A DNA stretch of 64,000 nt, from positions 6,696,001-6,760,000 of the forward strand of contig JAWMAR010000028.1 in assembly GCA_036785375.1 (NCBI GenBank), in the 5' to 3' direction. Below the pieces are notes generated by a model. It worked only from the letters and a program-made list of their open reading frames with translations, was not told the origin of the DNA and ran no database searches. Made by a program: the position numbers and the translations under genes. Shown here piece by piece: positions 1 through 64,000 of this stretch. Within the stretch, counting starts at the first letter, position 1, and each line of letters starts with the position of its first letter. Source of the stretch: Leucoraja ocellata (Eukaryota).

Positions 1-110
1 CTCTGTGAAGCTGACTGTTTGGGCACTGGCACAATGGTTGAGGTCTTGAGGCAAGTAGAGACGACACCCTGGGCCAGTGACAGAATGAAAATGTCAGTGA
101 AGACCAGTTG
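1..110 (-). mobile_element. Rex1/Babar LINE RT fragment
   Basis: Minus-strand translation ~QLVFTDIFILSLAQGVVSTCLKTSTIVPVPK matches the same motif in the Rex1 element at ~53800. Confidence 0.7.
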
Positions 111-938
111 CAAAGAAGTGTCGAGCCCTATGCAAACCAAAAAGAGATGATGGACAAGCAAATAGATTTGGAGAAAGAAGGAGGGAGAGGTGGATACTAT
201 CAAAATTAACGCCATGTTGATGAATGTTCGAGATAATGTAAATGAGATGAAACGCTGATAGATGCAGGATATGCTTTTGCTATCAACAATAAGCATGTAA
301 AGATGCCAGTAAGAATTGGTGTGGAAGTAGATATTATATTAGTCTCCAGTAGTGAGAGCAATGCTATTAATAGAGCACTGCGGGAAGACCTAAAAACCGA
401 ATAAGATAAAGTGCACTTCAAGGACGTGTGAGAAGAAATTGTATCCCTAAACATCATTGAAACAACTTCAGAGGGTTGGATGTTCAAGGCGGAGGTCCAA
501 GCTGGTGATAAGCACACTGTCTGAATTTACAGTCGAGGAGAAAGGAGAGCCACTCAGAGGTAGAGAGACTGCCCAAGCATTAGATATGCTGTACATTGGG
601 ATAAATTTATTGTCTCGTGTACCGAGATACAGTGAAGAGCTTTTATTGCATGCTAACCTGGAGAAACTCAGCGGGTGAGGCAGCATCTATGGAGCAAAGG
701 ATTAGGTGATGTTTCGGGCCAAGTCCCTTCTTCAGACTGATGTGGTGTGGCGGGGGGAGAAGAAGAATGAAAGAGGCGGACACAGTGGGCTGTAGGAGAG
801 CTGGGAAGGGGAGTGGAAAGAGGGAGAAAGCAAGGACTACCTGAAATTGGAGGTCAATGTTCATATCGCTGGGGTGTAAACTACCCAAGTGTAATGGGTG
901 CTGCTCCTCCAACTTGCGGTGGGACTCGCTCTGGCCAT

Positions 939-1380
939 TAGGCTGTGGGCCGAGGAGCTTATTCGTTTAGTTTCGTGACCCAACTCACAGAACTACCTGA
1001 ATTTTTAACATATAGTATAAAAATATTATATAAATCATACCTGAAACTCGCCAAGACCAAAACCTGCACATTTTTAAGAAATATGAGAAAAACCTCAAAT
1101 TTTCTTAGTAGTAATTGCCCAATCAATGCGCGTTTGACATTGAGGTCAGGCGCAAGCCCGCGCTTTGTTTTATGGTCACTACGCAGCGAGGACGCTGGGA
1201 TCATGGCTGCCTCCTCATCAAATCAATAGCAAGGTTTCCAAGGATAAAGGTAATGCTAACCTTGCTGATAATTTTGTTTTTCATTTGATTTATCTTTATA
1301 ATGTTATAGTGTGTACTGGTAAATAAAAATGATAAATAACAAATGTAGAGCTAGGGTTAGGATTAGGGTCAGTTTGTTTG
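939..1380 (+). mobile_element. Orphan left end of Academ-like DNA transposon
   Basis: Starts TAGGCTGTGGGCCGAGGAGCTT..TTTCGTGACCCAA, homologous over ~200 bp to the left end at 45669. Right boundary approximate. Confidence 0.75.
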
Positions 1381-1489
1381 TCAATCTGTCAGTTGGGCCA
1401 TCGGTGAGCATTGAGCCAGGCCTCCGCCGGGAGGTGAGGGTTGGGCCGCCGGGAAATGAGGGTTGGGCCGCCGGGAGGTGAGCGTTGAG

Positions 1490-2985
1490 GCCGTCTTAGG
1501 GACATCACGGGATGTACCAGAATCTGAATATACCCACGGACCAGGTCAACCTTCGAAAAGAAGGTAGCGCCCTCCAAATGAGCCGAGAAATCTTGGAGGT
1601 CTGAAGAAGGGTTTCGACCCGAAACGTTGCCTATTTCCTTCGCTCCATAGATGCTGCTGCACCCGCTGAGTCTCTCCAGCATTTTTGTGTACCTACGATT
1701 TTCCTGCATCTGCAGTTCCTTCTTAACCACGAGAAATTTTGGATGTTCGGGACTGGGTACCGATCTGCTGTGGTTACCGCGTTTAAACGCCTGTAATCAT
1801 CGCAAGGTCTCCATCCCCCGGATGCTTTGGAAACCATAAGCAGAGAGGAAGCCCAAGGGCTATCCGACCGCCGGACAATCCCCATGTGTTCCATAAGCTG
1901 GAACTCGTCTCGTGCGATGCGCAGTTTACTGGGCGGGAGGCGGCGCGCACGGGCGTGAACCGGTGGGCCCTCGGTGGGAATGTGGTGGACCACGCCATGA
2001 CGGGTCACGTAGAGCAACCCTGGGAATTCGGTGAGAAAAGCTGCGAAAGGTTGCTGGATCTCAGCTACCTCGTCAAATTGCTGTTGGGGTGTGAACGGAT
2101 TATGCAGCTCAGCAGGGCACAGGTCTGACAACGGAACCATTCGCCCGCCCCTCACATCTACTAACAGGGAGAACGGGCGTAAGATGTCGGCCCCCAATAT
2201 CGGCTGGGCTGGGCAACGGTGAACGGAACGGCTGTTGAATGTTATTGAATGTTATTAGAGGGTTAAATTGTTCATGACATGTATTTTAATTTTAATTGCT
2301 ATTTATTTTTGTAACGAAAACTGAATGGACACTGGTTGAGAAACGTTTTTTTGTTTCCTCTGAGTATGCGAATACTCAGGAAATGACAATAAAGATTTAC
2401 AATTACAATTACAATTACTTCCACCTATATGGGTGGGAATCGAAATTTAAGTCCAGGGTCCGCACGCCGTAAGTTCGAATGTCGCTCCCGTTAACGGCCG
2501 AGAGGAAGGGTCCTACCTTACCGACGCGGGTATCTCAGGCGGTCGGTGGCAGGATGGCGATCATGGACGTAGAGACGTTCGTTCGGGCCGATCGCGCTCA
2601 CCTCTATGGACGATCGGCTGATGCATTTCCCTGAAACGAGCAGAGGCTTCGAGATCTTCGGGCTTCCATACCGTAACAGAGATGCTAATAACACCAACGG
2701 CATCGGCTATACACCTCCGGCTGTGGCGATGCTTCTTCGGCGCTGGGCAGATCCTGACCTTCGTCCCGATGTCTTCTCGGTTGCACCCTAGCCGTGGCAG
2801 TGGGGCGGGTGAAAGAACAAACGTTCCGCCATCTGTGGGTCTACAGTTCGTCGGCTCTCTCTGCGAGGTGCTAGGGATCGCTGAAGTCGGCCCTGGCGAG
2901 CATTAAGCGGACTTATTCCGGCATCTGTTCCCTGCTCGAACAACAGACATGGACGATGCCCGACCATCAGGGCCTACATAGATGA
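1490..2985 (-). mobile_element. CsRn1-type Gypsy gag-pol fragment (no LTRs seen)
   Basis: [62 protein letters not shown] motifs. Interrupted by a hammerhead unit (1598-1729) and a LINE tail (~2235-2417). Confidence 0.85.
1598..1729 (+). ncRNA. Short Penelope-derived unit with putative hammerhead ribozyme core, flanked by 14-bp TSD
   Basis: CTGAAGA-A-GGGTT TC GACCC-GAAAC-GTT at ~1601-1629. Flanks CGAGAAATCTTGGA (1584-1597) and CGAGAAATTTTGGA (1730-1743). Confidence 0.65.
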
Positions 2986-3449
2986 GGTCGATGTAGAGCA
3001 GCTGACACCTAGAGCAGTGGATGCAATAGATGAGGTTGGAGGAGGTGCAGGTGAACCTCTGCCGCACCTGGAAAGACTGCTTGGGTCGAAAATGTTGGAG
3101 GATTATCTGTTGTATGTGATGGCTGGTAGGGTGGAAGGTGAGGACAAGGGGGACTCTGCCCTTGTTACGAGTGGGGGAAAGGGTAGTGAGAGCAGAGCTA
3201 CGGGATATAGAAGAGTATTGTGGTGCGTGGGTCTCAAAAGGAGGCACGAAGTCCAGTGTTTGAGAAGCACCTTTATTGTATTCCTCCCGGTTGAAGGGAA
3301 GACGAAACCAGAGGAAGATGGCACCCAAACCCTGCCTTTTAAACCCTCCGGCTGAGGGCCGCCTCCGGACTGCACCACTCCTGTGCCGAGGGGTTCGGCA
3401 GTATAATGGCACGACCCTTAGGAGCCGCCACAGGACCCCCCCCCCCCCC

Positions 3450-5030
3450 AGAACTAGAGGCACAAAACGCACCGGCGGGCGCACGACCCGGCCGGCCCGC
3501 GTGCGTAAGTCAGCAGATCCCGGGGCTTGCGAGGGCGTAGGTGGAGGGACAGGTCGAGGGACCGGCGGGAGGACAGGTGGAGGGAGTCGTGAGGGGGGGC
3601 GCCCTCGGGGCCGAGGTTGGGCAAACAGCACCGGCTGGTCAATGTCCAGGTGCGCCGGCTTTAAACGGTCAAAAGCTGCCCCCGCCTCGTGGGTCCACTC
3701 AACGCTCTTCTGCTGCCCACCCGCCAGAAGTTGATACAGGGGCCGCATGATGTGGGCCGCGGATGGCACGAAACAATGGTAGAATGCCACCATGCCGACA
3801 AATTCCTGCAGGCCACGCACCGTGCGTGGGCGGGGAAACCGACGGATGGCGTCAACCCTGTCAGGCAGGGGAACCGCGCCTTGCGCAGTCACGCGGTGGC
3901 CGAGAAAGTCAATTTCGTTGACCCCAAAACGGCACTTGTCCAGGTTGATGGCCAAACCATGCTCGCTGAGCCGCTGACAGAGCTGTCGGAGGTGAGCACA
4001 GTGTTCCTGCTGAGAGCGGCTGGCCACCAGGATGTCGTCCAGGTACACGAACACGAATTCGAGGTCGCGACAAACCCCGTCCATGAGGCGCTGAAAGGCC
4101 TGTGCAGCGTTTCTGAGGCCGAACGGCATCCGAGTAAACTCGTAAAGCCCGAATGGCGTGATGATAGCCGTCTTGGGTACGTCATCCGGGTGAACCGGGA
4201 TCTGATTATAACCCCGTACCAGATCCACTTTTGAAAAAAATGTGGCCCCAGTCAAATGGGCCGTGAAGTCCTGGATGTGGGGTACGGGGTATCGATCCGC
4301 TGTTGTTGCAGCGTTCAGCCGTCAGTAATCCCCACAAGGTCGCCAGCCCCCGCTTGACTTAGGGACCATGTGCAGTGGGGACGCCCAAGGGCTGCTCGAA
4401 GTGCGGACGATCCCTAAGGCCTCCATCGTGCGGAATTCCCGCCGTGCCAGACGCAGTTTATCTGGTGGCAGTCGTCGTGCTCGTGCATGGAGTGGTGGGC
4501 CGGTAGTCGGGATATAATGCACCACTCCGTGGCTGGGGGTTGCTGATTGAAACTGCGAAGTGAGAATGTCCGGGAACGCAGCCAAGATCCGTGCGAATCG
4601 GGAGTCCATGGACGCCAGTGGCCGTCCCACCGGTTGATCCAAACGCAACGTGATCGGTCCATCGTAGTGGCGTTGACCAAACGCTGACGCCCGACGTCCA
4701 CCATGAGGGAATGCGCCCGGAGAAAATCGGCCCCGAGCAATGGTTGGGAGAAGTCGGCAATGGTGAAGTTCCATGAGAAATGGCAGGAGCCGAGCACGAT
4801 GGGAACCATGCGCAGTCCATATGTGCGGATGGGGCTGCCGTTCGCTGCGGTGAGGACGGGCCCCCGCTTACCGGAACGAATGTCGGCCAGTGAAGGGGGC
4901 AGGACGCTGAGCTCCGCTCCTGTATCCACGAGGAAGCGGGTCCCGGAGCGCCGATCCCAAGCGAAAAGGCGGTGAATTTGGCCGGCCACCGTGGGGACTA
5001 TTGGCAGCCGGCCCAGGCGTTTCCCGGGAA
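3450..5030 (-). pseudogene. Gypsy pol (protease-RT fused directly to integrase tail)
   Basis: DTGAE protease; RT KTAIITPFGLYEFTRMPFGL..YLDDIL; then AAFDRLKPAHLD..PRPRGRPP..TRAGR. RNase H and integrase core are absent. Confidence 0.85.
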
Positions 5031-5926
5031 TGTGCATGGCTGGTGGCATTGTCGTGCTGCAGCACCCCAGCGCTGATGGAAATAGCACCAGCTCCTTGTG
5101 TTGGTGCTATTTGGAGCTTGCCTGCCCCTGCTGGTGGTGCCTGCAGCTTGCTGGCGCTGGACTGCAGGTGCAGTACCCCTCACTGCCACTGGGGGTAATC
5201 GAGCGGGCCGTCGGGCTGGAGCTGTCACTCCTTCCACAGCTCCCCCGCCCCACCGGAGGAAATCGGGAGCTGCTGGGGTGACGTCATCGGCGTGCCTGCC
5301 GACGGCCAGCGCGTTGACGTCATCAGGGCGCGTCGACCTCAGCGCGGCCCCGTCTCTGCTGACGCCCAGCGCGCTGACGTCATCAGGGCGCGCCATCCAC
5401 AGGGCGTCGCCGCGCCTCCCGAGGGCCCGAAGGTCGGCAAACGAGACGTCGGTGAGCTGCAACCGAATGTAGGCCGGCAGCAGATGCAGGTGGGTATATT
5501 CAAACAACAGGCACGGCGGGTGCCCGTCTAGTCGCGCCACCATCTCCTTTAGGAGGGTAGATGGCCGCCGGTCGCCCAGGCCCCCCATATGCAGGATCCT
5601 ACCTGCCCGCTCTTTACACGCTCCATCCTACTCAGTCCGTAAATCTGGAGCAGGAGCTCTTTCAGGCCGAGATATTTATTATTGTCCGGGGGGTCTGCGA
5701 GGAAGTCCGTGACTTCTTCAACCGCATCCTGGTCGAGGGCTCCCACCAGGTAATAGAAAAGGGTGGCATCGACCGTGATGCCCCGCAGGTTGAACTGGGC
5801 CTCCGCCTGCTGGAACCAGATGAGCGGCCGGGTGGTCCAGAAGTTGGGCAGCTTAACAGCGACTGCGTCCAGAGCCCGGGCCGGGCTGGCGTGTGAGGAG
5901 GTAGGGCTTTCTCGTCTCTCCATCAT
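4998..5926 (-). pseudogene. Gypsy gag (frameshifted)
   Basis: ORFs 5549-5926 and 4998-5588: KLPNFW..WFQQAEAQF, LGDRRPSTLL..M, CYFHQRWG..A.QC..PC zinc knuckle. Confidence 0.85.
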
Positions 5927-8491
5927 GACGCCAATGGAGCGTCGGGGTCACCAATGTGGTGCATGGGTCTCAAAAGGAGGCATGAAGTCCAGTTTTTGAG
6001 AAGCACCTTTATTGTATTCCTCCCGGTTGAAGGGAAGACGAAACCAGAGGAAGATGGCACCCAAACCCTGCCTTTTAAACCCTCCGGCTGAGGGCCGCCT
6101 CTGGACTGCACCATTCCTGTGCCGAGGGGTTCGGCAGTATAATGGCACGACCCTTAGGAGCTGCCACAGTCTCATCTATAGTCGAAGAGGGGAACCCCTG
6201 TTCCCTAAAGAATGAGGACATCTCCGATGGCCTGGTGTGGAACACCTCATCCTGTGTGCAGATGCGGCGTGGACGGAGGAATTGGCAGTAGGGGATAGAG
6301 TCCTTACAGGAAGCAGGGTGGGAAGAAGTGTAGTCCAGATAGCCATGGGAGTCAGTGGCTTGGTAGTAGATGTCGGTCAGTAGTCTGTTACCTGTGATGG
6401 AGATAGTGAGGTCTAGAAATGGTAGGGAGATGTTGGAAATGGTCCAGGTGAATTTGAGTGCCTTATGGAAGTTACTGGTGGAATGGATGTGCAGGAGGTA
6501 GCACCAATGCAGTCGTCGATGTAGCGGAGGGAGAGTTCGGGGATAGGGCAACGGTACGCCTCGAACAAGGATTGCTCGACGTACCCTACAAAGGGGCAGG
6601 TATAGCTGGGGCCCATGCGCATGCCCTAGCTAAGCTTTGGATTTGGAGGAAATGGAAAGAGTCAAATGAAAAGTTGTTGAGGGGTCACCAAAGAGGTAGA
6701 TAATAGTTCGGCACTGTTCTCTAGTTGTGGTAGGATGATTGTTACCTAATTACAGCTGGGAAGAAACTGTGCCTGAATCTGGAGGTGTGCATTTCACACT
6801 TCAATACCTTTTGTCTGATGGGAGAGGGGAGAAGAGGGAATGGCCAATATGCGACTCATCCTTGATTATGCTGCTAACCTTGCCGAGGCAGCATGAGGTA
6901 TAAATGAAGTAAATAGAAGGGAGGCTGGTTTGTGTGATGGTCTGGGCTGTGTTCACAGTTTGCTGCAATTTCTGGCGGTCTTAGATGGAGCTGTTCACAA
7001 ACCAAGCTGTGTTGCATCCTGATAAAATGGTGCATCTGTGGAAGTTGTGACTGTTGTAGGGGACATGCCAAACTTCTTAAGCGTTCTAAAGAAGTTGAGA
7101 CGTTGGTGTACTTTCTTGGGTGTTACTTCAATATGGGTGGTCCAGGAGAAGTTGTTGGTGATACGTCATGAGTAGACTTAAAGGAGAAGTTCAACACCAT
7201 ATTTGAAAACATTGGAAAATTGCGAGATGGTCAAGTCAAGATAGACCCATATGTGCCTTTAGCACAACCAACGAGAAGAACTCCATTTGGAATAAGAAAA
7301 GGTTGAGGCTCGATCCAAGAGCTCATTGAACAGGATATCAATGAACCTGTTGAAGAATCGACCCCATAGGTCAGTGCAGTTGTAGTATTAACTAAACCAA
7401 ACAGAGAGATAAGGCTTTGCCTGGACAAGTAAATGTGGCGAAAATACGAGAGAGAGACATCCAAAACCTACTGTTGAAGGTCCTCCAAGAGCTACCTACA
7501 AGCAAAGTATTTTCAAATATGACCTAAAGTGGGTTTATCATCAGTTCGATGCAGACCCAGAATCAAGGACAATAAGTACTTTTGTCACACATTGTGGACT
7601 CTACTGCATAATATATAATTATTCATAGTTGCACACGTGAGGAACATGATGAGAGACTCAGGCAGACACTAGTACGATTGAAGGCTGCTGGATTGACTGT
7701 GAATGCGGACAAATGTTTGCTTGGTATTTCAGAATTGGTGTTTATGGGCCACAAGGTGACCAGTAATGGCATCAATCCAGCTGAGGGCAAAATTAAACCT
7801 GTGGTAGATGTTCGAGATCCAATACGTTAGGAGTTTCCTTGGTTTAGTGATTTTTTTGTGCAAGATTTATTCCAAATAGCTACTGTGGCAGAGCCACTGA
7901 GGAGGTTGACAAGGAAAAATGTGCTCTTTGTGTTTGGTCAAGAACAAAGATGCATTTCAGATGTTGAAATAGAGTTTGATGAGTGCCTATGCGTTGGGAT
8001 ACTATGATCCAAAGGCATCAACCCAATTTATTGCAGATGCAAGCGCAGTGGGACTAGGAGCCGTACTTGTACTTGCATGCAGGACAGTCGAGAGTCATAG
8101 CTTATGCAAGCAGGTAATTGACGGAAGTAGAAATAAGATACTCCTAGACAAAAGGAGGCTTTGGTGTGGGCATGTGAACACTTTCATGCATACCTGTATG
8201 TCATTGGTATTGAGTTGTGGTCAGACCATAAACCGAAGGAGAAACTATACACCCCTCGATCCAAACCGTGTGCCCGGATTGAAAGATGGATGCTTAGACT
8301 TCAACAGTACAAATACAGAGTGATCCACATCGCTTGAAAAAACAATATAGCTGACTCAACCAGATTGCTGAAGGAAGACAAGCTGCAAGGATCTACATTG
8401 GAGACAGAATCAGAAGCAGAATTGTTTGTTAGATGTGTTGCAGTACACCAAACCAAGAGCAACGGGAACAAGGGAAATAGAAGAAGACATC

Positions 8492-9409
8492 TCCAAGTTT
8501 GCGGATGACACATAGCTGGATGGCAGTGTGAGCTGCAAGGAGGATGCTATGAGGCTGCAGGGTGACTTGGATAGGTTGGGTGAGTGGACAGGTGCAGTAT
8601 AATGTGGATAAATGTGAAGTGATCCACTTTGGTGGCAAGAATAGGGAGGCAGATTATTATCTGAATGGTGTCAGATTAGTAAAAGTGAAGGTGCAACGAG
8701 ACTTGTGTGTGCTTGTACATCACTGAAAGTAAGCATGCAGGTACAGCAGGCAGTGAAGAAAGTTAATGACATGTCCTTCATTGCGAGAGGATTGGAGTTT
8801 AGGAGCGAGGTCCTACTGCAGTTGTACAGGGCCCTGGTGAGACCGCATCTGGAGTATTGTGTGCAATTTTGATCTCCGAATTTGAGGAAGGACATTATTG
8901 TTATTGAGGGAGTGCAACATCGGTTCACAAGGTTAATTCCACAGATGGAGAGACTGACATATAATGAAAGCATTATATTCTGGGTTTGTATTCACTGGAA
9001 TTTAGAAGGATGAGAGGATATCTTTAGAAACATATACAATTCTTAAAGGATTAGACGTTCTTGATGCAAGTAAAATGTTCCCGGTGTTGGGGGAGCCCAG
9101 AACCAGGTGGTGCAGTTTAAGAATATGGGGCAGGCCATTTAGGACTGAGATCAGGAAAAAATGTTTTCACCCAGAGAGTTGTGAATCTGTGGAATTCCAT
9201 GCCACAGAAGGCAGTGGAGGCTAATTCACTGGATGATTTCAACAGAGTTAGATTTAGCTCTTAGGGCTGAAGGAATCAAGAGATATCGGGAAAAAGCAGG
9301 AACGGGGTACTGATTTTAGATGATCAGCCATGATCATATTGAGTGGCGGAGCTGGCTCGAAGGGCCGAATGGCCTACTCCTGCACCTATTTTTTTTGCTA
9401 TGTTCTATG
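8492..9409 (+). mobile_element. CR1 LINE 3' fragment inserted in the Mag-type Gypsy
   Basis: KFADDT, RLQGDLDRL, KCEVIHFG, LYRALVRPHLEYCVQF motifs and CR1 3' UTR GGCCGAATGGCCTACTCCTGCACCTA...CTATG. Confidence 0.9.
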
Positions 9410-12139
9410 AGTCGCACAATGATCCAGTACTACATGATATTAGAGAGCGGTCCAAAGAGGTGACTGGGAGGAATGTTCACACAGGACGGCTATCAGCGAT
9501 TAACTATGCACAATTGGAAGGAGAGGAAATAGGATCGTAGTGCTAACAAAGCTGAGGTCAAGGATGATTGCGTTGGCTCATGAAGAACATTTAGGATTTG
9601 TTGGAACTAAACAAAATCTCCGTACAAACGCAAGGTAGCCAGGAATGGAAAAGGATGTGGGAGTAAGATGGTAAGCAGACACAATCCACCTGAGTCAATA
9701 CGAAGTACGTTGTTACTGACAGGACGATGGGAAGACGCTGCTGAAGATTTTCTAGGCCCACTCCCATCAGGAGAGTCAATACTAGCTGTGATTAACCATC
9801 ACAGCAGATATTATGAGTATGCGATAATGAAGTCTAAATCATCGGAAAAGACTAGCAGATTTAATGGAAATCTTCACAAGATACGGGTTACCAATGACGA
9901 TATACTCGGACAATGGGCTTCAATTCATTTCTCAGAGGTTTGTTGACCACATGAAGATAACAGGTGTGTACCAACACAAAGTGGCCGCAAGCTAATGGAG
10001 AAGTGGAACATCAGAACCAGTCTCTAGAGAAGAGGATGAGAATTGCCCAAGCAGAAGGCAAAAAATTGGAAGGAGATGCTCTTATCATTTGTAGCAGCAT
10101 ATAAGAACTATACCACACAGCCAACAGGGAAAAGTCCAGCCGAATTATTATTTGGAAGGAAAATCCAGATCAAGATACCATGGGTTAGTGACATGGTAAA
10201 TGACCAAGAAGTGAGAGATCATGATGCAGCAAAGAAAGGGGCATCAAAGCTCTGTGCAGACAGGACAGACAGCTGGCAGGACAAGCATGAGAGGTCCTGC
10301 CAGCTCACGAAGCAGGAGTGAACTGTAGAGACAAGAATGAGATTGCCCCTCCTTTTCAAGGCCAAGATTGAATTGCAGGGATATGCTTGAAGTTGTGACG
10401 CCTTCTTCAAGACTGGGACTGAGCTGCCTGCAACAGCCCAAGACGGACATAGCCTCCTTCGAGGCTGAGACTGGATTGCCAGGACAAGCCCGCGAATGCC
10501 AGAGTCTCCTCACATGGACACTGACGACGTAAGACTGCGCCCCACTTGGACTCGGATCTACTCATAACTATTGTCCTACGCTATAAATGTATCATATCAC
10601 ATGAGTTCGCCTTACTGCGAGTGTCGGTGTAGTCATTGCAGACCCAGCATCACCCACGACGCCACAGATGATACATAATGAAATGTGAATTAGCAAACAT
10701 ATTTAAAATTTGATAGGAACTTCACATTTGAAAATATATCATGTCAATGTGGGTTCCAGGTACAAAAATTAAAAAGTTGTACTTCTTTGCTGCTGCTTTT
10801 CCTTCCAGTGCTCAGAACGAGGTCTGATCAGAGAGTCACTCTTTGACCTACTGTGTGCCTGTTCCAAGCTGCGCCACTGGTATCTGGAATCTGCTTTGGC
10901 TTCAGCAGTTACCCTCCGCATCAGCAATCCTGGTTTTGTTGAAAATGTTTCGGTGCACCTAAGCCTTTGACTATTTACTAAGGGGATTGAATGGGGATTT
11001 CAAGACTAATGAAGTGAGATACAACAACTCAGGATAAAGAAATGGGACCTGAATTAGTGCAGACTCAAACTGTATGTGAAGAGCTGTACGGTTGAAAGTC
11101 ATAATCCACAATCGCTCTACTTTCACTAAGCTATTTACTTGTGGATAGTGATAAAATGCGCTGTGGATAGCTACTGCTGCTATCAGATATCATTGACCGA
11201 AGAACGTGGCAATGTAGATAAAGAGCACTACCTAATTCAAAATGCATGTTTCAAAATCGAATGGACTAGCCTTAGTAACAATGACTGAACTCTTGTGAAA
11301 GATTAACTACCAAGCAAAATTATCATACATTAAATGTAATTTGAGAGGCATTTATTACATTTACCAGCACTACCTTTATTTGTATTCAGTGATGTAAGGA
11401 GATATTGTTGATACAGCAAAGTATTATCCAAGATCAAAATAAAATTCTAAAATATCCAAACAATTATTTTCTCAAATGTCTGGAATTCCAATTGGGATAG
11501 ATTTCTCTTTTCAGGCGTGCAGATTATAATTACGATAGATATAATTATAAAATTAACCATGTTATTACTTATGTAGCCCAATATGTGACTTGATTAACTT
11601 GTTTTGTGTAGGTGTGCCTTAAACATTGCTAAGGACTGCACACATGGTCATTTTTATGTCAATGAGACTAGCATGGTGTGGGATTCGCTGGTTGTAGGGA
11701 CTGCTAGAATTATTGTGAGTTCATTTGGCTCAATAAGTTACTGAAAGGCATGTGTTGCGGCCACTACGGCCGAGTAGGGGACCAGAAGAGAATAAGTTTA
11801 CCGATGATACAAAGTTAGGGAGGAAGGTAACTAAACCACAAAGAAAATGGAAAAAGTGCCAGAAAGGGTAGTACTAAGAAAATTGTGAATAGAAAGCAAT
11901 CTGTAACAGCATGAATTTGTCGTCCATAAGGAAAAGAAAGTGCAAAAACATGATTGGTGTGGTTCATGTTGAACAATAGCACAGCCACTGCATAGCTATT
12001 GGAGAGAGATTCAATTTTATCACTCATTCAGGGCAAAAATGGGAGATTGAGACTATGCATAAGAGGGGTGACTCGGGTGTTGCATCTCATCAGGCTGGAG
12101 GAGATTATCACCTATAGACTAGGTACAAGCCACTTTGCA

Positions 12140-13340
12140 AGCAGTATAGGACTACAGTAGACTCCTTCATTACCACATGTACTTCACCATTAGAAAATGC
12201 ATGCATGAGTGCTGGAACAGCGAGATATCACTCCTGGATGAGCCTAACGCATTCTACGCATGTTTCGAAAGGGAAAATACTGATGTGCCTTCTTGGGGCC
12301 CCATCGACTTGGTTGGTATTATAATTTCAGTCACCGAGGCCGATATCAGACAGGCTGAACTCTCAGAAAGCATCTGGAACTAATGGTGTAACTGGTCGCG
12401 TTCTCAAAACCTAATGAATATAGGAGGTAGATCGATCATTTGATTGAATGGGCCTGAACAACAACTTTGCTCTGAATGTCCTTAAGACCAAGGATTTTAG
12501 AAGAAGAAGGCCGAGGAACAACGAACCTGTCTTCGTCGACAGGTCCAAAAATAGACACAAAAAGCTGGAGAAACCCAGCAGGTCAGGCAACATCTCTGGG
12601 GAAATGAAATAGGTGGCATTTCAGGTCAAGATCCATCTGCAGATTGAGAGTCAGGAGAAAGGGAATATATAGATGATGAAAGGGAGAGATATACAACAAA
12701 TGAATGAAAGATTTGCAAACAAGTAACGATGATCAAGGAAGGATGGAGCCCACAATGTCACAAGACAGTGAAACTCATCAGGACGACAATGAAACTGGTA
12801 CACGTCATCGGCAGGTCGGAGGGAGCCAACAACTTCAAGTTCCTGGACATGCCAATCTCTGAAAATCTGTCCTGGGCCCAACACATTTATGCTATCATAA
12901 TGAAAGCTCATTAACACCTTGTTAGCTCAATGTAAAAAAAATAAAGAAATTAATTGTTCTGAAAGGGGTAGTAGGGAGAATACATGCCAGTTTCATTGGT
13001 GGGCTGGTGGTGGAAAGTAGGGTCAGATTCAAATTTCTGGCTGTTAACATCTCCTATGAACCGTCCAGGTACTCAACCTGGTCCACAATGAACAAAGCCT
13101 TCCCCTCAATCAAAGCATCTACATGAAGGCTGCATTTTTCATCCAGGATCACTGCCATCCATGCTATGTCTTCCAACTGCGACAATCAGACAGGATGTGC
13201 AGAATCACTAAGGTTTGGGAACAACTACTTTCCTGCACCCATCAATTTCTTGAACCAACCCAAATCCTAGCTCAGTGAAGGATTACCTCATGCACTACCA
13301 TGAAATTGTTCTTCTCATTGTTTTTGCACTGATATCTTGT
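12140..13340 (+). mobile_element. Degraded Rex1/Babar fragments (with hammerhead-type unit ~12550-12650)
   Basis: LLDEPNAFYACFE, NFALNVLKTK, FKFLDMPISENLSW..H motifs, all broken. Confidence 0.6.
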
Positions 13341-13354
13341 TGCAGTTTTTGTCA

Positions 13355-13720
13355 ATAGTTAATTTTATTCGTCACATACACCCGAAGGTGCAGTGAAATG
13401 AATTTGCCAGTAGGGGTACAATTAAAAAAGAACACACAATAAGATTCAACACAAACATCCACCACAGCATTCTTCACCGAGGTGGAAGGGACAATGTTCA
13501 GTCAGAACTCCTTGATCACCGGTGGTCGGGGGCCATAAAACCCTCCGCAGTTGTCACTCCGGACGGCCGGATGTACAGGCCCTCTCGTCGGGACCGTCGA
13601 ACACTCGACGGCTTGGAGGTCCCGAATCGGCACTTTCTTACCGGAGTCCGCGGATTCAGGATGTTGTAGGCCAGTAGTTGGAGCTCTTTTCTGGCTATCC
13701 CCGGCGAGGATGGTAAGTCC
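13355..13720 (-). repeat. Non-autonomous GC-rich retroelement fragment (same family as 34700-35550)
   Basis: Shares ACACAAACATCC(C)ACCACAGCATTC and ACCCTCCGCAG blocks with 34795-34895. Confidence 0.5.
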
Positions 13721-14569
13721 ACGTTATCTTTTATGTTATGTTTTGCATGTTGCTTGAGTCTATGTGCCTGTGATGCCTCTGCAAGCATGTTTTTCATTGT
13801 ACTGTACTTCATCATACATGCGTATATTGACAGTAAATTTGACTTTACAATGGAACCTCTTGAGATTCAGAAGAATTTCTATTATTATTATTTAGATCAT
13901 TTGCATGGCTCTTGTACCTGATGTGATTGGAGCGTGGATTTTCATGTATACTAACAGAAGTATTGGATAGCCTTTCACACCTCTCAAACCTCTCCTGGAT
14001 CCATCCCTCTAGGCATTACTGTACGAGTCGTGGCTGCTTTCAAGAAATGCTCATTAGGTAATTCTCATGATTCACCAACAGCTGTGCACCAGTTCTAGTC
14101 ATAAACGGACAGGCTATTAATCAGGTCTCTTATGAGCATATGTGTGCAGTCAGTGTTTGCCTGCATCATGGAAGCCAGCAGTGTTAGCAAATCTCAGTGC
14201 TTGTGGTGTCACTTTCTCCTCACTAAAGCCAGAGTTGATGGGATGTTTGTGAGGAACGGGCCTCAACTGGTGGGCCTCAGTTGGTGCAACGATTTGACAA
14301 ATACAGTCTGTAGTTGCTGCTTGAAATAATCCACTGACCACCAAGCTGATATTCAATGTCACCTTGACCTTCAAGGAGAGAGCAGAGTAGTCACAATATG
14401 ACCTATAGGCTTTCCACAGAATTTCATATATTTCTGTGAATGCCATTGGATGAGTCTGCTGTACCTAGACTCAATCTGATTTGCAATGTATGCATAGACT
14501 CGTGCCTTCAAAAATCTGAGCCTGTGCATGCACATCAGGTAAGTAGGCGTGGTGTCTCTGAATGCAGTT

Positions 14570-14725
14570 TATGAGATTGAAAGATGCAGCATGGAAACAC
14601 GCCCTTTGGCTTACTGAGTCCATGCTGACCATTGATCACCTGTTCACCCTCGTTTTATGCTATCCCACACTTTCACATTCACTACTTGCAAACTAGATGC
14701 AATTTACAGCAGTCAATTAACCTGC
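14570..14725 (-). mobile_element. V-SINE/HE1-like 3' fragment
   Basis: Reverse complement of the tail of the SINE at 41195 (CAGCATGGAAAC..GCCCTTTGGC..AATTAACCT). Confidence 0.55.
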
Positions 14726-15271
14726 ATCACTTAGTCAGTATCAAAACAACATCTCTGGTATAGAGGCAGCAGCTTTACCTACTACGTCACAGTGCCACTC
14801 CAAATCCCACTTTGGAGATAGGGTTTTTTCAGATGGACAAATTTTTCTCAGAGGAGTCTTCCATTGTCTCCTTAATTGCCTGCTTCCAGTGGTCTGAGCA
14901 ACTTTCTGAATCAGTTTTGATTCTATTTGTCCAGAAGCACAATGCATATTATCTTCATTACATAACAATTCCAAGGAATACAAACTCAGGAGCACCAGCC
15001 TTGATGTAACCAATCAGACGGCACTTCTACTCAACATTCATGAGGTAAACGTTGCCCACAAATTGTTGCTGCTGTACCACACTGTCCTTCAAAAATATAA
15101 ATTCACGTCAAGACCCTGAAAAACACGGATTACTTTCCCTAATTGACCTCTGATTGCTGCAGTCTGAGGTTCTCACCTGCTTTAAGAGGGCTTCAACAAC
15201 ACTGGTGCCCAAGAAGAGTAAGGTGACATGCTTCAATGGGACTGGTGGCACTAAGTGTTGAAATGCTTTGT

Positions 15272-16128
15272 GAAGGTAGACAAAGATGCTTGAGAAACTC
15301 AGCGGGTGAGGCAGCATCTATGGAGCGAAGGAATAGGTGATGTTTTGGGTCGAGACCCTTCTTCAGACATGGGGTGGGAGGCGGGAAGAAGAAAGGAAGA
15401 GGCAGAGACAGTAGGCTGTGGGAGAGCTGGGAAGGAGGGAGAAAGCAAGGACTACCTGAAATTGGAGAAGTCAATGTTCATACCGTTGGGGTCTAAACTA
15501 CCCAAGCAAAATATGAGGTATTGCTCCATCAATTTGCGGTGGGACTCACTCTAGCCGTGGAGGAGGCCCAGGACAGAAAGGTTGTATTCGGAATGGGAGG
15601 TGGAGTTGATGTGCTGAGCCACAGGAAGATCGGGTTGGTTAATACGAACTGTGCGGAGGTGTTGGGCGATGCGATCGCCAAGCCTGCATTTGGTCTCACC
15701 GATGTTGAGCAGTTGACACCTGGAGCAGCAGATGCAATAGATGAGGTTGGAGGAGGTGCAGGTGAACCTCTGCCTCACCTGGAAAGACTGCTTGGGTCCT
15801 TGGATGGGGTCGAGAGGGGAGGTAAAGCGACAAAGGTAGCATTTCCTGTGGTTGCAAGGGAAAGAACCAGGGGAGGAGGTGGTTTGTGTGGGAAGAGATA
15901 AATTGACCAAGGAGTTACGGATGGAGAAAGTGAGGTCTAGAAGTGGTAGGGAGATGTTGGAAATAGTCCAGGTGAATTTGAGTGCCGGATGGTAGTGATG
16001 AAATGGATGAAGTCAGTGAGTTCTGGATGGATGCAGGAGGTTGCACCAATGCAGTCGTCAAGATAGCGGAGGTACAAAGAAGCAGGCATAGCTAAGGCGC
16101 ATGCTCGTGCCCATAGCTACTCCTTTGA
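15272..16128 (-). mobile_element. Penelope-like element, internally deleted
   Basis: GSFPCNHRKCYLC, FTCTSSNLIYCICCSRCQLLNIGETKCRLGDR (GIY-YIG), RT remnant RYLDDCIG. Hammerhead-like core CTGAAGAAGGGTCTCGACCCAAAAC at ~15342-15366. Confidence 0.9.
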
Positions 16129-16129
16129 G

Positions 16130-16560
16130 ATGTTCGTTATGGCACATTTCAACTCCTACATCAACAACGACCTGAGCCAAATGTACCACCACATTAGGTC
16201 AATGGAGGATGCAATCTCGCTGGCTCTCCATTCTGCACTGGACCACTTGGTCAGTAAAACATATATGAGAGGCTGTTGTTCACGGACTACAGCTCGGCAT
16301 TCAACACCACCATCCCCTTCAAACTGGTTACCAAGCTCGGGAACTGGGTCTCTGCATTCCTCTACAACTGAATCCTCAACAGCAGAACTCAATCAGTACG
16401 AATTGGCAGCAACACTTCCAACACTATGGAACATAATTCTACTCCATCTTTAAATTTGCTGAGGGTGCATATTGACCGGTTGGTCAGAAGCATATTGGGA
16501 GGTAGGAACACCCAGGAATGAAGAAGATTACAAAAAGTGGTGAACTGCCCAGTCCATAAC
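16130..16560 (+). mobile_element. Rex1/Babar RT fragment
   Basis: [27 protein letters not shown] motifs. Confidence 0.75.
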
Positions 16561-16599
16561 CACCCATTCATTCAGGTATGTTGGGGACGCCACATAATT

Positions 16600-16830
16600 T
16601 GTGTGACTAGCGTTAGATTTCTGAAACAGGCCTGCTATTCTGCTCTCTAACATGAAATAAAGGGAAGCAGGTGATTGAGGAAGTTTCAAGGATATCCTCA
16701 AAATGTCCTTAAAGAAATGCAACACCTCCACAAACTCCTGGGAATCCCTGGCTCATGACTGCTCAAAGTGGAGGAGAATTTGGGATGGTTTTGAGATTCG
16801 TAAAATCCATGCATTGAGAGCACACACAAA
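16600..16830 (+). mobile_element. RTE LINE 3' fragment
   Basis: FKDILKMSLKKCN..SWESLAHDCSKWRR, a typical RTE C-terminus. Confidence 0.65.
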
Positions 16831-18337
16831 CCTTGCACATGATCACCAGCAACAATGTGTTTCTAACTACTATTAACCTCTCCTCTACTACTCCTCAGCC
16901 TCTTTGGCTACCGCCCATCCCATATGTGGCAGAGTTTGCAATTCTCCATCAGTCTCATTTGCAACAGCCGATGAGATTTTTCCAGCAGTTAATTGTTGAG
17001 AGTACTCATTCAATGCATTTCTCAGAGATGACACTGCTGGAAGCATAGTCTTATTACAGACCTCTGGAAGGGCGTGTAAAGGGCAATTGGCAAAGATATT
17101 CATTTTCTTAGGCAGTCGCTCTGAAGCAAGAATGACTCAATTCCTCTAAACAACTGTTGCATTTTTTTCAAGGAGTCTTTGAGAATGTTCATAAATCTTT
17201 TCGTTTGACAGCCTGGTCAATCTCATTACATGGCAGAACTGAGAATCGCGTCTGTTCCATGACTGATGTCAGGCATGCAAGCAGTATTTCTCTTGTTCTT
17301 CTGGTGGATTTTGAGTGTTTTACTTCACTTTAGAACCACAAAATCTGTGTCAAAGCAAATAATCCTTGATCTTAACATTTTGAATCATGTATTGTGTTTT
17401 TGTATCTAATTTATGATGCTCTTGTAAGTAATATACTAAGCTTTTATATGTATTTTATGGTGTTTTTATATGCAATGTATTTTATGTAAGGTCTCTTATC
17501 TGGACCTTGAGTCTGAAATAAAGTTTAATAATTAACACTGCTTGAGGGAAGAGATGAAGAATTGTGCCATCTGTCCTACGTCCACTCAATATTCCCTAAG
17601 TGGCCTGCCACACCTATCCTGAAGCCTCCAGTAATGGTGTTCTGCCAGCAGTGTTATTTTTGAGAAATGTACTGAATGAGTAGCCCAGCAGTCTAACTGT
17701 TGGAACAAAACACTCCCTGTTAGTTGTTGCATGCTCTGTGGATGTTGGATGCTGCTTGATCAATCTGTACTCATCCTGAGACTGCCAAGCCAGATCTCTC
17801 GATGTCGGTAGGAATTGTTTTTAAAAAATAGAAAAAGCAAAATCATGACATGTTATGCTTCCAACTTTGTCTAGATTGCTCCGTGACAGTTGGCGTGCAG
17901 AACATTGAGTTTCAATTTGTTTAAACTCCAATTTATGTTGATACAAGTGGAGACTTAAGTTGTGCAATGGATGATGTAATTAGCTGTGCCCCTGACACCA
18001 TAAAACTGGTTTATGTGTGACTATAGACAGATGGAACTGCAGATGCTCATTGACAAAGAAAGACACAAAGAGCTGGAGTAACTCAACGGGACAGGCAGCA
18101 ATCCTGCAGAACATGAATAAGTGACGTTTCGGGTTGGGATCCTTTTGAAATTTTGCTTGGACCATTTATTTGTTTCTGACAATTATTGCATAATGGGATT
18201 TATTCTGCGTTATATTGATTTTGGATAACCCTAGAGAATACGTCAGTACATGATACTATTTAATGTTTTTTTCCCCATATATTTCTACAACACAGAAGGA
18301 AGCCGTTTCGTTCATCAGCTTTATCCAGCTCTTAGAG

Positions 18338-18500
18338 CAGGGGTCGGCAACCTTGTTCTGTATAGGGGCCGGACGCATGTCTGCGAGCGGATGGCGGGCC
18401 ACATCTATCACGTGTACACATGGATCTCGCCCCGGATGGCAGGCAAAAAAAGTCACGTGCCACATAGATCCCGCCCTTCGAGGACGCACTGGCCAAAGAT
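18338..18500 (+). mobile_element. hAT (Charlie-like) non-autonomous left end
   Basis: CAGGGGTCGGCAACC terminus preceded by TTAGAG. No right end found. Confidence 0.5.
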
Positions 18501-18866
18501 CATCCAGCAAGATACTCCACTATGCAGTAAATGCACTATGCAAAATATGCAGTATCAACAATGCCAACCATTTGCACGAGTTTGTAACTGAAGGTGCTGG
18601 GTACAAAGGCAAGGAGGTTTAGTTGAACTTCCTTAAAACATTGGTTTCAATAAGGCTGGGATATTGGGCACTGCACTGTACAGCGCGAAAGCATGGCAGA
18701 GAGCGCAGACAAGATATACCAGAACAATGTAGGAAGGAACTGTAGATGCTGGTTTACATCGAAGATAGACGCAAATTGCTGGAGTAATTCAGCGGGACAG
18801 GCAGCATCTCTGGAGAGAAGGAATGGGTGATGTTTCGGATCGAGCCCCTTCTTCGGTTTTTCATAC

Positions 18867-19120
18867 CGTATCTCCCGGCAATGAGGACGCACCTGCGTCG
18901 AAGACGCACCCCCATTGTGAGTTGCTAAATTTTGAAATAAAGCTGGCGGGACACGATTAAGGGTTTGGTTTAGTGCCCAGGTCGGCTGTCAGGTCTGGCT
19001 GTAGCGCCCAGGTCGGCTGTCAGGTCTGGCTGTAGTGCCCAGGTCGGCTTGCTTGGCCCAGGTCTGGCTGTAGCAATAATTAAGTGTGTCAATTGTTTTG
19101 GCAATAATTAAGTGTGTCTT
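18867..19120 (+). mobile_element. Tc1/mariner-pogo-like MITE left end with ~30-bp internal tandem repeats
   Basis: TA|CCGTATCTCCCGGC..GACGCACC terminus. GCCCAGGTCGGCTGTCAGGTCTGGCTGTAG repeated about 3 times at 18975-19072. Confidence 0.5.
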
Positions 19121-19440
19121 TTCAAGCTGTGTTGCCCCTAAGTTTCTCACTTCGATGAGGTAAAATCACTTGGTGTGAACTTATGTTACACACCCTTTCT
19201 CAAAAACCAAATGCTTCATTATATAAGATTCAATTAAACTTTTATTGGTAATCTAACTATCTCTACAATGCTAATGTTATGTACTAAATTTACTTTACTG
19301 TTGTGCAATTTCCTTGCTTGAATATTCCAAACTGAGAATTCTAAAATGTACTTTTTTTCAAAATGCATATACAGCGCTGCCTCGCTGGGAGCCAGCTCTG
19401 ATCTCTTTCACTAGCTGACTGACCAGGAGAGGCCAATCTT

Positions 19441-20502
19441 TAAAAAAAAATTCAAAATAATCTTTATTCAGGTAATAAATATATCTAATACATGAACTAT
19501 GCACAAAATTCATCCGACATTTTCGGAGGCTTTACAAAATATTCAATACAGTCTCAATACATTGCTCAAATTTATCTCCCACCCTTGCCACTCATGTGGC
19601 CCGCTGGCGTGGAATCCCTTCCCTTATTTTGAGGGGTGTCTCCACCACACCCTGCCCCTCATGTCGAGCAGCGGAAGGAACCTAGACTGTGGTCCTCCCC
19701 CCCCCGAGCCTTGGCGTTGGCTGCGCCAAGCTTCAGTGTGACCCTGAGCATGTACTCCTGCAGTCTGGAGCGGGGCAATCGGCAACATTCCCCGAAGAAC
19801 AAACTCGCTCCGCTGGATGGTGAACAATGCTCAGGCAGACCAAACAGTGTCTTTCACCGAGTTGATGACCTTCCAGCAGCACTCGATGTCTGTCTCTGAA
19901 TGCGTCCCTGGGAACAGTCCGTAAATCACAGAGTCCTCTGTATCGGAGCTGTTCAGAATAAACCATGACAGGGACCCTTGCAGACCTCTCCAGACTCTCT
20001 TTGTGAATCCACACTCTGCAAAGAGGTGGGCAACCGTCTCCACTCCATAGCAGCCGTTCTGAGGGCAGCATGCACTGGTAGTGAGGTCCCGACAGTGCAG
20101 GAAGGATCTGACTGGGAGGGCTCACCTCATCACCAGCTAAGCCAGGTCTTGGTGCTTGTTGGTGAGTTCTGGCGATGATGCATTTTGACAGACAAGCTGG
20201 GCAGTCTGCTCTTGGAACCATGCCACAGGATCCATGGAGTCATTTCCGTGCAGTGCCTGCAGGACGTTCCATGCTGACCACTGCCCAGTGGTCAAAGGTG
20301 TTGGTCTAGAAGAACCTTTCCACGAATGATAGATGGTGCGGCAATGTCCAGCTGACTGGCACATTGCATGGCATCTGCGCCAGGCCCATCCTTCACAACA
20401 CCGGGGACAGGTAGAACCTCAGCAGGTAGTGACACTTGGTGCCCACGTGCCTTGGGCTCTAAGCTCCGCCTGATGCAGCCACACACGAAGGTGTCCATCA
20501 AG
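19441..20502 (-). mobile_element. Tx1/L1-clade LINE 3' fragment
   Basis: ETVAHLFAECGF.KRVW..LQGSLSWFI..DSVIYGLFPGTH..CCWKVINSVKD.VWSA (zf-RVT C-terminus). AATAAA at 19463-19468. Confidence 0.85.
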
Positions 20503-20728
20503 CTAGGGTGAACTCAAGGGAGAAGCCTGCGTTTGAAGAGTAGGACTGAGCTGCCAGGACAACCCTGATATTGCCAGCATCACTACATACATCCTGATTA
20601 TGAGCGACAGCATCCGTTTGCTGTCTTGGACTTTCTTACCAATGTAAATAAAATAAATCATGTGAGTTCACCTTACTGTTAGTTTTGGCATGGTCACAAC
20701 AAAATTCAGCTTCATCCCAGACGCCACA
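20503..20728 (+). repeat. LTR-like end, same family as 10270-10666
   Basis: GACTGAGCTGCCAGGACAA motif, TGAGTTCACCTTACTG, AATAAA, ends GACGCCACA. Confidence 0.6.
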
Positions 20729-20772
20729 TGTTTTTGTTTAGCTTTTCTTTATGTTTGAAAATTTGATTAAAT

Positions 20773-21310
20773 CTAAGTGGGACCCGTTGGGTCCCTGTCA
20801 CATGGGAGGCCTGGTCCCCCAACGCAACCCATTCCACACAAAGCTGGGGCTGATGCAGAAAAGCTACAGGTGGATATTAACAATTGGCCGCTCGCGGCTG
20901 AAGGCACCCACAGAGCGCTGCAGCCTTCACACACAAAAGCCTTCCTGCACCGTCGGGACCTCACTACCAGTGCATGCTGCCCTCAGAACGGCTTCAGGGC
21001 AGAGAAGCAATAGGTGGATCTTGGCAGGCAGGTCTGGCTCGCCATGGACTGTTGACGGGTAGGTCTTGGCAAGCAGGCCTGGCTACCCCAGTGGGGATCT
21101 CTCTATGCAGGGATTCCCCCCTCTACATCGGGAACCTGGGGTGGAGGGTACTACACTGAGGAGTCCTTTACAACCAGTTTATCTCATAGTTCAGACTCGC
21201 CAGCCACCTGACACTTTTGCGGGCTGGAAGAGTCTGTGTTCCACATGTCTATGCAGTGTGTGAGGTTGCAGCCCCTGTTCCAACATCTAAAGGGGCTGCT
21301 CCTTGGCTTC
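20773..21310 (-). mobile_element. Helitron-family fragment (same 3' end as 61660-62563)
   Basis: CTAAGTGGGACCCGTTGGGTCC..GGGAGGCCTGGTC..CCAACGCAA shared with 61666-61720. Terminal CTAG is decayed and the far boundary is uncertain. Confidence 0.55.
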
Positions 21311-21334
21311 TAGCTGAACTTCTTACCCACTATC

Positions 21335-21730
21335 CTCATCTTTGAACACCCTGTGCGTAGGGGATAGGGTAGGGCCGAAGATGTCCTGGTTGGGTTGGGC
21401 CTGGCCAAGCTGGACATCCGTGAGTCACGGCGCCAGGCGGAAGAGGGCTCTGCCCGAGCTGGCTGCCTGCCCCTTTTCTGGGGTTACGTCTGCACCAGAA
21501 TGGTACATGAGAGGGACTACGCGCTGTCCATGGGCGCCCTGCGGAATTTGCAGCACCGTTGGACACCATGTGGGGTGGAAGTCATCCTCGATGGGGATTG
21601 TAATATAGTTATATAGTAGTTCATTTAGAGTATTTGTTTGACTCGTACTATGCTGGTGGGTTTTGTTTTGTTTTATTGTGTACTATAATTATTATTTTTT
21701 ATAATTGATTAAATTATTTTTGATTAAAAC
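21335..21730 (+). mobile_element. Tx1-clade LINE 3' end
   Basis: IFEHPVRR..EDVLVGLGLAKLDIRESRRQ..CLPLFWGYV..RW C-terminus followed by AT-rich 3' UTR. Confidence 0.7.
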
Positions 21731-22168
21731 ATTTAAAAATCAGGCCTGGCTCACTGTTGCCAAGGACCGACAATGGGATGATCTCGGCAAGCAGGCCTGA
21801 TTCACCGCCACCGCATTTTGACAATGGTGGATCACATGTTCCAGATTGCTTCCGGCGGACCGTCAACGAAGGACCTACCAGTAGGACGGGTAGGCCCACA
21901 CACTATAGATTCCAAACCCGGGACCGAGCCACTGGCATTGACCAAGAACGAGGAGGGACAGGAAGAACAAAGGGGGCATGGCATGGCCGCTGGGAACAAG
22001 AGGGGGGGGGGGGGGGGTCCGACATGGGGGAGCCGACGAGAACAAGAGGGACTTGTGGTAGTGGTGGGAGACCAACGATATCTAAGGGTACTTTGTGACT
22101 TTCTCTGTGCCTTGTGGTGAGTTTTTTGTGTGCTGTGTATGCGAAAACAAAGAACTTCACTATCATGC

Positions 22169-22668
22169 GTTTGAGGAAGACTGAGCCACTGGGACAAAAC
22201 AGACCAACAGTGACACCATATAGTCAAGACTCAAGCCATGAAGATGCTCTACACAGCCATTGCCCCTACTGAGATTAAGTGTGAGTGACCCGGGCAAGAT
22301 TGAGATGCCAATGGACAATGAGGGACTGAGATCACACCCAGAGGCAAAGACTGAACCACTAGGGTAATCTAGAGACTGCCAGTCCGGCTTCTTCAAGCCA
22401 AAAGCTGAGCTGCCAGAATAAAACTTAGATTGCCAGGATAAAGCTGAGACCGCCAGTGCCTCATCTCAAGGCAAGCATGAACTTCAGGGAGAAGCCTGAG
22501 ATCGCCACGTCTCCTTCAAAGACCAAGACTGAGTTGCTGGGTCAAGCCCGAGAGCTCCAGTTTCACCACACATGCGCACAGACAGTGAGAGACAGCCCCC
22601 CTGGACTTTCTCACCTCTGTAAATAAAATATATATGCGAGTGTCAGTGTGGTCATCTCCGACGCCACA
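22169..22668 (+). repeat. Solo LTR-like sequence (Mag-type family of 10270-10666)
   Basis: Repeated GCTGAG(C/A)..GCC..AAGCC units, TTGGACTTTC, AATAAA, ends GACGCCACA. Confidence 0.55.
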
Positions 22669-23129
22669 TACTTTAATAAAAAATTAAAAAGTAGAAATAT
22701 TTTTTTAAATGGTGAATGATATACATTTTTAGAGAAAAAAAATCCACATTTTCGAGGATTTTTCTTGAACATTTGGCATCCATGTACATGACCCACTGAG
22801 GTGATAAAGCATGCAAACCAGTCTCTCCAGATATGCTGCCTCACCCGCTGAGTTACTCCAGCATTTTGTCTACCTTCAAACCAGGCAAATGATACATTTG
22901 TAGTGGCCTGGTCAAGGTCAGGAAAAGACCGAACGCCAGGCGGATTCAAAAGAAGCTTTTTAATTCCAACAGTCCAAGAACACACACCGCCACTCTTATC
23001 TCTACCCCTCGGGAGTCGACCGGTAAACCCCGTGGCAGACCAACGCCCCTTTCCCTCAATCGGCGAGGGGGATGATCCAAGCAGTGGCCAACCCCCCAGG
23101 GATCGCCACAGGACCCCCCCCCCCAAGTA

Positions 23130-26100
23130 CCCGAGGTACGAAACGGACAGGACGGCGTACACGGCGGCCAGACCGGGTGCACACTACGCTCGGACCCGGA
23201 ACAGGCGCCTGATCAACAAGTGCGGGGTACGAAGTAACCAAAGGAGGAGGTACCCAAGACAGAGGCCGCCCTCGCTTACGGGGCAGTGCTACCAGCGCCG
23301 GCCGATCGATATCGATATATGCTGGCTTCAACCGCGCAACTGAAACAGTCTTCCGCCGACCAGGACGAACGTCGACGAGCCCTGTTCTAAGACCCGGAAG
23401 GGACCTTCGTACGGCCGCTGTAAAGGTGTCCGATGTGCATCCCTGTGCAGAAAAACAAACTGGCAGTCCTCCAGAGCAGAGGGAATGTGCGGACGGAAGG
23501 ACCCATGACGAGAAGTGGGCACCGGCGCCAGCTTGCCCACCATCTGCCGAAGACGTTGCAGAGCTTCTGAAGGCTGCTCCACCTGGCCTCGTGTCAACGG
23601 GATGAACTCCCCAGTCACCGTTAATGGAGACCCATACACCAACTCAGCGGAGGAGGAGGCCAAGTCCTTGGGTGCGGTGCGTATCCCCAGCAAAACCCAC
23701 GGTAGAGCGTCTACCCAGTCTGGGTCAGTGAGCCGCGCCCTTAGGGCACCCTTAAGCTGTCGGTGAAACCATTCCACTAGGCCGTTCGACTGCGGGTGGT
23801 ATGCTGTCGTGTGGTGCAGAAGTACACCCAGGAGGCATGCCATGGCCGACCACAGCTCTGACGTGAACTGAGGCCCCCGGTCGGATGTTATGTCCAGTGG
23901 AACCCCGAACCGGGCGATCCAGTGCGCCAACAATGCTCGAGCACAGGTAGTTGTGGTGGAATTCTGTAGCGGAATGGCTTCAGGCCACCGCATGAAACGG
24001 TCCACAAATATATACGTCATGCCCTGGGACGACGGCAGCGGCCCCACGATGTCCACGTGAATGTGGTCAAAACGTTTATGAGCAATGGCGTGTGCACGTG
24101 TCGTTGCACCTTGGCGGTCTGGCACGGGATGCAAGTGCGCGCCCAATGTCCAACCTCCTTCCGCAGCCCGTGCCACATAAAGCGGGAGGCTACCAGGGCC
24201 GTTGTTGCCCTGATGGAGGGATGCGCAAGACCATGGAGCACCTCAAACATCCTGCGCCGCCAGGCGATCGGGACGATGGGTCGCGGAACTCCAGAGGAGA
24301 CATTGCACAACAGCGTGGTACCCCCAGGACCACAGACAACGTCCTCCAACTGTAGGCCCAAAACTGCTGTACGATAGGCAGCCATCTCCTCGTCGACCAG
24401 CTGAGCGGCTGCCAGGTCGGAATAGTTGATCCCCTCACCGACTTGGAGAACCGCATGGACTGCAGGTCTTGATAAGGCATCGGCCACCCTGTTAAATTTG
24501 CCCTCAACGAACCGGATGCAGGTGGTGTACTCGGACACATACACCAACTGCCTCTGCTGCCGGGCAGACCACGGGTCTGATACCTTGGCGAACGCGAAGG
24601 TTAGTGGCTTGTGGTCCGTGAATGCAGTAAATGGTCTCCCCTCCAGAAAATAGCGGAAATGGCGTACGGCGTGATACAGGGCAAGGAGCTCACGGTCGAA
24701 GGCGCTGTAACGACGCTGTGGTCCACTGAGATGCCTGCTGAAGAAGGCAAGTGGCCGGCAGCAACCCTCAATGACACTGCTCTAACACTGCCCCAACCGC
24801 AATCTCCGAAGCATCCACCGTCAAGGCGGTCGTGGCATCCTCTCGTGGGTGGACGAGCATTGTGGCCTCAGCCAGTGCCTGCTTAGCCCTCTCAAATGCC
24901 GCTGTTGCTTCCACGGACCAATCAACCTTCCTGCGATGACCAGCAATCAGGTTGAAAAGCGGACGCATGACCGCAGCCGCTGACGGCAGGAAGCGGTGAT
25001 AGAAAGTGACCATTCCCACGAATTCCTGCAGGCCCCTAACTGTGGTCGGATGGGGGAACCTGCGAATAGCATCCACCCTGGCCGGCAGAGGCACCACCCC
25101 TTGTTCAGTCACGCGGTGGCCGAGGAAGTTGATAGCCGTCACCCCGAAACAGCACTTGGACGCGTTTATAGTTACACCGAAATCGCTGAGGCGCTGACAC
25201 AGTTGACGGAGGTGGCTGCAGTGCTCCTGCCGCGAGCGACTGGCCACGAGTATGTCGTCCAGGTACACAAAAACAAAGTCCAATCCGCGGCACACGCAGT
25301 CCATAAGCCGCTGAAAGGCCTGCGCGGCGTTCTTCAACCCAAAAGGCATCCGCACAAATTCGAAAAGTCCAAATGGTGTGATAATGGCCGTCTTCGGGAT
25401 ATCGTCGGGGCGGACTGGAATTTGATTGTACCCTCGCACGAGGTCCACCTTGGAAAATACGGATGCCCCAGCCAAATGGGCATTGAAGTCCTGAATGTGC
25501 GGGACCGGATACCTGTCGGCGACGGTCGCATCATTCAGGCGACAGTAATCGCCACATGGGCACCAGCCCCTGTCCTTCTTAGGGACCATGTGGAGCGGTG
25601 AGGCCCATGGGCTATTGGAGGGACGCACGATGCCCATCGCCTCCATCTGGCGGAACTCCTCCTGAGCTAGACGGAGCTTGTCTGGGGCGAGACGACGTGC
25701 CCGGGCGTGCACAGGTGGGCCAGTAGTGGGGATATGGTGCTCCACCCCGTGCTTCGGGGTGGAGGAGTGGAAGTGGGGTTCGAGAATGCCAGGAAAATCT
25801 GCCAGGATACGCGCGAAAGTCGCATCCACGGATGACAGAGGGCCATCAGGGCGTACTACAGGATCACCAGTACGGAGGAAGACTGGCTCCAGCGTGACAG
25901 AGTGCATCAGGCGCCGCCGCTTGACATCCACGAGCAGTGAATGGGCTCTAAGGAAGTCTGCGCCCAGCAGCGGCTGGGAAACGTCTGCAATGACGAACCT
26001 CCACGAAAATGAGTTGCGGCCAAAGTTGAGGGGAATGGTGCGAAACCCGTAGGTGCGAATAGCACTCTCGTTTGCCGCGGTGAGGAGTGGGCCTTGTTTG

Positions 26101-26230
26101 CCCGCCCGGATGTCAGTGATGGAGGGAGGCAGAACACTCACTTCCGCACGTGTCGACGAGGAAAAACGTCCCCCACCGCGGCGATCCCAAGCGAAAACGC
26201 GATGAATCGTGCCGGCCGCCGAAGGAATCA
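23130..26230 (-). pseudogene. Gypsy pol (protease, RT, RNase H, integrase)
   Basis: ORFs 24768-26636 (YLDD, VDAS), 24017-24547 (ADALSR, HGLAHP..C..CQ), 23328-24176 (HVDIVGPLP, ITSDRGPQF, HPQSNGLVE, PYEGPF). Confidence 0.93.
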
Positions 26231-27106
26231 CTGATGACCGGCCCTTTAGTTTCCCGAGAACGAACAGGGTGGGCAACAAAGCCTGGCTGCAGCTCCCCAG
26301 CGGCGGTGATAATAACACCAACCAGCTTTGCTGGCGTCTGGTTGAACTGCAGGCTGGTTTGAGCGCCAGCGACCTCCGCTGGCGTCTGGTGAAACTGCAA
26401 GCCGATTTGGTTGGTTTGAACGCCAGCGACCTCTGCTGGCATTGGTTTGAACTGCAGGCTAGCCGTGCTGGAAGGACGTGCCTGCCGTTGAATGCGTAAT
26501 GGCCGCCGGATTTTGCCGCGGGGGCCGACCGGGAGCAGTGGAGATGCGGTGGATAGCGGTCCCGACCTGCTCCTAGTCTTCGAACGCCTCGGGAAGGACG
26601 TCTACTGCTTCCAGGTTGTGATGGCGAGAATTGCACAGCTCGTCAGCATGTTCACCCAGCGCCAGCATGTCGGTAAATGGATCCCTGGCGAGCTGCATGC
26701 GAATGTCGGGAGGCAACTGCTGCAGGTAGGCATATTTAAAGAGAAAGCACGGCTCATGGTCCCCCATTAGGGTGAACATGTCTTCCAGGAGGGCAGACGG
26801 CTGGCGGTCGCCCAGGCCATCCATTCTGAAAATGCGAGCTGCCTGCTGGGCATCACCCAGGCCAAACCTCCTGATGAGAAATGCTTTAAGGCCAGCATAC
26901 TTGTTTGCTACTGGGGGGGCCCTGAGGAAATGCTTAACCCGCCTCGCGGTCAGTTGGTCAAGCGAGCCAACCACGTAAAAGTACTTAGTCTCATCCTGCG
27001 TGATACCTCGCACAGCAAACTGTGCCTCTGCCTGCTGGAACCAGGTTTCGGGTTCTTCAGTCCATAGAGTTGGGAGCTTCAGCGCAACAGCGTTATTATC
27101 CATCAC
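26230..27106 (-). pseudogene. Gypsy gag with ~55-bp tandem repeats (26320-26460)
   Basis: VALKLPTLWTEEPETWFQQAEAQF, LGDRQPSALL. Decayed CYYHRRWG..A..C..PC knuckle. Confidence 0.85.
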
Positions 27107-27356
27107 GACGCGTGATGAACGATGTCGGGGTCACCAGTATAGTGGCCTGGTCAAGGTCAGGAAAAGACCGGACGCCAGGCGGATTCCAAAGAAACTTTTT
27201 AATTCCAACAGTCCAAGAACACACACCGACGCTCTTATCTCTACCCCTCGGGAGTCGACCGGTAAACCCCGTGGCAGACCAACGCCCCTGTCCCTCAATC
27301 GGCGAGGGGATGATCCAAGGAGTGGCCTACCCCCCAGGGACCGCCACACATTAGCA

Positions 27357-27790
27357 TTAGTTACAAGCTGCCGGCTGAGCCCCACTGTGGCCACGTGCGG
27401 CGGCAGGCCTAGCTTCCTGCCATGAAGAAACAGCTGGCGGGACTCGGCTGCAGGGAGAAAGATCAGAAGCCAACAAGCTTGACCTTAAAGAACGGGGAAC
27501 AGAAGAGGGAGCCGATGGCAATGACGAGCCTGTTGGAGAGGAACCGAGGTATAGCATCCAATGCCTTCAAGGTCGGCTACAGGCAGCACCCTCAGGACAC
27601 AAAGACAGTTGGGCGAGGTCAGGGATGTTGCTTCGTGGGCCAAGCCAGTCAAGGGTGATGGAGGAGGCCCTGCAGCAGCCTGGGTCTCTCCTGGATTGGG
27701 TGGTGCTCCAGTGCATTGAGTGCGTGGAGTGGACTTTGGACTTCTTGTAAATGACGCCAAAATATGACGACTTGTGCATGTGTGATTTAT
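27357..27790 (-). pseudogene. Unrecognised coding remnant, paralogous to 30240-30935
   Basis: Minus frame reads PAAESRQLFLHGRKLGLPPHVATVG versus PAAEARQVFLSGSKPGLPPHVAMVG at ~30360-30440. Confidence 0.5.
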
Positions 27791-28489
27791 GCAAAAAAAA
27801 AATTCAACCATTGAGCATGCCAAATATACAAATAAAGATTTATTACTGAATAATGTAAGGTTCAGGTAAAATTCAACCTAAATGTCATGTGCAGATCTGG
27901 TCTCCCTATCAAAGGAAGGAAACCTTTCTGACAGAGGTAATGCAACAAAGGTCTGCTATCATCCCTCAGTTTTCTGCATATTGTTAATGCCTTTTAATTT
28001 TGCCCTTGGATATACGTCTTTCCTCATGTGGGTGGATTGATTTCTATTCATATTACTGAATGTGTTTGGAGAGTGCTAAATTAATTCTTAATTAATTTGA
28101 CAACATTGTAACAAATTTATTGCATATGCTAAGTAAATTCCAAATTCTTCAGCAAAGTATTCACATTTGTTAGCAGTTTACTGTATTGCATACAAACAGA
28201 TTTTATGGATTTTTTATATTTGCAGAGTTCCTTCACCACCCCCAAATTGTTCATCAAGTGCAACATTTGCAAACGAAAGCAATGAAAACACAGTTTATAG
28301 TAACTGTTCTGAATTCTTCTCATGCTTTATTTTGTCAAACTAATATTCAGCAGTTTGAGCAACATTCAAGGTGAGCAATTGTTAACATTTCAGTCACAGA
28401 CCTTTCATCAGAACCAGAAAATGCTATAGATAAAGCAAATTTAAATTTGCTGAGAAAGTTAGAAGGGAAAAGGGACAAAAACAAAAGTA

Positions 28490-29060
28490 GGCCCCCCTCG
28501 GTCATGACTGACCATGGGTGAAGATCCGAAAATCCCTCCCACCATCGGGAGCAACCACTGGAGCCTCACTTTCCGCCAATCTAGCGATGACTTATAATCG
28601 GTAACTGTTGCTCCCCGTGTTGTGTCTATACTGCAGACAAAACTGGAGTGTCCTCTCCAGGTTTTGGATGTAGGTTTGCAGGTGATGTGTGGTCGGATGC
28701 AAGCCTGGGCGAAGTCATATGGAGGACAGGCTGTTGCCCATGCAGCACGTCTCCCCACTCCACGTCGCTGATCGTTCCAAAGGAACAGCAGGGCCGTTAC
28801 AGTTTGGCACCAGCGCTGTCACAGGAACTGCCAGAGCGAGTTTGTAGACCTGCCCTAGGGGCTCTGACTCCGGATTTTCTTGAGGTTTACTCCTGGAGCC
28901 TTTTCCGTGACTGGATATTGCCACAAGGCAGTGGAGGTTTTAAATCGGAGTTTTCCCTCTCCTAGATTCCCAGCCTGACGAGCCCCATCTGTTCGAGACT
29001 CATGGGGGCGGGAGCGTCTACCTTCCCGTGCAGGTCTATAGCACCTGCCCACTGCCCCAT
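28490..29060 (-). mobile_element. Probable RTE-clade 5' UTR fragment
   Basis: CTAGGAGAGGGAAAACTCCGATTTAAAACC and GCATGGGCAACAGC motifs resemble RTE 5' regions. No RT ORF present. Confidence 0.4.
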
Positions 29061-29439
29061 AAAGATAAGAGAGATTAACTGGTAAAATGGATGGTAGTGC
29101 ATGCAAAAGATGGCAGTAATGGAACAATAAATAAAAGCTGGGTCCAGAATATTTATAGAATGCACATACCTTTCATCATGTGGTGCAATGGATATGTTCT
29201 TCGACATGTATCACACCCAACCAAATATAGGGAGCAGCATCAGCCATGTTACATGGGTTTGTTTTTAATACTGGGCTACTGAGAGGGATTATGGCAAATT
29301 CTTCTTAACTTTGGCTGTCTAAAGAAATGTGTCTTCATACGACATCTGTTGACGTGCAAGCTGTGATTCTAATTCATGTGCGGCCTCAAACCGAATCCTA
29401 ACATAGACAGAGATCAAGTAAGGTTGCATCATTATTCCA

Positions 29440-29800
29440 ATCCTCATCTTAGTCTTCCACAATGAGACACTGGAAGAAATTGATCACTTTGCATGCATCA
29501 GGAGCCACCTGCAGTGAAGGCAAACATCAATAACAAATGCCTCCAGTGCTTCACCACAGCCTTTGCTCATCCAAGAAGAGATTTTGAAGATCAGGAACTA
29601 GAATTAAGCTTGGGATTTACTAGGCAGCAGTAATATCATCTTCCCTGTATGTTTGGACACATGACTCACCTACAATAGGCACTAGAGAGGTGCCTTGGCA
29701 AAATTCTCCAAACACATTGGCAGGTTAAGTGAACTAATATTCGAGGCCTGCATCCCCGGAATCAAGAACTTAATCACGGTCAACCAGCTCCAGTGGACAT
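29440..29800 (+). mobile_element. Degraded RTE RT fragment
   Basis: LEEIDHF..GSHL, AFAH.RR.FEDQEL, QLQW remnants. Confidence 0.5.
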
Positions 29801-30239
29801 GTAAATAAGATATCACAGTAAGAGATTTCTAGGATGGAAGAAATACTTAAAGAAATACTTAAAACTGCTTTGAAAAACATGAAGAAAGTTCATGGATTCA
29901 TGGGATTTTCTAATACATTGCCATTTATCCAAGAAGCCACTGACCATCTTACAGGGGATGAGGCACAAACAGACACCTGTTCGGTTACATTTTTGCTCTA
30001 CCTGTGGTGCAGACAGATACCTGTTTGGTTACATTTCTTGCTCCACCTTGTAAAACACAATTGTATCCAGGTCACATGCATTCTGTACTGTTTTTATATG
30101 TATCAAATTGATTTTAAACACATTAAATTAAATAACGACATAAAGGAAAATAAACAAGTTACTAACCTGGGCTGAATTATTTTTATCAAGATATGCAGTT
30201 TTACTTTTAAAAATAAGAAACTCCATTCATAAAAATATG

Positions 30240-30935
30240 CTCAAATATATTTTGCAAGCTGCCCGGACGCAGCGGAGCCGTGAACCCAGCAGACCCGGTG
30301 GCCAGACGATGAAAGACTCTGCGGACTGAGGCCTGTGGGAGGAAGCTGCCAAACCTCCTTACCCCCACCATGGCCACATGTGGCGGCAGGCCTGGCTTGC
30401 TACCGCTAAGAAAGACCTGGCGGGCCTCGGCCGCAGGGGGAAAACAAAACATTTTGGTCTTCAACAACATGCAGAAGAAACTTTCCAACGTGTTGGTGGA
30501 GAGTTCCTTTCCACAGCATGTGTGGAGTCTGACCCAGGTCAGCATGGCCTGGGCTGCACAAAGTAGCAAACTTGGCTGGGCCGCCAGGGGTAAAGTTGCG
30601 GGGAGGGCAGGAGCATTGAGAAGGAGAGGGTTGGGGATCATGCCAGCAACTCACTCACTCACCGCTGGCGCGGTGTTCCTGGCACGAAGCCACTGCACTG
30701 TAGCCGGGGAGGGAAGTAGTCGGGTGGCTGCGAACAGCCGCCGGGACTGGACAATAGAATCGGCTGCCACCTCAGCGCCTTCTGCCGGCCCACCAGCCAC
30801 AGTGTCCTTCGGCCAAGTCGCAACCGGTGGAGGTGGTGGTTGGCGGGTAGCTACTGGGCGGAAGGCTGGCTGCTCCGTCCAGGCTCTCCCCGTTATGTGA
30901 TCTCCCTGACCCAGGAAGTAAATAGCCCGCAACAT
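30240..30935 (-). pseudogene. Frameshifted accessory ORF next to Academ-like right end
   Basis: ATG at 30935 lies ~240 bp inside the terminus. GC-rich overlapping ORFs 30651-30935 and 30207-30641. Product not recognised. Confidence 0.45.
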
Positions 30936-31177
30936 GGAATCCAGCTCCCCATAGTGTAATATTAATTTACCTATTATTGAGCATAAGAGGGCGCTGTTAC
31001 TTTTTCTGATAAATTTTATAATTATCTTAATTAGTGTGCAACTTTTGGCACTGACGAGTTACGAATTCCTTCTTAATGATATTTTATCTAAACCTGCGCC
31101 AAGTTTGAGGTAGATACCAGACATGGGTCACGAAAGTTAAATTCTATTCGCTTTTTTGATGCTCGGCCCACGGCCTA
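30936..31177 (+). mobile_element. Orphan right end of Academ-like transposon
   Basis: ..GGGTCACGAAA..TTTTTGATGCTCGGCCCACGGCCTA, homologous to 48870-49099. Confidence 0.8.
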
Positions 31178-33736
31178 ATATACATTTATTTAGAAATAGG
31201 ACTATAGCATTACTACTTTTAACTAGTTCAATTTTTCAGGGGTACCATTTGCTAGGCATTCAGAACTGTCCAAGATCACATTTTGCTTACTAAGTGCAAG
31301 GAGGATGCTGTTCGGTTCAAATTCAGCAAAATTCTGCACATCCTAAAGGTTTGTTGGGATGATTTTCAGGCTAGACTGGTTTCAACCCATCTCAACAAGC
31401 AAAGTGCATTATTTTGATTTATGTGCAAACGACAATTATTAATGCCAAACCAGTTATTATTTGATATTTAATGACAGCCTAAATCTCTGAATGTGTTAGC
31501 AGTTTAAAGGGAGCAACCCTGCAATGTCTCCTACTAAATTGATGTTGGTTGTTAACAGCAAACAAATACGAATGCTAATTATCCCAACTTGTCAAACCAC
31601 TTTAAAAATGTAGGAAATATTTGTAATATATAAGTGTTACATGACATGAAGTTTCTGTGCATTTAAGATTGTTACCATATTAGGTTGTTACCATATTAAA
31701 CCATGTTCCAGAGTCATCTGGACACGCTCCAGGTTGACATTCTCAAGTCAAAAGTGTCATCTTTTGGTCCACTTGCCTTGGAGGTCAAATAGATTTAATT
31801 CCTGGGGATTGTGCAATGAACTATGGCTGAATACATATATTTAATACTCTCTCTAGTTGGCATTAGTCCAATACTCTGGATTTTATTGAAACATAAACAT
31901 CTAAGGACAGGATAATGGGATGTCTGAACCTGACTGGTTCCTGGGACTCTCATCTCAGGTGCATGGGCTCAGCCTGGCTCCTGGTTCGTCATCCCTGTTC
32001 TTAAGATCATGTTTCTTTGTTTTTTTCCCATCAGGAGAAATGTGTTACCTGTCAATTTCTGTAATGATGCAACACCTCAATTAGATAAGCTCTTAATGTC
32101 TTGTAATCAAGGATATAAAAGTCTCATTGATGGAATCTGGCCTTATTGTCATCACTACAGCTTTCCACTCACTGCTGAGCATGCCTGGATTGTGGTGGAT
32201 TTCCATCTGACTACCTGGACTTACGGGAACGACGGCCCAGGTTTACAGCCAGCGCGGAGAAGCAGCGCTAAATCCAGCTCAACTCTGCCTGTCTCGCCAG
32301 ATTAACCTACAGCCCTACCTGGACTGACGGGACACCAGTCCGGAGCCATGGGACAGGCCCTTAACTTTATCCATTACACTGGTAACTGCTCATAGGCATC
32401 TTCTTGGGGCTCTCAGAGTCCAGGGTTCTCTTTTTTCCATTTTTAGTTCATTATTGTCATGTGTACTGAGGTACAATGAAAAGTTTTTGTTTGCATACTA
32501 GCCAGTCAGAAAAAAGTCTACATGAATACAATTAAGCCGTGCACAGATAAAGGATAAAGGATACAACATTCAGTGCAAGATATAACATCGGAGTCCCATA
32601 AAGTCCAATTAAAAATAGATCAAAGCCTGTGGTCCTCACTGGCTTTGCTGGTTACTGTCAAAGTTTTCTTTGCTTTGGAGAGTGCTTGGCCACACATACT
32701 TTCTGTTAGCTGATAACAGACTAACTCCTCTTCAGGAAATTGGAGGCCACTTTATTTAAGGCACTTTTTTTATTGAATGCTGATCTGATCTCCACGATAT
32801 TGAAGTATGATTACAGAGATGAATGATTGAAACATTTTTCACAAGAAGGGTTTATTCTACCCTATCAGGAGGGAACATCATGCCCACTAATTAAATAATG
32901 TGTGTGCAATGTTAAAGTATGTTTGTTGAGTATGTGAAAAGCACATGAATATCTGCGAGCCGTGCACAGTGAAAGGAATTGTGAGCCATGTATGGCCGCA
33001 TCCCAATGGCACACCTGGATCGCGTGCCGTGGAACCGGAGATGCGTTGAGCGATGACAGAAAGCTCCTGAGATGCACCAGAGTCGAACGACTCGGCAAGC
33101 GGGCCGCTGAGAGCGAGGAGGGAGATAAACCGATTGGCTTTCAAAAGGTTGGCACAGGCACGATGGGCTGAATATCCTTTTAGTGTATTGTTTGATTCTA
33201 GGTGTGAAGTTGTGAATCTAATATAAGTTTATTTAGAAATGAGACTGGCATTACTGCTTTTAACTTGCTTTAATTATTCAGTTTGCTCAGCATTCAGAAC
33301 TGTCCAAAATCACATTTTGCTTACCTTTCTGAGCCACCGAGAGCGAGGAGGGTCCCGCCCTGTGAGAGCAACCAAGCAGGGGGCCACCAGGGCGAGGAGG
33401 GCTGCTGAGAATGAGGAGGGACTTGTGCCTCCGAGAGAAACCCGGCGGGGCCCACTGTGAGCCTAGGGAGACCTGCGCAGTCAAGGGGGGCCGTCCAGAG
33501 CAACCCAGCGAGGGAGGCTCCGAGAAAGAAGACCTGGCGGCAACTGCCAAGAACGTAGGGGGACCTGGCCGGGGACCGCTGAGGTTGAAGGGGGGCTGCC
33601 CTTTGCGTAGTGCCTACGTGAGAATCCTTTGCGTACTGCCTACGTGAGTCTGCTGTGATTTTACCGGATTGTACATAAAAACAATTTCACAGTACCTGGG
33701 TACGTGACAATAAAGTATTTTGAATCATCGAATCTT

Positions 33737-33865
33737 CTGAGGAAGGGTCTCGACCCGAAACGTCACCTATTCCCTTCGCTCCATAGATGCTGCCTCACCT
33801 GCTGAGTTTCTCCAGAATTTTTGTCTACCTTCGATTTTCCAGCATCTTCAGATCCTTCTTAAACA
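33737..33865 (+). ncRNA. Short Penelope-derived unit with putative hammerhead ribozyme
   Basis: CTGAGGA-A-GGGTC TC GACCC-GAAAC-GTC core. Flanking repeat TTGAATCATC on both sides (~33720 and ~33866). Confidence 0.65.
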
Positions 33866-34699
33866 TTGAATCATCAAAGACTTCCATAGAATTTCAGCAG
33901 AAAACATTGTGGCCAAATTGTTGAAACATGGGTTCTAGGTTTTGAAAGAATTTAGGCTCCTAAGATCATTGGCTGGGAGGTAACATGAATTTATATTAAT
34001 TGACATACGCATCCACATCCACCCCTTCATTCGTGGAAGCGAATATTCTGTGTAACAGTGAATCATGCAAGCCATGTGAACTTTCAATGTCAGAGGGTGT
34101 AGTTTGAAGAAGGTTCCCCTCTTGAAGCATCGTCATCACATCAGTTTGAGGAATGGTTCTGACGCAAAATGTCATCATGTCTGAAGAAGGATCCTGATCC
34201 GAAATGTCATCTGTCCATTCCCTCCTCAGATGCTGGTTAACGTGCTGAGTTCCACTTTTTTTTTAAACTTTCGTGACTTGTTCTCAATAATGTCTAGGTT
34301 CGTTGAATATAAACATTTACACTATGAGACCATTTAAATGAACACTGTTTTCTGTTTTGCACAATAAAGTAAAATTACAACACATTTTTCCAAACTATTC
34401 AATCTATTCTCGCCAATTCACTTTCCCTATATTGACTTTACACCTTCCTCCCTACGCATGATCTCACCTGGTTTCGTTATCACCAGCAAATATAGGTGTC
34501 CAGACGGATATTGAGGAGAACTGATATGATGAAGTGTACTTGTGTTGGTATCCTTACCTACCTTATATTCATTGCATCGAGTTGTATTTGGCCATTACTC
34601 ACTTAAATTATATTGTGACTTGAAAGATTCCAAGAGAGATTGGCAGGGATTGATAAGAGGATGTTTCCTCTTACAGGTGAGTTTGCAAATTTGATAATT

Positions 34700-35550
34700 T
34701 GATTTAATTTAATTGCCACACAACCAAGGTCGGTGGAATTTGGGTTGCCAGCAGCGGTACAGTAATAAAGACCACACAACCACAATTAAAATTTTACACA
34801 AACATCCACCACAGCATTCATCACTGTGGTGGAAGTCACAGAACTTGGCCAGTCCTCCATTTTCCCCCGTGGTCGGGACCTCCACCCTCCGCAGCCGTTG
34901 CTGCAGGCATCCAGATGGTAAGGGTCAAAGTCAAGGTGAGTCCAGGATCGGCTCTTCCCAACCAGAGACCGCGGCTTCAGGTTGGTGTAGGCCACAGGCT
35001 GGTGGTCGAAGATTTAAGATACCTGCCGTGCCGCAGCCGGAAGCATCGCAGTTTGCAGGGCCGGCGGTCGAAGTCCATACCGCGCCCGCGGTAGAAGACG
35101 GCCGCGGGCCGGCGGTGGAAGCTTCTTCCCCCCGGGTCCTCCATGAGGGATCCCGGGTTGTAGACGCCGCGCCAGCTGGAGTTCTGCAGACCGCTGCTTC
35201 AAGCTGCCGGTTGCCGCGGGCCAGCGTAACGGAGCGCTCCCCTCCAGCGAGGTCTTACCCGCTCTGCGCCGAGAGTACACGCTGTGCCTGCCGCTGAAGC
35301 TCCGGGCGCGTCTCCGGGAAAGGCCGCCCGATCCTCGATGTTAGGCCACGGGGGAGGCGACCTGAAAAAATGTTGCCTCTCCATGGAGGAGGTGGCCGAA
35401 ACGGTTTTCCCCCTCACCCCCCCCCCCCCCCCCCCACACCACCCCCCACACATAACACACAAAGAAACATTAAAAACAGACTTTTAAACATACTAAAAAA
35501 ATAAAAAAAGTTGGAAAAAAAACGCACAGGCTGCCACCAGTGCAGCGCCC
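34700..35550 (-). repeat. GC-rich non-autonomous retroelement
   Basis: GC-rich body with no RT ORF and an (ATTAA)n/(ATCAA)n-like 3' tail at ~34695-34712. Homologous to 13355-13720. Confidence 0.5.
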
Positions 35551-35712
35551 CCTCCCCTCACTTACACATGGAGGTGTAATCTCAAGTAAGGGACTGAGTT
35601 CTTAAGTACGAAGCTCACTGCTTAAACTGATTTGGGTTGGCTTAGTTCAACTGAATGCGGCACAAGTAATGAAGGAAATAAAATCAATCTCATTGATCAC
35701 TGTATTGCTTAC

Positions 35713-35937
35713 TTGTCCATTCGGCCCCACAACAGAAGTGTCCACGTAAACTGCTGTAAACTGGAAGTATCCTGAGCTAATTCTGCTACCACCATCTTCT
35801 ATTGTGACAAGTGATGGCTCCCACTGATTGTCACCGGAAGCTTGCGTCCTTTTCAGGACGGACGATGACAGCAAGGTCAACATTTGTAACAAGATGGACA
35901 CGGAAGAAGAAGAAGAAGAAGAGACTTGTCCACTCAT
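35713..35937 (-). CDS. Candidate host coding exon (possible signal-peptide-like start); speculative
   Basis: 75 open codons MSGQV..SILLQMLTLLSSSV..VVGPNGQ ending at a CAA|GTAAGC donor, in non-repeat sequence. Phase-compatible small exons at 34468-34520 and 34009-34047. Confidence 0.25.
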
Positions 35938-36333
35938 CTTAATGTAACTTTTTTGATAAATTCCAGTATATTACCAAGTAAATTCCAGTAAATTATTCTA
36001 TTTTAAAGAAACTAAATTATTGTCAAACTTTATTGGCGAAGTGTATTTAAATTTAAACTATTAATGAGGAAAAAATATAAAAACCCACCACTTGATGGCA
36101 GCATTGTTAAAGTTAGCAGGATGAACTGAAAAGTTGGAAGAATCATTCACCAAAAAAAAAAATAATAATAGTAATTGCAATGATTATAAAGTAGATGGAA
36201 GGCAAAGATATGTTTAATTCATAATTTACTATGTTTTTCTCTCTCAGCTTCTGTGCACTCTCAGATCTGTAAATAATTAGAGTGGTTATAACAGTTGACT
36301 TTGTTGACACAAGGAACTGCAGATGCTGATTTA

Positions 36334-36794
36334 AGGGCCTGTCCCACGAGCATGCGGCAAGCGCGACCTAACGTGGTCACTTGAGCCGTATTGCCTCGCG
36401 GGGCCGGTCCCACTTCGATCGCCGGAGCCGTATGGAGTTGTGCGGAGCTGGTCCCGACCGCGCAGGGCTCCGAAAAAACTGACAGTGTTCAAAAATTCCA
36501 CGTGGCATCGGCCTGCCGGCTCACAGGTGCCTCGATGCCGTACGCACCGCCTCGATGGGCATACGCAGCGTCTCGACGCTGGACGCAGCATCTTGACGCC
36601 ATATGTCACGCGCGAACTTCACATCACTCACAACCTCCGCGCGGCCCCCGCTTCCAGAATGGTCGCGCTAGCCGCAAGCAGTCGCATGCGCGTGGGACTG
36701 GCCCTGTACGGGGATCACTCGACCTCCGCGCGGCCCCCGCTTCCGGTTTGGTTGCACTTGCCGCATGCAGTCGCATGCTCGTGGGACAGGTCCT
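36334..36794. mobile_element. PIF/Harbinger MITE
   Basis: TIRs AGGGCCTGTCCCACGAGCATGCG / CGCATGCTCGTGGGACAGGTCCT with TTA TSD (36331-33, 36795-97). Inserted into a Penelope-derived unit. Confidence 0.9.
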
Positions 36795-37294
36795 TTACAA
36801 AAGAAGACACAAAGTGTTGGAGTAACTCAGCAGGTCAGGCAGCATCTCTGGAAAACATGGATAGGTGACATTTTGGGTACAATAGCAACTTTTATTGTAA
36901 CAGTAAGCTATTAGTTTTTTTTTAAATAGAAAAATTATAATTAACAAAATTATTTCAACAGGTTCATCAACATCTGCAGAAAAATGCACAGATTAATATT
37001 TTAGAGGAAAATTCATCATCAGAACAACTTAGCTTTATAGGAAAACAAATAAAAAGCCATCGCAAGAGGAAAAAAAGCAAGGCAATTACTGATAAATCAC
37101 TAACACAAGCAATCAGTTTATCAATTAAGATCTAAGAGTATTTAATTTAAAAATTTACATAGTTCATTCAAATATGATATAGATCAACAGTTGATATCCC
37201 TAGGCAGTATTTGGAACTTGATGACGTACTTACATTTGGTTATGTGGGATCGTAGATGACTAATGAGACCAATGTTGAAACCAGTTTATTTTCT

Positions 37295-38470
37295 CTATTG
37301 GGTAGGAAGTGAATGACGGAGTGGCCTGGTGGGTAGTTTGTGAGGTGCTGCACCAATTTCTAAATAGACAAGGCTTTTATGTACCCCTGATGTTTGCCTC
37401 AGAGAATTCTCATTGCCATTCCAAATGCATCTCCTCCTGTTTGAGACATCATGGGCCAGAGGTCTCCAGCAGTCAGTGGGGATAGTAGACCTCCTTAAGG
37501 AGGTTTTGAGCATATCCTTCAATCTATTTCTCTGTCTGGTATCTTGTCACAGTTCTTGAAATAGAATGTACACAAAAATGCTGGAGAAACTCAGCGTGTG
37601 CAGCAGCATCTGTGGAGCGAAGGAAATAGGCAACGTTTCGGGCCGAAACCCTTCTTCAGACTCTCCTCTCTCTTGAAATAGAATGACTGTTTCAGGCACA
37701 CAAATGATGTGACCTGCCCAACATAACCAACTGAGTGTATCGAGGGTCTCAATGGTTTGGATCTAGATTGGAGAGTATAGTGACACTGGTTTTCTTATCC
37801 TTTAAGATTTATGATTTGGAGATAGTGTTGGTGACATTTCTCCCGACCTTCCAATCTACCTCATTGCGGCACTTGCACTTTTTATTGGCACTTTTTGTGT
37901 AGTTATAATGCTATAATCTGCACTGTTTCTCTTTTAACACCAGCTATTATTCCCAAGAAATGGTATGATTGCACTTGGTATGATTATGAATAGTGAATAG
38001 TTTTTTATGGTTTCTCATACAGGTGACAATCATAAATCACTACCAATACCAACATGATTGCTTCAGTAGTGCAAGTCTCAGAAGCATATACAAGGCAGCG
38101 ATCACTGCTACAGATTACTGATACTTTTAGATTCTGTGCCAGGTCTCGATCTTCAAATACCTTTTTTATTAGTCTACTTTGTGCTGACACATTGGTGGGA
38201 TGAATTTCATTATTGATATCTGCCTTCACTGAGTGGTTGCTCTTAAGATATGGGAATTGGTTCGCCCTTTCTAGTATCATTGTGAAGCTTCATTGTTGTA
38301 TGTTTGATGTGGTGACGGGGGTGTTGGGATAGGGAGAGTTTGCAATTTGGTAGAGAACTTTCATCTTGTGGATGCTGTGTATAATCCCATCCTCTCATGT
38401 CTTCTGATGAATGGGTCAAAGATGTGGGTGCTCAGCCTCTGATCTGGCACAAAAACAAGCCCCATCTGCT
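37295..38470 (-). mobile_element. Degraded RTE LINE 3' portion
   Basis: KDMLKTSLRRSTIPTDCWRPLAHD, FPYLKSNHS.KADI..EIH, KKVFEDRDL, LVYASET motifs. Confidence 0.7.
37569..37670 (-). ncRNA. Short Penelope-derived hammerhead unit with perfect 15-bp TSD
   Basis: Minus-strand CTGAAGAAGGGTTTCGGCCCGAAACGTT core. TCTTGAAATAGAATG at 37554-37568 and 37671-37685. Confidence 0.7.
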
Positions 38471-38614
38471 TTTTGCTGCAGTTCTAAATGATTAGCATAC
38501 ACTCAATGAAACATTTAGCTTATTTTATTCGAAGAATTTGCTAAATGGAATTTCAATTGCAAAATTAATCTGAATGCTTTTGCTGTTCTAGTAGCTGTTT
38601 TCTTAGTGCTGTGG

Positions 38615-38900
38615 CATGGTGGTCATATGGCATTTAAAATTCTGTGAACTTCAGTTCAAATCCCCAGGTGGTAGCTGGGGACTTAATATTGGTTAATTAA
38701 ATGAAAATCTGGAATGAAAAAAGCTACTATGAAACTAATTTGTTACTAATTTACTTTCAAGAAGGAAATCTTCATGCTTATCTGAATATTCTTTACGTGT
38801 CTCTCGTTATGGAGCAATGAAGTTGATTCCTAACGGTACTCTGAAATGGACCAACAAGGCAGTTAATTCAAGGATTATAAGAAATGGCCTTGTCAAAAAT
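38615..38900 (+). mobile_element. Old SINE-like fragment
   Basis: GTTCAAATCCC B-box-like motif and AAATCTGGAAT..GGAAATCT..CTCTGAAATGG blocks resembling chondrichthyan SINE bodies. Confidence 0.35.
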
Positions 38901-39164
38901 GACTTGAAAGAGGTGGTTAAGTCTGGCATTTGAGTTCCAGAGAGCCACTCCGATTGATTAATTTCTATGATCTACATTGAAGGTGATTATTTTCAAATAT
39001 TGTGGTCTCAGAAATGTAACAATAATTATGAAATACAGTATACATATGAGTTCTCCATATAATTCATTCTTGTTTCATTTTCAGACATTGTTTTGTGCAG
39101 CTTCCCTGGACCAAATAAAATTGTCAAAGCAATAAGAATCTTCTGCATCAATTTAAATGTCTGT

Positions 39165-39642
39165 TTGCCACCATCTGCCCCCCCCCCCCCCCCCCCCCCC
39201 ATATCTCACTGACCTCCTCGCCCCCTACCAATCCTCACGGTCCCTCAGATCTACATCAGCCGGTCTCCTCTCCATCCACAAGCCCAACCTCTGCAGTTTT
39301 GGGGACAGAGCCTTCTCCAGGGCAGCTCCCAGGCTCTGGAACTCCCTCCCCCAACTGATCCGCAATTATGTGTCCCTCACCGTCTTCCAGTCCCGCCTCA
39401 AGACTCATCTCTTCACCTCTGCCTATCCTTAGCCCCACGTCCCCCTCCCTTTTTATCTGTGCATTAATTGCCTCATATTGTGTTTTGTATTGAATTCTGT
39501 CTTTACTTTGTGTACTAGTCATGTCTCTACTATTTATTTCATTCCCCTTACATGTTTTTCCTCTACCTGCTAAATTTTTGGAAGGTGTCCTTGAGACTCT
39601 TGAAAGGCGCCCATAAATAAAATTTATTATTGTTATTATTAT
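39165..39642 (+). mobile_element. L2 LINE 3' end
   Basis: YLTDLL..RSLRS..GDRAFSRAAPRLWNSLP..FQSRLKTHLF, then AAGGCGC..ATAAATAAA and (TAT)n tail. Confidence 0.9.
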
Positions 39643-39931
39643 TAAAACTTGTTTTCACTGTCAAGGTTAATAGACAAAAAACGAGAAGCAATGCATACAT
39701 AATGCTTGTCAATTATTACAACAATTGCATGGTTGCTTTGCAATGCTGGGACTATAAAATTGCAGATACAAATTCTCAAACCACTTTACGAAGGAAATGG
39801 TATTCCATTATTTTCAGTTTATCTAAGAAACAAAATCTAATAGAAAATAGATAATGTAGCTTTTTTTTTAATGTGTATTTCAATTCTCTTATTCAGAAAA
39901 TATTTTTTTTCTCAGTTTATATATCTATGTT

Positions 39932-40545
39932 TCATAGAAACATAGAAAATAGGTGCAGGAGTAGGCCATTCGGCCCTTCGAGCCTGCACCACCATTCAAT
40001 ATGATCATGGCTGATCATCCAACTCAGATTTTCGTTTCCGTTGCAGCTTCACCATGTTGTGCAAGTAATTGACCTCAATGAATCAGAATTTTCTTGGAAA
40101 GAGAGTCATGGCACCAATGACGCATTGATGTACAAGTAGAGTTTAGAAGGATGAGGGGGAATCTTATAGAAACATATAAAATTGTAAAAGGACTGGACGA
40201 GCTAGATGCAGGAAAAATGGTCCCAATGTTGGGCGAGTCCAGAAGCAGGGGCCACAGTCTTAGAATAAAGGGGAGTCCATTTAAGCCTGAGGTGAGAAAA
40301 ACGTTTTCACCCAGAGAGTTGTGAATTTGTGGAATTCCCTGCCACAGAGGGCAGTGGAGGCCAAATCACTGGATGGATTTAAGAGAGAGTTAGATAGAGC
40401 TCTAGGGGCTAGTGGAATCAAGGGATATGGGGAGAAGGCAGGCACGGGTTATTGATTGGGGACGATCAGCCATGATCACGATGAATGGCAGTGCTGGCTT
40501 GAATGGCCGAATGGCCTCCTCCTGCACGTATTTTCTATGTAACAT
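39932..40545. mobile_element. CR1 3' fragments (minus 39932-40028; plus 40138-40545)
   Basis: RRMRGNLIETYK, FTQRVVNLWNSLP motifs and CR1 3' UTR GGCCGAATGGCCT. Confidence 0.85.
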
Positions 40546-41194
40546 GGAATCACATCTTTCATCCCCCACCTTATCCTAGGATTAATCCATTAGATTCCTA
40601 TATATTTTCCAGCATTTGGGCTTTAGACTTCTACACCTTGGTGTTCAAGTGATTACCTATATACATCTAAAATCTTGTGCGTGTATTTGCCCTCCAGCAC
40701 TGTGTTTCTGATTTTAATAACACTGGGTGAAGTAGTTCTTCTTTAGGTTTCCTCTTAAATTTTTACTTTCTTTGTAAAACTACGTTTTCCCTTTGGTCAT
40801 AGACTCTACTAAAGGGAAAGAGTCTATACTATCTAGGTCCCAACTAATGTTGTAAACTTCAATCAAATCCGCAGCCTTTTCTGCTCCAAGGAAAACAAAA
40901 CCAATCTTTCCAGTCTCTTGATATAGCTGAAAAGCTCTATTCTAATTTCCCAGTAAATCACCTCTACTCTCTCAAATACAACCATGACCTTTCCATAGCA
41001 TAGTAATCTGAGCTGCCTACAGAACTCCAATTATGACCCAAACAATGATATATATAATTGTATCATATTCTCCCTGCTTTTCTATTTTATTTCCTGGCTA
41101 ACTAATTTAAATATCCTGTATTCCCTCTTAAACACCTTATTTGCCTGTGCAGCTGCCTTCAAGGATTCTTGGTATTGGCCTATCAACGCTATTC

Positions 41195-41470
41195 CTCACG
41201 GTGGCGCAGAGGTAGAGTTGCTGCATTACAGCGCTTGCAGCGGCAGAGACCCAGGTACGATCCTGAATACGGGTGCTGTCTGTATGGAGCTTGTACGTTC
41301 TCCCAGTGACCTGCGTGGGTTTTCACCGAGATCTTCGGTTTCCTCCCACACCAAAGACGTGCAGGTTTGTAGGTTAATTGGCTTGTGTGTAGGATGGTGT
41401 TAGTGTGTGGGGATTGCTGGTTGGCAGGGACCCAGTGGGCCGAAGGGCACTGTATCTCTAAGCTAAACTA
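41195..41470 (+). mobile_element. tRNA-derived V-SINE (HE1-like)
   Basis: A box GGTGGCGCAGAGG, B box GGTACGATCC, V-domain GTATGGAGCTTGTACGTTCTCCC..GGTTTCCTCCCACA, (CTAAA)-type tail. Confidence 0.85.
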
Positions 41471-42369
41471 ATTGTTTACCTTAATTCAAATAATTAAATC
41501 AATTAACACCGGTTACACTCACCACCCTTTAATTAAATGGCTTATCCTTGCTGCCCTTCTTGAATAAATTGCTATCCTCCACTCATCTGGCATTTCTTCT
41601 AAAGACTGATTAAGATTTGAAAATTCCTGTTAGAGTTCCAGCCATCTCCTCTTTTGCCTTTCATGCATCTCATCAGGCCCTGGAGATGAATCCACCTTTA
41701 AACTTATTAAGACATTAAATGCCCGTTCTTTTTCAAAGGTATGGTAATTTGCTTTTGAATTCCGCAGTCCCCCTCCCAGAATTGTCCTACTACAATGTCT
41801 TTCTCCATAATGAATATATAATGCCTGCCAAAATTACTTTAAAAAATGTTCAATGAAAACATGTTCAAAATATGAACTCAGCATATTACTAGACTGCTGG
41901 ACTCGATTTTTTGCTCAGAATGCGAGAGAGGAATTTTAACCTTATGATCTCTGACCAGTGTGTTATCAATGGAACTTTGCACTTAACTCCAATGACTTCC
42001 AACGTATGTGTTCTATTTGTTTATATTTATATAAACTTTATATTTCAGGGAGTTTATGGAATTTTTATGGAATAGATTTTTAGCAATCATCTGATGAAAG
42101 TGAATCGATCTGAAAAGTTAATTCTGCTTCCCTTCATAGATGCTGCCTGATCTGCTTTTTTGTATCTAAAATGTTTTACTTTTCCATCAAATTACCAGTA
42201 TCTGTAATTTTTGGATCAAAGGTGTTTGTTTCCGAGTAAATATCCAAGCCTTTGGATTATTTTTATTTCCCCCCCAAAAAAAACAATAATACATTGTCTG
42301 CTATTCCAGTGCTGGTAGTGTAACATTTAACATTAAATTTCTCGAGAAACAATTTTCTTGATTTTACAT

Positions 42370-42570
42370 TAGTTTATTTAATTTAGAGATATAGCATGGG
42401 CCCTTTGGACTACTGAGTCCGCGCAGATCAGCAATCACCCTGTACACTAGCTCTATCCTACACGCTAGGGACAATTTACCAATTTACATAAGCCAGTTAA
42501 CCTACAAACCCGTACGTCCTCAGAGTGTGGGCGGAAACCGGAGCACCAGGAGAAAACCCACGTGGTCATA
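42370..42570 (-). mobile_element. V-SINE fragment (another at ~43605-43735)
   Basis: Reverse complement of the SINE body and tail at 41300-41470. Confidence 0.7.
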
Positions 42571-43159
42571 GAGTTATTACTTTTGCAATGTGTAAGCTTT
42601 GGTTGATAATATATAACGTTGCAACATGTTACTTGCCCATGTCAAAGTAAATGTACACATATGCCATCTCCTACCTCGGCTTGAACACCTCTCAAGTTTT
42701 CCTTAAAATATTCTACCACAGGTAACAATTTTTACAAGACTTTTTCTCAAGGTATATAATTATACCATCTATTATAATTTAAGATACTATACAATATATC
42801 ACAGTTGTAACTGTCTAAAATGTCATAACTTACGCAGTAAGATTGTTCAACACTAGATATATGGATGCAGTGAAATGAGTAAATAGAGATGATTAAACAG
42901 ATTCTTGCGGGAAGGCAATTACAAATTTTTGATCCCTAAAGATTGTCAGTCCCCTATTTCAACAGGAGAGGGAGCAGTGACAAAACAATTCAGTCAGATT
43001 GGACCGGTGTGCAAATGAAGGTACAGCTACTGCTGACCTTTCAACTGACAAGAGCTAATGTGATCAAATTTAAGTAGATGTTAATTAATTCAAGTAAAAA
43101 ATAAGTCATTTTATTTTTGCAATGTTGCAACTATGAAAAATGAAGTTACATTCATCATT

Positions 43160-43400
43160 TTGAAAGGAACCAGCGTGTGCTGAATAATACCATGGATTAA
43201 AGAACAATTGATGGATGGGGAGAGTGCAGGAAACACAGTGCTTGCTGATTACAATGACGTGTATGGGTTCTTTAGTGCTGTTGAAGCCACCCATGGTACA
43301 AACACCCAAGAACCCACCCTACTAAGAGCTAAGAAATGGGGATGAACTCCTCAGGACAGAGAAGTAGTTTTTTCCCCCCTGAAATGAACATTTTGTAGAC
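43160..43400 (+). mobile_element. RTE fragment
   Basis: LADYNDVYGFFSAVEATHG..PTLL matches the RTE region upstream of RT. Confidence 0.55.
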
Positions 43401-43887
43401 CTCATCAAAAGTATGTTTGTTTGTGGCCACTTCTCCACAAGGATGGAGATCAGGCAGGGAGAGTAAATATCCAACTCTTTTCAATGTTTTCAATTCCCCC
43501 CCCCCCCCAAAAAAAAGCATTAATTAATTGTACGCTAGTATAATTGTATTCCTGTGGTGTTATGTTTAATATGAAATTTCTCTAGAAGCTAATTTCTTAA
43601 TTTTACATTAGTTTACTTTAGAGATACAAACGTGGACCCTTTGGCCTACTGAGTCTGCACCGATGAGTGATCACCCTGTACAATAGCACTATCCCACACA
43701 CTAGGGATAATTTACAATTTTACAGAAGCTGATTATTGTGGAGACAGTGTTGTCTTCATAATATCTTCAAATTCACTGAAAGAATAAAATGAACCAATGT
43801 CTGCATTGAAGTCCTATTTATTTTCAGTCAGCCGCTTTGAGCAGACTACATCACTCAAATGTCCAACGCCAGACTTTAAAACAGGTA

Positions 43888-45458
43888 CAGGTGCACAACC
43901 TTTTATCCGAAGATCCAAATAACGAAAACCTCAGAATAGCGGACATTTTTTCAGTCCTTGAAGAAAGGTCCTTGAAAACGTTCACCGAGGGCGGCCCGCA
44001 GAGGTGACAGCGGAACCTCCGGTCGGTCCTCGAAGAAAGGGGAACTAAATCCCCATTCATAAAAGAGGTGAGGGTATATTGCGCGGGAGGGTTAATAATT
44101 GACAATATGCTGCTGTCTGCCCGCTGAGTTAAAAAGTTCCCACGGTAGACTCACGATACACAGTGTATCGTGAGTCTTGCATGGGAACTTTTTAACTCAG
44201 CGGGCAGGGAGCTGCAGATTGTCGCTCCCTTCAGTTTCACCCCACCTACACCCCTCTGCTTCCCGGCCATGTGTGTGACCCCTTCCCTCCCCTCTCCAGC
44301 TCCCCGCCCATTGCACCGGCGTGGGGGCTTTGCACTGTCTTCATGTCGGCGATGCCAGCATACAATGCCAGTCACCGGAGACGTCAGGACCAACGGGACA
44401 CCGACCCCCCAGGCCCACTGCAAGCACGGAGATCCCAGAGACCCACAGCCAGCAGCAGCCCAGCCCCGTTCCAACTCCAGAGGAAATCTGCAAACTAGCG
44501 GGAGACATCAGGACCACCAGAAGCTGCTCCCCGATGGGCCGCTACGGCGACAAGTGGCAGTTCGCCCACAGCCCGAGCTGTGCCCCCTCATCAGGACACC
44601 GACCCCCAGGCCCACTGCAAGCACGGAGATCCCAGATCAGCAACTCCAGCCCAGCCCCGCTCCAACTCCAGAGGAACACGCTCACCGTAGGGGCAGAAGC
44701 TGATGGTGTGCAAGGTACGTCTTGTTCTTGGGGTCGCGCAGCTCGGGCTGTGGGCGAACTGCCACTTGTCGCCGTAGCGGCCCATCGGGGAGCGGATTCC
44801 TCTGGAGTTGGAGGGGGAGGGGAGTATTGTGCTGTTTGATCGCCCCCCTGCTATCCCAGGGACGGAGACAGGACGTTCACCGAGGGCGGCCCGCAGAGGT
44901 GACAGCGGAACCTCCAGTCGGTCCTGGAAGAAAGGGGAACTAAATCCCCTTCATAAAAGAGAAGTGGAGGGTATATTGCCCGGGAAGGTATATCGCCTAC
45001 CTGGAAGAAACCGGACATTTTTTCCAGGATGTCGTCTGCACACCAAAGCTCACGTTTAGTGCCAAATGCACGTCGCCTCTGCTGCACACAGATATAATAG
45101 TGTGAAAATGTCACCTTAGGCCGCCTAAGGGCATGTAGCCCCGTTAGGGTGACATGAGTGCGAGAGGTGATTCAATGCTGCGGTCGCATTTACAAATTCA
45201 GGAATTCATTCAACACACTACATTTCATACAGACATTTATTCTGCAAGAAAAAACTACATTGAAGACTCAAACTCGCGACTGAGGAACTGCCGGGATCAA
45301 GGCGCAAACTCGCGACCTTGCGGATATGAGCCGAGCACTCTACCACTGAGCCAGCCATTAAAATCTACGCTAAAAAAATTCCATTCCGAACGCCGACAAA
45401 TTCCAAATTACGAAAAGTGTCTGGTCCCAAGGCTGTCGGATAAAAGGTTGTGCACCTG
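43888..45458. mobile_element. Tc1/mariner-type (TA TSD) composite non-autonomous element
   Basis: TIRs CAGGTGCACAACCTTTTATCCGA / TCGGATAAAAGGTTGTGCACCTG flanked by TA (43886-87, 45459-60). No transposase. Confidence 0.9.
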
Positions 45459-45886
45459 TACTCCATTCTGAGTTTTCTGATGGAAAGAGATTACCAGGAG
45501 TACAGAGAGAGAAAAATCGAGAATATGCACAAAGTTTCCTTGAAGAAATACAAAATTATCGTTGACTGCTGGGAATCTGTGCATCATGACGGCTTAAAGT
45601 CAAGTAGATGATTATTGAGATCACAAGACTATGCATCAAAGATCGACACAAAATACTGTCTGAAGAAGTAGGCTGTGGGCCGAGGAGCTTTATTCTACAG
45701 TTTCGTGACCCAAGTCACCAAACTACATGAAATTTTCCCATATTGTGTAAAAGAATTATATAAATCACCCCTGAAACTCGTCATGAACAAAACTTGCACA
45801 TTTTTATTAAATTAGAGAAAAACCGGAAAATTTTAGAGTAATTTTTAGTCCAATCAAAGTACGTTTAACATTGAGTTGTCTGCCAG

Positions 45887-47920
45887 TTGGCCAATCGCGC
45901 GCTTTGTTTCAGACTAGCACACAACATAGCTGAGGGTGCCTCTACAGATGCCTGTTTTACTGGAGATTCCGATTTTTTCTGTGGAATACATGTCGTGGAA
46001 ACTTGCAGCAGGGTAATTGAATTTAGTGAGAAAAGCATTAAAAAGACTGAAGAATGTGCTGCTAAGTGGAAGAAAGCCTTGAAAGCAAAGTCGCTGCTGA
46101 GGTGCTGGAACACAAAGAAGACAGCCAGGAATCAACTCTAACTGAAAGGTAAGATCTAAAGTCTGAATTTATGAAAATCTATCTGTATGGAATTTAATTA
46201 ATTTAATTGCACCCTTTTATAATGTGAATAAATTCATTCATTCATTCATTCATTCATTCATTCATTCATTCATGAAGTTGAGGGCCTAAACTATATGCTT
46301 CCATAACACAGTCAATTAAACATTGTCACTAATGTCAGCTTGGTGTAGAGTAATAAGTCTTTAACAGCTAATCTCGGAGCTGCCTGCGATAACTTACCGG
46401 GAAAAAGTACTCCGATCGTGGGGCCTAGGTACTTGCGGTATAGTGAAGCCACGGTCTCAATTAAGAAGTGGCCGATTCGCGAACGCGGAGCCACGGATCA
46501 TCTCCGCTGGCGGGCGGGGGGGGGGGGGGGGAGGCTGTACATAGTGCCGTCTGTAGCGGCCGTTTTCAGACCCCGACCATGGGAGAAAAACGGAGGGATA
46601 TCGATCGCTATTTATAGGCTTCCATTGCAGTGAGAAATTGTCAGAAATGGTTGATGTTTCTGTAGAAATGAATTGGTGATATGTGAACTTGAACTAGTTT
46701 TTCTATGGTAGTAACCTATTGTTATTCTCATTAACATTCTTCTTGGTTTCTTGGTCCTCCAAAATATTCCAAATGGAATTTAAACTGGAGGTGGAATTTT
46801 ATTAAAATTAATTAACATTATTTATTAACAATTATTAATTAATTTATTAATTATTAGTAATTAACAAAATGTATTAACATTAAGAAGTTGAAAATGTATG
46901 AATTGAAGTCCATGCAGACTTAATGACTGAGATTTTTTTTTCTGTAGCCTCTACTTAAACTTGAAATAACTTATCAATTGTAGTAAATGACAGTGTAAGT
47001 CTCATTGACATTAAATAGAGGTTGACACTTTATGAATGGAAGTCCATGCAGACCTAGGTACTATGAGATGTTTCTTTCTCTAGCTATTCTGCACCCTCTA
47101 CTCCTGCACTTGAACGTAGTCTTATCTATGGCAGTAAATTACAGTGTAAGTCTCATTGACATTAAGAAGAGATTGACATTTTATGAATTGAAGTCCATGC
47201 AGACCTAAGTAATATGAGATTTATTTTTCTGCAGCTTCTGCCCCTCCACTCTTCAGAGCCTGTCCACACAAAAGTGTTTTGTGTGGACATTCACAGTGCT
47301 TTAATGAACACTAATTTGATAATTTGCAGACTTGCCATCCCATCTACCTGGACATGCATACATGTTTAATTTCCTCATTGATATGTCGATATTGTCTTAC
47401 ATAATATAAAACATGAAAAGGTGTAAAATACACCCTGACACATATTATCTTCTATTATTAGGAGGCAGCAGTGTATCCCGGGTTATCATGCAGAGTGCTA
47501 TAGTCACTTCACAACAATAATAAATCGAGCGATAGCAAAGTCTAGAAGGAAGAAAGGTAATGATAGGACTCAAACAACAAATCTTTTTACTTATGGTCAT
47601 ATGATGTTACTTTGAAAAATGAAAAGATATATTTGTGGATGTTGAATTATTTCACTTTTCATTCCTTTTCTGTTTTCTTTTTCCTCTTTCAATTGAGTTG
47701 AAGACGCTGAAAAGCCTGAAGCAGGTGAATCACCTCAAGAGGCAGTTCCTGATGGTGAAGCAGATGAGCCGGCCCCAAAGAGACTGCTTCGATCCACGAC
47801 AAGTCATAGTCAACAAACAGCAACTGTCAAGCACACTGACCGTAGGCATGTCCTACCAGCGCATTGCATCATTTGTAAAGGTTCAAAGTACACAAAAGAA
47901 ATTAATTGTGGAAAAAAATG
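45887..47920 (+). pseudogene. Spliced N-terminal part of Academ-like transposase (exons ~45887-46148, 47462-47556, 47698-~47900)
   Basis: GT-AG boundaries with matching phases (2, then 1). Motifs CGIH..FSEKS..ECAAKW, GYHAECYSHFT, KRLLRS..RHVLPAHCIICK. One frameshift near 46070. Confidence 0.7.
46890..47250. repeat. Three ~135-150 bp tandem repeats in the transposon intron
   Basis: TATGAAT(T/G)GAAGTCCATGCAGAC at ~46897, ~47031 and ~47182. Confidence 0.8.
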
Positions 47921-48034
47921 ATTATATAAAGTTTTATTTTAATGTGGATCGTTTCACTGTTTATTTGGTCAAATTATTTAAACAATGAGTGAATTACTTA
48001 TGATAATGGCGTGCTGGTGAATGAGTACGACAAT

Positions 48035-48292
48035 CCACCCACCGTTCCACACATACATACATACGCACATCCACACACACACATCCATCCATATGCACAC
48101 TTCCATGCATGCAAACACACACATACATGCACACATAAATCTGCACACACACACACACATCCACACATCCATTCACATGCAGACATACATGTACACATCC
48201 AAACATACATGCACACATACATCCATCCACACGTACATACACACTTACATCCACAGATACACGTTTGAAAGGCATACACAGACACACATACG
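48035..48292. repeat. Degenerate (CA)n/(CATA)n microsatellite
   Basis: Directly visible low-complexity tract. Confidence 0.9.
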
Positions 48293-48897
48293 AACTAGAG
48301 ATAAACAATGCAACACTTTTAGGGTTCTTTTAGGTCAAAGGTAATAGCCCTCATTTGCAAAGGCACCATCAGGGAGGAGGGGGGTCTATAACATAAATAT
48401 ACTGCCCCAGTCCCACTATGGCCGTTACCCCCACTCCCCACTTTGGCAGTCAGCGGGGTTCAGTAAATGAGGAAACCTAGAGGATCTGTCCTGACCCTTT
48501 AATTAGGCAGGTTCGTGAGCCCTTAAAACCTGGGACATCTGCTGTCTCATTTAATTTCCTATTAAAGCGACTGGAACATGCCTGCCTGGCACTGCCCCGG
48601 TACCACTATGGCTGTCACCCCCACTCTGCACACTGGCAGTCAGTGGGGTTCAGTAAAGGGAGGAACCCACAAGAACTGCCCTAACCCATTAATTAGGCTG
48701 GTTCAGGAGCAGGACCTCTGCGACAGTGTCATTAAAAAAACACACTCACAATCATATTATTTTTATATAATATAATTATACTTAATTATATATGATAACA
48801 TTCATATTAACAGGTTATATATTATATTGGTATAATAATATATAGTTTAAATGGACTGCAACACGGAAATAGGCTGCCCATGGTGTAATACGGGCAT

Positions 48898-48916
48898 TGG
48901 CCACTAGATGGCGCTT
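48898..48916 (+). promoter_or_regulatory. CTCF-like binding motif inside Academ-like subterminal region
   Basis: TGGCCACTAGATGGCGCTT matches the CTCF core CCASYAGRKGGCRS. Confidence 0.45.
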
Positions 48917-51304
48917 ATTTTCCCGATCTCATTTTCTAATTAGTTTAATTAATTAATGTGCAACTTTTGGCAATGACGAGTTATGACATCCTTCTCAATT
49001 ATATTTCATCTAAATCTGTGGAAAATATCATGTCGTTTGGTGACTTGGGTCACGAAAACCTATTTCTAGACGCATTTTTGATGCTCGGCCCACAGCCTAA
49101 AGGGTTCTGGCCCAAAACATCACCTATTCATTTTCCCTAGAGATGATGCCAGATCCACTGAGTTACTCCAGCATTTTGTGTCTATGTTCTGTAAACCAGT
49201 ATCTGTAGTTCCTTCCTACAGCCAATGCATCAAGGCAGCCTGCAAAAGCAGTAAGAACGTAATCATCAGTTTTCCTCCTGCCCATCTGTGGAAGAATGTA
49301 TGGTTCTCGCATTGGCTTAGTTAGCCATCATAACTTACAAAATTATAGTGAAAGTAAGTAATTTTCCATTCTAAGCATCTGCCTATGAAGAGGAAGACAA
49401 AAACGAACATGGATAGCATATTTCTGACAAGATTATTCAAGTTTAAAATGTATTAACTAAATTGGAAGAATGATATCTGCAAATCACTGCATATGGAACC
49501 GTGATATCTATACAGTATGATCTGAAGAATATGTAATTGACCTGGATTTTGCAAGGCGCAGTTGGTGAAATTTCCTAGAGTTAATATCAACTACTTTGGA
49601 ATTTCTATATTATGCAATGAAAAATAATCGTCAACTTGGCTGCCACCACTTCAAAGCACAACTCCCCTTGGTGTTTTGCATGTTGCGAAGATCTCTCATC
49701 ACGTAGAGATGGAAACTGCACAAACATCGTGCCAAGAATCTGATGCCAAGTATGCATCTGCATTCATGCTATTGGTAGTCACTGATAATGGTGGGAAGGA
49801 GAATGGCTAGTGGCAGGGCTGTTGTACATCCCAGCTTCAATCTTTGGAGTACAAGGAACTGTAGATGCTGATTTACAACAAAAAAAGCACAAAATGCTGG
49901 AGCACCTCAGTGGGCCAACCCAACCCAGTTTCTCCCAGCCCAAAATCAATACCAACCGATGCTCTCCAGAGATGTTACCTGAGTTTCTGTAGCACTTTGT
50001 TTCTTTTTTCAATTTTTAAAATTAGTTTTAAATATTTTAAATTAATTTTAGTGTAATGTAAATGAATGTAATTAGCAAATGTAATTGAAATAACGGGATT
50101 TAAGTACGCAACATTGGTGTTTTCAGATGTCAATACATGGATTGTTTCCATTTGAGTATGTTTAACCTATTAATGGACTACTAATGCAAATTCTGGACAA
50201 AAAAAGCTGAAATATTAACCTTGCTTCTCTCTCCAGAAATCTTGCATGGTACCTATGTCTAAGATATTCTTGATTTATTTCAGAATTACAGCATCTGCAA
50301 TAATTTGCTTTTTGAATATTTTGATAATTTTGTCTTTGCGCTGATCTGGCGATCAGATGATGTAAGTGATCTGATCCTTAGGATATAATGTGGTATCGTC
50401 TTCTACAGACAATTCAGCATCGACCCGAAACATCGCACATTCCTTCTCTCCAGAGATGCCGCCTGTCCCGCTGAGTTACTCCAGCATTTTGTGTCTGCAC
50501 TGGATAGTTGAGATCTTTAAGCTTTTTTTTTGCAAGAAAGGATAAACACAAACTTGCCTTTTGCTTGAGAAAAACGAAATATCAAATAACTTTTTAAAAA
50601 TCTTCCAAAGCAGAAATAAACATATTATGATTCTTCTTTGCACAAGATACTGTATCCAATATAATTGTTTATAAAAACATTGTAGGACTGAGAGGTTTTC
50701 AAATTTGACCATAATGTCTCAATGCATTTGCAATCTGCATCTGGTCTCAAATTTTGCAGATAATTATACATATTATTTTTGACCATTTCATGGACAATGA
50801 AAGCTGATGTTCCCAGGGACAGTACAAATGGGTCAGGTCAGAAGTAATTATCCAATGTGCATTATGTCTCTTTACAGTGCAGTGTTTATAAAGTGCTCAT
50901 GGCAACACACGGGAATGTATGCACTTTGGGACAGCCTATAAACTGAAAAACTCATTAAATCTATAATCTCATGTAACCTTTACAAATGTTCCCAGGACAT
51001 ACAGTAAAGTCATTTGGAGCTATTTCTGAGTCATGAATAATAAGTGATATTTGCAGGGCACGGAAGTAACTTCAATTCAAAATATATTTAAAGTTAAATA
51101 AACACATTGGCAGTTTATTATAAACTGAAAGTTGTCAGCCAACTGGCGTAATGGAAGTCATTGTTAACTTTTAAAATTCCATGTTAATCTCCTTTAATTA
51201 AAGTAGCTGTTTCTAGTCTCAGAATCTAGTCTCAGCACAGATGGCAGGATGTAGGCACATACCTCAGTTATCCAAATACCTCAATTATTCACAAAAATGA
51301 CTTA

Positions 51305-51520
51305 GACAAAAGACAATAGGTGTAGGAGTAGGCCATTTGATCCCTCGAGCCAGCACCACCATTCAATGTGATCATGGCTCATCATCCACAATCAGTACCC
51401 CATTCCTGCCTTCTCCCCATATCCCCTGACTCCGCTATTTTTAAGAGCCCTATCTAGCTCTCCCTTGAAAGCATCCAGAGAACCGGCCTCCACCGCCTTC
51501 TGAGGCAGAGAATTCCGCAG
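51305..51520 (-). mobile_element. CR1 3' end
   Basis: Reverse complement of CR1 3' UTR (AGGAGTAGGCCATT..GATCATGGCT..GGCAGAGAATTCC). Confidence 0.8.
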
Positions 51521-52451
51521 ATAAATCAGACTTGTCTGATTTAGTTGTGCTGAAGTCAGAACCTGCTGAATGGAAAATATTGACTAAAATGGGGTTACAT
51601 TGTACTTGTTTAGGCACAGATTTGCTACTCTAGGACCAGAAGAAAATGCATATTTCCATCTGAATATGCGCTATCATCTATATTCAGTAAAGAGAGAGAT
51701 GTATATTTTACTGGTGCTCCAAATGAATTTAAGAATTTGCCCCTCACATTGGTTTGTAGTGAAGGAATGAAAACCTAGGGTCACACAGACTTACAGCTTT
51801 TGATTGTGGTTTATAATAATGAAAAATGTTGATGTGGTCCATAAAATGGGATATTTAAGTGAAAAAGGTTAGTTATTTAGTTATTAGGCTTTTGACCATG
51901 CCTGAGGCTTTGCTTCTGTTTGTGGTGTTTTTGATGTTTCTTTATTTTACATGTCTTTTCCTACTATTTCTTTTGATTGTTATTTTTGGTGTGTATTAAC
52001 TTTTTTGTCAATGATTAGTGATGTACAGCACTTTGTTGCAGCTATGTTTGTTTTTAAAGTGCTCTATAAATACAATTATTATTATTATTTATTATTATTA
52101 TTGTCATTGCCATGAATATATCAGCATAGATAATAATGTAATCCTCAATTTATGAACATACAATTTCATCTTGTAAACCATCAAGTTCCTCCTATTCACT
52201 GACAACAGTGCAAGAGTTTATCCAGAATAATCCACGAAAGAGGCACTTATAATCTCAATAGTCATTGTCTGAAGAAGGCTCGACCCGAAACGGCACCCAT
52301 TCCTTCTATCCTGAGATGCTGCTATCCCGCTGAGTTACTCCAGCATTTTGTGCTATCTTCAATAATCACAGTCATGATCTTCCAGTTCTTTAACACATTG
52401 TAATCACTTTCATTGCTATCACATCTTTTATTTTTGGTAATTGCATATCTT

Positions 52452-55370
52452 TTCAGATTCAGATTCAGATTCAATTTTAATTGTCATTGTCAGTGTACAG
52501 TACAGAGACAACGAAATGCATTTAGCATCTCCCTGGAAGAGCGACATAGCAAATGATTTGAATAAATAATAATAAGTGTCCGGGGAGGGGGTGATTGGCA
52601 GTCACTGAGGTACGTTGTTGAGTAGAGTGACAGCCGCCGGGAAGAAGCTGTTCCTGGACCTGCTGGTTCGGCAACGGAGAGGCCTGTAGCGCCTCCCGGA
52701 TGGTAGGGGGTTAAACAGTCCATGGTTGGGGTGCGAGCAGTCCTTGGCGATGCTGAGCGCCCTCCGCAGACAACGCTTGCTTTGAACAGACTCAATGGAG
52801 GGGAGCGAGGAACCGGTGATGCGTTGAGCAATTTTCACCACCCTCTGCAATGCCTTCCGGTCGGAGACAGAGCAGTTGCCATACCATACTGTGATGCAGT
52901 TGGTAAGGATACTCTCGATGGTGCAGCGGTAGAAGTTCACCAGGATCTGAGGAGATAGATGGACCTTCTTCAGTCTCCTCAGGAAGAAGAGACGCTGGTG
53001 AGCCTTCTTGATCAGAGTTGAGGTATTGTGGGTCCAAGAGAGGTCATTGGAGATGTTGACTCCCAGGAACCTGAAGCTAGAAACACGTTCCACCTCCGTC
53101 CCGTTAATGTGGATGGGGGTGTGCGTGCCGCCTCTGGATTTCCTGAAGTCTACAATGAGCTCCTTGGTCTTCTTGGAGTTAAGGGCCAGGTTGTTGTCAG
53201 CGCACCATGCTGCTAAGTGCTGGACCTCCTCCCTGTAGGCCAACTCATCGTTGTTGCTGATGAGGCCAATCACCGTTGTATCATCTGCATACTTGATGAT
53301 GGTGTTAGTACCATGTACAGGTGTGCAGTCATAGGTGAAGAGGGAGTAGAGGAGGGGGCTCAGCACACAGCCCTGTGGAACGCCGGTGTTCAGGGTGAGG
53401 GTTGAAGAGGTGTGCTTGTCTAACCTAACAGACTGGGGTCTATTGGTTAGAAAGTCCAGTATCCAGTTGCAGAGGGAGGGGTTGATGCCCAGGTTACCGA
53501 GTTTGGTGATCAGTTTTGATGGTATAATAGTGTTGAATGCTGAGCTGTAATCGATGAACAGCATTCTTACGTAAGTGTCTCAGTTGTCGAGGTGGGAGAG
53601 GGCGGAGTGAAGTGCCGTTGAGATGGCATCCTCCGTACTCCTGTTCTTGTGGTAGGCGAACTGATAGGGATCCAGTGTGGGGGGTAGGCAGCTTTTGAGG
53701 TGTGCCAGGACCAGCCTCTCGAAGCACTTGGTGATGATGGGGGTAAGTGCAACTGGGCGGAAGTCGTTGAGGCTTGCCGCAGTGGAGTGTTTTGGCACTG
53801 GCACGATGGAGGTGGTTTTAAGGCACGTGGGGACAACTGTTTGGGCAAGTGACAGGTTGAAGATGTCAGTCCAGATGTCTGTCAGCTGCGCAGCACAGGC
53901 CCTGAGCACGCGCCCGGGGATGCCGTCAGGGCCAGCAGCTTTACGTGCATTAGTCCTACTCAGTGCCACGTATATGTCGTAGGGGGTGAGTGTGAGGGGT
54001 TGGTGATCAGCAGGGAGTACAGCCTTGATGGCTGTCTCTAGATTGTCCCTGTCAAAGCGGCCATAGAAGTGATTAAGCTCCTCAAGGAAGGAGGCGTCGC
54101 TGGATGTGGGGGTGGTGTTGGAGGGTCTGTAGTCCGTGATGGCCTGGATGCCTTGCCACATGTGTCGGGGGTCGGAGTTGTTGTTGAAGTGCTCCTCAAT
54201 CCTGAGCTTATGGCAGTGCTTGGCCTTCCTGATGCCCCTCTTCAGGTTAGCCCTGGCTGAACTGTAGGCTCGAGCATCGCCTGACCTGAAAGCGGTGTCC
54301 CGTGCTTTCAGCAGTAGCCTGACCTCGTTGTTCATCCATGGCTTATGATTCGGGTATATGGTCACCTGTTTGAGGGAGGTGACACTGTTGATGGTGGAGT
54401 TTATAAAGTCCAGAACAGAGGATGTGTAGGAATCAATGTACGTGTGGGAGTCAAGGGTGGCCTGGGCTGCAAACGCCTTCTAGTCAGTGTTTCCAAAACA
54501 CTGCTGAAGTGTGAAGTCCGCTTCCTCTGACCAGACTTTAACTGTCCTCACAGTTGGTTTAACCCGTCTGATGAGTGGGGAGTACTTAGGGAGCAGGAAC
54601 AATGAGACGTGATCAGACTGACCAAGGTGGGGGCGGGGATGGCTTTGTAAGCTTCAGCCATGTTGGTGTAGACTTTGTCCAGTGTCTTGTCTACTCTAGT
54701 GGGGAAGGATACATGTTGGTGGAATTTGGGGAGTACAGTCTTCAGGTTAGAGTGATTGAAGTCACCCGCAACAATGAAGGCTGCCTCGGGGTTGTGCGTC
54801 TGTTGATTGCTAATGGCAGTATGCAGCTCTTTCATTGCAAGCTTGGCATTAGCATCAGGAGGGATATAGGCTGCAGTCACAACAGTGGAGGTGAACTCTC
54901 TGGGCAGATAGAACGGTCTGCATCTAACCAAGAAGAACTCAAGGTTAGCTGAGCAGTGACTCTCGATGATGGTGGAGTCCGTGCACCATACTTTGTTTAC
55001 ATAAATGCACAGACCCCCACCTCTGGTCTTACCGGAGTCTGATGTCCTGTCCGCTCGGAGTAAATGACACCCCGATAGCTGGATGGTGCTGTCAGGAACG
55101 TCAGTGTTGAGCCAAGTTTCCGTGAAGATCAGGATGTTGCAGTCCTTGATCCAGTTGTGGGAGGTGATCCTTAGCCGGAGTTCATCCATTTTGTTTGCCA
55201 GTGAGCGCACGTTGGCGAGGAAAAGGCTAGGAATCGCTACCCTGTGTGGGGCTAGCTCTAACCTGGCCTTTAACCCACCTCTGGGTCCCCGGTGGTGTTT
55301 TCGTACGCTTCGCCGTCTGTTGGTGCTTCTGGTGGGCCGAGCTGGCTTGGTGCGCGCTGGTGTTTTTTGA
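52452..55370 (-). mobile_element. Near full-length Rex1/Babar LINE (APE endonuclease + RT), frameshifted
   Basis: ORFs 54548-55432 (LANVRSL, FTETWL, AGDFNH), 53580-54365 (KAAGPDG, DFRPVALT) and 52602-53564 ([23 protein letters not shown]). 3' GACAATTAA and (TCTGAA)n tail at 52452-52475. Confidence 0.95.
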
Positions 55371-56529
55371 TGATCAAGGTAAAAGCCTAGGACCCTTGGG
55401 CTTGAACTTAAATCAAGCAACCAAGTGTGCACTAAAATATTGATGATGTGACTACATCACTGATGATGTGTTCAGGAGCATCTATCGATGTATTTGTATC
55501 AATTGAAAATATCAAATTAAAAAGTGCCAGTTCTTTCATCGGCTTCATAGTGGATTTACGATCATCTGCCTGGTCAATGAGCTTTGACTAGAACATGATG
55601 TACTCAACTATGGGTATTGGTTGCTTTATGAAAGCCATCAACAGTATGATTCAGACTTGAACAACATTATTCTTTAGCGTCAAGCACTTAATTAAAGGCT
55701 CTGCAGCACTTTTACCAGAGTACAATAAATGATCTGTTTAGTACTTTAGGATGCTCAGTTAAATAATATTCCAGATTGCTCTCTCCTTACATCTTTGCAA
55801 TATACTCTTTATCATTATCATTGTTGTAATATCTGCAGTAGCAATTTTGACACCTGAGTTAGGAATGTGTATGTTCCATTAATGGATGTTGAACTGAACA
55901 CTCACCGAATTGAATCAGCAAACCACTTACAGCATGTGAAATATCAGCAGAATGAATGTTTTTTATAATCGCAACTTGTCACTTACTGCACACTTTTTTT
56001 TACCAGTATGCTTCACAGGCTACGCACATTTAATTCCAGTACAGATGGTTGAAAAATATACTTTCATCTCCGTCTCTCAGATGTTATTCGTATTTGTCTC
56101 CTGACATTTGGCTGTATTGAAATCAATGGAATCAAATGAGAGGTGATTATAGTCAGTTATGGAGTCATACAGCATGAAAACCAGCCCTTCAGCCCAACTG
56201 ATCCACACCAACCAAAATACTCCTGTTCTGATGAAGGGTCACATGCCTGAAAAGTTGCCTGTTTCTATTTCCACAGTTACTGCCTGACCTAGGTTTTTCT
56301 TTTCCTTTCTGTTTTTGCTTCAGATTGCCTGCATCTCCAGGGTTTTTATATCTTCACTGACTGTAGTTGGTGAGAAATACTTATGCACGCATTTACTGTA
56401 GCTCCATGAGCAAAGCCAATTTCCCCACATTTTAGATTTATTGCACTAACTCTCTGCTAGGTATAAGAATGATCTCTAATTTAGAATATCGTTTTCTATA
56501 GCTGTTTGTGAATCCAGTAGTTGTACCTA

Positions 56530-56782
56530 AGATAGACACAATATGCTGGAGTAACTCGGCGGGATTGGCAGCAACCTAGGATAGAAGGAATGGGTGATGT
56601 TTCCGTTTGAGACCCTTCTTCAGACTAGAGTGAAGTCACGAGTCACTTCACTAGTCCGAAGAAGGGTCTCGACCGGAAAAGTCACCTATTCCTTCTCTCC
56701 AGAGATGCTGCCTTTCCCGCTGAGTTACTGCAGCATTTGTGTCTATCTTTAGTTTAAACCAGCATCTGCAGTTCCTTCGTGC
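56530..56782. repeat. Inverted pair of Penelope-derived hammerhead units
   Basis: Minus copy ~56530-56626 and plus copy ~56652-56782, with a self-complementary spacer AGTGAAGT..ACTTCACT. Confidence 0.75.
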
Positions 56783-57377
56783 ACAGTAGTTGTACCCATT
56801 GCCCTTTCTTTGCTTGTGACGCAGAAGAATTTCCACCGACATGTTTGCAATTATGCTGAGATTTATATCCCTCAGAATCTGCAGACTGTTACTAGCAAGA
56901 AACATATAAACAACTAAAAGTTTATATGGATGCATAAAGAGGAAAAGATTAGTAGAAGTTAATGTGGCTGCCTTACAGACAAGACAAGGGAAATTCTAAT
57001 TAAAACCAGAAAGCACTAGGGATACCCTGAAGGCCAGGCAGCTTTCTGTGAGGAAAGACATATTCATATTCAGGATGAATGGACTTCATCAGATCTGCAG
57101 AAGTGAGATAACATGTTTTAAGTTGCAGAGAGCCAAAGGACTGGAGAGAGAAAAAGAAATAACTACCATGGTAGAAACCAAGCTTGTCTCAGTGGTACAA
57201 TGCTTTCAGAGCCATTTTAGTTTGTAGATGAAATTGGGCAGTTGCAAAATAAATATCAAAAGATCACGCTGGAACTGCGATGGGTTAAACACAGCAGTTG
57301 CTGGAAAGATGAAACGAGACTGCTGGAAACAGGCGGCATCTACACAGAGCAAAATATTGAGTTAAGGTAGACGGTTA

Positions 57378-57684
57378 AGGGCCTGTCTCACTGTACGAGG
57401 TAATTCAAGAGTTCTCCCGAGTTTCCCCTGATTCGAACTCGGAGAATTACGGTAATAGCCGCTCGTAGGTACTTGGAGCTCTCGTGGACCTTTTGCAACA
57501 TGTTGAAAAAGCTTCATGAGCTTACCACTTTTCCCGAGTACCTGCCGTTAGCGTTACCAGCCGTTAAGAGACATCTTGAGCTCCGACGTACCCGCTACAT
57601 ACATTCTACTTACTTACCACAAGTTTGATTTTTTTTAAAATTCGGGAGAGCTCTTGGGTAAACTCGTACAGTGGGACAGGCCCT
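57378..57684. mobile_element. PIF/Harbinger MITE
   Basis: TIRs AGGGCCTGTCTCACTGTACGAG / CTCGTACAGTGGGACAGGCCCT with TTA TSD (57375-77, 57685-87). Confidence 0.9.
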
Positions 57685-58083
57685 TTAAATCAGACCGACG
57701 AGATTTGACACAAAAAGGAATAACCTGATATTGGCTCTTGAGAGCATCAGCATGCCCAGGCAAGAGATGAGATTTGTTTCTTAATCTTACACTGGGCTTT
57801 CTTGAAACCATGTCCATTAAAGTATTAGGTGACTGAAAGTTCAGAGGAATGAAGTCCAAAAGTAAGAATATGGCAGGGAAGTCAAACTAATATTTTGTGT
57901 CTGTCTTCATGGAGAAGGCATGAGATCCTTGCTCCGGATCTCATATGGAGGATGCAGGTCTGGAATGAATGGGGAGCTAGAATCGTTCTCATTGAAAGAT
58001 AGCAAGTGTAACTGGCCTACCTAAGGAACTACAGACCCGCAGGCCTGATATCATGGTAGGGAAAGCACTATTTCAGTAATAAA

Positions 58084-60340
58084 CTTTATTTCGGACTCAA
58101 GGTCCAGACAAGGGACAACCTTGCATAAAAGCATCATAAATTATATATATAATAATTAAAAAAAACACAATACATGAATTAAAATCCAGAATAAAAAAGA
58201 ATGATCAATGTCCTGCAACGAGACAACGATACCAGTGTCTCCACAACTGGGATTCGTAGCGTGTAGTGCTAAACCTTATGTTTGACAAGGACACAATAAT
58301 TACATTTTTAGTCATTTATCCTGCAAATGAATTTATACATATGATTTCTTAGGATAGCTTCTAAAGTACTGACTCCTGCAGCCAAAAACATGTTACCAGC
58401 ACTACACCATCTAGGTCTCCTTAGCAATGTTCTCATGGCATAATTATAGGACACCTTTAGTCTCTGCAAACTTGTCTTTCCATAGTTTGACTACAGGTGC
58501 GCAGTCTAGAGTGGTGTGCAATATGCTTTAAACAACGACATCTTCACCACATCTGTACACGCACAAAACTTACGCAAGATAATACTCGCCTGTACATACA
58601 GCATACGTTGTTGCCTATAAATATCATCATCATCTGTCATTTGTTCTGTAGTAAAATGCCCTAGATATTTTACCTCATTAGACACTGAGATTATTGTCAG
58701 ACAATTTAAAAGCAGGAAATTTTAGACATTTATCCTCTTTGGTTCTACAGATAATAACAGCACTCTTACTAGCATTATATTTAACATCATGTTCCACACC
58801 ATATACAGAACATATAGTAAGGAGCTGCTAGAGACCAACGCTAGATGGACTAAAGACCACAAGGTCATCTGCATACATAATATGGTTCACTAAAATATTA
58901 CCAATCATGCACCCAGTATTACAGGCTTTCAATTGTTTGGACAGATCATCAATATAAAGATTAAAAAGGACTGGGGCCAACCCCCCCCTCTTGTCCAACA
59001 CCATTGCTAACCCCAAATGGGACTGAGACCCTATTGGCCGTTTTATTTGCATAGTCTGGTGGGCATACCAGTAGGCCAGAATTCTCACAATGTATTCAGG
59101 CATCCCTCTTTGACATTTTAACAACAACTTTCTGTGATTAACACGGTCAAAGGCTTTGGAAGCATCAATAAAGCACATAAGAATTGAAGAGTTTTTGCCT
59201 CAATATTTGTTTACAATCTCCTTTAGGGCATATATGCATAAGTCAGTGCCATGTTTAGCTTTAAAACCAAACTGGTTATCTGTGGAGTTAACAAACTCAT
59301 TTACTCTATCCAGCAGAACTCTTTCTAAGACTTTTGACAATATGCTGGCTAAAGCTATGGGCCTGTAATGATTTAAGCTGCCTACTTTACCAGCTTTGTC
59401 CTTAATGACCGGAACTAGCAGAATAGACAACATTGAGTCTGGTAACAAGCAAGCAGAGGAGCTATCCTCATACTCGCATACTTAAGATGTTCAGCAGAAA
59501 TATGATCCAAGCCACTTGCTTTGTTGTTGGACAGCTTGTTCGTGCATGATACACCTCATGTGACATAATCACCATTGAGTCATTACTCTCAATATTGTCC
59601 ACCCTATACAATCACCTTGGGCACAGTTGAATAAAGTATTATAATGTTGTCGCCATAACTCCATGATATTAGCTGTTCCGGAGATTCCATCTACAGTGCA
59701 TGGTAGAAATGTTTTGCAAATGTTAAGTGCTCTCACTTCTTTCCAAAAATCAGTAGCATTGTTACTTAGCAGCTTCTTAGCCATGGAATCAGCCCTCATA
59801 GCTTGCTCATTTTTACAGACGAAGCGAACAGCATACTTATATCTTGCATTAGTGAGCTTCTTGTACTCAAACACAGGCCCCTGTCTGTAAATACTTTAAA
59901 TGAACAGTATCTACTGTGTATTGTGTCAATCTTTTGACAGGTAACCTCACGGCCAAGTTTTTCTTTAAGATACACAGATAAAGTTTCGGAGTTTAGGTCC
60001 GGTGAAAACTTGGAGGCAAAAACACTCACCAGCTTAGTCTTGATCGTTTTAATGTTACCCGCAGCTCTGGTACCAATAATAGGCAAAGCGTGGATTTCCT
60101 TCTCTGCCCGGTGGTAATATTGGGGTTTTTTGGACAATTTTGCCTTACCATAGTGTTCTCTGGAGCATGACGTCGATCATTTTTCACAACATGACTCCAC
60201 TTTGGAGGGTCTGGCAACGTTAAACCACTGGGACTATCTGTTGCCGTTGCCCTCTCCACGCTTAAGGCAAGGCCCTCCACCGCAGCCCTCACTCCGAGGT
60301 GCAGCTCCCAGTGCTGTGCCTGCCATGCCAAATGGCTCCA
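58084..60340 (-). mobile_element. RTE-X-like LINE (ORF1 remnant ~59890-60340 fused to RT ~58220-59885)
   Basis: NHYRPIALASILSKVLE, QFGFK.KHGT, FIDASKAFDRVNH, HIMYADDLVV, SLFKAYCTP. 3' CTGGACCTTGAGTCCGAAATAAA (also at ~17500 on plus). ORF1 motif VFASKFSP..YCSFKV. Confidence 0.8.
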
Positions 60341-61659
60341 TCAGCCAATGGCTTATTAATGAAAGGTAACAATAATGGAACTGTTGGGGTGGGAGATTGG
60401 AACCTTCATGTGGTCCGCCCTGTTTCGACGAATACAATCAACCTGGCGTGCACTACCAAATAAGATCAAATATAAGAAGTTGTCCTACAACTTTAGGCTG
60501 TGCACGCCATAAACAAGAAGAAGAAGATGGAACTGTTCAGGTCAACATGAATAAATTAATGGGAAATTGTTTTTGCCAGATATATTCTGCTCAATGTTTT
60601 TTGAGGTTGTAGCTAGCAGAATACCAAAGAGTGAGCCAGTTGATGTAGAAACAAGGAACGGCAGATGCTGTCTTACCAAGGAAAGACACAAAATGCTGGA
60701 GTACACAGCGGGCCAGGCAGTATCCCTGGAGTATGCAGTATGGACTTGTTTTTTTTTCTAATTGTGCTTTGCATTGTCCTTTTCTATTGCAGTTTCTTTT
60801 CATTTGTCTGTCTTGCACAATGTTCATTTGTAGTTACCTTATCATTTATATTTTTGTGTGTTTGTCTATGTGCCTGTGATGATGCGAGAAGTAACATGTT
60901 TATTGTAGCTCTATCTCATTGTGCTTGAGCATATGACAATAAACTCGACTTGATTTGACTTGACTGGAATTGATTTTAGTGCTTACTTTAGACAATTAGG
61001 ATAGCTTTAGAATTATAAATCTATACCCGCTTCTCTAAATTGCTGCATTATTGCACTAAGATGGTTTGTGTCAGCATTATTTGTGTGAAACTGTAAAACC
61101 TATGTATTTGGAGTTCATGGCATGTGTAAAGGTTAAAGCCTACACCACTGTGGCCTCTTTATCTACACGTAGGGTAATTCCACATCTGTGCAACATTAGC
61201 TGCCTGAAGTACACATTAAAAGCAAACATTTCAATTAACTCTTAACAAAATTGTTTTCAAAACAGTTAACGACTGCACAAATGAACGTCAAACAGAGTAT
61301 TACAGTAACTAGACTGTTGTGTTTTCCAATAAACAATATGGTTCAAGGAAAATACTTCAGCCAAAACATACCACCCTCCTCTATTTTACACCCTCCTCCA
61401 TTTTCCAGTCACATTTCCTTTTGGAAGTTAGTAAGAAATGTTTTCAAAATGTATCTAATTTTTGTAATCAGATACCTACAACATTATGTGAACAGGCCAG
61501 ATTTTTAGTCTACTAAAATGTAGTTTTGTAGTTCCCCTGTGCAAATTCCCGATATAAATATTAATGCGATACTAAGATACTAATTAACAATACATGGAAT
61601 TATGCTTTCTGAATGTTAAAAGTATAATCTTTTCACCAATCTCATGATTGTATCAAGCA

Positions 61660-62563
61660 CTAGACTAAGTGGGACCCGTTGGGTCTCGGTCACACGGGAG
61701 GCCTGGTCACCCAACGCAATATTCCACCACTCACCCATAGCCCCCAATTGCTCAGGCGCGGCTCATTTCCCCTCATCCCCCAGCACTCCATCCCCCTCCT
61801 CTTCACCCTCCCTCTTCTGTCCCTTCTCCTCCTCCCCTCCCTCATCTCTCCCTCACTCCCCCTTCCCTCCCGCCCTTCCCTATCCCTCTATCCCCCACCT
61901 CCCCCACTCCTCACCTCCCCTATCCCCCCCACTTCCCTCCTCTCCCTCTATTCCCCACTCCCTACCTTCTCCCACTCCCCACTCCTCTCCCTCTATTTCC
62001 CCTCCTCCCCCACTCTCCCTCCTCACCTCCTCCCTCTTTTCCCCTCTCCTCCTACCCTCCCCCAACCCCTCCCTCACCTCTCCTTTCCCCTACCCTCAGT
62101 CACTCCCTCCCTTCCAACCTCCCTCCCTCCTTCCCTCCATCCCTCCCTCCCTCCATAACTCCTCTCCCCTCCCAACCTCCCTCCTCTCCCTCTATCCCCC
62201 CTCTTCCCCCACTCACCCTCCTCACCTCCCCAACTTTCTGCAGGCAGGCAGGCGGGCCCCGCGACAGGAAGGTGGGCGCCGACTGGGAGGCAGGCCGTGT
62301 CCGGTGACTGACAGCGGCAGGCGGCCAATCAGTGCGGCGATGGTGACAGGAGAGGAGACCAATCTGCGCAGATGCTTTTTAAGATTTTTAAACCTTAATA
62401 TATACCACCGATCGGAACAAAACCTGGTGCATTTTCAGCACAGGACAACGGTGAGTAAGGTGGCGAAAAATCGTAATGCTATCGCATATCGTTTTTGCGC
62501 AAACGTAAAAACAATGCAAACCGGAAGATAAGAAGGTGAGAGTTTTAGTTGTGTATAGATAGA
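61660..62563 (-). mobile_element. Non-autonomous Helitron with CT-rich tract (61770-62232)
   Basis: On the minus strand starts TC(TATCTATAC..) after A and ends GACCC AAC GGGTC hairpin + CCACTTAGT-CTAG before T. No TSD. Confidence 0.8.
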
Positions 62564-63014
62564 TGCACGCATTACAATTTGAAGGAGAAAAAAAGACAGA
62601 AATATTGAATTGATAATTTTTCAAATTAGGCAAACAATTTACAGCCTTCGAATATTATAATATATTTTTTCAACGTTTAATTCAATGTTTTTTTGAGATG
62701 TTATATGGTGGAACAGCACCTCTAAAATGTTAAAATACATTATTTTGTTTTCCGACCACATGATTATTGTGCACGATTATTATAAACACTTATGTTTATT
62801 AATCATGTGTACTGGCACCTTTTAGTCCACAAAGAAAACACTGTCCTAAACTGTTTATAATGAATTAAGTACTTTTGAACCGGTCACTGGAAATGGCAGT
62901 TAATTGAGTTCTATAAGCTGCAAACTACACTAAAATCAAGTTGAATGGTTAGGTAGCCTCTCAGGCATGTAGCCTCCTCCTACCTGCTACCTCTTCCTGT
63001 TTTTTTTTAAATTT

Positions 63015-63180
63015 TATGGCAAGATATTATTTAGTGATGTTGTATAAGGAATACCTCTTGGGCAGTAAACCAGCTGGAACTCACCTGCTCTTATTTGAAG
63101 TGTTATGAGATCATTTACATCCATGCAAGGAGTAAAGCCAGGATTTCAATTTGACATTTCATTTGAAAAACACCACCTCT
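63015..63180 (-). mobile_element. Deu-domain SINE fragment
   Basis: Minus strand GGATGTAAATGATCTCAT..AAGAGCAGGTGAGTT..ACAACATCACTAAA resembles the DeuSINE central domain. Confidence 0.55.
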
Positions 63181-64000
63181 ATCAGTATGAAACCCAAAGT
63201 GCTGGAATAACTCAGCGGGTCAGGCAGCATCTCTGGAGAACATGGATAGGTGACAATTTGGGTCTGGCCCCTCCTTCAGGCAGCACCTATCCATGTTCCA
63301 TGAGTTGCTCCAGCACTTTGTGTCTTTTTCTTGTCAACCAACATCTGCAGATACTTTCATCTCCAGAGATTCTGCCTGACCTGCTGAGTTACTCAGGCAC
63401 TGTGTCTTTTTTTCTCAAAAAAATGCTGCCTGACCTGCTGAGTTACACCAACACTCTCCCTCTTTCTGTGTTTAAGGACACCTTTTTCAACAGGGAGAGA
63501 CTGAGTTCCTTGCTTTTATCTCTGACAGTATGCCATTCGATGTAGTTTATGCACTGACATTTCTGTTCCTAGAATCCTGACCACTACAAGTAAATGTTTT
63601 TTTTTTATCCCACAGCCATGATTGCTATTAAAGAAAACATCATTTATATGTTTCTTATATCTCATATTCTATGGAGGTGAGAGGGAGGCTAGGTTTAAAG
63701 GAGATGCGCGGGGAACATCTTTTACACCAACTACCAGAACATTCTCAGTAATCCTGTCCCCTCAATTATTTGCCGATAACCCCATCTCTCTCACATGCCC
63801 ATCAGCGCTCTCCCCCCGTTCTACATTGGGTACAATTTATCGTAGCTAGTAAACCTTTCAGTACCACTTTGTGATTTTGGACGATACCAGAACAGTCAAG
63901 GGAGCACTGGGAGAACGCATAAACTTTGTACAGATGGCAACTAAGATCAGAATTGAATCTGGGCCACTGGAGGCCTGTGGCAGCAACACTATTGAATTAT

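Follow-up and report, generated by a model that had tools for sequence, protein, structure and literature searches.

Short hammerhead-bearing repeats in a skate contig are dead copies of the ends of Penelope-like elements

The closest described relatives of the repeats reported here are the minimal hammerhead ribozymes of Penelope-like elements (PLEs). These have a CUGANGA...GAAA-NN-UH core without loop 3, palindromic positions 15.2-16.2 and an extra base after A9, and occur as thousands of dispersed single motifs "probably related to truncated PLEs", with opposite-strand pairs near each other. The skate repeats resemble them in these respects, with G10.1-C11.1 present in 11/17 copies, and share with the Penelope of D. 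virilis a 2-bp helix I and a helix I edge at the end of an (here apparent) intron. Helix II differs, being 4 bp with a tetraloop here and 7-8 bp in Schistosoma, and the descriptions consulted mention no cartilaginous fish and no fixed 5' start of dispersed copies. Insertions of endonuclease-positive PLEs (PMC8557442, PMC3846280) show 5' truncation, inverted 5'-truncated copies, a 30-40-bp tail, 8-10-bp target-site duplications (TSDs) and palindromic inverted junctions; all five are seen here, but the skate products are mostly minimal (94-256 bp), their 5' ends are clustered at the hammerhead edge and their TSDs reach 15 bp. In Poseidon of Anolis carolinensis (Frangieh et al. 2024, PMC11167929), as in the skate, two 3' ends ~100-130 nt behind the hammerhead bracket the tail, and uncleaved RNA is the template, as also appears to be the case here. 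The skate element is of a different clade (Neptune/Nematis linker), and its copies lack the ATG at stem II, the first ATG lying at +50/51. Non-LTR retrozymes (PMC7229834; bioRxiv 10.64898/2026.07.22.740005) are likewise short, non-coding, related to pseudo-LTRs (pLTRs) and dependent on PLE enzymes, and carry a type I hammerhead; unlike them, the skate units are not tandem, have a minimal instead of a canonical core and are not permuted at the cut site. The retrozyme hammerhead is a canonical type I motif with a 6-bp helix I and loop contacts (PMC7229834), and minimal motifs are also admitted for retrozymes (bioRxiv 10.64898/2026.07.22.740005). The role of the hammerhead in PLEs is described as an open question, or its cleavage as dispensable in vitro (PMC8557442, PMC11167929). 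What sets the skate stubs apart is that most begin just before the ribozyme motif, not at the cut site.

The window analysed is the 64,000-nt stretch of Leucoraja ocellata contig JAWMAR010000028.1 from 6,696,001 to 6,760,000, and its hammerhead-bearing units are dead copies, mostly ordinary, of the pseudo-LTR tip of PLEs of the Neptune/Nematis type. All 16 sites listed in a preliminary description of this DNA proved to hold copies of a single family of repeats. An nhmmer profile, started from a PLE-linked copy and iterated, gave 30 matches at E<1 in the window, 26 of the same family at E<0.001 and 24 at E<1e-6, and none in the reversed window used as a control. About ten family pieces had been overlooked (12643-, 22816+, 36880-, 49917-/49937+, 50420+, 60733-, 63284+ and two more reaching 63455). 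The site at 18120 is a family copy, but CUGANGA has been lost there; the split copy at 45660/49103 is real, with a 3.4-kb insert bearing terminal inverted repeats within its hammerhead core. The unit size, previously put at ~100-250 bp, holds in part: single units measure 94-136 nt, but those of ~160-260 nt are head-to-head pairs. The high copy number is supported by public contigs, and a pattern scan of metagenome, viral and prokaryotic contigs found no further copies. The individual copies are as follows.

1598..1729, plus strand: 132-nt tailed solo unit lying in a Gypsy RT remnant, core complete; TSD of 14 bp (13/14) at 1584-1597 and 1730-1743
12553..12643, minus strand: sister-subfamily copy; upstream 77% pyrimidine in 60 nt, hence probably a longer remnant
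18020..18145, minus strand: decayed tailed unit, start within core
18730..18857, minus strand: tailed unit, start at core edge; TSD looked for, none found
22816..22880, plus strand: short 3' piece without core
28346..28412, minus strand: old-subfamily copy; core reads CUGAUGA, stem II opens with an A-U pair
33733..33865, plus strand: tailed solo unit, core complete; TSD 10/10 (12/13 if extended, the start then being 33733; otherwise 33730)
34180..34255, plus strand: complete-core copy, 3' part lost
36795..36880, minus strand: copy with start within stem II
37569..37670, minus strand: solo unit without tail, complete core, 10 additional 5' letters; perfect 15-bp TSD
42090..42156, plus strand: old-subfamily copy
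45640..49224, plus strand: tailed unit with a 17-nt inverted 3' piece ahead and 9-bp TSD; a later insert (45669-49099) interrupts the core
49846..50007, both strands: decayed head-to-head pair; tail on minus arm only; 10-bp TSD (9/10)
50420..50496, plus strand: copy with start within stem II
52265..52358, plus strand: tailless solo unit, its core broken at U16.1; TSD of 10 bp, weak (9/10, within chance range)
56227..56290, plus strand: old-subfamily copy
56528..56783, both strands: head-to-head pair, one insertion; both arms from hammerhead edge; 30-nt near-palindromic centre; tail on plus arm only; perfect 13-bp TSD
60650..60733, minus strand: 3' piece with tail, without core
63188..63455, both strands: compound insertion of a minus arm with core, a plus arm that begins at the cut site of the hammerhead (63284-63285) and keeps most of the tail, and two more partial 3' pieces; no TSD found around it

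The link to PLEs is drawn from sequence upstream on the same strand, where tblastn to relatives identified a PLE reverse transcriptase (RT) and C-terminal GIY-YIG domain in the following remnants.

656..938, minus strand: PLE 3' piece (tblastn); last GIY-YIG codons, 104-nt pyrimidine-rich spacer bounded by GT...AG, core 735-708, 3' part cut off
2951..6681, minus strand: third PLE remnant, RT to GIY-YIG start, split by a Gypsy element (3219-6169); no hammerhead attached
15263..16140 (16140 approximate), minus strand: PLE remnant (tblastn, ORF), 5'-truncated and internally deleted; RT end, C-x4-C-x2-C linker, GIY-YIG end, 88-nt pyrimidine-rich spacer, core 15366-15339 (G12 lost), 3' end without tail

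The piece at 656..938 is 82% identical to 15289-15556. The protein relatives match RVT_1 and GIY-YIG in Pfam; the window fragments alone gave no Pfam match. A CX2-5CxxC linker, as defined in PMC8557442, is found in the ORF at 15551-16012 and in 46/51 long relatives, and by this linker the PLEs are assigned to the Neptune/Nematis type. Locus searches with the long relatives found nothing in viral contigs; a bacterial match to them (L001, E 2e-4) was weak and probably spurious. The two Penelope elements said earlier to carry the motif are indeed PLE-linked copies, but both are 5'-truncated remnants, and the PLEs of the window are broken remnants only, with no full-length ORF between two pLTRs. 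In both PLE-linked copies the hammerhead lies 88-104 nt behind the GIY-YIG stop, in agreement with the sense-strand position first described.

The motif was rightly recognised as the minimal hammerhead, of type I, that PLE terminal repeats carry, the type I order CUGANGA, GAAA, UH being kept in the majority sequence of 15-17 copies. A strict minimal-hammerhead descriptor found five core-plus-stem-II sites and four complete motifs in the window, against shuffle means of 0.21 and 0.02, respectively, with a maximum of 1 in 100 shuffles. The complete motifs lie at 1601+, 33737+, 34181+ and 37659-, and these four copies alone keep the full core. Stem II has 4 bp and a tetraloop, with 83% of cells paired in 17 copies; helix II has an unpaired base before 10.1, and slid controls of the whole structure were 13-43% paired. 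The palindromic positions 15.2-16.2, without loop 3, read CG in 5/17 copies and UG in 4/17 and are broken in 8/17, mostly because of CpG decay. Helix I is, as had been noted, only 2 bp in most copies, with 68% of its cells paired and one double change; a 4-bp helix I occurs in 1601 only, where the outer pair is drawn from target DNA. The compensatory variation reported for stem II did not emerge as a statistical signal, scoring 0.189 against 0.181 +/- 0.023 in shuffles (192/500 reach the score), and its three pairs with double changes were matched by 293/500 shuffles; with 17 copies, this test has low power. RNAalifold gave no consensus pair on the family copies, and the Rfam hammerhead models, suggested earlier for comparison, had no match in the window at E<=1. 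Two mir-297 Rfam matches were chance hits on a CA-rich repeat. Single-copy folds were unremarkable in 8/9 cases (z -1.42 to 0.22), with one at z -2.32. A covariance model search recovered its 15 training copies together with two decayed copies already known; it revealed no other family of hammerheads.

The units carry marks of insertion. A TSD scan of fixed geometry was applied to 16 single copies, with compound insertions and arms starting inside the unit left out; 3/16 scored >=9, compared with 1/240 mismatched flank pairs, and 13/16 had no significant TSD. Three of the four compound insertions have duplications of 13/13, 9/9 and 9/10, their flanks chosen by eye and without a null. Across units, TSD lengths are 9-15 bp. 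The TSD-defined 3' ends lie at +129, +129, +91 and +90 (the last weak), counted from the helix I edge. These two 3' end classes, ~38 nt apart, are the units with and without the tail, and they match the optional 30-40-bp tail of PLEs (PMC8557442, PMC11167929). In 4/4 head-to-head insertions the tail is on one arm only.

TSDs, tail and inverted arms thus bear out the part of the preliminary description that had the units inserted by PLE machinery, but not the part that made them a separate non-autonomous family. Such SINE-like families, in which a short master of core and tail has its own transcription and is moved in trans by the PLE protein, would account for the fixed 5' start, the TSDs and the very high abundance, and we consider them unlikely. 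Chlamydomonas is known to have non-autonomous derivatives of PLEs (PMC8557442), and since the Penelope of D. virilis has an internal promoter (PMC2377424), a stub beginning at a transcription start could carry its own. The pair 1600/37660 forms its own clade (100/98 support) without a long or ORF-linked copy in the window, and its subfamily is abundant in the contig loose ends. The 17-copy tree is almost unresolved (1/14 inner branches starred), with which short separate masters are compatible. Against this, solo copy 33736 and the ORF-linked 15367 are 94% identical, a closer match than that between the two ORF-linked copies (91%), and the start recurs in several subfamilies; as these are 55-85% apart, a boundary common to them would require repeated origin. 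The hallmarks of a Pol III SINE are also missing: A and B box patterns had no match in 10/10 strands scanned, and a search for a tRNA gene, as a tRNA-derived head would suggest, found none. By-products of autonomous elements fit at least as well as a separate family.

CpG decay dominates the divergence among copies. In CpG columns 40/136 cells are off the majority, 30 of them C>T/G>A, as compared with 16/170 in non-CpG core columns and 215/1092 in other columns.

The 5' ends are concentrated at one place. Of the arms that reach the core, 12/16 stop in a 19-nt window at the core edge, where a memoryless model expects 1.5 (P 5e-10); with only the eight arms of defined 5' junction and a tripled stopping rate, P is 0.07. 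The stop is the 5' edge of helix I, not the cut site, the copies beginning ~30 nt ahead of the latter. Random 5' truncation, with a fast-changing, low-complexity upstream tract hiding the homology, could imitate such a boundary: upstream sequence is known for one subfamily only, 12643 and perhaps 28412 continue into pyrimidine-rich DNA, some consensus letters of the contig loose ends agree with the known upstream sequence, and 10 arms start within the unit. We nevertheless regard this as very improbable. Eight arms have a 5' junction fixed by a TSD or an adjoining inverted arm 2-15 nt from helix I, and the DNA upstream of solo copies lacks pyrimidine enrichment (33-58% in 13/17) and shows no similarity from copy to copy except via inverted family pieces. 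PLE protein remnants occur <=700 nt upstream in just 2/26 copies.

Public contigs (sets X1, X15, X22 and X23), aligned at 80% likeness, point to the same place; these being contigs and not reads, neither transcript ends nor expression can be read from them. Among the rows listed, the largest loose-end peak is at 15366-15368 (474+641+2199 contigs in X1, 491+701+2534 in X15), with 54 contigs at 15368 in X22 and 51 in X23. The loose letters at this peak are near-random (agreement 0.32-0.39), and the median loose part is 71-242 nt, versus 17-37 nt at the within-repeat ends 15332-15333 (X1, X15, X23). The peak mixes true 5' ends with long sister-subfamily copies that differ upstream, and a mismatch of the reference copy at 15369-15370 makes ends pile up at 15368. 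In X1 the summed contig depth, a quantity that does not give copy number, drops sharply upstream: it is 11.7-18.0 million over core and tail and 0.76-1.07 million in the two bins that follow, with an ORF maximum of 5.0 million. No loose-end peak at the cut site (15339/15338) is present among the 24 of 2430 rows listed.

The position of the start also bears on the earlier term "retrozyme-like", which we do not retain. Units cleaving themselves as tandem dimers, circularising and undergoing rolling-circle reverse transcription, with the solo copies as monomer offspring, are the least probable source considered here. Retrozymes do derive from pLTRs and occur in the single chondrichthyan sampled (bioRxiv 10.64898/2026.07.22.740005), and one 97-nt head-to-tail joint was present in three contigs of X15 and one of X23. 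The motif, however, lies in 0/52 TRF tandem rows of the window, and core spacing likewise gives no array. The copies 33737 and 34181 are on one strand, 444 nt apart, but belong to different subfamilies with unique spacer between them, and 33737 has its own TSD. The units start ~30 nt before the cut site, their core is minimal, not canonical, and no permuted copy, nor any monomer running from the cut site and ending in the core, was seen in the window. The proper annotation is that of PLE ends, neither retrozymes nor SINEs, and as a repeat family they are ordinary.

Probably, then, autonomous endonuclease-positive PLEs gave rise to the units as their shortest insertion products, by an internal start of reverse transcription that runs to a discrete template end. 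The RT/GIY-YIG protein would bind element RNA immediately downstream of the hammerhead and nick the target DNA, leading to the 9-15-bp TSDs; the TSDs are observed here, and the enzymology is that of Anolis Poseidon (PMC11167929). Reverse transcription would begin internally, at ~+90 or ~+129 from the helix I edge, to give copies without or with the ~38-nt tail, the ends being observed and their cause suggested by PMC11167929. The RT traverses an uncleaved hammerhead, as the intact cores of DNA copies show. The cDNA would usually stop 2-15 nt 5' of the core, at the discrete boundary observed, and its end would join the target or snap back to yield a head-to-head arm, as proposed in PMC3846280. 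Once inserted, copies would decay neutrally, with the CpG pattern seen above. Any role of the ribozyme, if it has one at all, would lie in the master elements, most stubs being predicted from their cores to be unable to cleave.

Under the autonomous-element model, there is about an even chance that the boundary is a discrete RNA 5' end at the YAG before helix I, made by transcription start or by processing at an apparent 3' splice site. In D. virilis Penelope the 3' end of an intron maps to the 5' end of helix I (PMC4209133). The skate helix I edge looks like a 3' splice site in the same way, with a GT...pyrimidine tract...AG stretch of 88-104 nt ending there. No spliced joint (~15368 to 15455) is present among the 15 of 287 joints listed, and no exon-1-like piece in the TSD-defined copies. 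Somewhat less likely within the same model is a barrier to RT or exonuclease at the C-rich pyrimidine tract or a protein-bound fold.

A more tentative reading, which we hold possible but doubtful, holds that a discrete RNA of ~100-135 nt, made up of core, protein-binding region and tail, is produced at the YAG before helix I, and that the fixed start is its real 5' end. Each stub would on this view be a complete cDNA of that dedicated mini-RNA, with the hammerhead fold serving as a 5' boundary or protein platform, not as scissors, and the units would be a SINE-like, repeatedly reborn PLE product. If so, both ends of the template used in the PLE reaction would be recorded naturally, and on a very large scale, in this genome. 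On the favoured reading too, the stubs indicate that inserted copies derive from uncleaved RNA and that copying halts at the 5' edge of the ribozyme; if that edge is a real RNA end, the PLE cycle becomes directly testable.

The YAG before helix I is a 3' splice site in fly Penelope and, judged by sequence, looks like one in the skate element. The ATG at +50/51 is followed by 26 open codons in two copies belonging to one subfamily; in two other copies the frame is closed. It did not match the N-termini of the 51 long relatives. The tail end and the purine-rich core form the best duplex in 2/4 long copies and the second best in one, a pairing we keep as a lead.

An iterated profile search of the window returned 30 hits at E<1, 26 of them at E<0.001, and zero hits in the reversed window. 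The repeat family is real: all 16 hammerhead sites of the preliminary description belong to it, either as profile hits or, at 45660, as a split half. A strict descriptor detected four complete minimal hammerheads in the window against a shuffle mean of 0.02; the Rfam scan of the window, proposed earlier as a check, yielded no hammerhead hits. Compensatory variation in stem II had also been put forward. Across 17 aligned copies, with arms starting inside the unit excluded, stem II pairing was 83%, far above slid controls, but covariation did not exceed that of shuffles (192 of 500 shuffles reached the score). CpG cells deviated in 40 of 136 cases, other core cells in 16 of 170 and the remaining cells in 215 of 1,092. 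Most of the variation is CpG decay and subfamily difference, from which we infer that the masters preserved the core, whereas their copies are losing it. In three units (33733-33865, 1598-1729 and 18730-18857) the end of the tail, an optional ~38-nt 3' extension, could base-pair with both the 5' strand of stem II and the purine-rich core; such pairing would prevent the hammerhead fold and draw the two ends of the unit close to each other.

The window is eukaryotic, has a G+C content of 45.5% and holds transposon remains throughout, including the following:

3219-6169, Gypsy-type LTR element (LTRs 97% identical), pol frame broken, nested inside a Penelope-like element (PLE) remnant
22901-27348, second Gypsy-type LTR element (LTRs 95% identical), pol frame broken
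52602-55456, minus strand, near full-length non-LTR element, APE endonuclease and RT frames interrupted by stops
8998-9397, 39940-40540 and 51309-51522, further dispersed repeat family, 78-81% identical, both orientations
45669-49099, 3.4-kb insert interrupting one hammerhead core, terminal inverted repeats beginning TAG and a 3-bp duplication, which we take to resemble Academ DNA transposons; its end recurs at 939 (939-1170)
15554-16012, minus strand, GIY-YIG fragment, nearest proteins from skates and rays (of 369 candidates, 8 were hits; a Leucoraja erinacea entry is 77% identical), which makes a skate the probable host

PLE protein remnants lie within 700 nt upstream of 2 of the 26 copies. 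The sense-strand order in these two is RT, C-x4-C-x2-C linker, GIY-YIG, stop, pyrimidine-rich spacer and hammerhead, beyond which a further stretch of roughly 60 or 100 nt follows. The pyrimidine-rich spacer between the GIY-YIG stop and the hammerhead spans 88-104 nt and is bounded by GT...AG, with the AG mutated in the ORF-linked copy at 15367. A linker of this type, shared by 46 of 51 long relatives, is characteristic of Neptune or Nematis PLEs (PMC8557442).

Clear TSDs of 10-15 bp flank 3 of 16 single copies, versus 1 of 240 control pairings, and set 3' ends at +129, +129 and +91 from the helix I edge, with a weak fourth at +90. Copy 1598-1729 lies inside a Gypsy RT remnant; when the two halves of the remnant are aligned to a second Gypsy copy, nothing but the duplication separates them, confirming the boundaries of this unit. 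Four insertions are head-to-head, three of them with TSDs (13, 9 and 10 bp), and the tail is confined to one arm in all four. EN+ PLE insertions bear the same signature as these units, published as an inverted 5'-truncated copy, an optional 30-40-bp tail, an 8-10-bp TSD and a junction palindrome (PMC8557442, PMC3846280). The copies directly show the 3' ends, TSDs, fold-back arms and intact cores, and the units are probably minimal target-primed products of autonomous PLEs. Reverse transcription would begin internally, as suggested by Anolis Poseidon, in which the tail is the stretch separating two internal RT start sites and the main template is uncleaved RNA (PMC11167929); snap-back of the cDNA would then yield the fold-back arms (PMC3846280). 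A separate, SINE-like short master is an unlikely source, as the solo copy 33736, which lacks a PLE ORF, is 94% identical to the ORF-linked copy 15367, the 5' boundary recurs across subfamilies and Pol III boxes are absent. The units had earlier been labeled "retrozyme-like". Tandem units are the defining trait of retrozymes (PMC7229834; bioRxiv 10.64898/2026.07.22.740005), which have been tied to pLTRs and detected in one chondrichthyan (bioRxiv 10.64898/2026.07.22.740005). A retrozyme cycle predicts tandem arrays and monomers beginning at the cut site, neither of which was seen, one rare head-to-tail joint in public contigs aside; such a cycle is highly improbable and the label was not borne out.

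Among the 16 arms (halves of head-to-head pairs, or single copies) that reach the hammerhead, 12 end in a 19-nt interval at the edge of helix I; of the other four, two run on into ORF remnants and two into DNA rich in pyrimidines. A memoryless model, a crude test fitted on 10 arms ending inside the unit, predicts 1.5 stops at the edge (P = 5e-10). Restricting the count to 8 arms with a junction fixed by a TSD or a neighboring arm gives P = 3e-5 under the fitted rate and P = 0.07 once that rate is tripled. Public contigs of four runs, aligned to 15150-16100 at 80% likeness (117,097 for run X1 and 113,395 for run X15), agree with this boundary. Among the 24 of 2,430 loose-end rows listed, the top rows fall at 15366-15368, with near-random loose letters and long loose parts, and none peaks at the hammerhead cut site; the 15366-15368 peak also includes long sister-subfamily copies, and the reference is mismatched at the same spot. 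Contig depth, which does not equal copy number, falls more than tenfold across the edge, and just 2.3- to 3.6-fold relative to the best ORF bin.

A discrete RNA end is the preferred cause of the 5' boundary, because the edge reads YAG in all subfamilies with visible upstream sequence (736 and the 56528-56783 arms, with 12643 and 15367 one change off), because the TCAGT found there resembles an initiator, and because of an intron end in D. virilis Penelope. This intron ends at the same position in the hammerhead fold (PMC4209133), with the intron itself 46 nt downstream of the transcription start (PMC2377424). A similar Inr-like TCACT is named in a rotifer pLTR (PMC3846280). Yet no spliced joint was seen among the 15 of 287 contig joints listed, and upstream exon pieces are absent from all bounded copies, so a stall, whether it occurs at the C-rich tract or at a protein-bound fold, has almost the same probability. 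Overall, it is less likely than not that the clustered 5' end will prove to be a discrete RNA end.

A 2014 study (PMC4209133) described scattered minimal hammerheads occurring singly, "probably related to truncated PLEs", as well as pairs on opposite strands, and the units are of this known kind, namely PLE terminal stubs with minimal hammerheads. No description of the skate family or of the helix I 5' boundary was found in the mostly open-access literature covered; the clustered 5' end is the feature deserving experimental attention.

Among the contig joints listed, many connect the helix I edge (15368) to 15333-15336, which lies slightly beyond the cut site on its 3' side, and one inverted arm within the window begins at the cut site (63284); these could reflect snap-back on short internal complementarity or copies of cleaved RNA. 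Also among the joints listed, five origins (15347, 15367, 15368, 15459 and 15490) converge on 15557-15559 with sides of just 21-26 nt, and the PLE piece 656-938 begins at the matching position, which lies close to where the GIY-YIG region ends and is possibly a target or break hot spot.
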